From NCBI GenBank assembly GCA_951406725.2, contig OX597830.1, forward strand, positions 67,704,001 to 67,768,000: a stretch of DNA of 64,000 nt, given 5' to 3'. Positions within the stretch are counted from its first letter, which is position 1. Every line of letters begins with the position of its first letter. The notes below the pieces were generated by a model. It was given only the letters and a program-made list of their open reading frames with translations. It did no database searches and was not told the origin of the DNA. Origin of the DNA: Octopus vulgaris (taxonomy: Eukaryota). Shown piece after piece: positions 1 through 64,000 of this stretch. Made by a program: the position numbers and the translations under genes.

Positions 1-343
1 TACATATGTATATATATATATATATGTGTGTACGCTCGTGTGTTTATGTATATGTAAGTATGTAGAGTTATGTGTATGTGCATGTATGTATGTATATATA
101 CATATGTGTAAATAGGTATATACGTGTATGTTTATATGTATGTTTCCGTCTGTATAAAGGGTAACTGCATGTGTATATATATCTATTATTTATTATTCAT
201 TATTTATTACTTGAGTATGCGTTTGTATGCATGTATGTATTTATGTATATAAGGAGGCGCGTGAGTGTGCGTATGTGTATGCATTCGTATAGACATATGT
301 ATACATTTATGCATGTATGTGCTTGTGTGTATATATATATGTA

Positions 344-386
<43 letters not shown>

Positions 387-481
387 GTATATGTAGATGT
401 ATGTGTATATATATGTGTAAAAATGTGCGTGTAAATGTATATATGTGTGTGTATGTGTGTGTATATATGTATGTATGTGTA

Positions 482-544
<63 letters not shown>

Positions 545-890
545 ACGCTTGTGTGTTTATGTATATGTAGGTATGTAGAGTTATGTGTGTATGTATGTAT
601 GTATGTATGTATATATATACATATGTGTAAATAGGTATATATGGGTATGTTTATATGTATGTATCCGTCTGTATAATGGGTAACTGCACGTATATATATT
701 TATTATTATTACTTGAGTATGCATGTATGTATGTATGTATACGCCTGTATGCATGTATGTATTTATGAACATAAGGAGGCGCGTGTGTGTGTGGATGTGT
801 ATGCATATGTATAGACATATGTATACATTTATGCATGTATGTACTTACGTGTATATATAGATGCGCGTGTGTGTGTGTGTATGTGTACGA

Positions 891-928
<38 letters not shown>

Positions 929-1025
929 ATGTGTATATATGTATGAAAGTATATGTGTATGTATATGTATATGTATATGTATATATATGTATATATATAT
1001 GTATATATATACATGTATATATATA
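1..1025. repeat. Degenerate (TA/TG)n-derived region made of two ~510 bp higher-order units
   Basis: The non-periodic marker GTGTACGCT(C/T)GTGTGTTTATGTATATGTA(A/G)GTATGTAGAGTTATGTG occurs at ~27 and ~541; GGGTAACTGCA and AAGGAGGCGCGTG also recur about 520 bp apart. Confidence 0.7.
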
Positions 1026-2388
1026 CCAGGAAGAAGCTGCTTAACTCAGCTCCTGCAGCACTATGACTGGGTGCTGAAACAACTGCTCAACCACTCAAAT
1101 GTGGAAGTCATATATCTCGACTTCGCAAAGGCCTTCGATAAAGTCGATCATGGAATGATATGTCACAAACTGCGTGATCTTGGCATAGTTGGAAAACTAG
1201 GAGAATGGCTTCACGACTTTCTGAAGAATAGAAGTCAGGTGGTAGTAGCCAATGGGACCACTTCCATTAGCACGCAAATAGTGAGCGGTGTTCCACAGGG
1301 CACTGTTTTGGGACCACTACTGTTCATAATGGCCCTCTCAGACATGCCCTCAGCCACGCGGAGAGCCACGATCACAAGTTATGCAGATGATACAAAAGTT
1401 TCACAGGCAATACAGAACCCTGAAGACACTAGGCACCTGCAATATGAGCTGGACGAAATATACAAGTGGGCTGAAAAGAATAGCATGCAGTTCAATGCTG
1501 AAAAGTTTCAAGCTTTATACTATCAGCATGCAAAACTGAATGCAATACCCAAGGAATACACTGGACCCGGAGGGATTGCAATCCCAGAGGCACAATCAGT
1601 GCGTGACCTGGGTATTCACATGAGTGATGACGCGACCTTTCATGTACATGTTGCTAAACTGACAGTGAAATGCAGACGGCTGGCTGGATGGATTCTTAGA
1701 ACCTTTAGAACAAGAGAACAAGAAACCATGATGGTCCTCTGGAAGACACTTGTCCTAAGTCACTTTGACTATTGCTCTCAGCTATGGTCACCATCCAGTG
1801 TCAAGTTGATCACAGAACTTGAGGCGATCCAACGAAGCTACACGAAGAAGATAGCCTCTATGCAGAATGTAAGCTACTGGGAAAGACTCAAGAGATTAAA
1901 ATTATATTCCCTGGAGCGTAGGCGGGAAAGATATGCCATAATATACATCTGGAAGATCCTGGAGGGAAGTGTCCTGAACTTTGGCATCGAGAGTTACGCA
2001 AACGCCAGAACTGGGCGCCACTGCGTGGTGCCTAGGACTCCAAACTTGCCATCAAGATGTAGGACAAGATTCTGTGATAGCCTGGGCTTCCGAGGCCCAC
2101 AGCTCTTCAATATCCTCCCGATGAACCTGAGAGACCTGCATGGGGTGGATACAGATGTCTTTAAAATGGAGCTGGATCTCTTCCTGTCAGGTGTCCCAGA
2201 TGAACCAACTTCACGGCAGGAGGGGCAGATGAGGGCAGCTGCATCGAACTCTCTCATGCACCAAATAGCAGTTGCTAGAAAGCCTCCATGAAGTGAAACC
2301 AAGTAGCAACACCAAATGGCGGTGCCCCAGCATGGCCACAGCTCATAAGCTGAAACTGGAATCAATCAATCAATCAATCAATCAATCA
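1026..2388 (+). mobile_element. 5'-truncated CR1/L2-group LINE, family A copy 1 (RT C-terminal half, 3' UTR, (AATC)n tail)
   Basis: RT motifs [46 protein letters not shown]; stop at 2291; (ATCA)n tail 2361-2388; TA-rich repeat on both sides. Confidence 0.93.
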
Positions 2389-7282
<4,894 letters not shown>

Positions 7283-8193
7283 TCGTTTCATCATCTACAT
7301 TAATGACATTAATGACATCATCAAGCACAGCAACATAAAAATCTTTACAGATGATTCCAAGCTACAGAAGGTCATAAATGAGGCGAGTGACCGGACATGC
7401 TTTCAGTCAGATCTACTGGCTGTTATCCAATGGGCAGAAAAAACAATATGCTGCTGAACGAGGATAAATTTGAGTTAAACCACTTTGGAAAAGAGGATGC
7501 CCTGAAACTCCCATACTCCCTTCCTTCAGGTGAAACTCTCGTGGCATCCAACAACATCAGAGACTGGGAGTAATTGTGGACAACAACATAAGCTGGGCCA
7601 CTCATATAAACACCAAAGTTGACATGGCCCGTAGAATGTGTTCCTGGATTCTCAGAACTTTCCAGTCGTGAGATATCCACACCATTATCCTTCTCTTCTC
7701 CACTTTTGCCCGACCCCACCTTGAATACTGTTGTCCACTGTGGTCTCCCCACACAAAACAAAGTATCATAAAAGTTGAAGCACCCCAAAGGGCAATCACA
7801 AAAAAGATAGATGGCATGACAGGCCTCGACTATTTAAGTTACATCCAAGGCTAGGGCCCCGTGCCATCCGCCCAAAACAAAAATCGCACTCTCATCTCAT
7901 AACAACAATACGGCACAATTATTTCACTTCAATTGGCCCCGCTCTATTTAACATTACACCAAAACACATTAAAACAGAAACATACCCTATAGGGTTCAAG
8001 AATTCTTTGGACAGATTCCTTCAAGAAATCCCGGATAAACCACCTACACCCGGATATGTCTCTGTAAACAATAACTCTCTACTTGAGTGGGCCATAGTGC
8101 CCAAATTCTGACTTGAAAGACTTCACCAGATGGTGCTATTAAGTTAGACATGGCCTGGACCAATAATGGCCGAAACCTATCAAAGTATCAAAC
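7283..8193 (+). mobile_element. Decayed 3' fragment of a second CR1/L2-group LINE (family B) with a (TATCAAAG)n-type tail
   Basis: Translates as [20 protein letters not shown] (YADD region) and RPHLEYCCPLWSP with frameshifts; ends TATCAAAGTATCAAA; (TA)n on both sides. Confidence 0.85.
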
Positions 8194-11412
<3,219 letters not shown>

Positions 11413-11534
11413 ACTGAACCTCACAAAGGTCCTGACAATTAATTTGTCGTATTTACATACCGAAATTTACCGGTAAATAATTGTTGGTTACATGAAAAAC
11501 CACAGAAAATTATTTACCACTTTTATTGCATATA

Positions 11535-11573
<39 letters not shown>

Positions 11574-11644
11574 TAATTGTTATCGCCGTATTAATATGGC
11601 ATTCTTATAGATATAAGAGACTTATAGAGACTTAGTAATTTTAA

Positions 11645-11705
<61 letters not shown>

Positions 11706-11708
<3 letters not shown>

Positions 11709-12202
11709 GATAAATATCAAAGTGAGTTATATACAGTAGCGGTAACACATCGTGACGTATATTTGCCATTTCAATATGGCTAACCCCTAAGGGTTGATGC
11801 TACTGTAGTTTTTAGCCCCAGGAGGACACACTCCTCTAGCTGGCCATAGACACACTTTCTGTGCCCTATCAGTATTTGCAAAGGGAAGTCATCCTTCCCG
11901 TCTTCAACTTATGATACACACGGACTCGAGTTTCGAGGTATTGACCTCTCGTCAGCGTGTGACAATCATAGTTGTCGGCGAGTGTGTCCTCCTGGGGCTA
12001 AAAACTACAGTAGCATCCACCCTTAGGGGTTAGCCATATTGAAATGGCAAATATACGTCGCGATGTGTTACCGCTACTGTATATAACTCACTTTGATATT
12101 TATCATTGTTTGATTTCACTTTTTCAATATCAGCGACAGTGGACGCTGGAAAAAGTATAAGTATTTGTGAAGAAGATCTAATTCTCGCCGACAACTACGA
12201 TT
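11706..12202. mobile_element. Penelope-like element terminal fragment: ~128 bp inverted arms (11706-11833 / 11980-12107) around a hammerhead-bearing loop
   Basis: Arms are reverse complements with about 2 mismatches; the loop holds a hammerhead; 12184-12202 is a further inverted copy of ~11965-11983. Confidence 0.75.
11917..11961 (-). ncRNA. Minimal type I hammerhead ribozyme (Penelope-type)
   Basis: Minus strand reads CACACG-CUGACGA-GAGGU(CAAU)ACCUC-GAAAC-UCGA-GUC-CGUGUG: stem I, CUGANGA core, stem II, GAAA, short palindromic stem III and GUC cleavage triplet. Confidence 0.9.
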
Positions 12203-12436
12203 TTTCATTGTCTAGGTACACCTCTTTCATCTGCATTTTGAGAATTTTGCTGCCTTTTTGTTGAATGAGTTCAATTTTTTGTTCATCGTTGTTTGTAAAT
12301 TGTTACTCGTGAATTGAACTGTTGTCCGTTGTGTAACAGTAATTTTCGCCCTACGGGGCAGAAAATTCTGTGTTTAAACATTGTCATTACCTTCGAGGTA
12401 ATATTTTTTGAAACATTTGTTCTCTAATTTGAGAAA

Positions 12437-13870
12437 TGGATTTCGACTTGGCGTCGAAGAGTGACTTTCCCGTGATGGGAAAAGGTGAACCAAAGGATAC
12501 CGAAGTCAAAAAAGTCGTTTTCGGCCGCAGTGGGCGGAACCATAACGGATGTAGAATTTAAGATTGAACAGTTATTCGAATTTCGGAACTTAGTAAAAAT
12601 GGAAGGCAATGAAATTAAACTGGTACCGCCGCAAGCGAAGGTACAGGAAATAAAGGCAAAGACAGTTGTATACAAAGTTTATAGCAACAAAGAAAAAAAA
12701 TCATGGATGTCAAAAACGAGATAGTAGAAAAGTGCTTGTCCCCGGTATGGGACAAAATTCGCCACGTTGTTCGAGGTGCTCGCATCGCTACCATTGAAGC
12801 ACATTTCGACTCGGCTGAGGTGACAAGAGAGATGTCATCAATGACCTTGAAAAGTAAGGATATCATGTTGCTACCCTCGTATATGGGGAAAAGAACAGCC
12901 AAACTACATGTAGAGAATATACCGAGAGGGTACGACATAATGTGGGTAGCAGCGGCAGTCCTGCACAACGTAGAGCGGGAAGTTTCAATTCTGCAGATGA
13001 GAAGGAAAGAGGAGGTGCGCTGGAAAGGACAAACGCTAGAACTCCTCGTTCAAGCAGAAAATAAGATACTGGAAAACTTGCTCGATAGGGTATTTAATGA
13101 GGATGGAACTTCAATGAGAGTGTCAGTGGAGGGGCGCAGACCTAGGTGCTTTAAATGTGGCGAAAAGGGTCACGTCCGCTCAAACTGTTTAAAAAAAAAG
13201 AAAATCAACGAAGCCCCTCCTCAAAGTGCTTCAAACACTGAAAGGGAGAAGGCGGAAAAAGAACCCAAGACGGCGACAAGGAAAGAAGCCGAAACGGAGG
13301 ATTTTAATGAACAAATGGAATATACACAAGTGACACACAAAAGAAAAAAAGATAACACCCTGGACTCCCCTCCCCAAACAAGGAAAAAAATCAGCAAACA
13401 CCGCAGACATACAGACAAAACAAATTCCCCAGCCCTACCCCCACGGCACTGTATTCATTGGAACACAGTTCGCCAAGCCCCTCCCCATAAAACAAGATTT
13501 GAAAAATTTTTTTTTTTTAAATGATAAGATTATAGCATTTGACGAGAAGAACGATAGGGTGTACAACTATTTTAAATTTTCAAAATTTAAACTATTCAGC
13601 AAGTCTACAGACACAAAAGCAACCACTCGCTTCGCAAAAATAAAGGAAGACGAGTGGAAGGAAGATACACTGCAAGAATATTTGAAGAATAGGCTTATAA
13701 GAGATGTAACGAAGGAAGTACTGGAGGGTAAACTTATTATAACCCCGGCAACCACACCTACCCAGAGCCCGGTGGCAACGCCGGTTAAGAGCCCTGCAGC
13801 TACGACCACAAGGGAGGAAGAAGGGGAAGCGGGCAGATTTAAACTGTCATGCTTCCTTTCTCAACCGTAA
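12437..13870 (+). pseudogene. Tx1 ORF1 (RRM-like region plus CCHC zinc knuckle), split by frameshifts
   Basis: Pieces 12485-12724, 12703-13524 and 13499-13870; VEGRRPRCFKCGEKGHVRSNC; at least two breaks are in A/T homopolymers. Confidence 0.85.
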
Positions 13871-13897
13871 GTTTATTTATTTTTTCTCTCACCGACA

Positions 13898-16800
13898 ATG
13901 GCAAAGCTGGGTTGTGTGAATGTACGTGGAATGGGGTCGAAATGGAAACAAATTTGTTTCCTGAACGACCTCACGACACACGGAGTGGACGTAGCTATTG
14001 TAACCGAGTCCAAGATGAACGGGGCCCAAGCGTTCTCGCCCCTTCTAAATGGTTTCGAGAAATTTATTTCTCCTAGCCGAGGAAGAGGAAGAGGCGTGGC
14101 AGTCCTTATCAGGAAGAGCTTGGACTTGCAGGTAAGTACTGTCTTTCTGGACCCAGAAGGCAGGCTGGTCGTTCTGGATGTGACCCACGTAAGTAAACAG
14201 TCCTTCAGGTTGGTAGCTGTCTACGCTCCGAATGAGTGTAGGCAGGCGGGTTTTTTCGGAATCTGGAGCCCTTTTTAGCGACGTCGAAAACGGTAGTCTT
14301 AGTAGGGGACTTTAACACTGTCCTTGAAGCGCGGGTCGACAGTGTTGGCTCAACCAATAGGAAGGGGAACCCTAGCCTCAAGGGTCTACTAGAGAGCTTT
14401 GATCTAGTGGACCGTTATCGACTGGATGAGCCGAGCGTTCCACAGTGGACGTGGAGTAACAACGACGGCTCACACAGATCGTATATAGATAGGATATTCG
14501 TTAAGAAAAGAGATAAGGATACTTTTAGTTGTCCACAGTTTCACATTGTGCCTTACATGGATCATAAATTTGTACGTGTAGGATGCAATTAGATAAGTGC
14601 CATAGACAGGGACCCGGGTACTGGAAGCTGAACAAGTCTATTTTGAATTGTGAAGACTTCCGTACCCGGATTAAGGTGTTAGTACAGAGGGCATTGTGTG
14701 GCACCATCATTAACAATAGATGGTGGCACTCCCTCAAAAGAGCCATTCGTTCAGAGTCCATTAGATTTAGCAATCAGCTAAGGTTAGATAGGTCTAGAAG
14801 AGAGGACGATTTAGTTAAGAATCTAAACGAGGCAATGGAAGCTGGCTCTGCATCCGGAGTGATGGCGGCAAGGACGGTATTGTACCGTCACCTTAACTCC
14901 AAACACGAAGGTTGCAGAGTCAGAGCTAAGCTACGCGCTGGGAAACGAGAAGGTATTAACGTTGCCGTATGGGCCCGTCGAGTGGAGAGTCAGAGAGGTA
15001 ACAAAGCTTCAATCAAGTCTTTAACTGACGAACAGGGACAAAAGATCTATGGACAGGAGGAGATGCAAAAGTTTCTTCACCAGCATTTCGCCCGCGTGTT
15101 CGGGGGTGGTGTGGCGCCGGAGCGGGGGAGGGTCTTAAAGGACTTCCTGGCCGGCGGACCGCGGCTCTCGGGGCGTGAGGTGGAATGCTGTGAAGAAGCG
15201 ATCACTCCCGCGGAGATAGAGGGGATACTGGCCGGATGCGCCGGGGAGAAGTCGCCGGGGTTGGATGGTCTGCCCTACGAGTTTTACCAAAGTATGCCGG
15301 ACTTGTTCGGGGGAATATTGGCAGGCGTCTACACGAACTGGCAGCAGAATGGGAGAATTCCCAGTTCTGTAAGCCGGGGAGTGGTAACGCTAATCCAGAA
15401 AGACCCGAGCAAGGGGGATAACATTAGTAATTACAGGCCCATAACTCTACTTAATGTAGAGTTAAAGATTTTGGCCAAGGTGTTGGCAAAAAGGTTGACG
15501 ATTGTCGTGGAGAAACTTGTAGGGAAAGCACAGACATGTGCAATTCCAGGCAGGTCGATCCAGGACAATCTTCACCTTATACGCTACACCTTAGATAGGG
15601 TGGGTAAATTAACCGGCAAGGACGGGGTAATGGTCCATTTAGACCAAAGTAAAGCGTTCGATAGGGTAGACCATAAGTACCTGGCGACGGTCCTCGAAGC
15701 GGCTGGACTGGGCCCTGAATTTCGCGGGTGGATCTCCGCTATGTATAGCGGCATCAAGTCCACCGTCCAGATAAACGGTTACCTAACGGAACCGTTTTCG
15801 ATCGAATGTTCAGTTCGTCAAGGGTGCCTCTTGTCACCACTTTTGTACGTGTTGGCTCTTGAGCCATTGCTGCGAAAGTTGGAGAGGCTGGGAAGTAACC
15901 CGGATGAGATCGGAGGTGGGAGGACGGTTACTGCTTATGCAGATGACGTCACCCTCATCGTGTCCAATGAGGCCCAGCTACCTTGTGTAGAAGAGGCTAT
16001 CAGAGGATACGAGGCGGTGGCAGGTGCAAGGGTTAACAAGGACAAGTCTGCTGGCTTGCGCCTCGGTACCTGGAGGAGCAAGTCGATATCGTCCAGTGTC
16101 GTGGGACACTGGACGGATGGTCCTGTTAAGTTGCTAGGAATTTGGTTTGGGTCAGACTCCCAAACGGAGAGGAATTGGAGTGAGGTGACGGGCAAGGTGG
16201 AGGCCATAGTACGGACCTGGTCCGGAAGGTTTCTGTCCTTGAAAGGAAGGGCGGAGGTGGTACAGATGTTCATTGCATCTGTAATCACTTACCGCCTGAC
16301 CGTTGTCCCTTGCCCCGATTCATGGCTTAGCAAGTTGGAGCGAATCCTTTTCCGCTTTTTGTGGAAGGGAGGAAAGCCACTTGTGAGGTGCTCCGTTTGC
16401 TGCCAGGAACCGTTAAAGGGTGGGTTAGGAATGCCTTGGTTGATGATGCGCAGACATGCGTTGAGGCTGAAGCATCTCTGGCACCACCTGGAGGGTGATA
16501 AAGTGTGGAGTCCGCTGGCAGGGGAATTTTTCCCGAGACCGGCTTCCTTAGTGAATTTTAAACCCGGTCGCATCAAAAGACGGAATCTGACTTTATGGCA
16601 AAAGGAGTGCCGACAGGCACTCACGCTGATCCACAAGGCGGGCAAGGCCGGCTGCGGAAATACCACCTCGGTATTTTATAGCAGGCTGGTAGAGGCAAAG
16701 AACGACGACGTCCTAGGAGGGGCTCTGGGGTTTGACGAAGACCAGCGTACCAACCTGTTTAAAAAGACTTTCAGGACGGGGTATTTGGATAATTTCCAAA

Positions 16801-17285
16801 GATCCCTGGCCTGGCAGTGTTATAGGAATGCTTTACCTGTTCGCGAGAAGTTATCGCGGCACGGAATTTCAGTGCCACCGACGTGTCCAAGATGCGGGTT
16901 GGACGATGAAACCGTCCAGCACGCTTTTGTACACTGTCGGAAGTTGTCAGACTTGATAAGTTACGCAGAATACGTGTTATCGCATCTGGGACGAGTACAG
17001 CTGTCGGCTGAGTCTATGATTAAGATGATACCGCCAACTGGACTCTCGAAGGAAGGTGAGGCATGTTTTCACTGCACGGTTGCAGTAGTAAAAGAATGCA
17101 TGTGGCGTACAAGAATGGAAGGAGTCGCAACAGGATCCTTTGTCTCAGGCCCCGGCTTGCTCACTTACTTCAGATATCATCTGAAGAGCAAAATGGGGCT
17201 GGAAAAGAAGATCTTACCACGAGGTGTGTATGAAAAAAGATGGAAGGAAGTGGCAAAAAAGGTGGGTGTCAGAAACCCAGCTTAA
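13898..17285 (+). pseudogene. Tx1 ORF2 (APE endonuclease, RT, C-terminal zinc finger) with 2 frameshifts
   Basis: CVNVRG, VYAPN, GDFN, SYIDRI, GPGYWKLN, KSPGLDG, YRPITLLN, DQSKAFDRV, SVRQGC, AYADD, CPRC..ETVQHAFVHC. Confidence 0.92.
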
Positions 17286-17381
17286 CTATGGATGGAGGAG
17301 AGGAAAGAAAAGCTGCGGGGCCTTATAATTATAAAGCTGCGGGGCCTTGAGAATTATTTTCTCTTTCATTGAAATGAATGA

Positions 17382-17385
<4 letters not shown>

Positions 17386-17454
<69 letters not shown>

Positions 17455-17475
17455 GTGAGAGAGAGAAGGAGGAGA
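17386..17475. repeat. (GA)n/(GAAA)n microsatellite
   Basis: Directly visible. Confidence 0.95.
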
Positions 17476-17881
17476 TGGTAAAGTGGTTAACATTCATGTG
17501 TTGAGTTCAAATCCACTGTTGAGACATGTGTTTCTATGTACATAACTTTATTTTATATTGTCACAACTCGGCTCTAAGGAATTAGTACCAAAACAATTTA
17601 GTTCAGTCTCAGACCAGAATAACAGTTGACTCTATCTATTTTACTATTGTCATTGAAATTTGGTTCTGATAATGTCACTATAAATCATCCCTGAAATGTG
17701 TTACAGCTAAGCTCACATTAAATTCGTTTTATATAATGCCTTTATTTACAGGGAGACAACGTTATAGGATAGTATGTGTGTGTTTTAAAGGAATTTTCAA
17801 AATATTTATTCATTCTTAGATAACTTCTTATTTGAAGATCTAATTTTAATGAATTCTTTAAATTTCTTCTTTTATTATCAG

Positions 17882-17964
17882 GGATCTGGTGGAGCAGCAG
17901 ACGTTATGGCAAATGTTTACCGAAAATTATTTGAATATCTAAAGAAAGAACACTTAGATTTCCG
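17882..17964 (+). CDS. Host exon of a TRPM-like cation channel (MHR/SLOG region)
   Basis: Pyrimidine tract plus CAG acceptor at 17879-17881 and GT donor at 17965; encodes GSGGAADVMANVYRKLF..., resembling the TRPM GSG(R/G)AAD motif; ends in phase 2. Confidence 0.7.
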
Positions 17965-18228
17965 GTTTGTTCTTTATTTTGATCGAATAATAATTTTGTC
18001 ATTGTGCTGAAGTGGGAGTAATTTTTTTTTTCACTTAGGTGACCTAATTAGCAGGTGACCTAGTTAGCTCAGAGGAAATCTTCTCGAAATTAAATTGTGG
18101 GAAAAATTTCAGAGGTTTTACCTCTGTTACTAATCAAATGTTGTGTGCAAAATAGAAGACTGTCGTGGTTCAGTCATGTGATGCATATTGGTGAGGACAA
18201 TTGCATAAAGAAGGAACTTGTAGAAGAT

Positions 18229-21200
18229 TGTTGTGGAAGAATCCTGAACACTCCCACTTGACTGTATTGATTACTTTGGTGGAGGCGCAATGGCCCAGTG
18301 GTTAGGGCAGCGGACTCGCGGTCATAGGATTGCGGTTTCGATTCCCAGACCGGGCGTTGTGAGTGTTTATTGAGCGAAAACACCTAAAGCTCCACGAGGC
18401 TCCGGCAGGGGATAGTGGTGATCCCTGCTGTACTCTTTCACCACAACTTTCTCTTACTTCCTGTTTTTTTTGTACCTGTATTTCAAAGGGCCGGCCTTGT
18501 CACTCTCTGTGTCACGCTCAATATCCCCGAGAACTACGTTAAGGGTACGCGAGTCTGTGGAGTGCTCAGCCACTTACACGTTAATTTCACGAGCAGGCTG
18601 TTCCGTTGATTCGGATCAACCGGAAACTTCGTCGTCGTAACCGACGGAGTGCTTCCCATTGATTACTTTGTTAGGGCGATGTGTCTAGGTTTAATATCGT
18701 ACCCACGTTCAAGTGGCACGGGTTCCTTGTAAACATAATAATCCTGCAATAGGTTATTTTAGATAACCACATGTTAGATATTTATTTGGGCAATACTTTT
18801 TTACACCCCGACGTGTAAACGCATGTCATAACATTTTTGGCGACGAGAGTATTTCGAATCTCATGCTGGGCAGATTGTTGCTAGAACACGGGAAGTTCAC
18901 CAGCTGCTCTAATTCAAACAGAGCAACAAGAACAATGGCAGTTGTTGTTGATACAAAAACAGCAACAAAACTAGCAACTGTAGAAGCAGCAGCAGCAGCA
19001 TCAACGGTTGTTGGGGTTTCAGAAGCAATAGCAAATCTTAGTACAGCTAATACAGAATAAAATAGAAAATACATTCAGTTCATTCACTCCTGACATGGTC
19101 GCAAACTCCATAGGAGAACTCGCATATGACCTAAATGAGGGCAGTAACTTTCCTGCTTACGTTTGAAGGTATAAAGAAATTCTTAGTGAAGAAGGCTTCG
19201 ACTGACAAGATGAAAAATCTCGACTCTCATTGAGAAAGTTAGGGCTAGCCGAGATGAGAAATATTGCTGTTACATATTATCAAAGAGACTGGGTGAAGTC
19301 TGTTTTGAAGAAACTGTGGATACTGTATCCAAAATTTTCAATGAAAAATTCTTTATTTGATATGCGCTGGTACTGCATAAATGATACAAAAAAGAGGACG
19401 ATGATTTTATTACATATGCTGAAATTGTTATTAGGGAATGCGAGAGATTTAAAATCAATGAATTACCAAAATTCTTAATTTTCATGCACGGTTTAATGGC
19501 AAAGGAAGATGCAGAAATTTGTAACTGAATTCTGACTAAATTTGAGCAGAATCAGAAGCTAATACTACAAGGAATAGCTGGGGAATGCTGGAGAATAATA
19601 AACTTAAGACATGATAGGAAACAAATTGAAGTGATTAACTGCTCTTATATACAGTAATGAAAAGCAGAAAACTAATCCTTATAAAAATCTAAAATGCTTC
19701 AAGTATGGTAAGATAGGTCATACTAAATCACACTGGACTCCCCTCCACCAAAACATAAAGTAGAAAAGAGTTCAATAGAAAAATAATGTCACCACTTTTA
19801 CGGCGACATGAAATACAAACGGGACGCAAAGGAAATTTATGGATGTAAAAATTAATAAGAAATGTAAAATAACAACTAGATACAGGTAATGACATTACTT
19901 TAATTATTGAAAACACAAGGAAAAGAATCGGGAAATCTATGCTACAAAAATCCTCGAAGATTGCACGTGGTGTCTCAGGAATTAAATTAATTTCTAAAGA
20001 CAAAATTATCTGTAACGTTACATTTCGCAGTAAGATTTTAAAGGCGAAATCTTATGTATAAAAATATACAAGCAACCTTTCTAGGATTGGCTGGATGGAA
20101 CTGTTTGACTTATAGGATTTGCACATAAACAAGATTTGTAAAAATGTAATGGAGTCATACGCCAGTTCAAATACAGAGGTAGAAAGTTTTTAAAAAGAAG
20201 TGAATAAAGTAGTTCCCTGATGGTTTTTTGGACAAGTAGGATCAGTGCAATAAATTCAAAGCCAACTTTTAGGTAAAAGAAAATTCATTATTGGTTTTCA
20301 AACACACAAGTAATTTACCATTTGAAACAATGGAACAGATAAATAAAGAATTAGACAGACTGTAAAAAATGAAAGTAATTGGAAAGATTGATTACTCAGG
20401 CTGGGCGAGTTCAATAGTATATACGTTAGAAAAAAAGTACAATAAAATACGTGCTTGTGCAATTTTCTTGACAGGAGTAAGAGAATATTTAAGACAGTAT
20501 TAGTGCCCATTACCTATCCCAGAGGAAATCTTCTCGAAACTGAATTGTGGTAAATTTTTCTCGAAATTAGATCTTTCTGATGCAAATTCAAGTGGAAGAT
20601 GAATGTTCTAAGCTACTAACAATTAATACCCATAAATGTCTGTAGAAATTTACTCGGCTTCTGTTTGGCATAAAAGTTGCTCTAGCTATAATCCATCGAG
20701 TGATGGCTGTGATGCTAGCAGAGCGTGACTTCATAATGGCCTATGTGGATGATATATTAATTAAAAGTGAATCCCGAGATCAGCATGTCACGCATGTAAA
20801 ATGTGTTTTTGAAAAAGTAAGAGATTATGTTTTCAAACTGAGCGAGGAGAAATGCGAATATTAAATATTTAGGACAAAACATTGATAAAAATTGTGGTTG
20901 ACCAGATCCACCGAAGGCAGATGCGATTAAAAATATACTTCACTCCAATAAGTATGTCTACCTTACAATCCTATTATATATACCTGATAATCTATTATGA
21001 AATTTATATACCAAATATGCACAAGGTAACAGCTTTACTAAATAATCTACTAAAAAAATGTGGAAATCGTCTGAAAATTGTCAGAAGGTTTTCGTCGAAA
21101 TTAAAACATATTATCATCAGATTTGTCTTTAACACATTTCGATCCTGCAGTGGAGATTACAGTACCTTTAGATGTCAGTGGGTACAGTATCGGAGCAGTA

Positions 21201-23153
21201 ATACTACATAAATATGAAGATGTTACCATCATGAAGACTGTGGCTCATGCCTCACGTTCACTGTTACAGCAGAAATAAATTACAGCCAAATCGAAAAAGA
21301 GGCTCTCGCGATTATGTTTACAGTGTAAATATTTCATAGATTTTTAGACCTTATAAATTTTTTCACTATAGACATATCATCGTCTGTTATTATCTATATA
21401 TGGGTCATAGAAAGGAATACCTACCCATACTGTGAACAGATTGCAATGCTGGGCTATCATATTATTAAATTGTGATTTTTAAGGCGGAGTTCATACAATC
21501 TAAACATTTAGGACACACTGATTGTCAATATTGATACCAAAAAATACTGAGCCGTTTGAAGACGCCGTGATTGCTGCGTTGGGAGCGAGAAAAGAAGTTT
21601 AAAAATATTCTATGTCATGTCACATGTGAATTATCAGTTACATTACAAGACAAAATTAAAATCGGAAAACAATGAATTTATTTAGAAAATGAAAGGAATA
21701 GTGAAGGCTGAAAAAATGAAGTAAAAATATGTGTCTTGCAGAACGCAACACAAATTCGAACCTTTTCTCAATTTGTGACAATGTGTTAATGTACACACAA
21801 GGATTAGTAGCGCCAGCTACACTACAGAAAGGAATACTAAAGAAATTTCACATTGGCCACCCAGGGATTTTTGAGAATAAAATCATTCATCAGAACTTAT
21901 GTGTATTGGCCAACGATGGACCATGACATTGAAGAACTAGTGAGAACATGCAGAGGTTGTACCCTAGTAGCAAGATCATCAACCACAAAATGGCAACAGA
22001 TAACCCATTCTCTTGAATGCATGTTGATTAAGCAGGGCCACTTAACAGTTCATATTACCTTTTTGTGGTAGACAGTTCTTCTAAGTGGCTTGAAATGCAT
22101 AAATGTAAAAAGCCGACATCCCCGGTTACAGTAAACTTTTTACACAAATCATTCACCGGATATGGTATTCTGGATACCAATGTGTCTGATAATGGAACTC
22201 ATTTTACTTCAGACAAGTTCAAAAAATCTTGTAAATTGTTCGTTATCTAACTTGTGACTACGCTGACGTATCAACTAATGTCAAATGGACAATCGTTTTA
22301 TCGATGCTTTTAAGAGTGTTTTAAAAAGGCGAACAATGAAGTAATGGATGACCTAACACTTCAACAATTTCTATGAATGTACCGAGTAACACCTAATCCA
22401 AAAACCCCGTCTGGAATGTTACCTGCAGAATTAATGTTCCCTAGAAAGTTTAGATTCGTCTTTGACAAGTTGTTACCGAGTAACATAGCAAACAATAGAT
22501 ATAATTAAAAATATCTCAAGATAGCTGATATAGTTTTCTTTAAAATATATAGAAAGGGTAAAGAAATGTGGCAGGGCAGTGTGATTACTAAAGAGATTGG
22601 AAAAGTTTTATCTTTGGTAAAAGGTAAAAATTTTGAATATAAAAGACAAACCTGCTTAGAAAACAATTTACGGAAGAAACGGCCACGAGAGATGAAATTC
22701 CCAAGGAAGTACTTTATGATATGTTTGAGGTACCAACACTTAAATAGATTGAAACCACATGTCCAAGTGCCAGAAAAAGGAAAAGAACCGAACCACTGGA
22801 ATTAGACCCTAAACGTAAAAGATATTAAACTCCGTATGAGTTTAATTCTTAAAAAAGGAAGATATGGCAGAATCGTGAACACCCCTCCCACGTGACTGAA
22901 AGTGGACTAAAGGATTTCAATGAGTAAGAACTGTGAGAACTGTCAAGGCAGTTGACAGTGTTGGTCGACTGTATTGGTTACTCTGTTAGTGCGACATGTG
23001 TAGGTTTAATATCGTTCCTACATTCGAGTAATATGGAGCGCATTCCCTGTGAACATAATAATTCTGTGATAGGTTATTCTACACAACCACATTCCAAATA
23101 TTTATTTGGGTAATGTTATTTTACAACCAAGCGTGTACATGCACGTCATAACA
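18229..23153 (+). mobile_element. Decayed Gypsy/Ty3 LTR retrotransposon (LTRs ~18229-18833 and ~22863-23153)
   Basis: Homologous LTRs both ending GTCATAACA; PBS TGGCGACGAG at 18838; purine tract at 22851-22862; remnants of gag knuckle CFKYGKIGH, protease LDTG, RT FSKLDLSDA/AYVDDIL, RNase H NYSQIEKEAL, integrase HIGHPG/SDNG; flanks AAGAT/AAGAA. Confidence 0.9.
18279..18657 (+). mobile_element. tRNA-derived SINE inserted in the Gypsy 5' LTR
   Basis: A box TGGCCCAGTGG and B-box-like GGTTTCGATTCCC; exact 13-bp TSD ATTGATTACTTTG at 18266-18278 and 18658-18670; absent from the 3' LTR. Confidence 0.9.
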
Positions 23154-23469
23154 AAGAAGGAGACTCAGAAAGACAAGGGGTGATGCTTTGGGGGCCAGCC
23201 TCAAGTTGCTGATCCTTGGAGATGTCAAAAGACCAAGATATTTAGCACCTTGCTATGCTTGAGAAAGCCTGCCCACCACAGCAGAACTAATAACCTACTC
23301 CTCTGGCACATGCTTGTTCGTAAAAAGCTCTACCTCACCACAATTCCCACTGCCTCAGGAAACTTTTGCCTCACATTTCATGTCCTACGCTCATCACTTG
23401 TTTATCCCTAATATTATTCCTCTACTATAATAGGCAATTATTATGTACCTCAACTTTCGTCATTTCTCC

Positions 23470-23848
23470 ATTCCAGTACTTCCCAGAAACACTTCCTTTC
23501 CTCGTTATCTTCCTCCAGCCATGCTCTCTCTCTCTCCTCCCTACTCAACACAAATAGAACCATTTCTATGTCTCATTATCTTACTTCAATCATTCCTTAA
23601 CTCCTCTCTGCTAGAATCCATCCTTAGAAAGTTTTCCTTTCCTTATCTTATTCCACTAACTTCCACTAATTTCACATTTCCTCCCCCATTTATAACCACT
23701 TCTTTCTTTAACTTTCATTACTTTCACTCTTCTCCACATCCAAGAAGTACTTTCATTCCTAATTATCTTCCTCCAGCCATGATCCTCTTTCCTCCGCTAG
23801 ACTCATACTTAGAACCACATTCGTTACACATTCTGTTCTTCTAGCTAT

Positions 23849-23894
<46 letters not shown>

Positions 23895-24890
23895 CTGTTA
23901 AACTCCGTCTTTAGAACCTCTTCCATTCTTCATCCCCTTCCTCCATCCATGCTCTGTCCACCTCACCACAGTTAGACTCTTTCCTTAGAACCACTTTTAT
24001 TTTTTCTCCATTTTCCTCCAGTGACACTCCCTGTTTCTGCTGCTAGACTCCATCTTAGAACCACATTCTTTCTTCATTATCTTCCTCCATCCATGCTATA
24101 TCGTCCCACTTCTAGACTCCATCCTCAGAACCATTCCCATTGGTCTCTATCTTCATCCAGCAACATTCTCTTGCTCCTCTGCTAAATCCCATCCTCAGAA
24201 CAACTTCCTTTTCTCGTTACTATCCTCCAGACATGCTGCCTCTCACCTCTCCTGGATTCCATTCTCAGCACTAATTCCATTTCACTCTGTCTTCCTCCAG
24301 TCATCCTCCCTCACCTCTCTGCTTGACTCCATTCTCATAACTTCTTTTTCTCATTATCTTTCTCCAGCTATGCTCAATTTTCCCTCTACTAGATTCTATG
24401 CTTAGAACCACTTCCTTTCCTCATTATTTTCTTCTACCCACACCCTCTCACTCCTTAGCTAAACTCCATCCTTAGAACTATTTTCTTTCCTCATTAACTC
24501 TCTCCAGGCATACTCTATCTCCCTTCTGCTAGACTCTATCTTTAAAACAACTTATTTTCTTCATTATATTTCTCCAGCCATACTCTCGCTTCCCTCTGCT
24601 AGACTTCAAATTCATAACCACTTCTATTTCTTTCTATATTCCTCTCTTCTTTGTCAGACTCTTGTCTTAGAACCACTTGTTTTTCCTCTCTATATTCTTC
24701 CTCTATATTTTTCCTCTCTATATACTTTCTCTCTCTGCTCTGCTAAACTCCATACATAGAACCACTTCCTTTTCTCATTATCTTGATTAAGCCAGGCTCT
24801 CCTCCCCTCTGCTAGACTCCTTCATTAGAACCACATCCATTTGTCTCTATCTTACTCCAGCCATTCTCACTCTCACATCTGCTGAACTCC
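23470..24890. repeat. Degenerate pyrimidine-rich minisatellite, unit ~65 bp, roughly 20 copies
   Basis: Recurring CTGCTAGACTCCATCCTTAGAACCACTTCCTTT..CATTATCTTCCTCCAGCCATGCT; contains a (CT)n expansion at ~23850. Confidence 0.8.
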
Positions 24891-25264
24891 CCATTTCTTG
24901 TCAGGCCTAACCACACTATGACTTCTAGGTTATCTATTTACAAGATCCAAGAATTCATTAGCAATAATCTCTGAATTGTAGTTTATTCATGTCTTTTCCT
25001 CACCAATCTCAGATGTCCTGTAAAGATTATGGATGGTACCCTTCCTCCTTTAATTAAGCTCTGTTCCATCAAGGGTGAGGTTCCTCAGCAAACACCATTT
25101 GTTATCTATTTTACTATTAGTGTAGCCTGGATGACATTATTTATCATTAGGGCACCAAGGTAAGAAGTCTATCTTGTTTGTGACATCAGTGTAGACCTTA
25201 TATTATTCTTTATATGCAACTTTCTTTCATCACTATAAAAAGTTGAAATAATTTGTCTTTCTAG

Positions 25265-25449
25265 AACATACCAACTGATATGTGACATCAAAACAGAAAT
25301 TAGATCTAAAATGCTTTTGAATATAAATAAGACAATTGAGCTGTCTAAATATGTGATTAAGTCCCTGAAACACCAAAACTTGCTATCTGTTTACAATATA
25401 CACTCAAGTGAAGACTTTGATGTGGTAATCAAGAAGGCTGTGTTCAAAG
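25265..25449 (+). CDS. Next host exon of the TRPM-like channel
   Basis: TTTGTCTTTCTAG acceptor and AAG|GTAATA donor; phase-2 start joins the previous exon in frame; ends LLSVYNIHSSEDFDVVIKKAVFK, resembling the TRPM LITVF...DID.AIL.ALLK segment. Confidence 0.7.
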
Positions 25450-25869
25450 GTAATAAAAAATATCTAAAAAGTTTCTGGAATGTCAGTGTTTTACATGTTG
25501 TCATTAGCATTGTACTTTGTCTGTGGTAAAAACATTTAACTTAAAAATTCCCCTTCTCTACATTACTGTAAATAGATATTAAAAACAGTATGCTTGTATA
25601 ATTGCTGAACCGATGAATATTTCCCAGATTTGAGGTACCAAATTTGATCTTATCCATAGAAATAATTACTTGAAAATTGTTCTTGTCCAGAACATGATAT
25701 ATAAACTAAAGATAAGAAGGGGTCTAGAGCACGGACAACAGAAGCTAATGGAAAGATAAACATTACTGCTCTTTAACATCAAACTTACTGATTTCATAAA
25801 AATATTGCACTTTTCTACCTCAAATTGGTTCTCATAATGTGTAATATTATTCAATAAAACTATTTTGCA

Positions 25870-26295
25870 CCATCCTCATCATCATTGTTTAACTTCTGCT
25901 TTCCATACTGGCATGGGTTGGACAGTTTGACAGAGGACTGGTGAGCCAGGAGGCTGCACCAGGCTCCAATCTGATCTGGTAAGGTTTCTACAGCTCGATG
26001 CCCTTAACACCAACAGCTCTGAGAGTGTAGTGGGTGTTTTTTACATGCCACCGGCACAGGGGCCAGTCAGGCAGCATTGGCATCAACCATTTTCGAATGG
26101 TGCTTTTCACGTGCCACTGGCATGGTAGCCAGTCAGATAGCACTGGCATCGACAACACTTGTATGATGCTATTTACGTGTCTCCAACACTGGAGCCAGTC
26201 CAACAACACTGGCATCAACCACACTCTAATGGTGCTTTTTACATGCCACTGGCATGGAAGCCAGTCAGGCAGTACTGGTATTAACCATGGCAACA
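25870..26295 (-). mobile_element. Older 3' UTR fragment of an RTE-type LINE with ~60 bp tandem repeats
   Basis: Homologous to 61627-62270 ((CAT)n tail, GCTTTCCAT..GCATGGGTTGGAC, GGCTGCACCAGGC, TGCCAC repeats). Confidence 0.8.
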
Positions 26296-27312
26296 AGTGT
26301 TTATTAGAGGCAATCTATTAAATAAATTTTATTTTCCCTTTAGTATAGTGATGACTTTTATCAATTGCCTTTATTTATATTCCGAACATTAAAACAGTAA
26401 TCCTATCTTACATTATCTATATTATAAACAAGTTTTATTGTCATTGTTCAGTCAGTATGACACTTATATAGATTGTTATGAAATATTTTTGATATTTGGC
26501 AATGAATATTATGAATATTATGTTCTTCAAGAACATGATAATTACTTTTTACCTGAAATAAGAAAAAAACTCAGCAGCATTAATAATAACCCAAATGAAA
26601 TATTTGGAGTTAAACTAGCATCAGTTACCCTTCCTTATTTAATATTGAAGATTAACCTGCAGTCTTTTAATTACTGTTATTCGTTATTTTACTTTTAAAT
26701 ATCCCAAAAAGTGACCATTATTAATGTTTGGGAATCTGAACACAACATCATCTTCCATCCCAATCTGGGTGGCACTATCCATAAGTGATTTACACCTTGC
26801 TCTTTTTTCTCTTCTCCTCTCCAAATAATAATAAACTATAATTTAGATATTCTTATTGATTGTTAATTACTTTGACTTTTTCTTTGATAACCATTAATTT
26901 CACACATTTATTATTACACTCAGTCATAAGAAGGCTTAACTCCTGCCTGTGAATTGTGTACATACATTTATTATGCTGCATAAATGGTTATTTTAATTTC
27001 ATGCAGTGAATATATATTTAACCCAGTAGTTATTTGAAATATCAGTGAATGTGTTTTTTACTGTTTCCTATATGTTGGAGAGGACAGATTTTGTCTCAGT
27101 ATGCAGCACAGCAAGTACACATAATTGACAAGCCACCACAACACTGTATGCATCTGGCATTCTCTTGAGTTACTGCCAGGAGGAGTTTTGGTCTCTTTCC
27201 TATATGTGTTTTAAATAAAGCATATCTATGGATATTTTCTCTCAGCTAAAAACAGCAGCATCATGACTATAAACTGTGTATATATATTCAATATTATACA
27301 TAAGTAGATAAT

Positions 27313-28145
27313 ATCAGGTTGTAACAAAGTTCTGTCTATTTTTAAGGTTCAGTAAAAGAATTTTAAAAAACTATCGTATTTATTTAATCAATAATATAGT
27401 TACTACTCTCATCTGTGACCACTTTCTATCTGTTTTTTAATGCCACGTTCATAAAATCCTTAGTTTTAGAAGGGAAAAAGGAAATTACAGCTTCTACTTT
27501 TCTATTAAGTCTTAATCCACTGAAATGATTTTGTAAGCTTTTAAAGAGATGATAATCTGTTGGTGTGAGATCAGAAGAATAAAGTGAGTGATGCATAATT
27601 TCCCAGGTCTATATTTCTCAAACTTCTTTGGCCATTTTTGCAGTGTTAGGATTATTATGATGAAGGATGATTTCATTTTTGTTTATTAATGATGGGTGTT
27701 TTTGATGTATGGCTGCTTTCAAACATGCTAGCTTTTGGCAGTATAGATTGGTTGTTATTGTTTGGTTATCCTGTAGCTGCTTGGAATGAATTATTCCATG
27801 CATATCCTACCATAATTTCAGAAGAATCTTCCTTAGATGCCAACCACTTCTGGACTGCTGAGTTGGATCTTCACCACAAATGAGCCACTGATATTTTCAC
27901 TAAACATTATGGCAAATTATCTATTTCTCATCTCAGTTAAGTCTCTATCCAAAAAAAGGTATTTGTGCATCAAAATGATGCACAACAATCAACATGTCAT
28001 TTGCAATTGTCTGCAGAGAGCTCATGCAAAACCCATTTTGCAACTTTTGACACTTTATATAAACTCAGAACACTATCTGGCAGAAATACTAAGGGTTTCA
28101 CCTAGCACACTAACAATTCTGCCAGCTCACTGTTTTGTGAAATAA
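27313..28145 (-). mobile_element. Decayed mariner (Tc1/mariner) transposon fragment
   Basis: Minus-strand remnants WEIMHHSLYSSDLTPTDYHLF (HPPYSPDLAPSDYHLF-like) and ILHHNN (HDNA-like); TA-TCAGGTTG.. TIR-like end at 27313. Confidence 0.75.
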
Positions 28146-28164
28146 TATGAACAATAAAAAAAAT

Positions 28165-28305
28165 TGGCTATAGGTGTAAGGTCCGACATTTTGGGGAGGG
28201 GGCCAGTTGATTAGATCGACCCCAGTACACAACTGGTACCTAAATTCATCGACTCCGAAAGGCAAAGTCGACCTAGGCAGAATTTGAACTCAGAACGTAA
28301 AGATA
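28165..28305 (-). mobile_element. SINE fragment, same family as 56918 and 60060
   Basis: GGCAAAGTCGACCTAGGCAGAATTTGAACTCAGAA is the reverse complement of TTCTGAGTTCAAATTCTGCTGAGGTCAACTTTGCC at ~60106. Confidence 0.7.
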
Positions 28306-28593
28306 GATTGTCGCCTTGGTCTGAAGGAATATTATAAGATGTCATATTAGCCATATTGATGATATTAAATATTTTGATTTAGTTAAAGGACATTTTAATA
28401 TCAAATGAATTATTTTTTGTGAAATCTATGTTACAGCAAAGAATGAATTGAAATATTTGCCGTTTTCATCGGAGTGGAGAGAAATTTATAAACACCTGAA
28501 TACCCTACTTTCAGAGAGATTCGCTTCCAAGTAAGATAATATATATATTATTATTTATGTTGTGAACCATTAGTAAATATCTCTGTGTGTGTA

Positions 28594-28631
<38 letters not shown>

Positions 28632-28744
28632 TGTATACACACACACACAAACCAATGGAAATAGACAGTTGAGATCCATGAAGGTAGAGTCCAAAAGAGT
28701 AAGAAGATCCAGTGGTAATCCGGGTGGAGTGGTGAATATGTGGG

Positions 28745-29760
28745 CTAGATTTACACAGTTCGACATTGTCGACTTTTATCCATCTATTTCTAAAGAGTTA
28801 TTAATGAAGGCACTTACCCTTGCCAAGAGCTTCACAGATATTACTAATAATAATACTAGAGTTATCATGCATGCCAGGAGGACGGTATTGTTCAGCAAAG
28901 ATTCTACATGGGTTAAGCAACCTGACCCTGAGGGCTCATTTGATGTAGCTATGGGAACATATGATAGCGCCAATGTCTATGATCTTATCGGATTGTTCAT
29001 CCTGGACATCTTAGAGAAGAGGTTTCGTTCAGTCCTCTTCGGTCTCGACAGAGATGTCCTAGTCATCTCTAGGGGAGCCAACGGTCACACATTAAACTTA
29101 GAAAAGATCTAATTAGCACCTTAGGCTCAATGGATTTCAAGATCACCATTGAGACTGATCTCACCACAGAATATTTCTTAGATGTTATTAGATCTGGTAC
29201 ATACAGGTCCTAGCACAAGCCAAACAAGAGACTGTCTTATATTAGCACAGACTCCAACCACCCCCTATAGTTCACAAGAACCTAGTGAAAAGTGTAAACA
29301 AGAGGATCTCAAATCTATTCTCGAACCAAGCAATCTTCGAAGCCACTGCCTCCTTCTACAGTAAGGCACTGGCATCGAATGGGTGCCTGTTCCTAGCACC
29401 TGGGAAAGAAATCCCCGCAGAAATGTCGTTTGGTTTACTGCACCGTTATCACTCAATGTCAAGACTTGTATGTGAAAGATTTTCCTTAAATTGATAAGCA
29501 AACATTTCACACACACATAAATACAGGTATATATTTAACAGATACAACCTAAGACTCTCCTTTAGTTGTGCACCTAATGTAAAAAAAACATTTTAACAAA
29601 TACCCACAATACAAGGGATGAGGCAGGTCGCTCTTGCAGGACATATAATAACTGTCCAGTAGGAGGTCGATGTGAGACTGAAGTGGTCATCTGTGAGGCT
29701 ACGGTGATACCTAGGCCCGATATCCGCAATAACAGTTATGTACCAGCAAAAAGCAATATT
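28745..29760 (+). mobile_element. Decayed Penelope-like element (Naiad/Chlamys-like RT plus start of GIY-YIG)
   Basis: FDIVDFYPSISKELL, FDVAMGTYDSA, GL(Y)RD, then CRTYNNCPVGGRCETEVVICEATV; many disablements. Confidence 0.75.
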
Positions 29761-30669
29761 ATTAGCTGATCAGCTAGTTCTCATGACAATACAATTGCCA
29801 AGCGCAGAGATAATAACCAGTCCGAGACCAGCATTACAGAGAATGTCACTGAATACCTCGGTACCGCCGCCATGGATAATGAACAAACCATAGAAAGAGT
29901 GACCAGGCCTGCAATGTATGTTACCACCAGTACCAACGCTGTACCTAGAAATAATGACCTATCCAGGACAAGGGACCCAGTTCCACCACCTCATAAGATG
30001 ACCAAATATTTATCTTCGACACCAATGGGATGACCAGACCCGCACTATATGTCATAGGGGTGCGAATAGGCCTATACCTTATGTGTGTAAATATATTGGT
30101 TCTGCAAGTTCTGCGTTCAAGCGACGTTTTCTTAACCACCAGTCATCCTTCAGAGTCCCAGAAAGATGGTTTGCCACGTCTTTGGTCCGCTATGTATGTC
30201 ATCTCAAGGATCAAGGGACCCCGTGTGATATCAGGTAGAAATTAATTGATCAATTAAGCCTGTATATAATTGGAAGTGGCCGTTACAAGATCTGCATTGC
30301 GAAGAGAGCCAAAATTCAGAAGGACTATAAAAAACCTGGTGCATTCAAGAGCCGCAAGAAAGTGTTTTCTAAATGTATCCACTTCAAGCGCTACTTACTC
30401 AAAAATTGGATCGCCACAATTGCTAGTTAGGCGTCTTCAGATCTATAAGGGATTTTCTCCCTCCGATTCAGGTAAAATAACCTGCCCTCATTAACGTTTT
30501 TATTAAGAAATATTCCTCGAGCTCTGAGAGTTCCCTTATGTCTGCAACGCAGATATTTTAAATGTTTGTATTTATATAGTGTCTGACGAGCTGTCCACAA
30601 GGCTTTGCTTTGTGTAGCTTTATAACCAAGATATAATTTTTTGTTGTACATACATACATACATATATAT

Positions 30670-31475
30670 AGGAGGAGAGTTCACAAAAAAACAAAAGACG
30701 AAGACAGGTGGTGTAGACAACAAACAGGTATATTAGTTTAACGCTCGGGAAGTGAAAAAGTCTTTAACGTTTCAAGCCTACACTCTTCCACAGAAAGGAA
30801 CACAGAAACAAAGAGAGAAAATAAAGAATGTGTAGTGGCTAACGATCTACCATGGCAAATGCCAGACAGAGGGGTCACACAGGAGAGCTAGGAAGAAGGG
30901 GGGATAATAAAGTAGTGGTGATCCCAAAACGAAGGTGCGCGTGCGTGTGTATAAGAGAGTATGTATGTGCGTGTGGAAGAGGGCTGGTGACCTTGACGTG
31001 TGCGTGTGTGTATGTGGGGCTGGGAAGTGGTCAGTGCTAGTGTGTGCGTGGTGGTGTGATGTGTTGTGGTGTTGTGTGGTAAGGTGGTGTATGGTGTAGT
31101 GATGTGTGGTGTGGTGTGATGGTGCTGGGAAGTGGGGGAGGCAAGAGTGGGGAAAGCAAGGGTGGTGTGTGAGTTAGGCTGAGGGTGGGGCAGAGATGGG
31201 GTATGTGGGTAGGCTGACGGTGGGGGTAGAGGTGGGGTATGTGGCAGTGGGTATAAGGGATGGGATGGGTGGGGATGGATAGGGAAGCTAGGGTTGGAAT
31301 GGGGACATACTGGTGCACACGTGTTTAGTCAAACAAATGTCCCCAGTACCTATTGTTTATAAGCATAGAACTTATCCGATCGGTATTTTTTGCTGAACCA
31401 TTAAATTATGGGGACATAAACACACCAACATTGGCCATCAAGCGATGGTGGGGGGACAAACACAGATATATATAT

Positions 31476-31520
<45 letters not shown>

Positions 31521-32222
31521 GCTAGGATGGGGTTACGAGGGAGGGGGAGAAGGTGGGTAGGAATGAAGAGAAGAGAGAAGGAGAGTAGGAGTGAAGAAAA
31601 GAAGTAGGAGTCGGAGCAAGAGGAGGGGTGGGTGGGAAGGAAATAGGTGTGAGGTGAAGAGTGGAGAGGGGAGGAGAGTTGAGTCCATGTGGCACAAAGG
31701 AGCGAAGAGAGAAGATTAATCCTTGTTCATGACGCAAACGGGAGTCCGGATGACCCCTGTGCAAGGACAATATGAACACAGACAGGTGTTGAAAAGAGTG
31801 ACCGGTGTAACGGAAATGGCATGAGACTGGGGTGTCACTGCAGAGTTGGATGTCTCAGAAGTGTTCCACAGACCGGTCAGCCAAGAGGCGTCTCATTTGC
31901 CCGAGGTATAGAGAAGGGAGAGAGAGAGAGAGAGCAGGAGATGCAGTAGTTGACATTGGTAAAAGTGCAGGTGAAGGAGTCAGTGATGTGATATGATCGA
32001 AGATGGGTGCTGGTGAGGAGAGTAGTGTTGGAGAAGTAAGGGCAAGTATAACAGCGTGGGTGGAAGCAGGGGAATGAGCAGGGTTGGGTATTTAGATTAC
32101 GAAAGAAGCTATGGACCAAGAGGTCTTGTGGGTTGTGGGCTCATTTGAAGACTGGAGTCGCCGAAAGGCTCGGAGAATGGTGCATTGGAGAAGTAGGGTG
32201 GTGGGGTGGTAGGTGAGGGGAA
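30670..32222 (-). mobile_element. Decayed Penelope-like (Neptune-type) 3' portion: GIY-YIG remnant and low-complexity 3' region
   Basis: CYTCPY..YHITDSFTCTFTNVNYCISC (31877-32119) and EQGLIFSLRSFVPHGLN (31522-31779); degenerate hammerhead-like GGAAGAGTGTAGGCTTGAAACGTTA at ~30765-30795. Confidence 0.7.
31309..31520 (-). mobile_element. SINE 3' fragment, inverted near-identical copy of 32645-32856
   Basis: Reverse-complement match including idiosyncratic positions. Confidence 0.8.
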
Positions 32223-32556
32223 ACATATATATATATATATACGTATATATTATTGTGTCTAGGGAGAGTTATTCTCTTTTAGTGCCTTGTTAATTCAACA
32301 CACTCACCAGTCTGATTTCCACTCAAATTTTCGTTGCGCCTTGCATCTTTTTCAGTAGTTCTTGATTCGGTTTCTATCGGAATTGCGTTTTTTAATTTTT
32401 TTTAACTTGTACACATGCGTGTGCACGTATTCATATGTATGTGTGTATGTATGTATTTATATATATGTATGTGTGCATCTCGACCGTATGTATGTATGTA
32501 TGTATGTATAAAAGAAGTGAAAATATGTGAAAAACGTATATAAAAAGTGGAAGAGA

Positions 32557-32604
32557 AATGCCTTGTGTGTGAATTTGATAGACGGAAACTGAAAGAAGCT
32601 TGTC

Positions 32605-32690
<86 letters not shown>

Positions 32691-32895
32691 ATATATATCT
32701 GTGTTTGTCCCCCCACCATCGCTTGATGGCCAATGTCGGTGTGTTTATGTCCCCATAATTTAATGGTTCGGCAAAAAATACCAATCGGATAAGTTCTATG
32801 CTTATAAACAATAGGTACTGGGGACATTTGTTTGACTAAACACGTGTGCACCAGTATGGCCACAGTCAAATGACTGAAACAAGTGAAATAATAAA
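32557..32895 (+). mobile_element. 5'-truncated SINE, same family as 60796-61185
   Basis: AGACGGAAACTGAAAGAAGC, internal (TA)/(TG) tract, GTGTTTGTCCCC, 3' end TGGCCACAGTCAAATGACTGAAAC. Confidence 0.85.
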
Positions 32896-32904
32896 ATAAT
32901 GAAA

Positions 32905-32941
<37 letters not shown>

Positions 32942-32942
<1 letters not shown>

Positions 32943-33401
32943 TAGCATTAAAGACCCGTCGTTGCCGGGTCATAGTGCTAGTGCATGTATATTTGTGTAT
33001 ATATATGTGTACATATTACATGTACATCTATATATATACATCTACACATAAAATACAAAATACAAGGTTATATCTTGATATCGCTAGTGATAACAATACT
33101 CAAAATATATAACAGACTGGAATTGTTAGCCCGTCAATTGTATCTTGTCCTCCCTCTTGTATAGAAGTGTGGCTACAATCCAGCCTACCTCTACTTCTGG
33201 GGATGGGGGCATTTTAAATTTTTTTCCGGACGTCCTACATCCCAGATATAAAGGTAAAAATAAAATATTTCCACTTTGCAAGTTTGAGTCAAGTACTCCC
33301 TTGCACGCTCCGTTGACTCGAATCTTGCTTCTATTGTGGTGAATTTACCGCCTCTGATTAGATACCTTTCATAGTAGCACCAAGACACTTTTCGAAGGTG
33401 C
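32942..33401 (-). mobile_element. Helitron 3' end (left part of the element hosting the Tx1 cluster)
   Basis: Minus strand GACCCG-gcaacga-CGGGTC hairpin followed 7 nt later by CTAG|T, the canonical Helitron 3' terminus. Confidence 0.65.
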
Positions 33402-33658
33402 TTTCCTCCATGTTGTTTTATTATTACCCACAAGGGGCGAACACAGATGGGACAATACAATATGATGATGGGGTCAGACAAACGAATGGGTTTTTACAAT
33501 AAATCGAATTTAAAAATTTTCATGAATTACAATAAATGGACAGAAATCGATGATAGGACAGACCGGAAGACATTACGGGTGGAGTGGGTGCGGGTTTAGC
33601 TCGGACCCCACGAGCCCCGCCTCCCCACTGATACTTTTGGTTGCGCTTGGTATTACAT

Positions 33659-36600
33659 TTATGTTGTATCTTTCACTCGCAACTTTCGTGCTACATCCTT
33701 CCATCGTTCTTCATACACTCTCCTAGTCAGGCATATTCTCTCCAGCCCTATCTTCCTTTTCAGGTGAAAGATGAAATAATTCATCAAACCAGGGCCGGAG
33801 ATGAACTTGCCTGACTGTAAACCTTTCATTCTCGTCTTCCATATCACCTCTTTCGCGATTGCTACTACAACGAGAAAACGAAACTTACCTTCATTCACGA
33901 GGAAATCCGGTGGGTCAATTTTTGTAATCGACTCAGTCGACAGCTGTACTCTTCGTGTACCTGACAACAGCTGTTCGGCATAAACCCACACCTCAGACAC
34001 GTCCGGACAATGAACAATAGCGTGCGGGACGGTTTCCCTATCCCGCCCGCATCTTGGACATATCGGACTGTCTTGGCCACCGTGCCTTGCGAGTTTATCC
34101 CGAACAGGTAGAGCTCCTCTGTAGCATTGCCATGCCAGAGACTTCTGGAAGTTGTCCAGTGTCCTCGGCTCGAACGTACGTCGGAACAGACTGGCCAGCT
34201 GATTATCGTCGAGACCTAGGGTTTCCCCCAAGGTATCTTCACATTCCGCCTCTACCAACCCTCTATAGAAGAATGTGGTGGAACCCCCACCGCAGGCGTT
34301 GCCCGAGCGACGGAATAGCAGGAGAGCCTTGCGACACTCCGTGTACCAAGTACCAAGTTTCGATCTACGATTCAGCCAGGTTTCCCATCCACCGAAACTA
34401 GTGAACTTGGGAAACATCAGTTTTGCTAGCGAAGACCACACCCGTTCACCATCCAGGTAGAGCCACAGATGTCTTAACCTCAGCGCATGTCTGCGCATCA
34501 TCAGCCAAGGCATCCCTAGCCCACCCTTTAACGGTTGTTGACAGCAAGTAGAGCGTTTCACAAGTGGTTTCCCGCCCTTCCACAAGAAGTAGAAGAGCTG
34601 TCTTTCCAACTTGATCAACCACGAATCAGGGCAAGGAACGACGGAAAGGCGGTAGGTGATAACCGATGCGATAAACACATTGGCCACCTCCGCCCTCCCT
34701 TTCAGGGATAGCCACCGCCAAGACCAGGTCTTGGCTACTGCAGCCACCTTGCTCGTTACCTCGCCCCAATTCTTCTCTATTTGGAGGTCTGGACCGAACC
34801 AGACCCCTAGCAGTTTAATCGGACCCTCCGTCCAACGTCCCACGACGCTGTCAGGAGGCATCGACTTGCCTCTCCAGGTGCCGAGTTGCAAGCCGACTGA
34901 CTTTTCGCGATTAACTTTTGCTCCTGTCACCGTCTCGTACACCTCTATGGCCTTGCCTACTTTACATAGGTGGTCCATTTCGGTTACGATGATGGTGATG
35001 TCATCCGCGTACGCTGACACTGATTTTCCATTACCTGGCTGTCTCGGGATGCCGCTCAGTTTTCGCAGTAATGGCTCAAGAGCCATCACGTACAAAAGCG
35101 GGGAGAGCGGACACCCTTGACGAACCGAGCGTTTGATTTTGAACGGCTTCGACAAGAAGCCGTTCACCCGAACTACCGAGTCGATGTTATCATAAATTTC
35201 GATAATCCACCTGAGGAATCCAAGGCTCAGCCCGAACTGTGCCAGGGCAGATACCAGGTAACGATGGTCGACCCTATCAAAAGCTTTAGATTGGTCTAAA
35301 TGGACCAGTGCCCCACCCTTGCCAGAATCACTATTAAACCCCTCTATAGTGTACCGCATTAGATGGAGATTATCCTGAATGGATCTGCCCGGAACGGCAC
35401 ATGTCTGTGCCCCTCCGATCAGACCATCCGCGACACGCGCCAATCTTTTCGATAACACTTTGGCCAAAATCTTCAACTCTGTGTTTAGCAGAGTGATGGG
35501 CCTGAAATTATCAATGCACTCCCCCTTGCTCGGGTCCTTTCTGACGAGAGTCACTACTCCCCGGCGCACAGATCTGGGTATAAGCCCGTTCTGCTGCCAG
35601 TTCGCGTAGACCTCCGCCAGTAGGTGCCCGAACAAGTCTGGCATACTCTTATATAACTCATAGGGTAGACCATCCAAACCCGGCGCCTTGCCCGCGCCGC
35701 AGTCCGCCATTGCCTCAACCACCTCCTCAGGCGTGATTGGCCCTTCACAGCCCTCCGCATCTCGCCCCGATAAGCGCGGCAGACCGTCGAGTAGGTCCGT
35801 AAAGGCCCTCCTCCTATCCAGTCCGCCGCACTCACCGAAAAGCTGAGCGAAGTGCTCCTGAAAGGCCTCACACATCTCCTCGGGTTCGTTTATCAACTCA
35901 CCTTGTTGGTTCGTCAAAGATCGAATCGTGGCATCGTTACCATGCTGAGCTTCCACCACTCGGGCCCATCTCACGGCGTTGATTCCTTCACATCCCATAT
36001 GACGGATTCTAGCCCTGACAATGCAGCCCATGTGTTTGGCCTCGAGGTGCTGGTTTAACACCAGTCTCTTGGCCGCCACCTGAGCCGCAGAGCCAGTTTT
36101 CATGGCTTCCTCTAATTCCTTAACTAGAGTAGTTTCCCTTCTAGCCTCTCTAGCCACTACTCCTATGCTATATCTAATAGACTCAAACTTGATGGCTCGT
36201 TTGAGGGCGTACCACCATTTGTTATTAATGATGGTACCAGATAGTGCCCTCTGAATTATATTCCTAATCCGGTCTTTGTACTCCTTAATCGCCAAAAGGG
36301 ACGTATTAAGTTTCCAGTAACCGGATCCTCTATTTTTAACCTTATCTATGTCAAGCTTACAAGTGACCATTTTATGATCACTGTAGCTGATCGGGTAAAA
36401 CTGTGGACACTTAGCTATTTTACTGTCTACTTTTCTAATTAGTATTCTATCTAGATATGACCTGGAAGATCCGTCGCTGTTTGACCATGTCCACAATGGA
36501 GCGTTCGGAAATTCCAGCCTATAAGGATCTGCTAGCTCAAAGCGGCTTAGCAGTTCCATGAAGCCACTGTTGCCTTTTCTATCTGGACACGAGCCAACAT

Positions 36601-37054
36601 AATCTACATCCGCTTTGCAAATTGTGTTAAAGTCTCCTAGCACCACTAATGAATGCGAAGTACCAAGAAAGTTTTCTAGTTCACGAAAATAATCACTTTG
36701 CCCTGTATGGTTGGGTGCGTAAATTGCAACCAGTCTGATAACTTTACCATTACTGAACGTCAAATCCATGACGACCAGCCTACCTTCTGGATCTGCAAAA
36801 ATTAACTTTTTCTCAGAAACCCGGTTTCTTTTTAATAGGACCAACACCCCACTCCCGCCTGTAGGACTGCCAGGAGAGAAAAAACTCTCGTAGCCGTCAA
36901 ACAGCGGGAGTAGACCTCTTGGCCCCTCTAACCGGGTTTCTGTAGCAACAATAACATCTAAATTACGCGACCTGATATCATGCAGGAAGCGACCTTGCTT
37001 CCAGCCTGCTCCCAGGCCGCGCACATTTAAACAACCAACATAAATGTAATCCAT
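33659..37054 (-). CDS. Tx1 ORF2, intact 1131 aa: APE endonuclease, reverse transcriptase, C-terminal zinc finger
   Basis: CLNVRG, TET, IYAPN, GDFN, SYLDRI, SDHK, YWKLN, APGLDG, FRPITLLN, DQSKAFDRV, VRQGCPLSP, AYADD, CPRC..ETVPHAIVHC. Confidence 0.96.
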   Translation of the reverse strand: MDYIYVGCLNVRGLGAGWKQGRFLHDIRSRNLDVIVATETRLEGPRGLLPLFDGYESFFSPGSPTGGSGVLVLLKRNRVSEKKLIFADPEGRLVVMDLTFSNGKVIRLVAIYAPNHTGQSDYFRELENFLGTSHSLVVLGDFNTICKADVDYVGSCPDRKGNSGFMELLSRFELADPYRLEFPNAPLWTWSNSDGSSRSYLDRILIRKVDSKIAKCPQFYPISYSDHKMVTCKLDIDKVKNRGSGYWKLNTSLLAIKEYKDRIRNIIQRALSGTIINNKWWYALKRAIKFESIRYSIGVVAREARRETTLVKELEEAMKTGSAAQVAAKRLVLNQHLEAKHMGCIVRARIRHMGCEGINAVRWARVVEAQHGNDATIRSLTNQQGELINEPEEMCEAFQEHFAQLFGECGGLDRRRAFTDLLDGLPRLSGRDAEGCEGPITPEEVVEAMADCGAGKAPGLDGLPYELYKSMPDLFGHLLAEVYANWQQNGLIPRSVRRGVVTLVRKDPSKGECIDNFRPITLLNTELKILAKVLSKRLARVADGLIGGAQTCAVPGRSIQDNLHLMRYTIEGFNSDSGKGGALVHLDQSKAFDRVDHRYLVSALAQFGLSLGFLRWIIEIYDNIDSVVRVNGFLSKPFKIKRSVRQGCPLSPLLYVMALEPLLRKLSGIPRQPGNGKSVSAYADDITIIVTEMDHLCKVGKAIEVYETVTGAKVNREKSVGLQLGTWRGKSMPPDSVVGRWTEGPIKLLGVWFGPDLQIEKNWGEVTSKVAAVAKTWSWRWLSLKGRAEVANVFIASVITYRLSVVPCPDSWLIKLERQLFYFLWKGGKPLVKRSTCCQQPLKGGLGMPWLMMRRHALRLRHLWLYLDGERVWSSLAKLMFPKFTSFGGWETWLNRRSKLGTWYTECRKALLLFRRSGNACGGGSTTFFYRGLVEAECEDTLGETLGLDDNQLASLFRRTFEPRTLDNFQKSLAWQCYRGALPVRDKLARHGGQDSPICPRCGRDRETVPHAIVHCPDVSEVWVYAEQLLSGTRRVQLSTESITKIDPPDFLVNEGKFRFLVVVAIAKEVIWKTRMKGLQSGKFISGPGLMNYFIFHLKRKIGLERICLTRRVYEERWKDVARKLRVKDTT

Positions 37055-37068
37055 TACTTACCTTTATA

Positions 37069-38440
37069 TCAGTGGTTCGGTTTTTCTTCTTCTTCCTTCT
37101 CTTTTTCTGGGCCTCGTGGGGGAGTCTGACGTAGGCCCTCGAATATATGTGGAGATGTTACATCCAACCTAAGTGGGCCTACGTCATGGAAGAATTCTGA
37201 CTTTATCCGCCCGTAATCCTTCCGGTCTATTTTGTAAATTACAAAGTCATTTTTTTTCTCTACTTTCTTCACTTTGGCCATGGCTGCCAACACGTTTCCG
37301 AGTCTGCTATTTGATGCTTTTACGGCCATATATGAGTTCATTGACTCTTTTTTCTTTTTTAAAATTACTCTGGGAGGGGTGGTTTCCGTTTTTCTTTTTT
37401 TTTTCCGATAATTTTTGCCCACCCCTCCTCATTTATCTTTTCCTCGCTCTTTTTTTTCTCCGCCGCTGGTTCTGCTGTTACCATCACCTCCACACCTTCA
37501 GTCTTCCCTTCTGGGCCGTCTGACGCTGCTTCTGGTGACACATTGTCTTCTTTTTCTTTTGGCTTAGGTGCTTCCTGCGGTTTGGGTTGGGGCTGGCATT
37601 CCGCCCTTACATGCCCCTTCTTACCGCAGCCGAAGCACCTCGGCTTTCTGCCCTCTACGAAGACTGTGACTCTTTCATCTTCGCTTATCCTTAGAGTCTC
37701 TGGGATCTCTTCCAGGGTTTGTACTTCTGCTTGTATGGCTATTATTATCTTTTGCCCTTTCCAGAATTCTTCTTCTTCTACGGTGGCCTGGAGGATGTTT
37801 ATTTTTTCCTCCAGGCCTACCATAACTGCTGCCACTAGGACTTCGGCATCCGCTTCTGGCGGGATGTTGTTCATTGTGATCTTGGAAGTTCTCTTGCCTT
37901 TATACAGGGGTAGGAGAACAATATCCTCCGCTTTTATGGGTTCCATGGATAGCTTCTTGCTACCTCCTCTGACGTGAATCTCACCTCCACTGTGCCGTAT
38001 TTCTTCCCTCGATTGATATACGTAATTTTATCCATTATTGGCTTTAAGCAGTTTTCAATCTTTTTCTCCTCTATTTTTTGGATTGCTCTGTTTGTTATAC
38101 TGAATGTCTTATAGATTATTCTCCTATTCGAAATATCCTCCTGTATTTGGGCGTTTGAAGCCACGGTTACTTCCGTGCCCTCTTTTGACACACAGTCCGC
38201 ATGTTTTCCCAGGTTGTCCACGTTAATTTTTTTAATTTTCTTCCCAGCCACTTCAGCGAATTTTTTTGCTGGAGTTGATGCTGGTACTGGTTTTACCATT
38301 TTCTTGGGCGACGCCGCCTCTTTTTTCTTCGGCGACAGCGCCTCTTTTTTTCTTGGCGACAACGCCTCTTTTTTACTTGGCGACAACGCCGGGTATTCAT
38401 CCTCGCTCGTCACGGGCGAATAAGTGATGGGGGACTCCAT
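37069..38440 (-). CDS. Tx1 ORF1 (SPKK repeats, RRM-like region, CCHC knuckle) with two 1-bp frameshifts that may be sequencing errors
   Basis: Pieces 37934-38449, 37365-37946 and 37069-37422; KYGTVEVRF, VEGRKPRCFGCGKKGHVRAEC; breaks lie in short A runs. Confidence 0.8.
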
Positions 38441-38818
38441 CTTGAACAAATGGCTTTAACAAGCCTTTGGTAATCTAAATTAATTGTAGTTTTCCCCCAC
38501 TGAGGGGGGAACACCAACGCGAAGTCTTCGCGCGAAGGTTGACTTCGTCAGTTAGACAACAATGGACAAAAAAAGGTAGACCAACAGTATATAATAACAG
38601 AGATAAGTAGTATGAGAGCAAAAATATATATCAACTTACTAATAACGCAAAAAATTGATTTCCTCCATGTTATTTCTTTATTACCCACCAGGGGCTACGA
38701 AGAATGGCGGACATAACAAAACATGGGGGACATAGAACAATATGATTAAATTTATGAATGAAATGAAAATGAAAAAATGATAATATGAAAGCGATGCTAA
38801 CGGCCCCCTCCGCCAGCA

Positions 38819-40183
38819 TCACTTACCTGTCCTTTTGTTTTCACTGTCACCTGAATGTTCATTCCCAATACGAAGACCATCCATATCCATTCTTACTCCG
38901 AAACTGTCCTCCATATATTCCACGAATTCATCGCTCATTCTTGTATCTTTCACCTCCCAATTCTCCCTTTCACACCTCAACACAAACTCATCTATATTCT
39001 TCTTTTCCAGCACTGCATATCTGGTCCCATCCATTTCATACCATTCATACTCCTCCATTACCCTTTCAACCTCTTTCTGTTCAGTCACAATATAAATGTT
39101 CGGCCTGGGTTCGTTTTCAAACTCTTGTCTGTCTGTATTATTATTTTTCTTTTGTTTTCTTGTTGGAGGGGAGCGGGTGGGTTCACTGTCTGCAGGGGAA
39201 GGGTGGGATTCAGAGGGTGCGGGTGGTGTTGGGGTGGGTTGGGGCTTCGCACAGTTTTTCTTTTTCTTTCTTTTTCTCTTTTTTCTTCCTTCTTCCCACT
39301 CTTGTTGCATCTCCTCTTCTTCTGTCGTTTCTTTTTCCCTTTGGTTCTCTTTGGTTTCTTCCTCTTTTGGGGCTTCCGCGACGATTTCCTTTTCTTTTTC
39401 CTTTGGTGGGGGAGGGCAGTAGGCTCTTATGTGACCCCTCAGGCCACACTTGTAGCACCTGGGCGCCCTACCCTCCACCCACACTCTCATAATAATATTT
39501 CCAGTTTTTATACTGTCCGTAAGCTTTTCTATAACTTCCGCCTCCGTCTGTATGTTCATTACTAGTGTGGCACCTCTCACGCCTTCATATTTCATAATGG
39601 CGTGGAGGATGTCCACTTTATCTTCATTTCCTTTGATAACCGCAGCCGTTATTAATTCGCCCTCTAGGTGTGGAGGTATTCCTTCCACCCTAATTCTGGT
39701 GGTCCTTCTATTCAAATACGAGGGGAACAAGTAAAACTTTTCTGTACTCACCACCTTGGCTGCTATATTCCTGGCTGCTTTCTCACTTTTAAATTGTACC
39801 GTTATGGTTCCATATTCTAATCCTTTTGTCATGTACACAATTTCTTCTCCTGTCTGTTTGAAAGCCTCTTCAATTGCTTCCATGTTAATCACTTCCATTT
39901 TTCTACCTCCATTCATAAATACTTTATATTTAATGGTTCTACGATGGAACCAGTCTCCGCGCCCTGCTAGAGGCAACAGCTCAACCTCTCCGTTCTCCTC
40001 CTCCTTCATGAACTCCTGGAAGTCCGTCAACTTAGCCAGGTCTATCTCTTTTTCTGTTGACTTCTTCGTTATACCTGCGTAGGTACTTTCCATTTTTTTC
40101 ACCGCCAACTCCTCCTCAGATGTCGACGAATTTTCAGAGAAATTTCTCCCTTCCATCTCATCCGTTTGGTAGAGGCGGCTCAT
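38819..40183 (-). CDS. ORF1/gag-like CCHC protein of the divergent unit 0 (~454 aa, intact)
   Basis: Open frame; YGTITVQF, RIRVEGIPP, VEGRAPRCYKCGLRGHIRAYC; start taken at the ATG of MSRLYQ. Confidence 0.85.
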   Translation of the reverse strand: MSRLYQTDEMEGRNFSENSSTSEEELAVKKMESTYAGITKKSTEKEIDLAKLTDFQEFMKEEENGEVELLPLAGRGDWFHRRTIKYKVFMNGGRKMEVINMEAIEEAFKQTGEEIVYMTKGLEYGTITVQFKSEKAARNIAAKVVSTEKFYLFPSYLNRRTTRIRVEGIPPHLEGELITAAVIKGNEDKVDILHAIMKYEGVRGATLVMNIQTEAEVIEKLTDSIKTGNIIMRVWVEGRAPRCYKCGLRGHIRAYCPPPPKEKEKEIVAEAPKEEETKENQREKETTEEEEMQQEWEEGRKKRKRKKKKNCAKPQPTPTPPAPSESHPSPADSEPTRSPPTRKQKKNNNTDRQEFENEPRPNIYIVTEQKEVERVMEEYEWYEMDGTRYAVLEKKNIDEFVLRCERENWEVKDTRMSDEFVEYMEDSFGVRMDMDGLRIGNEHSGDSENKRTGK

Positions 40184-40500
40184 AGTCGCCTCAGACCGAA
40201 AAACGGCCTCCCGAACAGAAAACGTGCGACGCACAGAACCAGTGCGACGCGAAACCGCACCAACCGACGTTCCAATTCCGCAACCACAATTCACTTTTTG
40301 TTCTTTTTTCTTTTTTAACCGAATTTTACAGAGCGCAAAAAAACGCGTATTTCTTTATTACCCACTAAGGGGCTACGAAGAATGGCGGACATAACAAAAC
40401 ATGGGGACATAGAACATTATAATTAAACTTTATGAACATGAATTGTTAAACGAAAAAAATGATAAAATGAAAGCGATACCAACGGCCCCGTCCGTCAGCA

Positions 40501-41916
40501 TCACTTACCTGTCCTTTGTTTTTCATAGTCACTTGAATGTTCTTTGCCAATACGAATAAATTCCATATCCATTCTTACTCCGAAATACTCATCCATATTT
40601 TCCACGAATTCATCGCTCATTCTTATATCTTTCACCTCCCAATTCTCCCTTTCACACCTCCCCATAAACTCACCTATGTTCTTCTTTTCAATCACAGCAT
40701 ACCTAGTCTCTCCAACATCATACCATTTATACTCTTCCATTAGACTTTTAACTTCCTCTGTTCAGTCATAGTACAAATGTACGGCCTGGGTTCGATTTCA
40801 ATCTCTTGTGTGTGTGTATTCTTTTTTCTTTTGTTTTCTTGTTGGGGGGGAGCGGGTGGGTTCAATGTCTGCATGGATAGGGTGGGACTCAGAGGGTGTG
40901 GGAGGTTTTGGGGTAGATTGGAGTTCCATATTATTTTCTTTTTTTCCACATATTCTTCTCTTCCTCTTACTTCCAGCTTCCTTCCATTTCTGTGTATTCT
41001 CTTCCTCTGTTTCCTTCTCCTCTGGTTTCTGCTTCTCTCTCTCTGGTTCGGGATCCATTTCTTTCCCTGGGGGAGGGCAGAAGGCTCTTATGTGACCCCT
41101 CAGGCCACACTTGTAACAACGTGGAGCCCTGCCCTCCACCCACACTCTCATGATCACTTCTCCCAGTCTGATGCTTTCCGTCAGGTCCACCAGTACCTCG
41201 GTCTCTGCCTGTACGTTCAGCTCCACTGTTACGCCTCTCCAGCCCTCGGACTTAACCGAGGCATGGAGAATATCCACTTCGTCCTCGTGGCCGCTGATCA
41301 CAGCCGCCACAATCCATTCTGCCTCCACGTTTGGTGGCACTCCCTCCACCCTTATTCGTGTAATCCTCCTGTTTAAATACGTAGGTAACAGTGTTACCTT
41401 TTCCGACTTCACCGCCTTCGCTGCCATCTTCCTCGCTGCAGATTCACTTTTAAAGTGCACAACTACGGTCCCGTACTTGGATCCTCGAGTCAGAAAATTT
41501 ATTTCCTCCTCAGTTCTTCGCAGGGCTTCCTCTATCCATTCCATGGTTACAACTTCTACCCTCTTCCTTTCGTTTGCGAACACCCTGTAAACAATGGTCC
41601 TCTTATCATACCATTCTTTTCTCCTGGGTGTCGGTGATAGTTCCACCTCACCGCTTTCCTTTTTCATGTATTTCTGGTAACTTGGCAACTTGGCCATGTC
41701 GACCCCTTTCTCTTCCGCCTTCTTGGTTACACCGGCATAGGTATAACCCAGCTTCTCTTCCAATTCCCTTGCTGCCATTTCTAGCTCCTTCTCAGACGTA
41801 GGCAAGTCTGATAAAGACTCGAAAACTCCAGCCTTTTCTTCCATCAGCTTCATTGCAATTGCCTGTTCCAGTTCCTCATCTGTCGTGGACAAGTCTGTTA
41901 GAGACTCATAATCCAT
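40501..41916 (-). pseudogene. Unit 1 ORF1-like gene with small indels
   Basis: Fragments 40798-41916, 40740-40949 and 40501-40740 reconstruct the unit protein. Confidence 0.8.
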
Positions 41917-42231
41917 TTCCCTCTGTCTGACAGACCGAAAACGGCCGCCAAAACAGAAAAAGTGTAACGCGCTGAACGAGCGAAACGCGAAACCGCGTCA
42001 ACGCCGTTCAGAATTTCCACAACAACAACAACGCTTTTTGTTCTTTTTTACCGAATTTTCAGGAGCCGAAAAAACGCGTATTTCTTTATTACCCACTAAG
42101 GGGCTACGAAGAATGGCGGACATAACAAAACATGGGGACATAGAACATTATAATTAAACTTTATGAACATGAATTGTTAAACGAAAAAAATGATAAAATG
42201 AAAGCGATACCAACGGCCCCGTCCGTCAGCA

Positions 42232-43649
42232 TCACTTACCTGTCCTTTGTTTTTCATAGTCACTTGAATGTTCTTTGTCAATACGAATAAATTCCATATC
42301 CATTCTTACTCCGAAATACTCATCCATATTTTCCACGAATTCATCGCTCATTCTTATATCTTTCACCTCCCAATTCTCCCTTTCACACCTCCCCATAAAC
42401 TCACCTATGTTCTTCTTTTCAATCACAGCATACCTAGTCTCTCCAACATCATACCATTTATACTCTTCCATTAGACTTTTAACTTCTTTCTGTTCAGTCA
42501 TAGTACAAATGTACGGCCTGGGTTCGATTTCAATCTCTTGTGTGTGTGTATTCTTTTTTTTCTTTTGTTTTCTTGTTGGGGGGAGCGGGTGGGTTCAATG
42601 TCTGCATGGATAGGGTGGGACTCAGAGGGTGTGGGAGGTTTTGGGGTAGATTGGAGTTCCATATTATTTTCTTTTTTTCCACATATTCTTCTCTTCCTCT
42701 TACTTCCAGCTTCCTTCCATTTCTGTGTATTCTCTTCCTCTGTTTCCTTCTCCTCTGGTTTCTGCTTCTCTCTCTCTGGTTCGGGATCCATTTCTTTCCC
42801 TGGGGGAGGGCAGAAGGCTCTTATGTGACCCCTCAGGCCACACTTGTAACAACGTGGAGCCCTGCCCTCCACCCACACTCTCATGATCACTTCTCCCAGT
42901 CTGATGCTTTCCGTCAGGTCCACCAGTACCTCGGTCTCTGCCTGTACGTTCAGCTCCACTGTTACGCCTCTCCAGCCCTCGGACTTAACCGAGGCATGGA
43001 GAATATCCACTTCGTCCTCGTGGCCGCTGATCACAGCCGCCACAATCCATTCTGCCTCCACGTTTGGTGGCACTCCCTCCACCCTTATTCGTGTAATCCT
43101 CCTGTTTAAATACGTAGGTAACAGTGTTACCTTTTCCGACTTCACCGCCTTCGCTGCCATCTTCCTCGCTGCAGATTCACTTTTAAAGTGCACAACTACG
43201 GTCCCGTACTTGGATCCTCGAGTCAGAAAATTTATTTCCTCCTCAGTTCTTCGCAGGGCTTCCTCTATCCATTCCATGGTTACAACTTCTACCCTCTTCC
43301 TTTCGTTTGCGAACACCCTGTAAACAATGGTCCTCTTATCATACCATTCTTTTCTCCTGGGTGTCGGTGATAGTTCCACCTCACCGCTTTCCTTTTTCAT
43401 GTATTTCTGGTAACTTGGCAACTTGGCCATGTCGACCCCTTTCTCTTCCGCCTTCTTGGTTACACCGGCATAGGTATAACCCAGCTTCTCTTCCAATTTC
43501 CTTGCTGCCATTTCTAGCTCCTTCTCAGACGTAGGCAAGTCTGATAAAGACTCGAAAACTCCAGCCTTTTCCTCCATCAGCTTCACTGCAATTGCCTGTT
43601 CCAGTTCCTCATCCGTCGTGGACAAGTCTGTTAGAGACTCATAGTCCAT
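42232..43649 (-). pseudogene. Unit 2 ORF1-like gene, single indel in a G run
   Basis: Fragments 42498-43649 and 42232-42501. Confidence 0.8.
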
Positions 43650-43965
43650 TTCCTTCTGTCTGACAGACCGAAAACGGCCGCCAAAACAGAAAAAGTGTAA
43701 CGCGCTGAACGAGCGAAACGCGAAACCGCGTCAACGCCGTTCAGAATTTCCACAACAACAACAACGCTTTTTGTTCTTTTTTACCGAATTTTCAGGAGCG
43801 CAAAAAAACGCGTATTTCTTTATTACCCACTAAGGGGCTACGAAGAATGGCGGACATAACAAAACATGGGGACATAGAACATTATAATTAAACTATATGA
43901 ACATGAAGTGTTAAACGAAAAAAATGATAAAATGAAAGCGATACCAACGGCCCCGTCCGTCAGCA

Positions 43966-45380
43966 TCACTTACCTGTCCTTTGTTTTTCATAGTCACTTG
44001 AATGTTCTTTGCCAATACGAATAAATTCCATATCCATTCTTACTCCGAAATACTCATTCATATTTTCCACGAATTCATCGCTCATTCTTATATCTTTCAC
44101 CTCCCAATTCTCCCTTTCACACCTCCCCATAAACTCACCTATGTTCTTTTTTTCAATCACAGCATACCTAGTCTCTCCAACATCATACCGTTTATACTCT
44201 TCCATTAGACTTTTAACTTCCCTCTGTTCAGTCATAGTACAAATGTACGGCCTGGGTTCGATTTCAATCTCTTGTGTGTGTGTATTCTTTTTTTCTTTTG
44301 TTTTCTTGTTGGGGGGGAGCGGGTGGGTTCAATGTCTGCATGGATAGGGTGGGACTCAGAGGGTGTGGGAGGTTTTGGGGTAGATTGGAGTTCCATATTA
44401 TTTTCTTTTTTTCCACATATTCTTCTCTTCCTCTTACTTCCAGCTTCCTTCCATTTCTGTGTATTCTCTTCCTCTGTTTCCTTCTCCTCTGGTTTCTGCT
44501 TCTCTCTCTCTGGTTCGGGATCCATTTCTTTCCCTGGGGGAGGGCAGAAGGCTCTTATGTGACCCCTCAGGCCACACTTGTAACAACGTGGAGCCCTGCC
44601 CTCCACCCACACTCTCATGATCACTTCTCCCAGTCTGATGCTTTCCGTCAGGTCCACCAGTACCTCGGTCTCTGCCTGTACGTTCAGCTCCACTGTTACG
44701 CCTCTCCAGCCCTCGGACTTAACCGAGGCATGGAGAATATCCACTTCGTCCTCGTGGCCGCTGATCACAGCCGCCACAATCCATTCTGCCTCCACGTTTG
44801 GTGGCACTCCCTCCACCCTTATTCGTGTAATCCTCCTGTTTAAATACGTAGGTAACAGTGTTACCTTTTCCGACTTCACCGCCTTCGCTGCCATCTTCCT
44901 CGCTGCAGATTCACTTTTAAAGTGCACAACTACGGTCCCGTACTTGGATCCTCGAGTCAGAAAATTTATTTCCTCCTCAGTTCTTCGCAGGGCTTCCTCT
45001 ATCCATTCCATGGATACAACTTCTACCCTCTTCCTTTCGTTTGCGCACACCCTGTAAACAATGGTCCTCTTATCATACCATTCTTTTCTCCTGGGTGTCG
45101 GTGATAGTTCCACCTCACCGCTTTCCTTTTTCATGTATTTCTGGTAACTTGGCAACTTGGCCATGTCGACCCCTTTCTCTTCCGCCTTCTTGGTTACACC
45201 GGCATAGGTATAACCCAGCTTCTTCCAATTTCCTTGCTGCCATTTCTAGCTCCTTCTCAGACATAGGCAAGTCTGATAAAGACTCAAAAACTCCAGCCTT
45301 TTCCTCCATCAGCTTCACTGCAATTGCCTGTTCCAGTTCCTCATCCGTCGTGGACAAGTCTGTTAAGACTCATAGTCCAT
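43966..45380 (-). pseudogene. Unit 3 ORF1-like gene, several small indels
   Basis: Fragments 45115-45357, 44232-45164 and 43966-44235. Confidence 0.8.
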
Positions 45381-45695
45381 TTCCTTCTGTCTGACAGACC
45401 GAAAACGGCCGCCAAAACAGAAAAAGTGTAACGCGCTGAACGAGCGAAACGCGAAACCGCGTCAACGCCGTTCAGAATTTCCACAACAACAACAACCTTT
45501 TTGTTCTTTTTTACCGAATTTTCAGGAGCCGAAAAAAACGCGTATTTCTTTATTACCCACTAAGGGGCTACGAAGAGTGGCGGACATAACAAAACATGGG
45601 GACATAGAACATTATAATTAAACTTTATGAACATGAATTGTTAAACGAAAAAAATGATAAAATGAAAGCGATACCAACGGCCCCGTCCGTCAGCA

Positions 45696-47060
45696 TCACT
45701 TACCTGTCCTTTGTTTTTCATAGTCACTTGAATGTTCTTTGTCAATACGAATAAATTCCATATCCATTCTTACTCCGAAATACTCATCCATATTTTCCAC
45801 GAATTCATCGCTCATTCTTATATCTTTCACCTCCCAATTCTCCCTTTCACACCTCCCCATAAACTCACCTATGTTCTTCTTTTCAATCACAGCATACCTA
45901 GTCTCTCCAACATCATACCATTTATACTCTTCCATTAGACTTTTAACTTCTTTCTGTTCAGTCATAGTACAAATGTACGGCCTGGGTTCGATTTCAATCT
46001 CTTGTGTGTGTGTATTCTTTTTTTTCTTTTGTTTTCTTGTTGGGGGGGAGCGGGTGGGTTCAATGTCTGCATGGATAGGGTGGGACTCAGAGGGTGTGGG
46101 AGGTTTTGGGGTAGATTGGAGTTCCATATTATTTTCTTTTTTTCCACATATTCTTCTCTTCCTCTTACTTCCAGCTTCCTTCCATTTCTGTGTATTCTCT
46201 TCCTCTGTTTCCTTCTCCTCTGGTTTCTGCTTCTCTCTCTCTGGTTCGGGATCCATTTCTTTCCCTGGGGGAGGGCAGAAGGCTCTTATGTGACCCCTCA
46301 GGCCACACTTGTAACAACGTGGAGCCCTGCCCTCCACCCACACTCTCATGATCACTTCTCCCAGTCTGATGCTTTCCGTCAGGTCCACCAGTACCTCGGT
46401 CTCTGCCTGTACGTTCAGCTCCACTGTTACGCCTCTCCAGCCCTCGGACTTAACCGAGGCATGGAGAATATCCACTTCGTCCTCGTGGCCGCTGATCACA
46501 GCCGCCACAATCCATTCTGCCTCCACGTTTGGTGGCACTCCCTCCACCCTTATTCGTGTAATCCTCCTGTTTAAATACGTAGGTAACAGTGTTACCTTTT
46601 CCGACTTCACCGCCTTCGCTGCCATCTTCCTCGCTGCAGATTCACTTTTAAAGTGCACAACTACGGTCCCGTACTTGGATCCTCGAGTCAGAAAATTTAT
46701 TTCCTCCTCAGTTCTTCGCAGGGCTTCCTCTATCCATTCCATGGTTACAACTTCTACCCTCTTCCTTTCGTTTGCGAACACCCTGTAAACAATGGTCCTC
46801 TTATCATACCATTCTTTTCTCCTGGGTGTCGGTGATAGTTCCACCTCACCGCTTTCCTTTTTCATGTATTTCTGGTAACTTGGCAACTTGGCCATGTCGA
46901 CCCCCCTCTCCTCCGCCCTCCTGGTTACACCGGCATAGGTATAACCCAGCTTCTGATCCATTTTCCTCACTGCCATTTCTAGCTCCTCCTCAGACGTAGA
47001 CAAGTCTGTTAAAGACTCAAAAACTGCAGCCGTATCTCCCATCAGGTAGGGGTTGTCCAT
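45696..47060 (-). CDS. Unit 4 ORF1/gag-like protein, intact 454 aa, variant N-terminus
   Basis: Uninterrupted ORF; CYKCGLRGHIRAFC knuckle; one acidic N-terminal repeat instead of two. Confidence 0.9.
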   Translation of the reverse strand: MDNPYLMGDTAAVFESLTDLSTSEEELEMAVRKMDQKLGYTYAGVTRRAEERGVDMAKLPSYQKYMKKESGEVELSPTPRRKEWYDKRTIVYRVFANERKRVEVVTMEWIEEALRRTEEEINFLTRGSKYGTVVVHFKSESAARKMAAKAVKSEKVTLLPTYLNRRITRIRVEGVPPNVEAEWIVAAVISGHEDEVDILHASVKSEGWRGVTVELNVQAETEVLVDLTESIRLGEVIMRVWVEGRAPRCYKCGLRGHIRAFCPPPGKEMDPEPEREKQKPEEKETEEENTQKWKEAGSKRKRRICGKKENNMELQSTPKPPTPSESHPIHADIEPTRSPPTRKQKKKKNTHTQEIEIEPRPYICTMTEQKEVKSLMEEYKWYDVGETRYAVIEKKNIGEFMGRCERENWEVKDIRMSDEFVENMDEYFGVRMDMEFIRIDKEHSSDYEKQRTGK

Positions 47061-47393
47061 TTCCTTCTGTCTGACAGACCGAAAACGGCCGCCAAAACAG
47101 AAAAAGTGTAACGCGCTGAACGAGCGAAACGCGAAACCGCGTCAACGCCGTTCAGAATTTCCACAACAACAACAACGCTTTTTGTTCTTTTTTACCGAAT
47201 TTTCAGGAGCCGAAAAAAAACACGGAGCCGAAAAAACGCGTATTTCTTTATTACCCACTAAGGGGCTACGAAGAATGGCGGACATAACAAAACATGGGGA
47301 CATAGAACATTATAATTAAACTTTATGAACATGAATTGTTAAACGAAAAAAATGATAAAATGAAAGCGATACCAACGGCCCCGTCCGTCAGCA

Positions 47394-48810
47394 TCACTTA
47401 CCTGTCCTTTGTTTTTCATAGTCACTTGAATGTTCTTTGCCAATACGAATAAATTCCATATCCATTCTTACTCCGAAATACTCATTCATATTTTCCACGA
47501 ATTCATCGCTCATTCTTATATCTTTCACCTCCCAATTCTCCCTTTCACACCTCCCCATAAACTCACCTATGTTCTTCTTTTCAATCACAGCATACCTAGT
47601 CTCTCCAACATCATACCATTTATACTCTTCCATTAGACTTTTAACTTCCCTCTGTTCAGTCATAGTACAAATGTACGGCCTGGGTTCGATTTCAATCTCT
47701 TGTGTGTGTGTATTCTTTTTTTCTTTTGTTTTCTTGTTGGGGGGAGCGGGTGGGTTCAATGTCTGCATGGATAGGGTGGGACTCAGAGGGTGTGGGAGGT
47801 TTTGGGGTAGATTGGAGTTCCATATTATTTTCTTTTTTTCCACATATTCTTCTCTTCCTCTTACTTCCAGCTTCCTTCCATTTCTGTGTATTCTCTTCCT
47901 CTGTTTCCTTCTCCTCTGGTTTCTGCTTCTCTCTCTCTGGTTCGGGATCCATTTCTTTCCCTGGGGGAGGGCAGAAGGCTCTTATGTGACCCCTCAGGCC
48001 ACACTTGTAACAACGTGGAGCCCTGCCCTCCACCCACACTCTCATGATCACTTCTCCCAGTCTGATGCTTTCCGTCAGGTCCACCAGTACCTCGGTCTCT
48101 GCCTGTACGTTCAGCTCCACTGTTACGCCTCTCCAGCCCTCGGACTTAACCGAGGCATGGAGAATATCCACTTCGTCCTCGTGGCCGCTGATCACAGCCG
48201 CCACAATCCATTCTGCCTCCACGTTTGGTGGCACTCCCTCCACCCTTATTCGTGTAATCCTCCTGTTTAAATACGTAGGTAACAGTGTTACCTTTTCCGA
48301 CTTCACCGCCTTCGCTGCCATCTTCCTCGCTGCAGATTCACTTTTAAAGTGCACAACTACGGTCCCGTACTTGGATCCTCGAGTCAGAAAATTTATTTCC
48401 TCCTCAGTTCTTCGCAGGGCTTCCTCTATCCATTCCATGGTTACAACTTCTACCCTCTTCCTTTCGTTTGCGAACACCCTGTAAACAATGGTCCTCTTAT
48501 CATACCATTCTTTTCTCCTGGGTGTCGGTGATAGTTCCACCTCACCGCTTTCCTTTTTCATGTATTTCTGGTAACTTGGCAACTTGGCCATGTCGACCCC
48601 TTTCTCTTCCGCCTTCTTGGTTACACCGGCATAGGTATAACCCAGCTTCTCTTCCAATTCCCTTGCTGCCATTTCTAGCTCCTTCTCAGACGTAGGCAAG
48701 TCTGATAAAGACTCGAAAACTCCAGCCTTTTCCTCCATCAGCTTCACTGCAATTGCCTGTTCCAGTTCCTCATCCGTCGTGGACAAGTCTGTTAGAGACT
48801 CATAGTCCAT
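47394..48810 (-). pseudogene. Unit 5 ORF1-like gene, homopolymer indels
   Basis: Fragments 47692-48810 and 47394-47843. Confidence 0.8.
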
Positions 48811-49154
48811 TTCCTTCTGTCTGACAGACCGAAAACGGCCGCCAAAACAGAAAAAGTGTAACGCGCTGAACGAGCGAAACGCGAAACCGCGTCAACGCCG
48901 TTCAGAATTTCCACAACAACAACAACGCTTTTTGTTCTTTTTTACCGAATTTTCAGGAGCCGAAAAAAAACGACTGAGCAGAAAGCAGAAAGCAGTAAGG
49001 CTATTTCTTTATTACCCACTAAGGGGCTACGAAGAGTGCCTGACATAACAAAACATGGGGACATAGAACATTATAATTAAACTTTATGAACATGAAGTGT
49101 TAAACGAAAAAAATGATAAAATGAAAGCGATACCAACGGCCCCGTCCGTCAGCA

Positions 49155-50572
49155 TCACTTACCTGTCCTTTGTTTTTCATAGTCACTTGAATGTTCTTTG
49201 CCAATACGAATAAATTCCATATCCATTCTTACTCCGAAATACTCATTCATATTTTCCACGAATTCATCGCTCATTCTTATATCTTTCACCTCCCAATTCT
49301 CCCTTTCACACCTCCCCATAAACTCACCTATGTTCTTTTTTTCAATCACAGCATACCTAGTCTCTCCAACATCATACCGTTTATACTCTTCCATTAGACT
49401 TTTAACTTCCCTCTGTTCAGTCATAGTACAAATGTACGGCCTGGGTTCGATTTCAATCTCTTGTGTGTGTGTATTCTTTTTTTTCTTTTGTTTTCTTGTT
49501 GGGGGGGAGCGGGTGGGTTCAATGTCTGCATGGATAGGGTGGGACTCAGAGGGTGTGGGAGGTTTTGGGGTAGATTGGAGTTCCATATTATTTTCTTTTT
49601 TTCCACATATTCTTCTCTTCCTCTTACTTCCAGCTTCCTTCCATTTCTGTGTATTCTCTTCCTCTGTTTCCTTCTCCTCTGGTTTCTGCTTCTCTCTCTC
49701 TGGTTCGGGATCCATTTCTTTCCCTGGGGGAGGGCAGAAGGCTCTTATGTGACCCCTCAGGCCACACTTGTAACAACGTGGAGCCCTGCCCTCCACCCAC
49801 ACTCTCATGATCACTTCTCCCAGTCTGATGCTTTCCGTCAGGTCCACCAGTACCTCGGTCTCTGCCTGTACGTTCAGCTCCACTGTTACGCCTCTCCAGC
49901 CCTCGGACTTAACCGAGGCATGGAGAATATCCACTTCGTCCTCGTGGCCGCTGATCACAGCCGCCACAATCCATTCTGCCTCCACGTTTGGTGGCACTCC
50001 CTCCACCCTTATTCGTGTAATCCTCCTGTTTAAATACGTAGGTAACAGTGTTACCTTTTCCGACTTCACCGCCTTCGCTGCCATCTTCCTCGCTGCAGAT
50101 TCACTTTTAAAGTGCACAACTACGGTCCCGTACTTGGATCCTCGAGTCAGAAAATTTATTTCCTCCTCAGTTCTTCGCAGGGCTTCCTCTATCCATTCCA
50201 TGGTTACAACTTCTACCCTCTTCCTTTCGTTTGCGAACACCCTGTAAACAATGGTCCTCTTATCATACCATTCTTTTCTCCTGGGTGTCGGTGATAGTTC
50301 CACCTCACCGCTTTCCTTTTTCATGTATTTCTGGTAACTTGGCAACTTGGCCATGTCGACCCCTTTCTCTTCCGCCTTCTTGGTTACACCGGCATAGGTA
50401 TAACCCAGCTTCTTTCCAATTTCCTTGCTGCCATTTCTAGCTCCTTCTCAGACGTAGACAAGTCTGATAAAGACTCGAAAACTCCAGCCTTTTCCTCCAT
50501 CAGCTTCACTGCAATTGCCTGTTCCAGTTCCTCATCCGTCGTGGACAAGTCTGTTAGAGACTCATAGTCCAT
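49155..50572 (-). pseudogene. Unit 6 ORF1-like gene, one N-terminal indel, 399 aa open downstream
   Basis: Fragments 50384-50572 and 49155-50354. Confidence 0.8.
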
Positions 50573-50960
50573 TTCCTTCTGTCTGACAGACCGAAAACGG
50601 CCGCCAAAACAGAAAAAGTGTAACGCGCTGAACGAGCGAAACGCGAAACCGCGTCAACGCCGTTCAGAATTTCCACAACAACAACAACGCTTTTTGTTCT
50701 TTTTTACCGAATTTTCAGGAGCCGAAAAAACCGCGACCTTTTTTCCTCTACATTGTATACTTTATAGACAATAGTCTTTTCTTTTCTTTTATTTTTTATT
50801 ATCCATCTCTTTTTTTTATTACCCACTAAGGGGCTACGAAGAATGGCGGACATAACAAAACATGGGGACATAGAACATTATAATTAAACTTTATGAAAAT
50901 GAATTGTTAAACGAAAAAATGATAAAATGAAAGCGATACCAACGGCCCCGTCCGTCAGCA

Positions 50961-52370
50961 TCACTTACCTGTCCTTTGTTTTTCATAGTCACTTGAATGT
51001 TCTTTGCCAATACGAATAAATTCCATATCCATTCTTACTCCGAAATACTCATCCATATTTTCCACGAATTCATCGCTCATTCTTATATCTTTCACCTCCC
51101 AATTCTCCCTTTCACACCTCCCCATAAACTCACCTATGTTCTTCTTTTCAATCACAGCATACCTAGTCTCTCCAACATCATACCATTTATACTCTTCCAT
51201 TAGACTTTTAACTTCTTTCTGTTCAGTCATAGTACAAATGTACGGCCTGGGTTCGATTTCAATCTCTTGTGTGTGTGTATTCTTTTTTTTCTTTTGTTTT
51301 CTTGTTGGGGGGGAGCGGGTGGGTTCAATGTCTGCATGGATAGGGTGGGACTCAGAGGGTGTGGGAGGTTTTGGGGTAGATTGGAGTTCCATATTATTTT
51401 CTTTTTTTCCACATATTCTTCTCTTCCTCTTACTTCCAGCTTCCTTCCATTTCTGTGTATTCTCTTCCTCTGTTTCCTTCTCCTCTGGTTTCTGCTTCTC
51501 TCTCTCTGGTTCGGGATCCATTTCTTTCCCTGGGGGAGGGCAGAAGGCTCTTATGTGACCCCTCAGGCCACACTTGTAACAACGTGGAGCCCTGCCCTCC
51601 ACCCACACTCTCATGATCACTTCTCCCAGTCTGATGCTTTCCGTCAGGTCCACCAGTACCTCGGTCTCTGCCTGTACGTTCAGCTCCACTGTTACGCCTC
51701 TCCAGCCCTCGGACTTAACCGAGGCATGGAGAATATCCACTTCGTCCTCGTGGCCGCTGATCACAGCCGCCACAATCCATTCTGCCTCCACGTTTGGTGG
51801 CACTCCCTCCACCCTTATTCGTGTAATCCTCCTGTTTAAATACGTAGGTAACAGTGTTACCTTTTCCGACTTCACCGCCTTCGCTGCCATCTTCCTCGCT
51901 GCAGATTCACTTTTAAAGTGCACAACTACGGTCCCGTACTTGGATCCTCGAGTCAGAAAATTTATTTCCTCCTCAGTTCTTCGCAGGGCTTCCTCTATCC
52001 ATTCCATGGTTACAACTTCTACCCTCTTCCTTTCGTTTGCGAACACCCTGTAAACAATGGTCCTCTTATCATACCATTCTTTTCTCCTGGGTGTCGGTGA
52101 TAGTTCCACCTCACCGCTTTCCTTTTTCATGTATTTCTGGTAACTTGGCAACTTGGCCATGTCGACCCCTTTCTCTTCCGCCTTCTTGGTTACACCGGCA
52201 TAGGTATAACCCAGCTTCTTTCCAATTTTCCTTCACTGCCATTTCTAGCTCCTCCTCAGACGTAGCAAGTCTGATAAAGACTCAAAAACTCCAGCCTTTT
52301 CTCCATCAGCTTCATGCAATTGCCTGTTCCAGTTCCTCATCAGGAAAGTCTGTTAGGACTCATAGTCCAT
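50961..52370 (-). pseudogene. Unit 7 ORF1-like gene, garbled N-terminus, 399 aa open downstream
   Basis: ORF 50961-52160 plus an indel-rich 5' segment. Confidence 0.75.
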
Positions 52371-52681
52371 TTCCTTCTGTCTGACAGACCGAAAACGGCC
52401 GCCAAAACAGAAAAAGTGTAACGCGCTGAACGAGCGAAACGCGAAACCGCGTCAACGCCGTTCAGAATTTCCACAACAACAACAACGCTTTTTGTTCTTT
52501 TTACCGAATTTCAGGAGCCGAAAAAAGGGCACGTATTTTTTATTACCCACTAAGGGGCTACGAAGGCGGACATAACAAAACATGGGGACATAGAACATTA
52601 TAATTAAACTTTATGAACATGTATTGTTAAACGAAAAAAATGATAAAATGAAAGCGATACCAACGGCCCCGTCCGTCAGCA

Positions 52682-54089
52682 TCACTTACCTGTCCTTTGT
52701 TTTTCATAGTCACTTGAATGTTCTTTGCCAATACGAATAAATTCCATATCCATTCTTACTCCGAAATACTCATTCATATTTTCCACGAATTCATCGCTCA
52801 TTCTTATATCTTTCACCTCCCAATTCTCCCTTTCACACCTCCCCATAAACTCACCTATGTTCTTCTTTTCAATCACAGCATACCTAGTCTCTCCAACATC
52901 ATACCGTTTATACTCTTCCATTAGACTTTTAACTTCCCTCTGTTCAGTCATAGTACAAATGTACGGCCTGGGTTCGATTTCAATCTCTTGTGTGTGTGTA
53001 TTCTTTTTTTTCTTTTGTTTTCTTGTTGGGGGGAGCGGGTGGGTTCAATGTCTGCATGGATAGGGTGGGACTCAGAGGGTGTGGGAGGTTTTGGGGTAGA
53101 TTGGAGTTCCATATTATTTTCTTTTTTTCCACATATTCTTCTCTTCCTCTTACTTCCAGCTTCCTTCCATTTCTGTGTATTCTCTTCCTCTGTTTCCTTC
53201 TCCTCTGGTTTCTGCTTCTCTCTCTCTGGTTCGGGATCCATTTCTTTCCCTGGGGGAGGGCAGAAGGCTCTTATGTGACCCCTCAGGCCACACTTGTAAC
53301 AACGTGGAGCCCTGCCCTCCACCCACACTCTCATGATCACTTCTCCCAGTCTGATGCTTTCCGTCAGGTCCACCAGTACCTCGGTCTCTGCCTGTACGTT
53401 CAGCTCCACTGTTACGCCTCTCCAGCCCTCGGACTTAACCGAGGCATGGAGAATATCCACTTCGTCCTCGTGGCCGCTGATCACAGCCGCCACAATCCAT
53501 TCTGCCTCCACGTTTGGTGGCACTCCCTCCACCCTTATTCGTGTAATCCTCCTGTTTAAATACGTAGGTAACAGTGTTACCTTTTCCGACTTCACCGCCT
53601 TCGCTGCCATCTTCCTCGCTACAGATTCACTTTTAAAGTGCACAACTACGGTCCCGTACTTGGATCCTCGAGTCAGAAAATTTATTTCCTCCTCAGTTCT
53701 TCGCAGGGCTTCCTCTATCCATTCCATGGTTACAACTTCTACCCTCTTCCTTTCGTTTGCGAACACCCTGTAAACAATGGTCCTCTTATCATACCATTCT
53801 TTTCTCCTGGGTGTCGGTGATAGTTCCACCTCACCGCTTTCCTTTTTCATGTATTTCTGGTAACTTGGCAACTTGGCCATGTCGACCCCTTTCTCTTCCG
53901 CCTTCTTGGTTACACCGGCATAGGTATAACCCAGCTTCTGATCCATTTTCCTCACTGCTATTTCTAGCTCCTCCTCAGACGTAGACAAGTCTGATAAAGA
54001 CTCAAAACTCCAGCCTTTTCCTCCATCAGCTTCACTGCAATTGCCCGTTCCAGTTCCTCATCAGTCGTGGAAAGGGACTCATAGTCCAT
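52682..54089 (-). pseudogene. Unit 8 ORF1-like gene with indels and a hybrid N-terminus
   Basis: Fragments 52948-53988 and 52682-52951. Confidence 0.75.
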
Positions 54090-54404
54090 TTCCTTCTGTC
54101 TGACAGACCGAAAACGGCCGCCAAAACAGAAAAAGTGCAACGCGCTGAACGAGCGAAACGCGAAACCGCGTCAACGCCGTTCAGAATTTCCACAACAACA
54201 ACAACGCTTTTTGTTCTTTTTTACCGAATTTTCAGGAGCCGAAAAAACGCGTATTTCTTTATTACCCACTAAGGGGCTACGAAGAATGGCGGACATAACA
54301 AAACATGGGGACATAGAACATTATAATTAAACTATATGAACATGAAGTGTTAAACGAAAAAAATGATAAAATGAAAGCGATACCAACGGCCCCGTCCGTC
54401 AGCA

Positions 54405-55822
54405 TCACTTACCTGTCCTTTGTTTTTCATAGTCACTTGAATGTTCTTTGCCAATACGAATAAATTCCATATCCATTCTTACTCCGAAATACTCATTCAT
54501 ATTTTCCACGAATTCATCGCTCATTCTTATATCTTTCACCTCCCAATTCTCCCTTTCACACCTCCCCATAAACTCACCTATGTTCTTTTTTTCAATCACA
54601 GCATACCTAGTCTCTCCAACATCATACCGTTTATACTCTTCCATTAGACTTTTAACTTCCCTCTGTTCAGTCATAGTACAAATGTACGGCCTGGGTTCGA
54701 TTTCAATCTCTTGTGTGTGTGTATTCTTTTTTTTCTTTTGTTTTCTTGTTGGGGGGAGCGGGTGGGTTCAATGTCTGCATGGATAGGGTGGGACTCAGAG
54801 GGTGTGGGAGGTTTTGGGGTAGATTGGAGTTCCATATTATTTTCTTTTTTTCCACATATTCTTCTCTTCCTCTTACTTCCAGCTTCCTTCCATTTCTGTG
54901 TATTCTCTTCCTCTGTTTCCTTCTCCTCTGGTTTCTGCTTCTCTCTCTCTGGTTCGGGATCCATTTCTTTCCCTGGGGGAGGGCAGAAGGCTCTTATGTG
55001 ACCCCTCAGGCCACACTTGTAACAACGTGGAGCCCTGCCCTCCACCCACACTCTCATGATCACTTCTCCCAGTCTGATGCTTTCCGTCAGGTCCACCAGT
55101 ACCTCGGTCTCTGCCTGTACGTTCAGCTCCACTGTTACGCCTCTCCAGCCCTCGGACTTAACCGAGGCATGGAGAATATCCACTTCGTCCTCGTGGCCGC
55201 TGATCACAGCCGCCACAATCCATTCTGCCTCCACGTTTGGTGGCACTCCCTCCACCCTTATTCGTGTAATCCTCCTGTTTAAATACGTAGGTAACAGTGT
55301 TACCTTTTCCGACTTCACCGCCTTCGCTGCCATCTTCCTCGCTGCAGATTCACTTTTAAAGTGCACAACTACGGTCCCGTACTTGGATCCTCGAGTCAGA
55401 AAATTTATTTCCTCCTCAGTTCTTCGCAGGGCTTCCTCTATCCATTCCATGGATACAACTTCTACCCTCTTCCTTTCGTTTGCGCACACCCTGTAAACAA
55501 TGGTCCTCTTATCATACCATTCTTTTCTCCTGGGTGTCGGTGATAGTTCCACCTCACCGCTTTCCTTTTTCATGTATTTCTGGTAACTTGGCAACTTGGC
55601 CATGTCGACCCCTTTCTCTTCCGCCTTCTTGGTTACACCGGCATAGGTATAACTCAGCTTGTCTTCCAATTTCCTTGCTGCCATTTCTAGCTCCTTCTCA
55701 GACATAGGCAAGTCTGATAAAGACTCAAAAACTCCAGCCTTTTCCTCCATCAGCTTCACTGCAATTGCCTGTTCCAGTTCCTCATCCGTCGTGGACAAGT
55801 CTGTTAAAGACTCATAGTCCAT
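54405..55822 (-). pseudogene. Unit 9 ORF1-like gene, single indel in a G run
   Basis: Fragments 54671-55822 and 54405-54674. Confidence 0.8.
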
Positions 55823-56003
55823 TTCCTTCTGTCTGACAGACCGAAAACGGCCGCCAAAACAGAAAAAGTGTAACGCGCTGAACGAGCGAAACGCGAAACC
55901 GCGTCAACGCCGTTCAGAATTTCCACAACAACAACAACCTTTTTTGTTCTTTTTTACCGAATTTTCAGGAGCCGAAAAAAAAACACGGAGCCGAAAAAAC
56001 GCG

Positions 56004-56520
56004 ACCTTTCTCTACATTCTATACTTTATAGACAATAGTCTTTTCTTTAATTTAATTTTTTATTATCCATCTGGACTATTCCATTTCTGCACGTTAATTT
56101 TATTTTTAATTTATTCCCATTCATGTGAAACCAATTATTCAAGTTCAAATCATTGATGCAATTTTATACCAATTGCTATTTTTACTTTTGTTATGTTATG
56201 ATTATATTATACTTTAGTTTGATTTTAATTATTACTTACTACATATAATTCAATTGTTATTATTATTTTTATTGTTAAAGTGAAAGTATCTGACATAAAA
56301 TAGAGAAACGTTTTTGTTTCACTTTTAACACGTAATACTGAAATAGTGGAGAAGATATGATATTGCTATGGGCTCGCTCTAGGCAAGAAGTTGAACATTT
56401 CTTTTACCCATGAAACTACATGGACCCTAAGTAAGGCATGTGCAAAATTTGAATGAAATTGGTTGTGTAGTTCTCAAGTTTTAGGGAAACACACAGACAG
56501 ATAGACAGACAGACACATTG
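56004..56520 (-). mobile_element. Probable Helitron 5' portion (right part of the host element)
   Basis: Minus strand (GTCT)n followed by AACTACACAACCAATTTCATTCAAATTTTGCACATG, the usual layout near the 5' end of non-autonomous invertebrate Helitrons; the terminal TC is not visible. Confidence 0.5.
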
Positions 56521-56694
56521 TGCAAAGTAAGGAGCAGTTGAAACTGGTTTGTGAACTCAGTGGGAAATCCATAGAATCTGTAAATGATGATCCTAACTAT
56601 ATTCATAAACAGTGAGAGGGAGAAAGAGAGTGTCACAGAGATGGAAAGAGAGGGAGGAAGAGAGAGATAGAGAAAGAGAGGATAAAATAAATTT

Positions 56695-56748
<54 letters not shown>

Positions 56749-56917
56749 TATAAAGATGTGGGTGGAGGGAATGTATTCACTAATTTGTGGATTCAACTGT
56801 TGTAACAAGAGACTTGACCAAAGTTTGTGTGTTGAAACTGAAATGACCACATCATGGAGGATGAATGATAACCACCACAACATACGTATATAACTATGTA
56901 ATATTAAATATGAGGAA

Positions 56918-57056
56918 GGCGACAAGTTGGCAGAAACGTTAGCACGCCGGGCAAAATGCTTAGTGGTATTTCGTCTGTCTTTACATACTGAGTTTTATCT
57001 CATCGATTGACCCCCTCCCCCCAAATTTAGGACTTTGTGTCTAGAGTAGAAAAGAA
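56918..57056 (+). mobile_element. Internally deleted tRNA-derived SINE
   Basis: GGCGACAAGTTGGCAGAAACGTTAGCACGCCGGGCAAAATGCTTAG head; matches 60060-60250. Confidence 0.7.
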
Positions 57057-57769
57057 TATTAAATATGAAAAAATCTCAAAAAATTACACAAAACCATGAT
57101 TTTTGGCAGTTTGGGATGAAGATCAAAATGACCAGTTTTATTGTTACTTAACAATTCTAGATTCCTGTTTCTTCTTCTCAAGAAGCTGAGAGCAAGCAGC
57201 AATTAAGGAATGAGACTGATTTCATGAGAAATCCTGGTCTTAATGCTCCTCGGGAAAAATAATTTTAAGAAAATATAAATATAAAACAAAGCAATGAATT
57301 AAGTCATGTGGAAAAGGAAAAGACAACAAAGATTGAGGCAAAAGATATAGTCTTTTCAGAGAGAAAAAAGAGAAAATTAAGGGAAGGAGAAGGGGATTGT
57401 CTTTGTCATATTTCAGATGGTCAACATGGTAATGGATACAGGAAGTGGTAGTTAGTATGTGATTTCTAATAGTAGAGAGTCTGTTGATGTCTATGTGGAA
57501 CTCAAGTGAAAATGAGATTAGAAAAGGGTAAGAAGAAACAGGTGTGTGTCAGAATACAATAGTTATGTGTGAGTGGGTAAGTGTAAGATTCATCAGTGGG
57601 TGCTGTAGTTACAAACTTGAAGACAGGTGGCCCAGGGCAGGGTTCATGCTCCACTGACCGAAGCAGCAGTGAAATTTGGCAGATGTGTAGATGTCTGAGC
57701 AGCCCCAAGAGAGGGCTGGTCACCTCCATACCATAAAGGAGCGGCTGGCAAAGGTGCCATAAACATTGC

Positions 57770-58930
57770 TTACCTCACCTTATCCTGGTCTGTATACCAC
57801 TGAAGGCGGCGATTCAAGCAATGCAGTCGAAACACCAAGATACAAACATCATTGACATCCCTCACTATTCGCTCATGGAATGTGTGAGCACTTATGGACA
57901 GCTCCAAAACAACAGACCTGAGAGTTGGTAGCTCTTGTTGTTAGGAAATTCGGCAGGTACAACATACACATTGCAGCTCCATGTGAGGCCAGACTTGCAA
58001 ACAAAGGTCAGCTGACTGAGAGCAAATCGGTTAACCCTCTTCTAGTTTGGCCTCAGTTGTGATGAACAATGTGAAGGAGGAATGGATTTTACCACCAGAT
58101 CTAGTCTTATCAGCAAGATAACCAACATTCCCAAAAGACTGATGCCTCTGCAGCTTCACATCAGAAGAAAGCACCATCACAGTACTTACAACCCCACCAT
58201 GACTGGCTCTGAGGATTTTAATGATAAGATTTAGGAAGACTTGGAAGCTTACATAGTAATTGTGTCTAAGAAGGTCAAGCACGTCTTTTTCAGCAACTTC
58301 AGTGCCAGAGTTGCTACATGGATCGAGATATTGGGAGAAGTGGAGTTGGCAATATCCGCAGCAGCTTTCATCTGCAGCAAACCTTGGCATCTAATTGGAT
58401 ACGACATAGTCAGGAGGTGAGGCAGGTGGAATGTTAGGGTTACAAAGGCCATATGTGGTACAGAATGCTGGTCAGATCACAGATTCATCATTGCAATCAG
58501 GACATGCACATCCAGCCTACATCCAGTACATCCAAGTGAAGCAGGCAAACAAGTGACTAAGTGTCAGCAAATTGAAATGACACAATGCGAAACTGAATGT
58601 CAGCTGGGACCACGTGAACAGTAATTTGAGCCAATTCAATAGTGGAAATGAGTGGACAGGAGTAGACTGGGTGGCATTCGGAGACGTTATACAGTCCTGG
58701 ATCACTCATCTAGGTCAGAACTTGCATAAATACTAAAACTGCTCGACAACAAAGATGAGGTAATTCGGAAGCTACTTAATGAGAAGCATGAAGCATACAG
58801 AGTCGCTAAGCAAGACAACACATTGGCCTCCAAGAAAGTAGCTTAAAACACTACAAAAAGCAAGGTGCACATAAACCTCAGAGAGACAAACAATTCCTGG
58901 CTCTGCAACAAGGCAGATGAGCTGACTTGG
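57770..58930 (+). mobile_element. Heavily decayed RTE-like LINE endonuclease region
   Basis: Remnants PLTIRSWNV, ALVVRKFGRYNIHIAA..E.RLA and ECWSDHRF; many stops. Confidence 0.6.
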
Positions 58931-60059
58931 ACGAACAGCAGCAACAACAGCAATAATAATTCTCCACTTTCTTTATACCGTCTACCCAACTATACCATCA
59001 ACCATTTACATTATCTTCCCACTTTCTATGTCTGTTACCATTATGGCCTGAAAAATTTCATTGTATTTTCCTTAATTTCTCTCATCTGATGAAAAATAAC
59101 AGCTGATATTTGAAGCATTGATGACTATGTGTTATGAAAAAATAAATATAAGTAATAATAGCCATATAGATTCTGTGGATCTTGGTGAATTGCAAGGTAA
59201 CAATGAAACTGGTCAGTCTGATTCTTATCCTAAAAGTCTGATCTCTCATCGGACATAATTTCACAGAAACACTAAATATATATGGATATGGTTTGATATA
59301 TCTATTTAATAACTAATGTTGTTTTGGGACTGTTGCTATATTGTGACTGATGTTATATTGGAAGTGTTGTAAATATATATTTATCTGTGAATAGATCTAT
59401 TTTTTAAGGTACGATTCCTCTCATTTGTTACTTGTCTCTGTTACAAATAGTTTCTCCATCTTTCTGCCATTATTACACCTGTCATTCTTCTCTGACCCAA
59501 TCATTCTCTCTGGGTATAACTTTTCACCTGCCACACAATTCCTTTAATTTTACTTCCTTTCCCATTTTCTTGAGTCCATTTTATGCAAAAACACAATTTT
59601 TCTTCTATTCCTTACTTTCAGTTAAAAGACAGACTGAAATATTAGACTTTAGGCTCATCATGATAAATTCGCTTTACTAATCTGCAATTTTCACATTTAC
59701 AGATTATCCAGTGACTTTGATCATGATGACTATTCTTTCATGACTATTCTTTAATTTTTAAATGTTATTTTCTTTTTGTACTGTTTTCATAAATTGTGAT
59801 AAATGGGTTGTTGAGAATTTCATCAATGGGTTGTATAAAATGGATGCTGTATATCCTGTTTATGAATATTTTGATATATTTTCTCACATTGGTACAACCT
59901 GTTATTATTTTTCATGCTGGTAGACCAAGCTATTGTCCTTCATACTTGTGTAGCCATTTACTATTCTTCCAATCGGTATGACTGTCTACTCCATCTCTCA
60001 TTGTAGATCCAGCACAATAGGCTTCTATTTTCTCTAATATTATTAATGTCAGTGTTCAT

Positions 60060-60250
60060 TAGCAAGCAGGGCAAAATGCTTAGCAGTATTCCGTCTGCCG
60101 CTACCTTCTGAGTTCAAATTCTGCTGAGGTCAACTTTGCCTTTCATCCTTTCAGAGTCAATAAATTAAGTACCAGTTGGGTACTGGAGTCGATTTGATCA
60201 ACTAGCCCCCTCCCCACGAAATCTCGACCTTTTGAATATAGTAGAAGAGA
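60060..60250 (+). mobile_element. SINE fragment
   Basis: GGGCAAAATGCTTAGC...TTCTGAGTTCAAATTCTGCTGAGGTCAACTTTGCCTTTCATCCTTTC; flanked by repeated TTATTAATGTCAGTGT (possible TSD). Confidence 0.75.
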
Positions 60251-60795
60251 TTATTAATGTCAGTGTATAAGATTTCATTTTACTATGGCTGGATACTGTT
60301 TAATATTAGAAGAACCAGCTACTATATATCATACTGGTAGACCAGGCTAAAATTTTTTCATATTTGATGAGTAAGCTGCTAGTTTTCATATGATCAGAAG
60401 TAGAAAACTTTTAATATTGGTACAACCTAACTACTACTTTTCATATTCAGAGAGCCATAGAGCCATTTCTTAATTTCTCTGGACAGCTAATTAAAGCTGT
60501 GAAATATTAACATCTCTTGATTTAGTTTCATTACATTCCTTATGAAACCATAAATTAATAGAGCATATATAGGTGTACCTTAGTAAGGTGTGGCAAGAAA
60601 ATCTTCAATTAACATGCATTCTAGAGAGATATTTGTGTATATATAATATAGAAGAAGAAAACCGTTGTTACATCACCTACAGGAATTAAACACATGTCTG
60701 CTAACCACTACAGGAAGGCAGCATTACAACTTCAATTGTCCAAATAAGGAACCTTTGCTTGGATTAGACAAACCAGAAAAAACTTGGATTACACA

Positions 60796-61185
60796 GGCAC
60801 AGGAGTGCTTTGTGGTAAGTAGCTTGCTAACCAACCACATGGTTTCGGGTTCAGTCCCACTGCGTGGCATCTTGGGTAAGTGTCTTCTGCTATAGCCCCA
60901 AGCCGACCAATGCCTTGTGAGTGGATTTGGTAGACGGAAACTGAAAGAAGCCTGTCGTATATATGTATATATATGTATGTATGTGTGTGTGTTTGTGTGT
61001 CTGTGTTTGTCCCCCTAGCATTGCTTGACAACCGATGCTGGTGTGTTTACGTCACTTAGCGGTTCGGCAAAAGGGCCCGATAGAATAAGTGCTGGACTTA
61101 CAATAAGTCCTGGGTTCGATTTGCTCTAATAAAGGCGGTGCTCCAGCATGGCCGCAGTCAAATGACTGAAACAAGTAAAAGAGTA
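60796..61185 (+). mobile_element. Near full-length tRNA-derived SINE with a LINE-like 3' tail
   Basis: tRNA-like head (TGTGGTAAG.., GGGTTCAGTCCC), central CTTGGGTAAGTG, internal (TA/TG)n, 3' GGCGGTGCTCCAGCATGGCCGCAGTCAAATGACTGAAAC. Confidence 0.85.
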
Positions 61186-61574
61186 AACCAGAATTTGTCA
61201 ATGAATAACATATTTCATTCAATACAAAGGTATGGTGTTATCCATCTTATAAACAAGAAGACAGAAAAAGTTTTATGACAATCCATGGGAATTGAACACT
61301 GTCTTTTCTGTAAATTGTATAGCCATGCCAGCCACACCAAAGTGACATGACAACACTAACTATCCAATTTGGGATCTTAAAATTAATACAATGGAATAGA
61401 GGTACATGTGGCCTGCCATTAGAAAATCAGTCCTCAGAGGATCAAGATATGCTTATATCTCATGTAAAATGGAAATATGCACATATACATACATACACAC
61501 ATACATACACATATATATCTCTCTCTATATATATATACATGCATATATATACATATATCTATATACAAATATAC

Positions 61575-61626
<52 letters not shown>

Positions 61627-63160
61627 CATCATCATCATCATCATCATCATTTAACGTCCGCTTTCCATGCTAGCATGGGTTGGACGGTTCAACTGGGGTC
61701 TGGGGAGCCCGAAGGCTGCACCAGGCCAGTCAGATCTGGCAGTGTTTCTACAGCTGGATGCCCTTCCTAACGCCAACCACTCCAAGAGTGTAGTGGGTGA
61801 TTTTATGTGCCACCGACACAGGTGCCAGACGAGACTGGCGAACGGCCATGCTCGGATGGTGTTTTTTTGTGCCACCGACACAGGTGCCAGACGAAGCTGG
61901 CGAACGGCCACGCTCGGATGGTGTTTTTATGTGCCACCGACACAGGTGCCAGACAAGGCTAGCAGACGACCACGCTCGGATGGTGTTTTTATGTGCCACC
62001 GACACAGGTGCCAGACGAGGCTGGCGAACGGCCACGCTCGGATGGTGTTTTTATGTGCCACCGACACAGGTGCCAGACAAGGCTAGCAGACGACCACGCT
62101 CGGATGGTGTTTTTTTTATGTGCCACCGACACAGGAGCCGGATTAGGCTGGCGATCGGCCACGATTGGATGGTGATTGTTACGTGCCCACAGCATGGAGG
62201 CCAGTCGGTGCGGTACTGGCTACGGCCACGTTCGGATGGTTTTCTTGTGTGCCACCGGCACTGGTACCACAAAGATACAAATTCCATTGATGTTCATCTA
62301 TTTTAATTTTGTTTGATTTTCACTTGCCTCAACAGGTCTTCACAAGTGTCACAAGAAGGAAGGTATGCACAGGTGGACTGACAACGTCCCAGGTAGGGGC
62401 CACGAGTTATGGCCTGACTAGTCTTGCCGGGTTTTCTCACGCACAGCATACTTCCATAGGTCTCGGTCTCTAGTCATTTCCTTGGTGAGACCTAAAGTTC
62501 GTAGGTCGTGCTTCACCACTTCGTCCCAGGTTTTCCTGGGTCTACCTCTTCCACAGGTTCCCTCAACTGCTAGGGTGTAGCACTTTTGCACACAACTATC
62601 TTCAGCCATTCTCGTCATATGTCCATACCAACGCAGCCGTCTCTCTTGCACACCACAACTGACGCTTCTTAGGTTCAACTTTTCTCTCAAGGTACTTACA
62701 CTCTGACGATTATGAACACTGACATTACACATCCATCGGAGCATACTGGCTTCATTTCTTGTGAGCTTACGCATATCCTCAGCAGTCACGGCCCATGTTT
62801 CACTACCATGTAGCATGGCTGTACGTACACATGCATCATAAAGTCTGCCTTTTACTCTGAGCGAGAGGCCTTTTGTCACCAGCAGGGGTAAGAGCTCTCT
62901 AAACTTTGCCCAGGCTATTCTTACTCTAGCAGTTACACTTTCAGCACACCCACCCCCGCTGCTGACTTGGTCTCCTAGGTAGCGGAAGCTATCAACTACT
63001 TCTAGTTTGTCTCCCTGGAACGTGGTAGAAGTTGGTCTCTGCACATTTCCAGTGTTTATTTCTCCTGAGCATCTGCCACATACGAAAACTATCTTCCCAG
63101 TTAGCCTACCTTTGACATTGCTGCACCTCTTATGTGTCCATAGCTTACACTTGGTGCACA
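61627..63160 (-). mobile_element. 5'-truncated RTE-clade LINE with (ATG)n tail and tandem-repeat 3' UTR
   Basis: LEVVDSFRYLGD, LHGSETW, RRLRWYGH, RGRPRKTW; stop at 62418; (CAT)n at 61627-61650; inserted in a TA tract. Confidence 0.92.
61800..62265. repeat. ~62-64 bp tandem repeat (6 good plus 2 diverged copies) in the RTE 3' UTR
   Basis: TGTGCCACCGACACAGG(TGCCAGAC)...GCTCGGATGGTG units starting near 61801, 61865, 61926, 61988, 62049 and 62115. Confidence 0.92.
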
Positions 63161-63173
63161 TATAAAACTCAAA

Positions 63174-63248
<75 letters not shown>

Positions 63249-64000
63249 CTTTTTATGCATTTCCACATTTTTCATCCAATTTTGATGATTTTTTTTATTC
63301 AATGGCAAATTTACCCAGGCAGGTCACTGCTACATTACCGATGCCTACAGGTACACCCTTCTAGGAGAAAATTCGATAAAACTGAAGTGACCCCACCACC
63401 ACACACACCTTTTGCAAAAACTGGTTACAGTTGCACATGAAAAGTTTTTACAGGAACGTCCCATTTTTATAGTTTTGGTGTCAACAGGACCGTTATGTTG
63501 TGACATTTCAAACAAATATTCTGGCACTGCCTTGGGGGCCTCTGATTCCCAAGAAAATTGCGAAAAACTTTGAAAAGAATTGATTTTTCGCAATTTTGCA
63601 AAATTACACGGTAGAAAACTTTTTACTGGAAAGTCCAATTCCTTTGGTTTTACAGCCAAAAAACCACATGTAATAGCAGTTCTATCAAGTGTCTGTTCTA
63701 TGTCCAAAGGCATCCCTGTGCGACAAAAAAACCCCCCACATAAAACTGAAAAAATCGATTTTTTCTCAAGTTTTGAATCTTGAGAGCAGCCAGGGTGTCT
63801 ACTTCCCCAGCTGGCACAAGAACCCATGGATACCGTGCTCACTGCCTTCTTCAAACTATGCACAATGACCCCTTTGCCAAGACACTCCTGTATCCTCAGG
63901 TTCCATCATATTACATTTGGAAAAAGAAAACACACATTTGGGAATCAAGAAAACAAGGACAACCCGTCGAGGGACAACCAAACTTAAAATCATGTACCCC
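63161..64000 (+). mobile_element. Helitron fragment: 5' microsatellite region and RepHel remnant
   Basis: TATAAAA..(TG)n..CATCCAATTTTGATG 5' layout; 63780-63920 translates QGVYF...LTAFFKLC/DPFAKTLLYPQVPSYYIW, a typical Helitron RepHel segment. Confidence 0.7.

Follow-up and report, generated by a model that had tools for sequence, protein, structure and literature searches.

A chain of ten retroelement units, each encoding a LINE-like ORF1 protein but no ORF2, lies beside a two-ORF Tx1-like LINE (Tx1B) in the genome of Octopus vulgaris, within the 64 000-nucleotide stretch of contig OX597830.1 (positions 67 704 001 to 67 768 000) that is referred to here as the window. We consider that the array probably consists of stacked separate insertions of old ORF1-only elements of the Tx1 lineage at one site in a Helitron, copied in trans and added at the 5′ end behind a TATA box, and give this reading a probability of roughly 0.6.

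An array of ORF1-only units nested in a Helitron-like host

The tandem array proposed in the original prediction is real: ten head-to-tail ORF1-only units of 1.68−1.76 kb each run on the minus strand from 56003 to 38671, next to the two-ORF LINE. The site is non-telomeric, as had been stated (the window lies at 67.7 of 80.0 Mb and the loci are interstitial), and does not share the telomeric location of HeT-A. U1−U9 are mutually 98−99.6% identical, with 7−40 pairwise substitutions, and share about 73% identity with U0. The CpG-rich 5′ UTR (CpG observed/expected 1.8), the short 3′ UTR (150−160 nt, against a predicted length of about 150 bp) and the absence of reverse transcriptase (RT) and endonuclease from the units were likewise borne out. 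The expected single ORF of about 450−470 aa per unit was found uninterrupted in U0 and U4 (454 aa), but the other eight units encode 310−399 aa from an ATG; ORF1 breaks at C/A homopolymers in six units, so assembly error is possible.

The array and Tx1B are both nested in a non-autonomous Helitron of about 1.05 kb (56517-56007 and 33413-32942), which had been overlooked. Its termini are those of a Helitron, with A preceding the TC in 25 of 28 cases and T following the CTAG in 38 of 39. Passages of PMC4344730 describe Hel-2-type non-autonomous Helitrons with a 5′ TC, a 3′ hairpin and CTAG, insertion between A and T and (CTGT)n near the 5′ end; we liken the host to these on such features. The insertion site is one point within a decayed scrap of Tx1 ORF1 carried by the host. 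The features are:

56007-56517, minus strand: host 5′ half, (GTCT)n near its start, first ~27 nt missing here; 94% to an empty copy; same flank found elsewhere
56024-56030, minus strand: TATAAAG, a TATA-like box 27 nt upstream of the first unit and within the decayed ORF1 scrap of the host
54252-56003, minus strand: U9, family A ORF1-only, ORF frameshifted
55987-56003, minus strand: U9 head, 17 nt, candidate hidden TSD, identical to the U8 head (54235-54251)
52534-54251, minus strand: U8, family A
50810-52533, minus strand: U7, family A
50740-50808, minus strand: 69-bp fragment between U7 and U6 that repeats the 5′ flank of the host, carries a TATA box of its own (50766) and is unlike the outer flank
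49002-50739, minus strand: U6, family A
47241-49001, minus strand: U5, family A; its 5′ extension is also present at a C2 locus (L216)
45543-47240, minus strand: U4, family A; intact 454-aa ORF1 at 45696-47060
43813-45542, minus strand: U3, family A
42079-43812, minus strand: U2, family A
40348-42078, minus strand: U1, family A
38671-40347, minus strand: U0, family B ORF1-only; intact 454-aa ORF1 at 38819-40183, predicted RRM-RRM-like with CCHC knuckle
38790-38822, minus strand: 3′ UTR hairpin with GGGG loop, directly after the U0 ORF1 stop, conserved across families
38659-38670, minus strand: 12-bp TSD ACATGGAGGAAA, upstream copy at Tx1B
33414-38658, minus strand: Tx1B two-ORF LINE; ORF1 split (38440-37934, 37946-37365), ORF2 intact (37054-33659)
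32942-33413, minus strand: host 3′ half, comprising the downstream TSD copy, what remains of the decayed Tx1 ORF1 scrap, the GACCCG..CGGGTC hairpin and the CTAG terminus

An old ORF1 lineage without ORF2

Tx1B has the domain content of the Tx1 clade, namely an APE endonuclease, RT, a C-terminal zinc motif and an ORF1 with CCHC. One homologue is named 'Transposon TX1 uncharacterized 149 kDa protein' (38% identity), most matches being unnamed. The description of this LINE as intact holds for ORF2 (1131 aa, endonuclease, RT and zinc finger) but not for ORF1, which has a frameshift near 37945. Tx1B ends in the tail GCCCC..GTGGGTAATAA and has about 100 genomic copies; 108 LINE tails were counted, and 29 of the first 30 of these lie at the host site or a TSD copy.

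The unit ORF1 is homologous to the ORF1 of both Tx1 elements in the window, and the motifs named for it hold. It nevertheless represents a distinct lineage rather than a fresh deletion of the neighbour, with 33−36% aa identity to the Tx1B ORF1 family and saturated synonymous sites; the lineage is old. In the clade that contains it (support 100/99), none of 173 scorable cores has an ORF2, a count that comes from a sample rather than a census, with overlapping loci counted twice and 34 further cores undetermined. The best 30 family B copies and 20 older relatives likewise lack ORF2, and the alternative that this ORF1 is elsewhere always followed by an ORF2 fails. ORF1 is under purifying selection (dN/dS 0.10−0.15 among B, C and E pairs); the A−B comparison gave pN/pS 0.30 with pS saturated. 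The units thus answer to their description as non-autonomous Tx1-lineage elements that keep their own ORF1: they lack ORF2, are dispersed and have ORF1 under selection.

The encoded protein is predicted to bind RNA. Its structural model (pLDDT 84) corresponds to RRM folds (Z up to 9.2; 81 residues aligned at rmsd 2.4) and includes a CCHC knuckle. A PDB sequence search with ORF1 matched zinc knuckles only, and protein searches returned octopus-labelled ORF1 matches only. In topology tests, a single clade of all ORF1-only families was neither rejected nor demonstrated (p-AU 0.51); grouping the U clade with Tx1B was weakly rejected (p-AU 0.025, long branches).

Independent insertions at a common site

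The check for dispersed copies yielded 123 exact family A tails, and a DNA search for the unit found 17 other loci; the element is not confined to one locus. Thirty of 37 other family A loci lie in the Helitron host and five outside it, while 29 of 30 family B tails are at the host site or a TSD copy. Genome-wide, there are 901 empty host sites versus 51 host-unit junctions. The insertions were made independently into diverged hosts: at the same nine loci, family B copies are 0.94% apart and their hosts 5.8%. The nearest relative of a family A unit is at another locus in 53 of 62 cases. Tx1B occupies exactly the nick in the host that family B uses. The older relatives of the units have TSDs of 16−23 bp; solo family B copies, of which there are eight, lack TSDs, with 8 bp of the target gone or with a blunt junction.

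Likely stepwise growth behind a TATA box

Neighbouring units share heads of about 17 nt, which are candidate hidden TSDs. A head prefix and motif is common to 19 of 56 neighbour pairs, against 7.0 in shuffled data (0 of 2000), although 24 of the 56 pairs share no head motif at all, including U1/U0 and U2/U1 in this array. Heads are doubled in 36 of 102 cases, mostly by 17−20 nt. A TATA box lies 25−32 nt from the first head at 27 host-head junctions. At insertions of Tx1C, a second intact LINE family in the genome, and of older elements, a TATA box stands about 30 nt upstream at eight of 13 TSD sites versus a background of 11.7%. This test is small, its window was set with a lead already in hand and the sites already seen, and two of the 13 sites do not represent fresh landings by this family. 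In the naked host site, the nick is 36−39 nt from the TATA box, not about 30. Together, the shared heads and the TATA boxes about 30 nt upstream suggest stepwise, TATA-anchored 5′ growth, and the units likely stack one at a time, about 30 nt behind a TATA box. An earlier idea that units insert without TSDs was revised in the light of doubled heads of TSD length and the 16−18-bp TSDs of Tx1C (seen in seven of 19). Overwriting of the target by RNA ends found little support (one of 15 B sites).

In the mechanism that we favour, unit RNA would be coated by its own ORF1p and its 3′ tail recognised by a Tx1 ORF2p, more likely that of Tx1C than of Tx1B. First entrants (B, one A sub-lineage, Tx1B and E/F) would land at AC/ACATGG. 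Later A copies would insert at the 5′ end of the resident element and duplicate the ~17 nt with which it starts, which would hide the TSD among similar heads. As the TATA box would remain upstream of the newest unit, the site would be regenerated and the chain would extend 5′-ward.

Candidate helpers

Copying of the units probably depends on an intact Tx1 ORF2 acting in trans, as the shared 3′ tail and hairpin suggest. The neighbouring ORF2 had been put forward as the helper, but Tx1B is one of about 100 copies and is not the best candidate, the Tx1C tail being closer. The 3′ UTRs of families A/B/C/D score 86−95 against Tx1C and 67−76 against Tx1B; the order is reversed for E/F, the other ORF1-only families that the Tx1B tail resembles instead. 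Tx1C also fits the units' TSD length better, and one intact Tx1C inside the Helitron host starts with a head of the unit type and is docked onto a unit. The choice is unsettled, because Tx1C is rarely in the Helitron (one of 30) while Tx1B shares the nick of family B; we lean slightly towards Tx1C. The short 3′ UTR hairpin is supported across families, with two pairs changed on both sides, whereas folding of the whole 3′ UTR does not surpass that of shuffled sequences (z −1.3 to +1.1).

Alternative explanations

Sequence rather than a TATA box might set the target, with the Tx1B endonuclease reading AC/ACATGG and read-through RNA ends pairing with the target, so that every sub-lineage would repeatedly insert at the position of its master. 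Occupied hosts are indeed mostly of the ACATGG subtype (45 of 48, versus 12 of 30 empty; p=3e-7), and the landing type is lineage-linked (19 of 22 versus two of 46 at linked sites), accompanied by ORF1 changes that are mostly silent or conservative. The requirement of R1Bm for downstream target sequence, in passages of PMC7265360, also counts in its favour. This account leaves unexplained the TATA boxes about 31 nt upstream of unrelated Tx1C landings and the match of the unit tail to Tx1C, and we regard it as fairly unlikely by itself; sequence targeting can, however, act together with TATA anchoring. Alternatively, with the same parasites and host site, whole arrays could form at once, through end-to-end template jumping or reverse transcription of read-through multimers. 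This would account for the donor-derived 5′ extensions and varied 5′ truncations seen at junctions, and for arrays showing no gradient in age (rho −0.03, n=60); part of PMC4494074 invokes template jumping for the 5′ extensions of SINEU. Single-event formation sits poorly with locus-private heads that cross families within one array, with doubled heads of TSD length, with family B being upstream of another unit in only one of 30 cases, and with Tx1B and E members whose flanking TSDs mark separate events, and appears improbable.

Amplification at the DNA level, whether of a tandemly duplicated deletion derivative or of Helitron cargo, is already largely refuted and seems very improbable. Some family C arrays are near-identical runs (0.06−0.6%), so local duplication also happens, and for five of the nine units U1−U9 the closest relative is in this array, but is never the adjacent unit. 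A single-locus deletion derivative was rejected on dispersal and on the low ORF1 identity to the neighbour; cargo amplification was rejected because occupied and empty copies are intermixed in the host tree and hosts are six times more diverged than their inserts. Solo copies, mixed families per array and strand-biased A>G clusters argue the same way.

Relation to known systems

The individual pieces are already known from HAL1, HeT-A, TRE5-A.2 and Tx1-Mar/SINEU. Passages of PMC5786205 and PMC5753468 present HAL1 (L1), Ag-Sponge (CR1) and HeT-A (Jockey) as non-autonomous LINEs with ORF1; the octopus units similarly keep ORF1 and both ends without ORF2 and presumably move in trans, but are Tx1-like (a lineage unlisted in those passages), site-directed and split into several coexisting families. 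The Drosophila telomeric elements HeT-A/TART/TAHRE and ORF1-only telomeric Jockeys, in the relevant part of PMC13534243, likewise form mixed head-to-tail arrays with inferred 5′ growth, and ORF1-only lineages among these Jockeys also spawn further ORF1-only families; the octopus chains, unlike them, lie at dozens of interstitial loci, have TSDs and are nested in another transposon. Tx1L in Tx1D (Xenopus) and Tx1-Mar with SINEU-3 in Mariner-N4_AMi, as portrayed in sections of PMC4494074, also show a Tx1 LINE and a dependant using a common site within a non-autonomous DNA transposon, with tandem insertions. The octopus dependants, by contrast, encode protein and enter a Helitron-like host within a captured piece of Tx1 ORF1, in chains that reach ten or more. 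In Dictyostelium, according to portions of PMC3159450, TRE5-A.2 keeps ORF1 with ORF2 deleted and is mobilised in trans (helper TRE5-A.1), and a transcription complex bound by ORF1p fixes the distance at which TRE5-A lands; TRE5-A.2, however, derives directly from its helper by deletion and has Pol III genes as its target, while the octopus lineage is old and distinct and its suspected anchor is a TATA box. The parts of PMC13282606 covered report 13 recently active L1-Tx1 families without such detail. We did not find the combination described in the literature, although the supplement or TE library of PMC13282606, Repbase/Dfam, Bao & Jurka 2010 and Anzai 2005 may include these families.

These elements extend ORF1-only LINEs to a Tx1-like lineage and provide a non-telomeric case of HeT-A-like chains. 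The system is young (copies about 1% apart, many intact helpers), which makes two questions testable: how a parasite benefits from retaining ORF1, and whether the target is chosen by ORF1 or the RNA ends rather than by the endonuclease alone. More tentatively, and with more doubt than confidence, a LINE lineage may land at RNA polymerase II start sites about 30 nt behind TATA boxes, with the ORF1p or RNA ends of ORF1-only parasites steering a loosely targeted helper to one TATA-bearing Helitron and so creating self-regenerating pads and telomere-like chains genome-wide. Landing at a fixed distance from TATA boxes would, if true, add a new rule of target choice and might serve as an insertion tool.

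RNA traces

Contigs from four presumed-RNA runs cover parts of Tx1B and U0, with no splice joint at the GTAAGT site, a result that counts neither for nor against expression. Private A>G changes outnumber T>C changes (66 versus 18, p=7e-4) in strand-biased, editing-like clusters; U4 alone has five within 17 nt (46905-46921). Clustered A>G sites have a 5′ G in three of 40 cases against a 33% background, and such edited-looking copies would record octopus A-to-I editing of germline-transmitted transposon RNA.

The array and its neighbouring LINE

The array and the Tx1-like LINE beside it (Tx1B) occupy adjoining positions:

56003–38671, minus strand: array of ten units, U9 to U0, head to tail
38658–33414, minus strand: Tx1B, a 5.25-kb two-ORF LINE, following the array

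Every unit comprises a CpG-rich 5′ UTR, a single ORF1 and a 3′ UTR of 150–160 nt with the terminus GCCCC..GTGGGTAATAA, a tail also present in Tx1B. U1–U9 (family A) differ from one another by 7–40 substitutions and share ~73% identity with U0 (family B). The original prediction of an array next to an intact Tx1 LINE holds in part. The ten head-to-tail units are present, but an unbroken 454-aa ORF is found only in U0 and U4; because the break lies at a C/A homopolymer stretch in six others, part of the breaks may be assembly errors. Likewise, Tx1B has an uninterrupted ORF2 with endonuclease, RT and zinc motif, but its ORF1 is frameshifted near 37945. The unit ORF1 core has a predicted structure (pLDDT 84) that matches RRM folds, with a CCHC knuckle at its end, and matches from a protein search with this ORF1 carry the source label Octopus vulgaris.

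A splice-donor-like AG|GTAAG(T) overlaps the stop at the end of ORF1 (38822–38827, 37057–37062 and in other families) and, in two-ORF elements, also the start of ORF2; the ORF1-only lineage retains this overlap as TGATG. Elsewhere in the window, a MITE-like 128-bp inverted repeat (11706–11833 and 11980–12107, 98%) immediately precedes another Tx1, a decayed one (about 12150–17330), three LINE copies that encode RT, are related to each other and probably belong to another clade (861–2291, 3939–6737 and 8893–10773) each sit within (TA)n, and a tandem repeat of 62-bp period (61796–62187) adjoins an RT fragment.

An old lineage without ORF2

Families A, B and C form one clade with eight older clusters (support 100/99), within which ORF2 follows ORF1 in none of 173 scorable cores (34 were unscorable; overlapping loci are counted twice). 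The short 3′ UTR is likewise the terminus of all twenty relatives at 58–85% identity, which use other targets. Close ORF1-only pairs have dN/dS of 0.10–0.15, while U0 against U4 gives pN/pS of 0.30 with pS saturated. On these comparisons the clade is an old ORF1-only lineage, bearing out one part of the earlier interpretation, which is supported only in part: the units lack ORF2 and are distinct from, rather than a fresh deletion of, their neighbour. Three further ORF1-only families, D, E and F, also occur within arrays; a single origin of all such families is neither shown nor rejected. The ORF1 stop is followed by a GGGG-loop hairpin (96.8% paired cells, two pairs changed on both sides), and D, E, F, Tx1B and the second intact two-ORF family, Tx1C, have hairpins of similar kind.

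A Helitron-like host

The flanks of the array recur around almost all other arrays and, when joined, give a ~1.05-kb repeat with (GTCT)n close to its 5′ end, beginning A|TC in 25 of 28 copies and ending in a hairpin and CTAG|T in 38 of 39. Such termini and 5′ repeat are features stated for non-autonomous Helitrons in the available text of PMC4344730. Within this host, which the original prediction did not include, lies the remnant of a decayed Tx1 ORF1 (tblastn E 2e-6), and the landing site, GATTTGAAC|ACATGG, falls inside that remnant. Exact pattern searches of the genome found 901 empty host sites, 51 host-to-unit junctions, 123 family A tails, 54 B-type ORF ends and 108 Tx1B tails. At 37 other A loci (17 best BLAST loci plus 20 hand-picked among 100 tails listed), host lay on at least one side in 30, as short scraps only in two and not at all in five. 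Among the first 30 of the 108 Tx1B tails, 23 joined the host 3′ half, six joined another member via a site copy and one was off target; 29 of the best 30 B copies (U0 included) join at ACAT, eight being solo in the host. Occupied hosts are largely of a single subtype (45/48, versus 12/30 empty; p=3e-7). Family A units also occur in a SINE-like repeat and at other sites (L215, L212, L205, L210).

Independent insertion and chain growth

The check for dispersed copies that the original prediction called for was borne out by the genome-wide A tails, and for 53 of the 62 A units the closest relative belongs to a different locus. At nine loci the B copies are 0.94% apart and their hosts 5.8%, and a tree of the hosts shows 12 occupied copies interspersed with 30 empty ones. 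Judged by these sequence relationships, the units are independent retro-insertions. Private unit changes comprise 66 sense-strand A>G against 18 T>C (p=7e-4); the A>G changes are clustered (five within 17 nt in U4), with a 5′ G at three of 40 clustered sites against a 33% background. We take this to be the ADAR pattern, which implies passage through an RNA intermediate. Numerous K/R/E-to-G changes in two older ORF1 copies (L165, L172) point to A>G hyper-editing.

Heads (unit 5′ starts) are doubled in 36 of 102 units, mostly by 17–20 nt, and Tx1C target-site duplications (TSDs) measure 16–18 bp (7/19 examined). Of 56 neighbouring pairs, 19 have the same head prefix plus motif (7.0 shuffled; 0/2000), three pairs deriving from one locally duplicated run; U9 and U8 have an exact 17-mer in common, and different families within single arrays share private heads. 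These doubled and shared heads read as hidden TSDs: a new unit would insert at the resident's 5′ end, its TSD concealed in the repeated head, so that the chain extends stepwise. Against this, 24 of the 56 pairs have no common motif and arrays show no age gradient. Docking on residents and use of the naked site belong to separate A sub-lineages, whose ORF1s differ mainly by silent or conservative changes.

A TATA-like box lies 27–36 nt upstream at 8 of 13 TSD-defined sites (Tx1C, 5/7) against an 11.7% background in a small, post hoc sample, mostly at −29 to −32. The host TATAAAG precedes the first unit by 25–32 nt; against this spacing, the naked-site nick is 36–39 nt from the box. TATA-anchored LINE targeting with self-regenerating landing pads is a tentative reading, put at less than even odds.

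The candidate helper

The units were proposed to borrow ORF2 from the adjoining LINE. Since many Tx1B copies have a full ORF2 frame, its adjacency means little. The tail of Tx1B recurs in E and F, and its 12-bp TSD in E; the 3′ UTRs of A, B, C and D, however, score 86–95 against Tx1C and 67–76 against Tx1B, whose ORF2s are 72% identical. One intact Tx1C (446 + 1128 aa) lies within the host, docked on a C unit and with a unit-type head. Two observations count against Tx1C: B and Tx1B use the same nick, and among 30 Tx1C loci just one falls within the host. On balance we put the probability that Tx1C is the helper at about 60%.

The 5′ UTR-ORF1 module that precedes a Tx1B-type ORF2 varies between copies (99, 86, 81 and 69% identity; regions C3a, C3b and C18, and L243–L256), through repeated 5′ module swaps. 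At L243–L245 (G000:C30:10424000-10453999), at least four two-ORF Tx1B relatives stand in tandem at a different, non-Helitron target.

Comparison with known systems

A description of this system was not found in the literature covered, including the available text of a paper from 2026 on octopus repeats (PMC13282606); the families may nonetheless be listed in that paper's supplement or repeat library, in Repbase/Dfam or in Bao & Jurka 2010. HeT-A resembles it in being ORF1-only and in forming mixed chains (PMC13534243, in part), but is telomeric, whereas the octopus arrays are not. Tx1-Mar/SINEU-3 likewise share a site inside a DNA transposon (PMC4494074, in part), and TRE5-A.2 is possibly alike in ORF1 retention and fixed-distance landing (PMC3159450, in part). 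By the testable criteria in the available text of PMC5786205, the octopus units class, on sequence, as an ORF1-present non-autonomous LINE.

What the first reader, a model, noticed from the sequence alone, without database searches (positions are those of the whole stretch)
33415..38720. Shared 3' terminal signal between the autonomous Tx1 and the ORF1-only units
Seen, in element orientation: Tx1 ends ...TGTCCCATCTGTGTTCGCCCCTTGTGGGTAATAATAAAAC; unit 0 ends ...GCCCCTGGTGGGTAATAAAGAAAT; units 1-9 end ...TGTCCGCCATTCTTCGTAGCCCCTTAGTGGGTAATAAAGAAATA. The GCCC-loop-GGGT mini stem plus TAATAA is kept while the rest of the UTR is largely dissimilar. The other Tx1 (12205-17385) lacks it. Known: stringent LINEs recognise 3' stem-loops that their parasites copy. 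Inference: this is the ORF2 recognition site and identifies the helper.
Basis: partly seen in the sequence, partly recalled or inferred. Interest (0 to 1): 0.75.

Follow-up and report, generated by a model that had tools for sequence, protein, structure and literature searches.

The report
Shared hairpin tail of retrotransposon clan
A short tail predicted to fold into a hairpin ends a site-specific jumping gene, six half-size relatives that lack its enzymes and a very common short repeat in this genome; it is likely the handle by which the copying enzyme picks its RNA, but it marks a whole clan of possible helpers, and only the shared landing site points to the neighbouring element as the likely helper.

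Summary
Observation confirmed. The motif ends the Tx1-type LINE (33415) and all ten ORF1-only units, and it is absent from 20 of 20 empty target sites, so it belongs to the elements. It is the top of a predicted ~35-nt hairpin just before the 3' end; there is no poly(A). Distant Tx1 families have a different sequence at this position that still pairs. The motif does not single out the helper: at least five autonomous families of one ORF2 clade carry it, and so does an abundant SINE (25,011 pattern hits; 30 of 30 sampled were the SINE). Tails of the window's unit types are closer to another family, TXC. What points to this Tx1 is the target: it and the units end on one exact site of a non-autonomous Helitron, where no other autonomous family was seen. 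The window's 'other Tx1' is 3'-truncated; its intact copies carry a different hairpin and use a different target. ORF2 binding is inferred, not shown. The scan reported the chains and the SINE tail before, on other pieces of this genome.

The parts
32942..33414 (-). Right arm of the host non-autonomous Helitron (3' hairpin and CTAG end near 32942-32980); begins with the target site ACATGGAGGAAAGCACC
33402..33414 (-). 3' copy of the 13-nt target duplication flanking the Tx1
33415..33460 (-). Shared 3' tail of the Tx1 (TX): TGTCC..TCT..GT, GCCC-loop-GGGT, AATAATAAAAC
33659..37054 (-). TX ORF2, 1131 aa, open: APE endonuclease, RT (YADD), zf-RVT
37070..38440 (-). TX ORF1 (approximate end), frameshifted in this copy; a 445-aa open stretch in another copy (L125 group)
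33415..38658 (-). Whole autonomous Tx1-type LINE (TX), at least 40 copies at 98-100%
38659..38671 (-). 5' copy of the 13-nt target duplication, between unit 0 and TX
38672..38717 (-). Shared 3' tail of unit 0
38672..40347 (-). Unit 0 (family U0), ORF1-only, 454-aa ORF at 38819-40183
40348..56006 (-). Units 1-9 (family U1), ORF1-only, head to tail without target duplications, 97.4-99.7% alike; each ends in the tail (motifs at 40355, 42086, 43820, 45550, 47248, 49009, 50816, 52540, 54259)
50739..50808 (-). 70-nt piece of the Helitron left arm between units 7 and 6
56007..56520 (-). Left arm of the host Helitron, about 13 nt of target lost at the joint with unit 9
12205..17327 (+). Other Tx1 family (TXB), 3'-truncated copy; intact copies end in an AT-rich hairpin and use another target

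Best explanation
The motif is the conserved 3' end of a clan of Tx1-type LINEs, of at least six ORF1-only families and of an abundant SINE; it is predicted to fold into a hairpin and is likely the RNA signal that the clan's ORF2 protein binds to start reverse transcription, with the neighbouring Tx1 the likely helper for units at this site. Shown: the tail is terminal, element-borne and followed by no poly(A); TX and the units end on the same nucleotides of one site in a non-autonomous Helitron at many independent loci; unit ORF1 is under purifying selection. Inferred: TX ORF2p nicks the Helitron site and accepts any RNA that carries the clan hairpin; a few read-through bases after the tail likely pair with the primer, so RNAs from target-adjacent copies go to the target and RNAs from inside a chain go to a unit 5' end; a short piece of Helitron carried at the RNA 5' end likely seals the upstream joint. 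Whether chains grow by repeated insertion at the 5' joint or by template jumping in one event is not resolved.
For: Element-borne: 0 of 20 empty sites have it. Terminal in TX, TX', TXC, TXD, TXE and the L205 type, which form one ORF2 clade at 100/98 support. More distant families have other sequences that pair at the same place: 9 of 11 non-GCCC tails have a stem ending within 3 nt of the AATAA anchor; RNAalifold on 8 such tails predicts 4 pairs, each with at least one two-sided change. The conserved flanks UCU.UGU and AUA.AGAA pair in the predicted folds. The two common stem-region variants among 88 SINE tails (U to C facing G; A to G facing U) keep pairing. Shared target: 24 of 30 TX copies end on the Helitron right arm and 3 more on its duplicated 12-13 nt; 38 of 45 U0-class tails do likewise; of 30 sampled targets 7 hold TX, 3 hold units, none another LINE; 18 of 18 newly fetched AGAAAT-type junctions were units, none TXC. 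Insertions are independent: Helitron right arms of 32 filled loci are at most 97.7% alike. dN/dS 0.11 between U0 and U2. Precedent for 3' and 5' annealing and for template jumping in R2 (PMC11371274, PMC6795142, passages).
Against: No binding or retrotransposition data. The fold is weak: z between -0.8 and -2.6 for six tails, and the minimum-energy folds of the window's TX and unit 0 tails use other pairings. Within the GCCC clade the stem is invariant, so it gives no covariation of its own; the families compared are related, and their stems were picked by an optimiser. Two of 11 non-GCCC tails have no stem of negative energy, and the RNAalifold consensus energy is near zero. Tails of U0-U3 resemble TXC more than TX. 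Every tail also holds AATAAA, which could act in 3'-end formation. Unit ORF1s do not nest in the TX ORF1 branch.
Confidence: 0.68

Rival explanations
1. The tail is the ORF2 signal, but the main helper of U0-U3 is TXC or another clan member, not the Tx1 next to the array.
For: U0-U3 tails match TXC at 40-41 of 45 positions against 35-37 for TX. A full-length TXC sits at the 5' end of one Helitron chain, joined directly to a unit 5' end and carrying a unit-type leader (L284). U2 and U3 never end on the TX site (0 of 30 tails).
Against: No TXC copy ends on the Helitron site: 0 of 5, and none of the flanks printed for the 17-member TXC cluster. U0 and one U1 lineage end there precisely. The exact TXC tail has only 10 genome matches.
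Confidence: 0.15
2. The motif is kept as a 3'-end-formation signal (AATAAA with a small stem) that sets where the RNA ends; ORF2p recognition is loose and target choice comes from pairing of read-through bases alone.
For: AATAAA lies in every tail, and a T-rich stretch follows it in chains. Which base follows the tail goes with position: 9 of 14 target-adjacent U1 copies have a target-adjacent nearest neighbour, against 5 of 69 internal ones (p = 9e-6).
Against: Insertions end 4-6 nt after AATAAA without poly(A); the only long A runs are four expansions inside AAAAATC joints. A tRNA-headed SINE would not need a poly(A) signal (established knowledge). Pairing kept across different sequences is not expected of a poly(A) signal.
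Confidence: 0.12
3. The tail is shared by descent or by tail capture and has no present function; the chains come from local duplication or are carried along by the Helitron.
For: A few arrays hold runs of identical units (L136, L157). The elements are young, so neutral sequence would still look alike.
Against: ORF1 proteins of the unit families are 28-72% identical and their UTRs differ, yet the last 45 nt are kept. U1 units are nearer to copies at other loci (median 0.67%) than to array mates (1.46%). 0 of 96 adjacent pairs recur elsewhere at 0.3% or less. Helitron arms are independent.
Confidence: 0.05

Closest known systems
Tx1-Mar LINEs and SINEU of crocodilians (Kojima 2015, PMC4494074; passages and parts 3-4 of 5 read)
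   Same: Tx1 families that target a non-autonomous DNA transposon; dependent elements share the target, stack in tandem, and carry 5' extensions from the target; the helper is inferred from target choice.
   Different: There the dependents are non-coding, tandem copies sandwich a target duplication, and no LINE sharing the SINEU-1 3' end was found. Here the dependents encode ORF1, share a hairpin tail with the LINEs, join mostly without duplication, and the host is a Helitron.
ORF1-present non-autonomous LINEs: HeT-A (Jockey), HAL1 (L1), Ag-Sponge (CR1) (Kojima 2018, PMC5786205 and PMC5753468, passages)
   Same: They encode only ORF1p and need a LINE's ORF2p. HeT-A forms head-to-tail arrays (recalled).
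   Different: The passage names only Jockey, L1 and CR1 origins. These units depend on a Tx1-type clan, use an internal sequence-specific site, lack poly(A), and are old lineages rather than deletion copies of the helper.
Stringent LINE/SINE tail pairs: eel UnaL2, silkworm SART1, maize LINE1-1_ZM with ZmSINE2/3, Chlamydomonas L1-1_CR with SINEX-3_CR (Ohshima 2012 PMC3472496 and 2013 PMC3747384, passages)
   Same: About 50 shared terminal nucleotides with a hairpin whose stem varies with compensatory changes and whose flanks are conserved.
   Different: Ohshima found only three SINEs with L1-clade tails, in plants and a green alga. This is an animal Tx1-type case, without poly(A), shared by LINEs, ORF1-only elements and a SINE at once.
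R2 retrotransposon junction formation (PMC11371274, PMC6795142, passages)
   Same: 3' read-through bases anneal to the nicked target, the cDNA end anneals upstream, and the RT jumps between templates: a model for the joints seen here.
   Different: R2 has one ORF and a restriction-like endonuclease and targets 28S rDNA; the mechanism is borrowed by analogy and untested here.

Membership tests
Tx1 clade LINE (for TX) | ORF1 plus ORF2 with APE endonuclease, RT and C-terminal zinc-binding region | tested here: met
   Pfam PF03372, PF00078, PF13966; catalytic motifs present; best solved relative human L1 ORF2p, E 7e-65
Tx1 clade LINE (for TX) | Sequence-specific insertion with a target duplication | tested here: met
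   24 of 30 copies end on one Helitron site; 13-nt duplication in the window, also at L289 and L297
Tx1 clade LINE (for TX) | RT groups with reference Tx1 elements rather than L1 | tested here: inconclusive
   No reference set in the tree; the only hit among 120 listed that carries a family name is 'Transposon TX1 uncharacterized 149 kDa protein', 38%
ORF1-present non-autonomous LINE (HAL1/HeT-A/Ag-Sponge type) | Encodes a LINE ORF1 protein and no ORF2 | tested here: met
   442-472-aa ORFs in U0-U3, 30-38% identical to TX ORF1 (E 1e-30 to 1e-47), with a CCHC knuckle; units 1.65-1.95 kb
ORF1-present non-autonomous LINE (HAL1/HeT-A/Ag-Sponge type) | ORF1 kept by selection and copies mobilised independently | tested here: met
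   dN/dS 0.11 over 205 codons, U0 against U2; independent loci
ORF1-present non-autonomous LINE (HAL1/HeT-A/Ag-Sponge type) | Arose by internal deletion from an identifiable autonomous family | tested here: inconclusive
   Unit ORF1s group apart from the 11 autonomous ORF1 rows in the tree; TXC ORF1 is also only about 35% identical; the parent was not found
Stringent-type 3' recognition (UnaL2/SART1/LINE1-1_ZM type) | Shared 3'-terminal sequence between LINE and dependents | tested here: met
   35-42 of 45 terminal positions shared with TX; SINE 83-92% over 36-49 nt
Stringent-type 3' recognition (UnaL2/SART1/LINE1-1_ZM type) | Terminal hairpin with compensatory changes | tested here: met
   Met between families; energies weak and no covariation inside the GCCC clade
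Stringent-type 3' recognition (UnaL2/SART1/LINE1-1_ZM type) | Hairpin required for retrotransposition and bound by ORF2p | not testable with these tools
   Needs a bench assay
Non-autonomous Helitron (host repeat) | 5' TC, 3' hairpin then CTAG, between A and T, no terminal inverted repeats | tested here: met
   Ends read from 13 empty copies; self-comparison shows no terminal inverted repeat. The features are recalled, no library was searched
tRNA-derived SINE (third carrier of the tail) | tRNA-like head with A and B boxes, and target duplications | tested here: inconclusive
   Box-like motifs seen by eye, no tRNA scan run; duplications of 10 nt or more in 10 of 16 copies against 0.6 by shuffling. 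Its superfamily was not established (one search found no match in 2 supplements)

The most novel reading that the evidence does not exclude
An animal L1-group clan has replaced poly(A) recognition with a small hairpin tail that is open to every member, and a community lives on it: several old ORF1-only lineages and the genome's abundant SINE. Where each RNA lands is inherited through the few flanking bases it reads through, so terminal and internal chain positions breed true and the helper builds ordered, self-extending chains inside a Helitron.
Probability: 0.4. Interest if true: 0.75.

Novelty: new variant of a known kind. Interest (0 to 1): 0.57.

Why it matters
How L1-group elements choose their RNA is known mainly from poly(A)-reading mammalian L1; hairpin-type partners were listed only for plants and an alga (PMC3472496). 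This locus gives a young animal system with an open ORF2, a defined 45-nt signal, natural stem variants in sister families and a defined DNA target, so stringent recognition in Tx1 can be tested directly. It also adds a Tx1-type case to the lineages with ORF1-only dependents and suggests which LINE group drives an abundant SINE. A site-specific RT that accepts any RNA with a 45-nt tail is of interest for RNA-templated gene insertion. Eight literature searches showed no paper describing this in their listings; Repbase, subscription journals and Bao and Jurka 2010 could not be read and may hold such families.

Tried and rejected
Motif as target DNA: rejected. Arrays moved as Helitron cargo: rejected, right arms at most 97.7% alike in 496 pairs. 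Arrays copied as blocks from a master: not supported, 0 of 96 pairs at 0.3% and 2 at 0.5% against 1.2 by shuffling. Age gradient along chains: none for 77 U1 units (rho -0.03), so repeated insertion and template jumping were not told apart. A long duplication around the three-unit chain at L173 differs at several positions and proves no single event. 'TX is always last' has exceptions: a TX variant upstream of U0 (L342), another before a unit 5' end (L359) and TXC upstream of U2 (L284). 'The outermost unit is always full length' holds for 31 loci with an intact left joint but not at L354, L285, L291, L292. TXB as helper: rejected, all 22 exact TXB tails belong to TXB copies. ORF1 complementation of a defective TX: not supported; frameshifts are common in TX and unit ORF1s alike (full length in 26 of 83 U1) and may partly be assembly errors in A runs. 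Rfam: no match. Unit ORF1 homolog search: none at E 0.001. The MAFFT alignment of all 21 tails was out of register and not used for pair counts. Expression: no RNA holder listed; the contigs laid say nothing on transcript ends.
Full report
What is in the window. On the minus strand a LINE (TX, 33415-38658) with an open 1131-aa ORF2 (endonuclease, RT, zinc-binding region) is flanked by a 13-nt duplication. Upstream lie ten 1.7-kb units, each with one ORF. Units 1-9 are 97.4-99.7% alike and unit 0 is 73% like them. All eleven elements end in GCCCCT(1-2 nt)GTGGGTAATAA plus 6-7 bases and no poly(A). The best named relative of the RT is from Argonauta hians (64%), so the host is probably an octopod; I did not pursue its identity.

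The motif belongs to the elements. The sequence after TX is a fixed site with 471 exact matches. Of 30 sampled, 20 are empty and read ...GAAGATTTGAAC|ACATGGAGGAAAGCACC or close to it (one lacks the left arm), none with the motif; 7 hold TX and 3 hold ORF1-only units. The site lies in the middle of a 1.05-kb repeat with Helitron-type ends. In the window its two arms enclose the whole chain.

The arrangement is general. In 47 fetched loci chosen from unit-end matches, plus the window, the usual order is Helitron left arm, one to fourteen units, an optional TX, Helitron right arm. The units fall into at least six families whose ORF1 proteins are 28-72% identical to each other and 30-38% to TX ORF1; U0 against U2 gives dN/dS 0.11. 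Of 30 TX copies, 24 end on the Helitron arm, 3 on a duplicated target piece and 3 elsewhere. Of 45 U0-class tails, 22 end on the arm, 16 on the duplicated piece and 7 elsewhere; none ends on another unit's 5' end, whereas 0 of 30 U2 and U3 tails end on the target. Right arms of 32 filled loci are at most 97.7% alike, so the insertions are independent.

Who else carries the motif. The pattern has 25,011 matches against 1 for the control. The first 30 are all one SINE, often in tandem 184-nt repeats, whose last 36-49 nt match the TX end at 83-92% in most loci; 10 of 16 copies with a head show a target duplication, two of them in microsatellites and two probably one duplicated locus. A survey of 30 zf-RVT loci and 20 further stretches found the same hairpin on TX, TX' (93-95% ORF2 identity), TXD and TXE (about 80%), TXC (72-75%) and the L205 type, with different 3' flanks. 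These form one clade (100/98). So the motif marks a clan. Over the last 45 positions U0-U3 match TXC at 40-41 and TX at 35-37, while U4 and U5 match TX at 41-42; the SINE matches TX, TXC and L205 about equally (38, 38, 40).

Is it a structure? The window's other Tx1 (TXB) is cut off before its 3' UTR; intact copies end ...TCTATGTA ATGATT TTAT AATCGT AATAAAGAAAT on a target of their own, and all 22 exact copies of this tail are TXB. Other distant families have AAGATT/AATCTT, AAAATC/GATTTT, ACCT/AGGT or ACC/GGT at the same place. Nine of 11 such tails have a stem ending within 3 nt of the AATAA anchor, six of them with shuffle p under 0.05; two have none of negative energy. RNAalifold on 8 of them predicts four pairs, each with two-sided changes, at a consensus energy near zero. 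Predicted folds extend the stem by pairing the conserved UCU.UGU with AUA.AGAA, which would explain why both flanks are kept. Against this, single-sequence z-scores are weak (-0.8 to -2.6) and the TX and unit 0 tails have alternative best folds. The families are related, so these counts are not independent.

Which helper. At the Helitron site only TX and close variants were seen among autonomous families. To look for a hidden TXC-like helper I fetched 18 tail-plus-target junctions of the AGAAAT type out of 134 matches; all 18 were U0- or U1-type units. Target choice is set mainly by the endonuclease (PMC4494074, passage), so TX is the likely helper for target-adjacent units. For internal units the case is weaker, and one chain is headed by a full-length TXC (L284).

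How chains form. Unit-to-unit joints mostly lack a duplication; some carry pieces of the Helitron left arm or of other targets, and 5'-truncated units are preceded by the intact tail of the next unit. U1 units are nearer to copies elsewhere (median 0.67%) than to array mates (1.46%), with no age gradient, and adjacent pairs do not recur at other loci. A G variant just upstream of the 5' joint occurs in 12 of 31 filled and 0 of 19 empty arms (p = 0.0015), which suggests the joint is templated by the RNA. Target-adjacent U1 copies tend to be each other's nearest neighbours (9 of 14 against 5 of 69). These fit priming and sealing by flanking bases, as shown for R2 (PMC11371274, PMC6795142, passages). 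They do not separate repeated insertion from template jumping.

Comparison. It works like a stringent LINE with tail-sharing dependents (Ohshima 2012, 2013, passages) combined with the Tx1-Mar/SINEU target sharing (Kojima 2015, parts 3-4 read, where no LINE sharing the SINEU-1 tail was found) and the ORF1-only design of HeT-A, HAL1 and Ag-Sponge (Kojima 2018, passage). Part 1 of 3 of a 2026 octopus repeat annotation lists 13 recently active L1-Tx1 families with no such detail (PMC13282606). Passages of three SINE papers (PMC4824008, PMC4758252, PMC5804259) named no Tx1 partner for an octopus SINE; one supplement of PMC4824008 could not be searched. Earlier notes of this scan describe the chains and the SINE tail on other pieces of this genome; I saw them after my own analysis and do not count them as support.

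Verdict. New variant of a known kind; interest 0.57.

Noticed in passing
G000-wide; L001-L030: An abundant SINE of about 230 nt (tRNA-like head; middle recalled as Meta-domain-like, not verified) ends in the same tail and forms 184-nt head-to-tail repeats that start inside its head (11 of 30 loci run into a next unit).
   Followed up: partly
L251:2198-2244 (+): A distant Tx1 family (62% to TX in the ORF2 C-terminal part) matches the SINE's 28 nt upstream of the hairpin but has a different hairpin, so the SINE tail looks like a mosaic or comes from an unsampled family.
   Followed up: no
window 11750-12204: TXB sits in its own target repeat, here with inverted copies around 11750-11830 and 11990-12105; the same sequence follows most intact TXB copies.
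   Followed up: partly
L262, L263 (G000:C2:73046000-73063000): Tandem full-length copies of a 1140-aa Tx1 family every 5.37 kb, separated by a duplicated target piece, in another target repeat.
   Followed up: no
L284 (G000:C1:108553000-108562999) with L128: A chain TXC, U2, U1, U4, TX inside one Helitron; the TXC copy carries a unit-type 5' leader.
   Followed up: partly
L285, L293, L141, L290, L298: The 'duplication' in front of TX and U4 recurs in altered forms (for example ACATGGCTCCAAGCT at separate loci), suggesting it is copied from the RNA rather than made at the site.
   Followed up: no
window 49002-49040 and L087-L090, L280: A joint piece GCCTTACTGCTTTCTGC inside unit chains matches sequence that follows a TXD copy in another repeat, so chain joints carry pieces of other targets.
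   Followed up: partly
L125 group (G000:C1:74680105-74682812): A unit with an inverted middle part inside a chain, resembling twin priming.
   Followed up: no
window 3939-6737 and 8893-10773 (-): Two RT-bearing ORFs (932 and 626 aa) lying between long AT microsatellites; another LINE type, possibly microsatellite-targeted.
   Followed up: no
window 17309-17357: A 24-nt duplication at the truncation point of TXB, followed by AG/GAAA microsatellite.
   Followed up: no

Follow-up and report, generated by a model that had tools for sequence, protein, structure and literature searches.

Stacked insertions of a Tx1-like LINE and ORF1-only relatives at one site of a Helitron-type repeat in Octopus vulgaris

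Elements and host repeat at the locus

The window, by which we mean the whole 64,000-nucleotide stretch of Octopus vulgaris DNA analysed here, contains a 5.24-kb LINE on the minus strand that lies between two copies of a short target sequence, together with an array of smaller elements; the left flank and the far flank of the whole assembly of insertions are the two halves of one repeat (Table 1). The ORF2 of the LINE retains all its catalytic motifs (ETR, GDFN, YLDR and SDH), matches the Pfam families Exo_endo_phos, RVT_1 and zf-RVT with no RNase H, and encodes an endonuclease that can be aligned to L1 endonuclease structures. As a lead, the element may belong to the Tx1 clade: a single one of the 25 matches in the protein search is named ("Transposon TX1 149 kDa", at 26%), and the Atlas clusters are unnamed. 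A fixed frameshift in ORF1, which would make this a split LINE, was considered and rejected, as the positions of the breaks vary between copies and the gene is intact in the copy L155; the breaks may stem from indels in the assembly.

Table 1. Features of the insertion complex and its host in the window.
Feature	Position	Strand	Remarks
Host non-autonomous Helitron, 3' half	32942..33413	-	hairpin 32953-32971, 8 nt, CTAG, then T
Captured Tx1-type ORF1 within host 3' half	33135..33413	-	
Target 12-mer ACATGGAGGAAA, downstream (host-side) copy	33402..33413	-	pattern matches, empty sites
Full-length Tx1-like LINE, subfamily A (ACAT class)	33414..38658	-	tail ends TAATAATAAAACA, no poly(A)
LINE ORF2, intact, 1131 aa	33659..37054	-	AP endonuclease, reverse transcriptase, zf-RVT
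LINE ORF1, zinc knuckle	37060..38440	-	three frames, i.e. two frameshifts; end approximate
Target 12-mer, upstream copy between U0 and LINE	38659..38670	-	pattern matches
U0, ORF1-only non-autonomous element	38671..40347	-	ORF 38819-40183 with CCHC knuckle
Nine U1 ORF1-only units, head-to-tail	40348..56006	-	
Second copy (~70 bp) of host sequence just upstream of target, within U1 array	50740..50808	-	contains 50742 motif
Host Helitron, 5' half	56007..56515	-	contains 56007 motif; 5'-most ~25 bases absent in window copy

Past the second target copy there follow ten units of 1.7 kb, U0 and then the nine U1 units. Each carries one ORF1-like gene that includes a CCHC knuckle, and none has a reverse transcriptase. 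The U0 tail, GCCCC..GTGGGTAATAA, is common to U0 and the LINE, and the 3' tails of LINE and units alike are of fixed length and lack poly(A). The U1 units are 0.1-2.7% apart from one another and ~21% from U0, and most U1-U1 joins are without a target duplication. The knuckle pattern CX2CX4HX4C recurs in the ORF1 of the LINE and of the U units. Pfam gave no match for these ORF1s; their look-alikes in the Atlas (0.89-0.92) carry a zf-CCHC and a ZCCHC3-like RBD, which we take as a lead, and Mollusca is the phylum most often represented among them. With one ORF1, no reverse transcriptase and a LINE-type 3' tail, the ORF1-only elements have the attributes of HAL1-like elements.

A search of the genome (2.8 Gb, 227 contigs) with the left flank produced 1834 candidates, and 20 of the 29 other loci returned are empty sites, reading ...AATGTAGAGAAAAAAGAAGATTTGAAC/ACATGGAGGAAAGCACC... 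(here and below, a slash marks the junction); the 25-base empty-site pattern has 943 exact matches in the genome. The host repeat is ~1.0-1.7 kb long (~1.2 kb), starts A/TC and ends with a hairpin, 8 bases and CTAG/T. Among 30 empty copies examined, the T follows CTAG in 13 of the 13 ends caught by a strict pattern, and the 5' end TATATATAAAACTGAG occurs in 15, mostly preceded by ATC. This start, the 3' end, the presence of a captured gene fragment and an end design as in the Rep-bearing Helitrons of the same genome are features of Helitrons, and on this sequence basis the host repeat is a non-autonomous Helitron. Nine of 14 Rep-bearing loci have a CCCG-GCAACG-CGGG hairpin, 8 nt and CTAG/T, alike in design and different in sequence from the host; none of the 14 is its exact autonomous partner. 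The genome is rich in autonomous Helitrons that have long open frames.

Of the 30 empty hosts, 28 are matched by the intact LINE ORF1 of L155; the strongest match has E 1.7e-22 with 39% over 99 aa, while reversed-sequence controls give E 0.27-2.1. Judged from this similarity, the target region is a captured piece of a Tx1-type ORF1, kin of the LINE's own first gene. The donor LINE of the captured piece was not found among the seven ORF1s compared, none of which exceeds 39%. A small-RNA gene as the target is rejected, as nothing in 29000-60000 reached a gathering score in an Rfam scan. At the U1 junction on the side of the host 5' half, ~11-14 host bases preceding the target have been lost.

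Target choice and its probable basis

The original prediction had the LINE and U0 fused by their 3' ends to a 13-bp target, TTTCCTCCATGTT, at the same base, and this 13-mer is indeed found exactly at 33402-33414 and 38659-38671, with no third copy in the window. Fusion at the same base stands, but the length does not: both elements end on a 12-mer, and bases 33414 and 38671 are the final A of each element's own tail. ACMTGG is preceded by C, and not by A, in 98 of the 100 empty sites listed first. The copied target therefore spans 12 bases, and the thirteenth belongs to the element as its last A; this terminal A is retained at off-target copies where the pre-insertion base was C or T. Empty sites are abundant elsewhere in the genome, with the 12-mer in place and, in those 98, C where the 13-mer has A.

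Allowing up to two mismatches, the window holds six matches to the 13-mer against 2.9 expected, so the count within the window is in itself weak evidence and it is the genome-wide flanks that bear the case. Of the best 30 matches to the LINE 3' end 27 are on the site, as are all of the best 30 for U0; such samples are biased towards near-copies, and pattern matches ordered by position were therefore used as well. Exact LINE-type tails, a set that includes a few ORF1-only relatives, number 206, and 92 are directly followed by A and a target-like 11-mer in a pattern one base shorter at its start. In the first 100 of these 206 tails, 61 lie on the canonical site (53 by the junction pattern, 3 by 3'-end/host-flank searches and 5 by the survey of off-target tails), 7 on a second site in the Helitron and 32 elsewhere. 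U0 has 53 such tails, and 26 of the first 30 fall on the canonical site; the 123 exact tails of U1 belong mainly to arrays, with 5 of the first 30 falling on that site. The same repeat flanks 68 of 100 LINE-type tails and 26 of 30 U0 tails, which exceeds the threshold for target-specific elements in PMC4494074 of more than 20% of flanks. In subfamily A, ~90% of ACAT-class tails are on target (61 on, 7 off).

ACCTGG is carried by 71 of the first 100 empty sites listed, whereas no more than 9 of the 92 filled junctions have it. Conversion of hosts from ACCTGG to ACATGG is unsupported as a source of this bias, since 35 of 37 LINE-filled and 17 of 19 U0-filled hosts share the ACATGG subfamily's variants further downstream as well.

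Duplications of 16-19 bp were found at 11 of 32 off-target LINE-type tails and at 3 of 4 off-target U0 tails, mostly at truncated copies; the range surveyed was too short to reach the 5' end in many of the long copies. A truncated on-target copy (the second L023 row) likewise has a 16-bp duplication. At the level of sequence, these duplications show target-primed reverse transcription with a stagger of ~16-17 bases. Off-target sites of subfamily A and U0 start with ACAT or close variants after a pyrimidine, and from this Y/ACAT core we infer that the bottom strand is nicked at 5'-ATGT/R-3', with the top strand probably cut ~16 nt further. The nick would be made, with sequence preference, by the ORF2 protein of the LINE, and target-primed reverse transcription would likely follow. 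A core of five bases occurs far too often to account for on-target use of ~90%; longer recognition, or RNA annealing, must contribute as well.

Full-length LINEs show a 12-base copy at the 5' end. In 12 of 21 such ends, two of them outside the host, this copy is unlike the 3' copy, in 8 by at least two bases. A target-like leader at the end of a full-length cDNA may pair with the overhang, which would leave 12 bases of the duplication visible and in some cases overwrite it. However, the leader variants are unclustered on the LINE 5' tree (14 changes versus 13.8 when shuffled), so simple inheritance of the leader with the LINE lineage is unsupported, which counts against the proposed pairing.

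Two sister groups of the LINE came to light through the off-target tails. In an endonuclease tree of 36 rows, 21 of the 22 ACAT-class rows form a clade, as do 7 of 7 ATT-class rows, with the GAT class outside; the stray ACAT row (L320) was assigned to its class by pattern only. Target class changes five times on this tree, against 13.0 when shuffled, and 0 of 200 shuffles were as low. The ATT group uses the site CTAAC/AATTCC, in hosts without the canonical site; hosts with the canonical site deleted are also found empty (4 of 30). The endonucleases of the subfamilies are 93-95% identical in DNA, and the cores differ (ACAT versus ATT versus GAT). Subfamily A and the GAT group (C) are separated by 19-24 amino acid changes in ~240 endonuclease codons, as opposed to 4-5 in 260 reverse transcriptase codons. 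The endonuclease changes sit after NVRGL, after IYAP and near residues 150-165, and the beta-hairpin loop, delimited by the anchors named in part of PMC1950540, is identical across the three subfamilies.

The site could instead be set mainly by RNA-DNA annealing, in which a read-through 3' extension pairs with the nicked primer and the endonuclease has a loose preference. Such annealing is compatible with the fixed length of the tails and their lack of poly(A), with off-target sites that retain only the first ~4 target bases, with the unchanged loop, and with the divergent 5' 12-mers, which suggest an RNA-carried flank; targeting strengthened by co-transcription is discussed in a section of PMC4494074. 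Against this, read-through at the 3' end would not select a pyrimidine before the off-target junction, the changes between A and C are concentrated in the endonuclease rather than in the reverse transcriptase, and the isolated Tx1L endonuclease nicks its own target in experiments described in PMC1950540. We thus regard annealing as the main determinant as possible but doubtful. With slightly more, though still tentative, confidence, we propose that the landing pad is self-made: the Helitron would have spread a captured Tx1-type ORF1, to which sister LINEs may have retuned their endonuclease, changing its target core (GAT, ATT, ACAT) by ~20 amino acid replacements outside the loop.

Independence of the insertions and growth of the stacks

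Pairwise substitutions amount to 5.8% between LINE-filled hosts and 1.5% between the LINEs within them, the host value being the greater in 616 of 630 pairs; for U0 the figures are 5.6% and 1.5% (136 of 136 pairs), pairs with too short an alignment having been dropped. Host and insert distances are uncorrelated. On a tree of 116 host halves, which is star-like and weakly supported, filled hosts are not clustered (33 changes versus 31.7 shuffled for the LINE, and 18 versus 17.9 for U0). Forty 10-kb loci present many stack orders of the LINE and five ORF1-only families (U0, U1, V, W and X), whose best local ORF1 alignments are 29-58% identical. The insertions are independent, and the hosts are older than their inserts.

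The alternative, that one or a few chance insertions spread by hitchhiking in composite Helitrons, has in its favour the U0 5' junction, nearly identical at most loci, and the abundance of autonomous Helitrons with long frames. However, host divergence is four times insert divergence and uncorrelated with it, and this, together with the unclustered tree and the highly varied stack orders and 5' junctions, makes hitchhiking very unlikely; in addition, inserts are present in both host subfamilies and off-target copies have duplications of their own. It is highly probable that, at dozens of loci, a single base of the Helitron has received separate insertions of a Tx1-like LINE and of no fewer than five ORF1-only relatives; the likely route is target-primed reverse transcription from a nick that ORF2 makes with sequence preference. 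The site-specific, repeated and stacking insertion first suspected from this single locus is borne out by the genome-wide 3' flanks, the empty sites and the divergence of hosts versus inserts.

Every insertion would leave a fresh copy of the site, allowing elements to stack, and the ORF1-only elements likely borrow the ORF2 of the LINE through the common 3' tail. In the window the LINE was probably first, with U0 entering the upstream copy and destroying it, and U1 units would have been added later at the 5' end of the stack, for which template jumps together with local duplication are the likely means. This order is based on two informative stacks (L156 and L162), where one variant is found in both upstream junctions and is absent from the host-side copy, as fits upstream growth, and on the stacked loci examined, in none of which U0 lies 3' of a LINE. 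At the U0 5' junction, ~11 host bases are lost in most loci. The ORF1-only elements, 1.7-1.9 kb in length, form arrays of up to 10-14 units. The U-U junctions are without duplications and include truncated units, as expected from template jumps, and recurring junction variants in a 14-unit array show that local or read-through copying also contributes.

Two further motifs, TTTCCTCTACATT at 50742 and TTTCTCTACATT at 56007, had been read as older target duplications decayed from CACGTT. We give this reading practically no credence: the motifs are loosely alike and a ~70-bp repeat does tie 50740-50808 to the far flank, but the 56007 motif (minus strand AATGTAGAGAAA) is plain host sequence, in-frame codons of the captured ORF1, standing immediately upstream of the target in empty sites, and 20 of the 29 other matches to the downstream host half are such sites, with motif and intact target together. 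The 50742 motif is part of the ~70-bp host-sequence repeat inside the array. That this internal copy always comes from another locus is contradicted at L185, where a private deletion is common to the copy and its own flank; the two copies in the window are four substitutions and one indel apart.

Known systems and implications for site specificity

In crocodilians, Tx1-Mar and SINEU-3 are inserted in Mariner-N4_AMi, with tandem insertions around the duplication and with hitchhiking rejected, according to sections of PMC4494074 that also list Tx1L in Tx1D and further Tx1 families in LTR and Harbinger elements. As described there, that system likewise combines a Tx1-type LINE and non-autonomous riders at one site of an abundant non-autonomous DNA transposon. 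The octopus system differs in that its target is a Helitron and lies within a captured Tx1-type ORF1, that its riders are 1.7-1.9-kb ORF1-coding elements whereas SINEU-3 are snRNA-headed SINEs, that its arrays reach 10-14 units, and that it is young (~1.5% between copies). Tx1L of Xenopus is also an AP-endonuclease LINE that occupies one fixed position within a non-autonomous DNA transposon, as set out in parts of PMC4494074 and PMC1950540; Tx1D is there described as piggyBac-type, unlike the Helitron host in octopus, and the hairpin loop of the octopus LINE is two residues shorter than the grafted Tx1L loop (PDB 2v0r). The ORF1-only elements recall HAL1 (half-L1), described in a section of PMC5753468 as non-autonomous LINE derivatives with ORF1 only. 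However, HAL1 is derived from L1, whereas the octopus elements are five Tx1-like families that have a target in common and are arranged head to tail in arrays.

Recently active L1-Tx1 and Helitron families have been described in an octopus in PMC13282606, in the main text of which the word "nested" is absent; parts of PMC8869645 give general background. In the open literature we found no description of a LINE targeting a Helitron or of ORF1-only Tx1 elements, and for each a Repbase Reports entry may exist. Compared with known systems, the new features are the Helitron target, its position within a captured ORF1 piece of kin, the presence of five riders with ORF1 alone, and a series of specificity variants that occurs naturally.

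How AP-endonuclease LINEs gain or switch specificity is an open question, and grafting of loops was insufficient to transfer it in the experiments covered in PMC1950540. With near-identical endonucleases, an identical loop and different cores, the three young octopus subfamilies open this question to direct tests in which a few residues are exchanged. The system also illustrates how long ORF1-only arrays build at one site. If the landing pad is indeed self-made, these elements would be a living, near-isogenic series for the gain of site specificity by a retrotransposon, with ORF1-only riders stacking upon it.

Stacked arrays, junctions and leaders

The layout of a 14-unit array of U1, an ORF1-only relative of the main LINE, elsewhere in the genome (Table) matches that of the window. 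An odd junction beginning AGCCTTACTGCTTTC recurs in that array, and the window has a single example of it near 48990. At five other loci (L161, L318-L321), LINE or U1 copies are arranged inverted or tail-to-tail, which suggests twin priming or rearranged clusters. The motif that ends the ORF1-only gene strongly resembles a splice donor. The leader variant ACATGGCGG is found at the 5' junctions of L038, L147-L149 and L327, recurring across several families, and is presumably similar to a YY1-type initiator motif.

Targets, hosts and short tandem elements

Three LINE copies of the GAT class (L314, L319, L325) have in common another repeated 3' flank, starting with GATACTCAAA or ATATACTCAAA, which is a putative third target repeat. 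In L211, a Helitron host copy of the older ACCTGG subfamily, the captured ORF1 is in frame across ~100 codons, with similarity extending as far as the ORF1 start. The tail GCCCCTTGTGGGTAATAA is also present on short tandem elements (L160, positions 2060-2260, and L011), whose head we take to resemble a tRNA-derived SINE; one LINE copy is inserted at such a head.

Other LINEs of the window

Coordinates of features
Feature	Location	Strand	Remark
RT-coding LINE frame	3939-7151	-	
RT-coding LINE frame	8893-10923	-	
Second Tx1-like LINE	12200-17480	+	68% alike over ORF2
CAG|GTAAGT, splice-donor-like, at end of ORF1-only gene	38822-38830	-	likewise in each U1 unit
LINE with 14 U1 units stacked upstream (L150, L236-L249)	G000:C2:138763576-138793211		

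Long (AT)n runs border both RT-coding frames, and (AG)n/(GAAA)n repeats lie at the end of the second Tx1-like LINE. Microsatellites may be the target of this element, as they are for Kibi and Koshi (PMC4494074).
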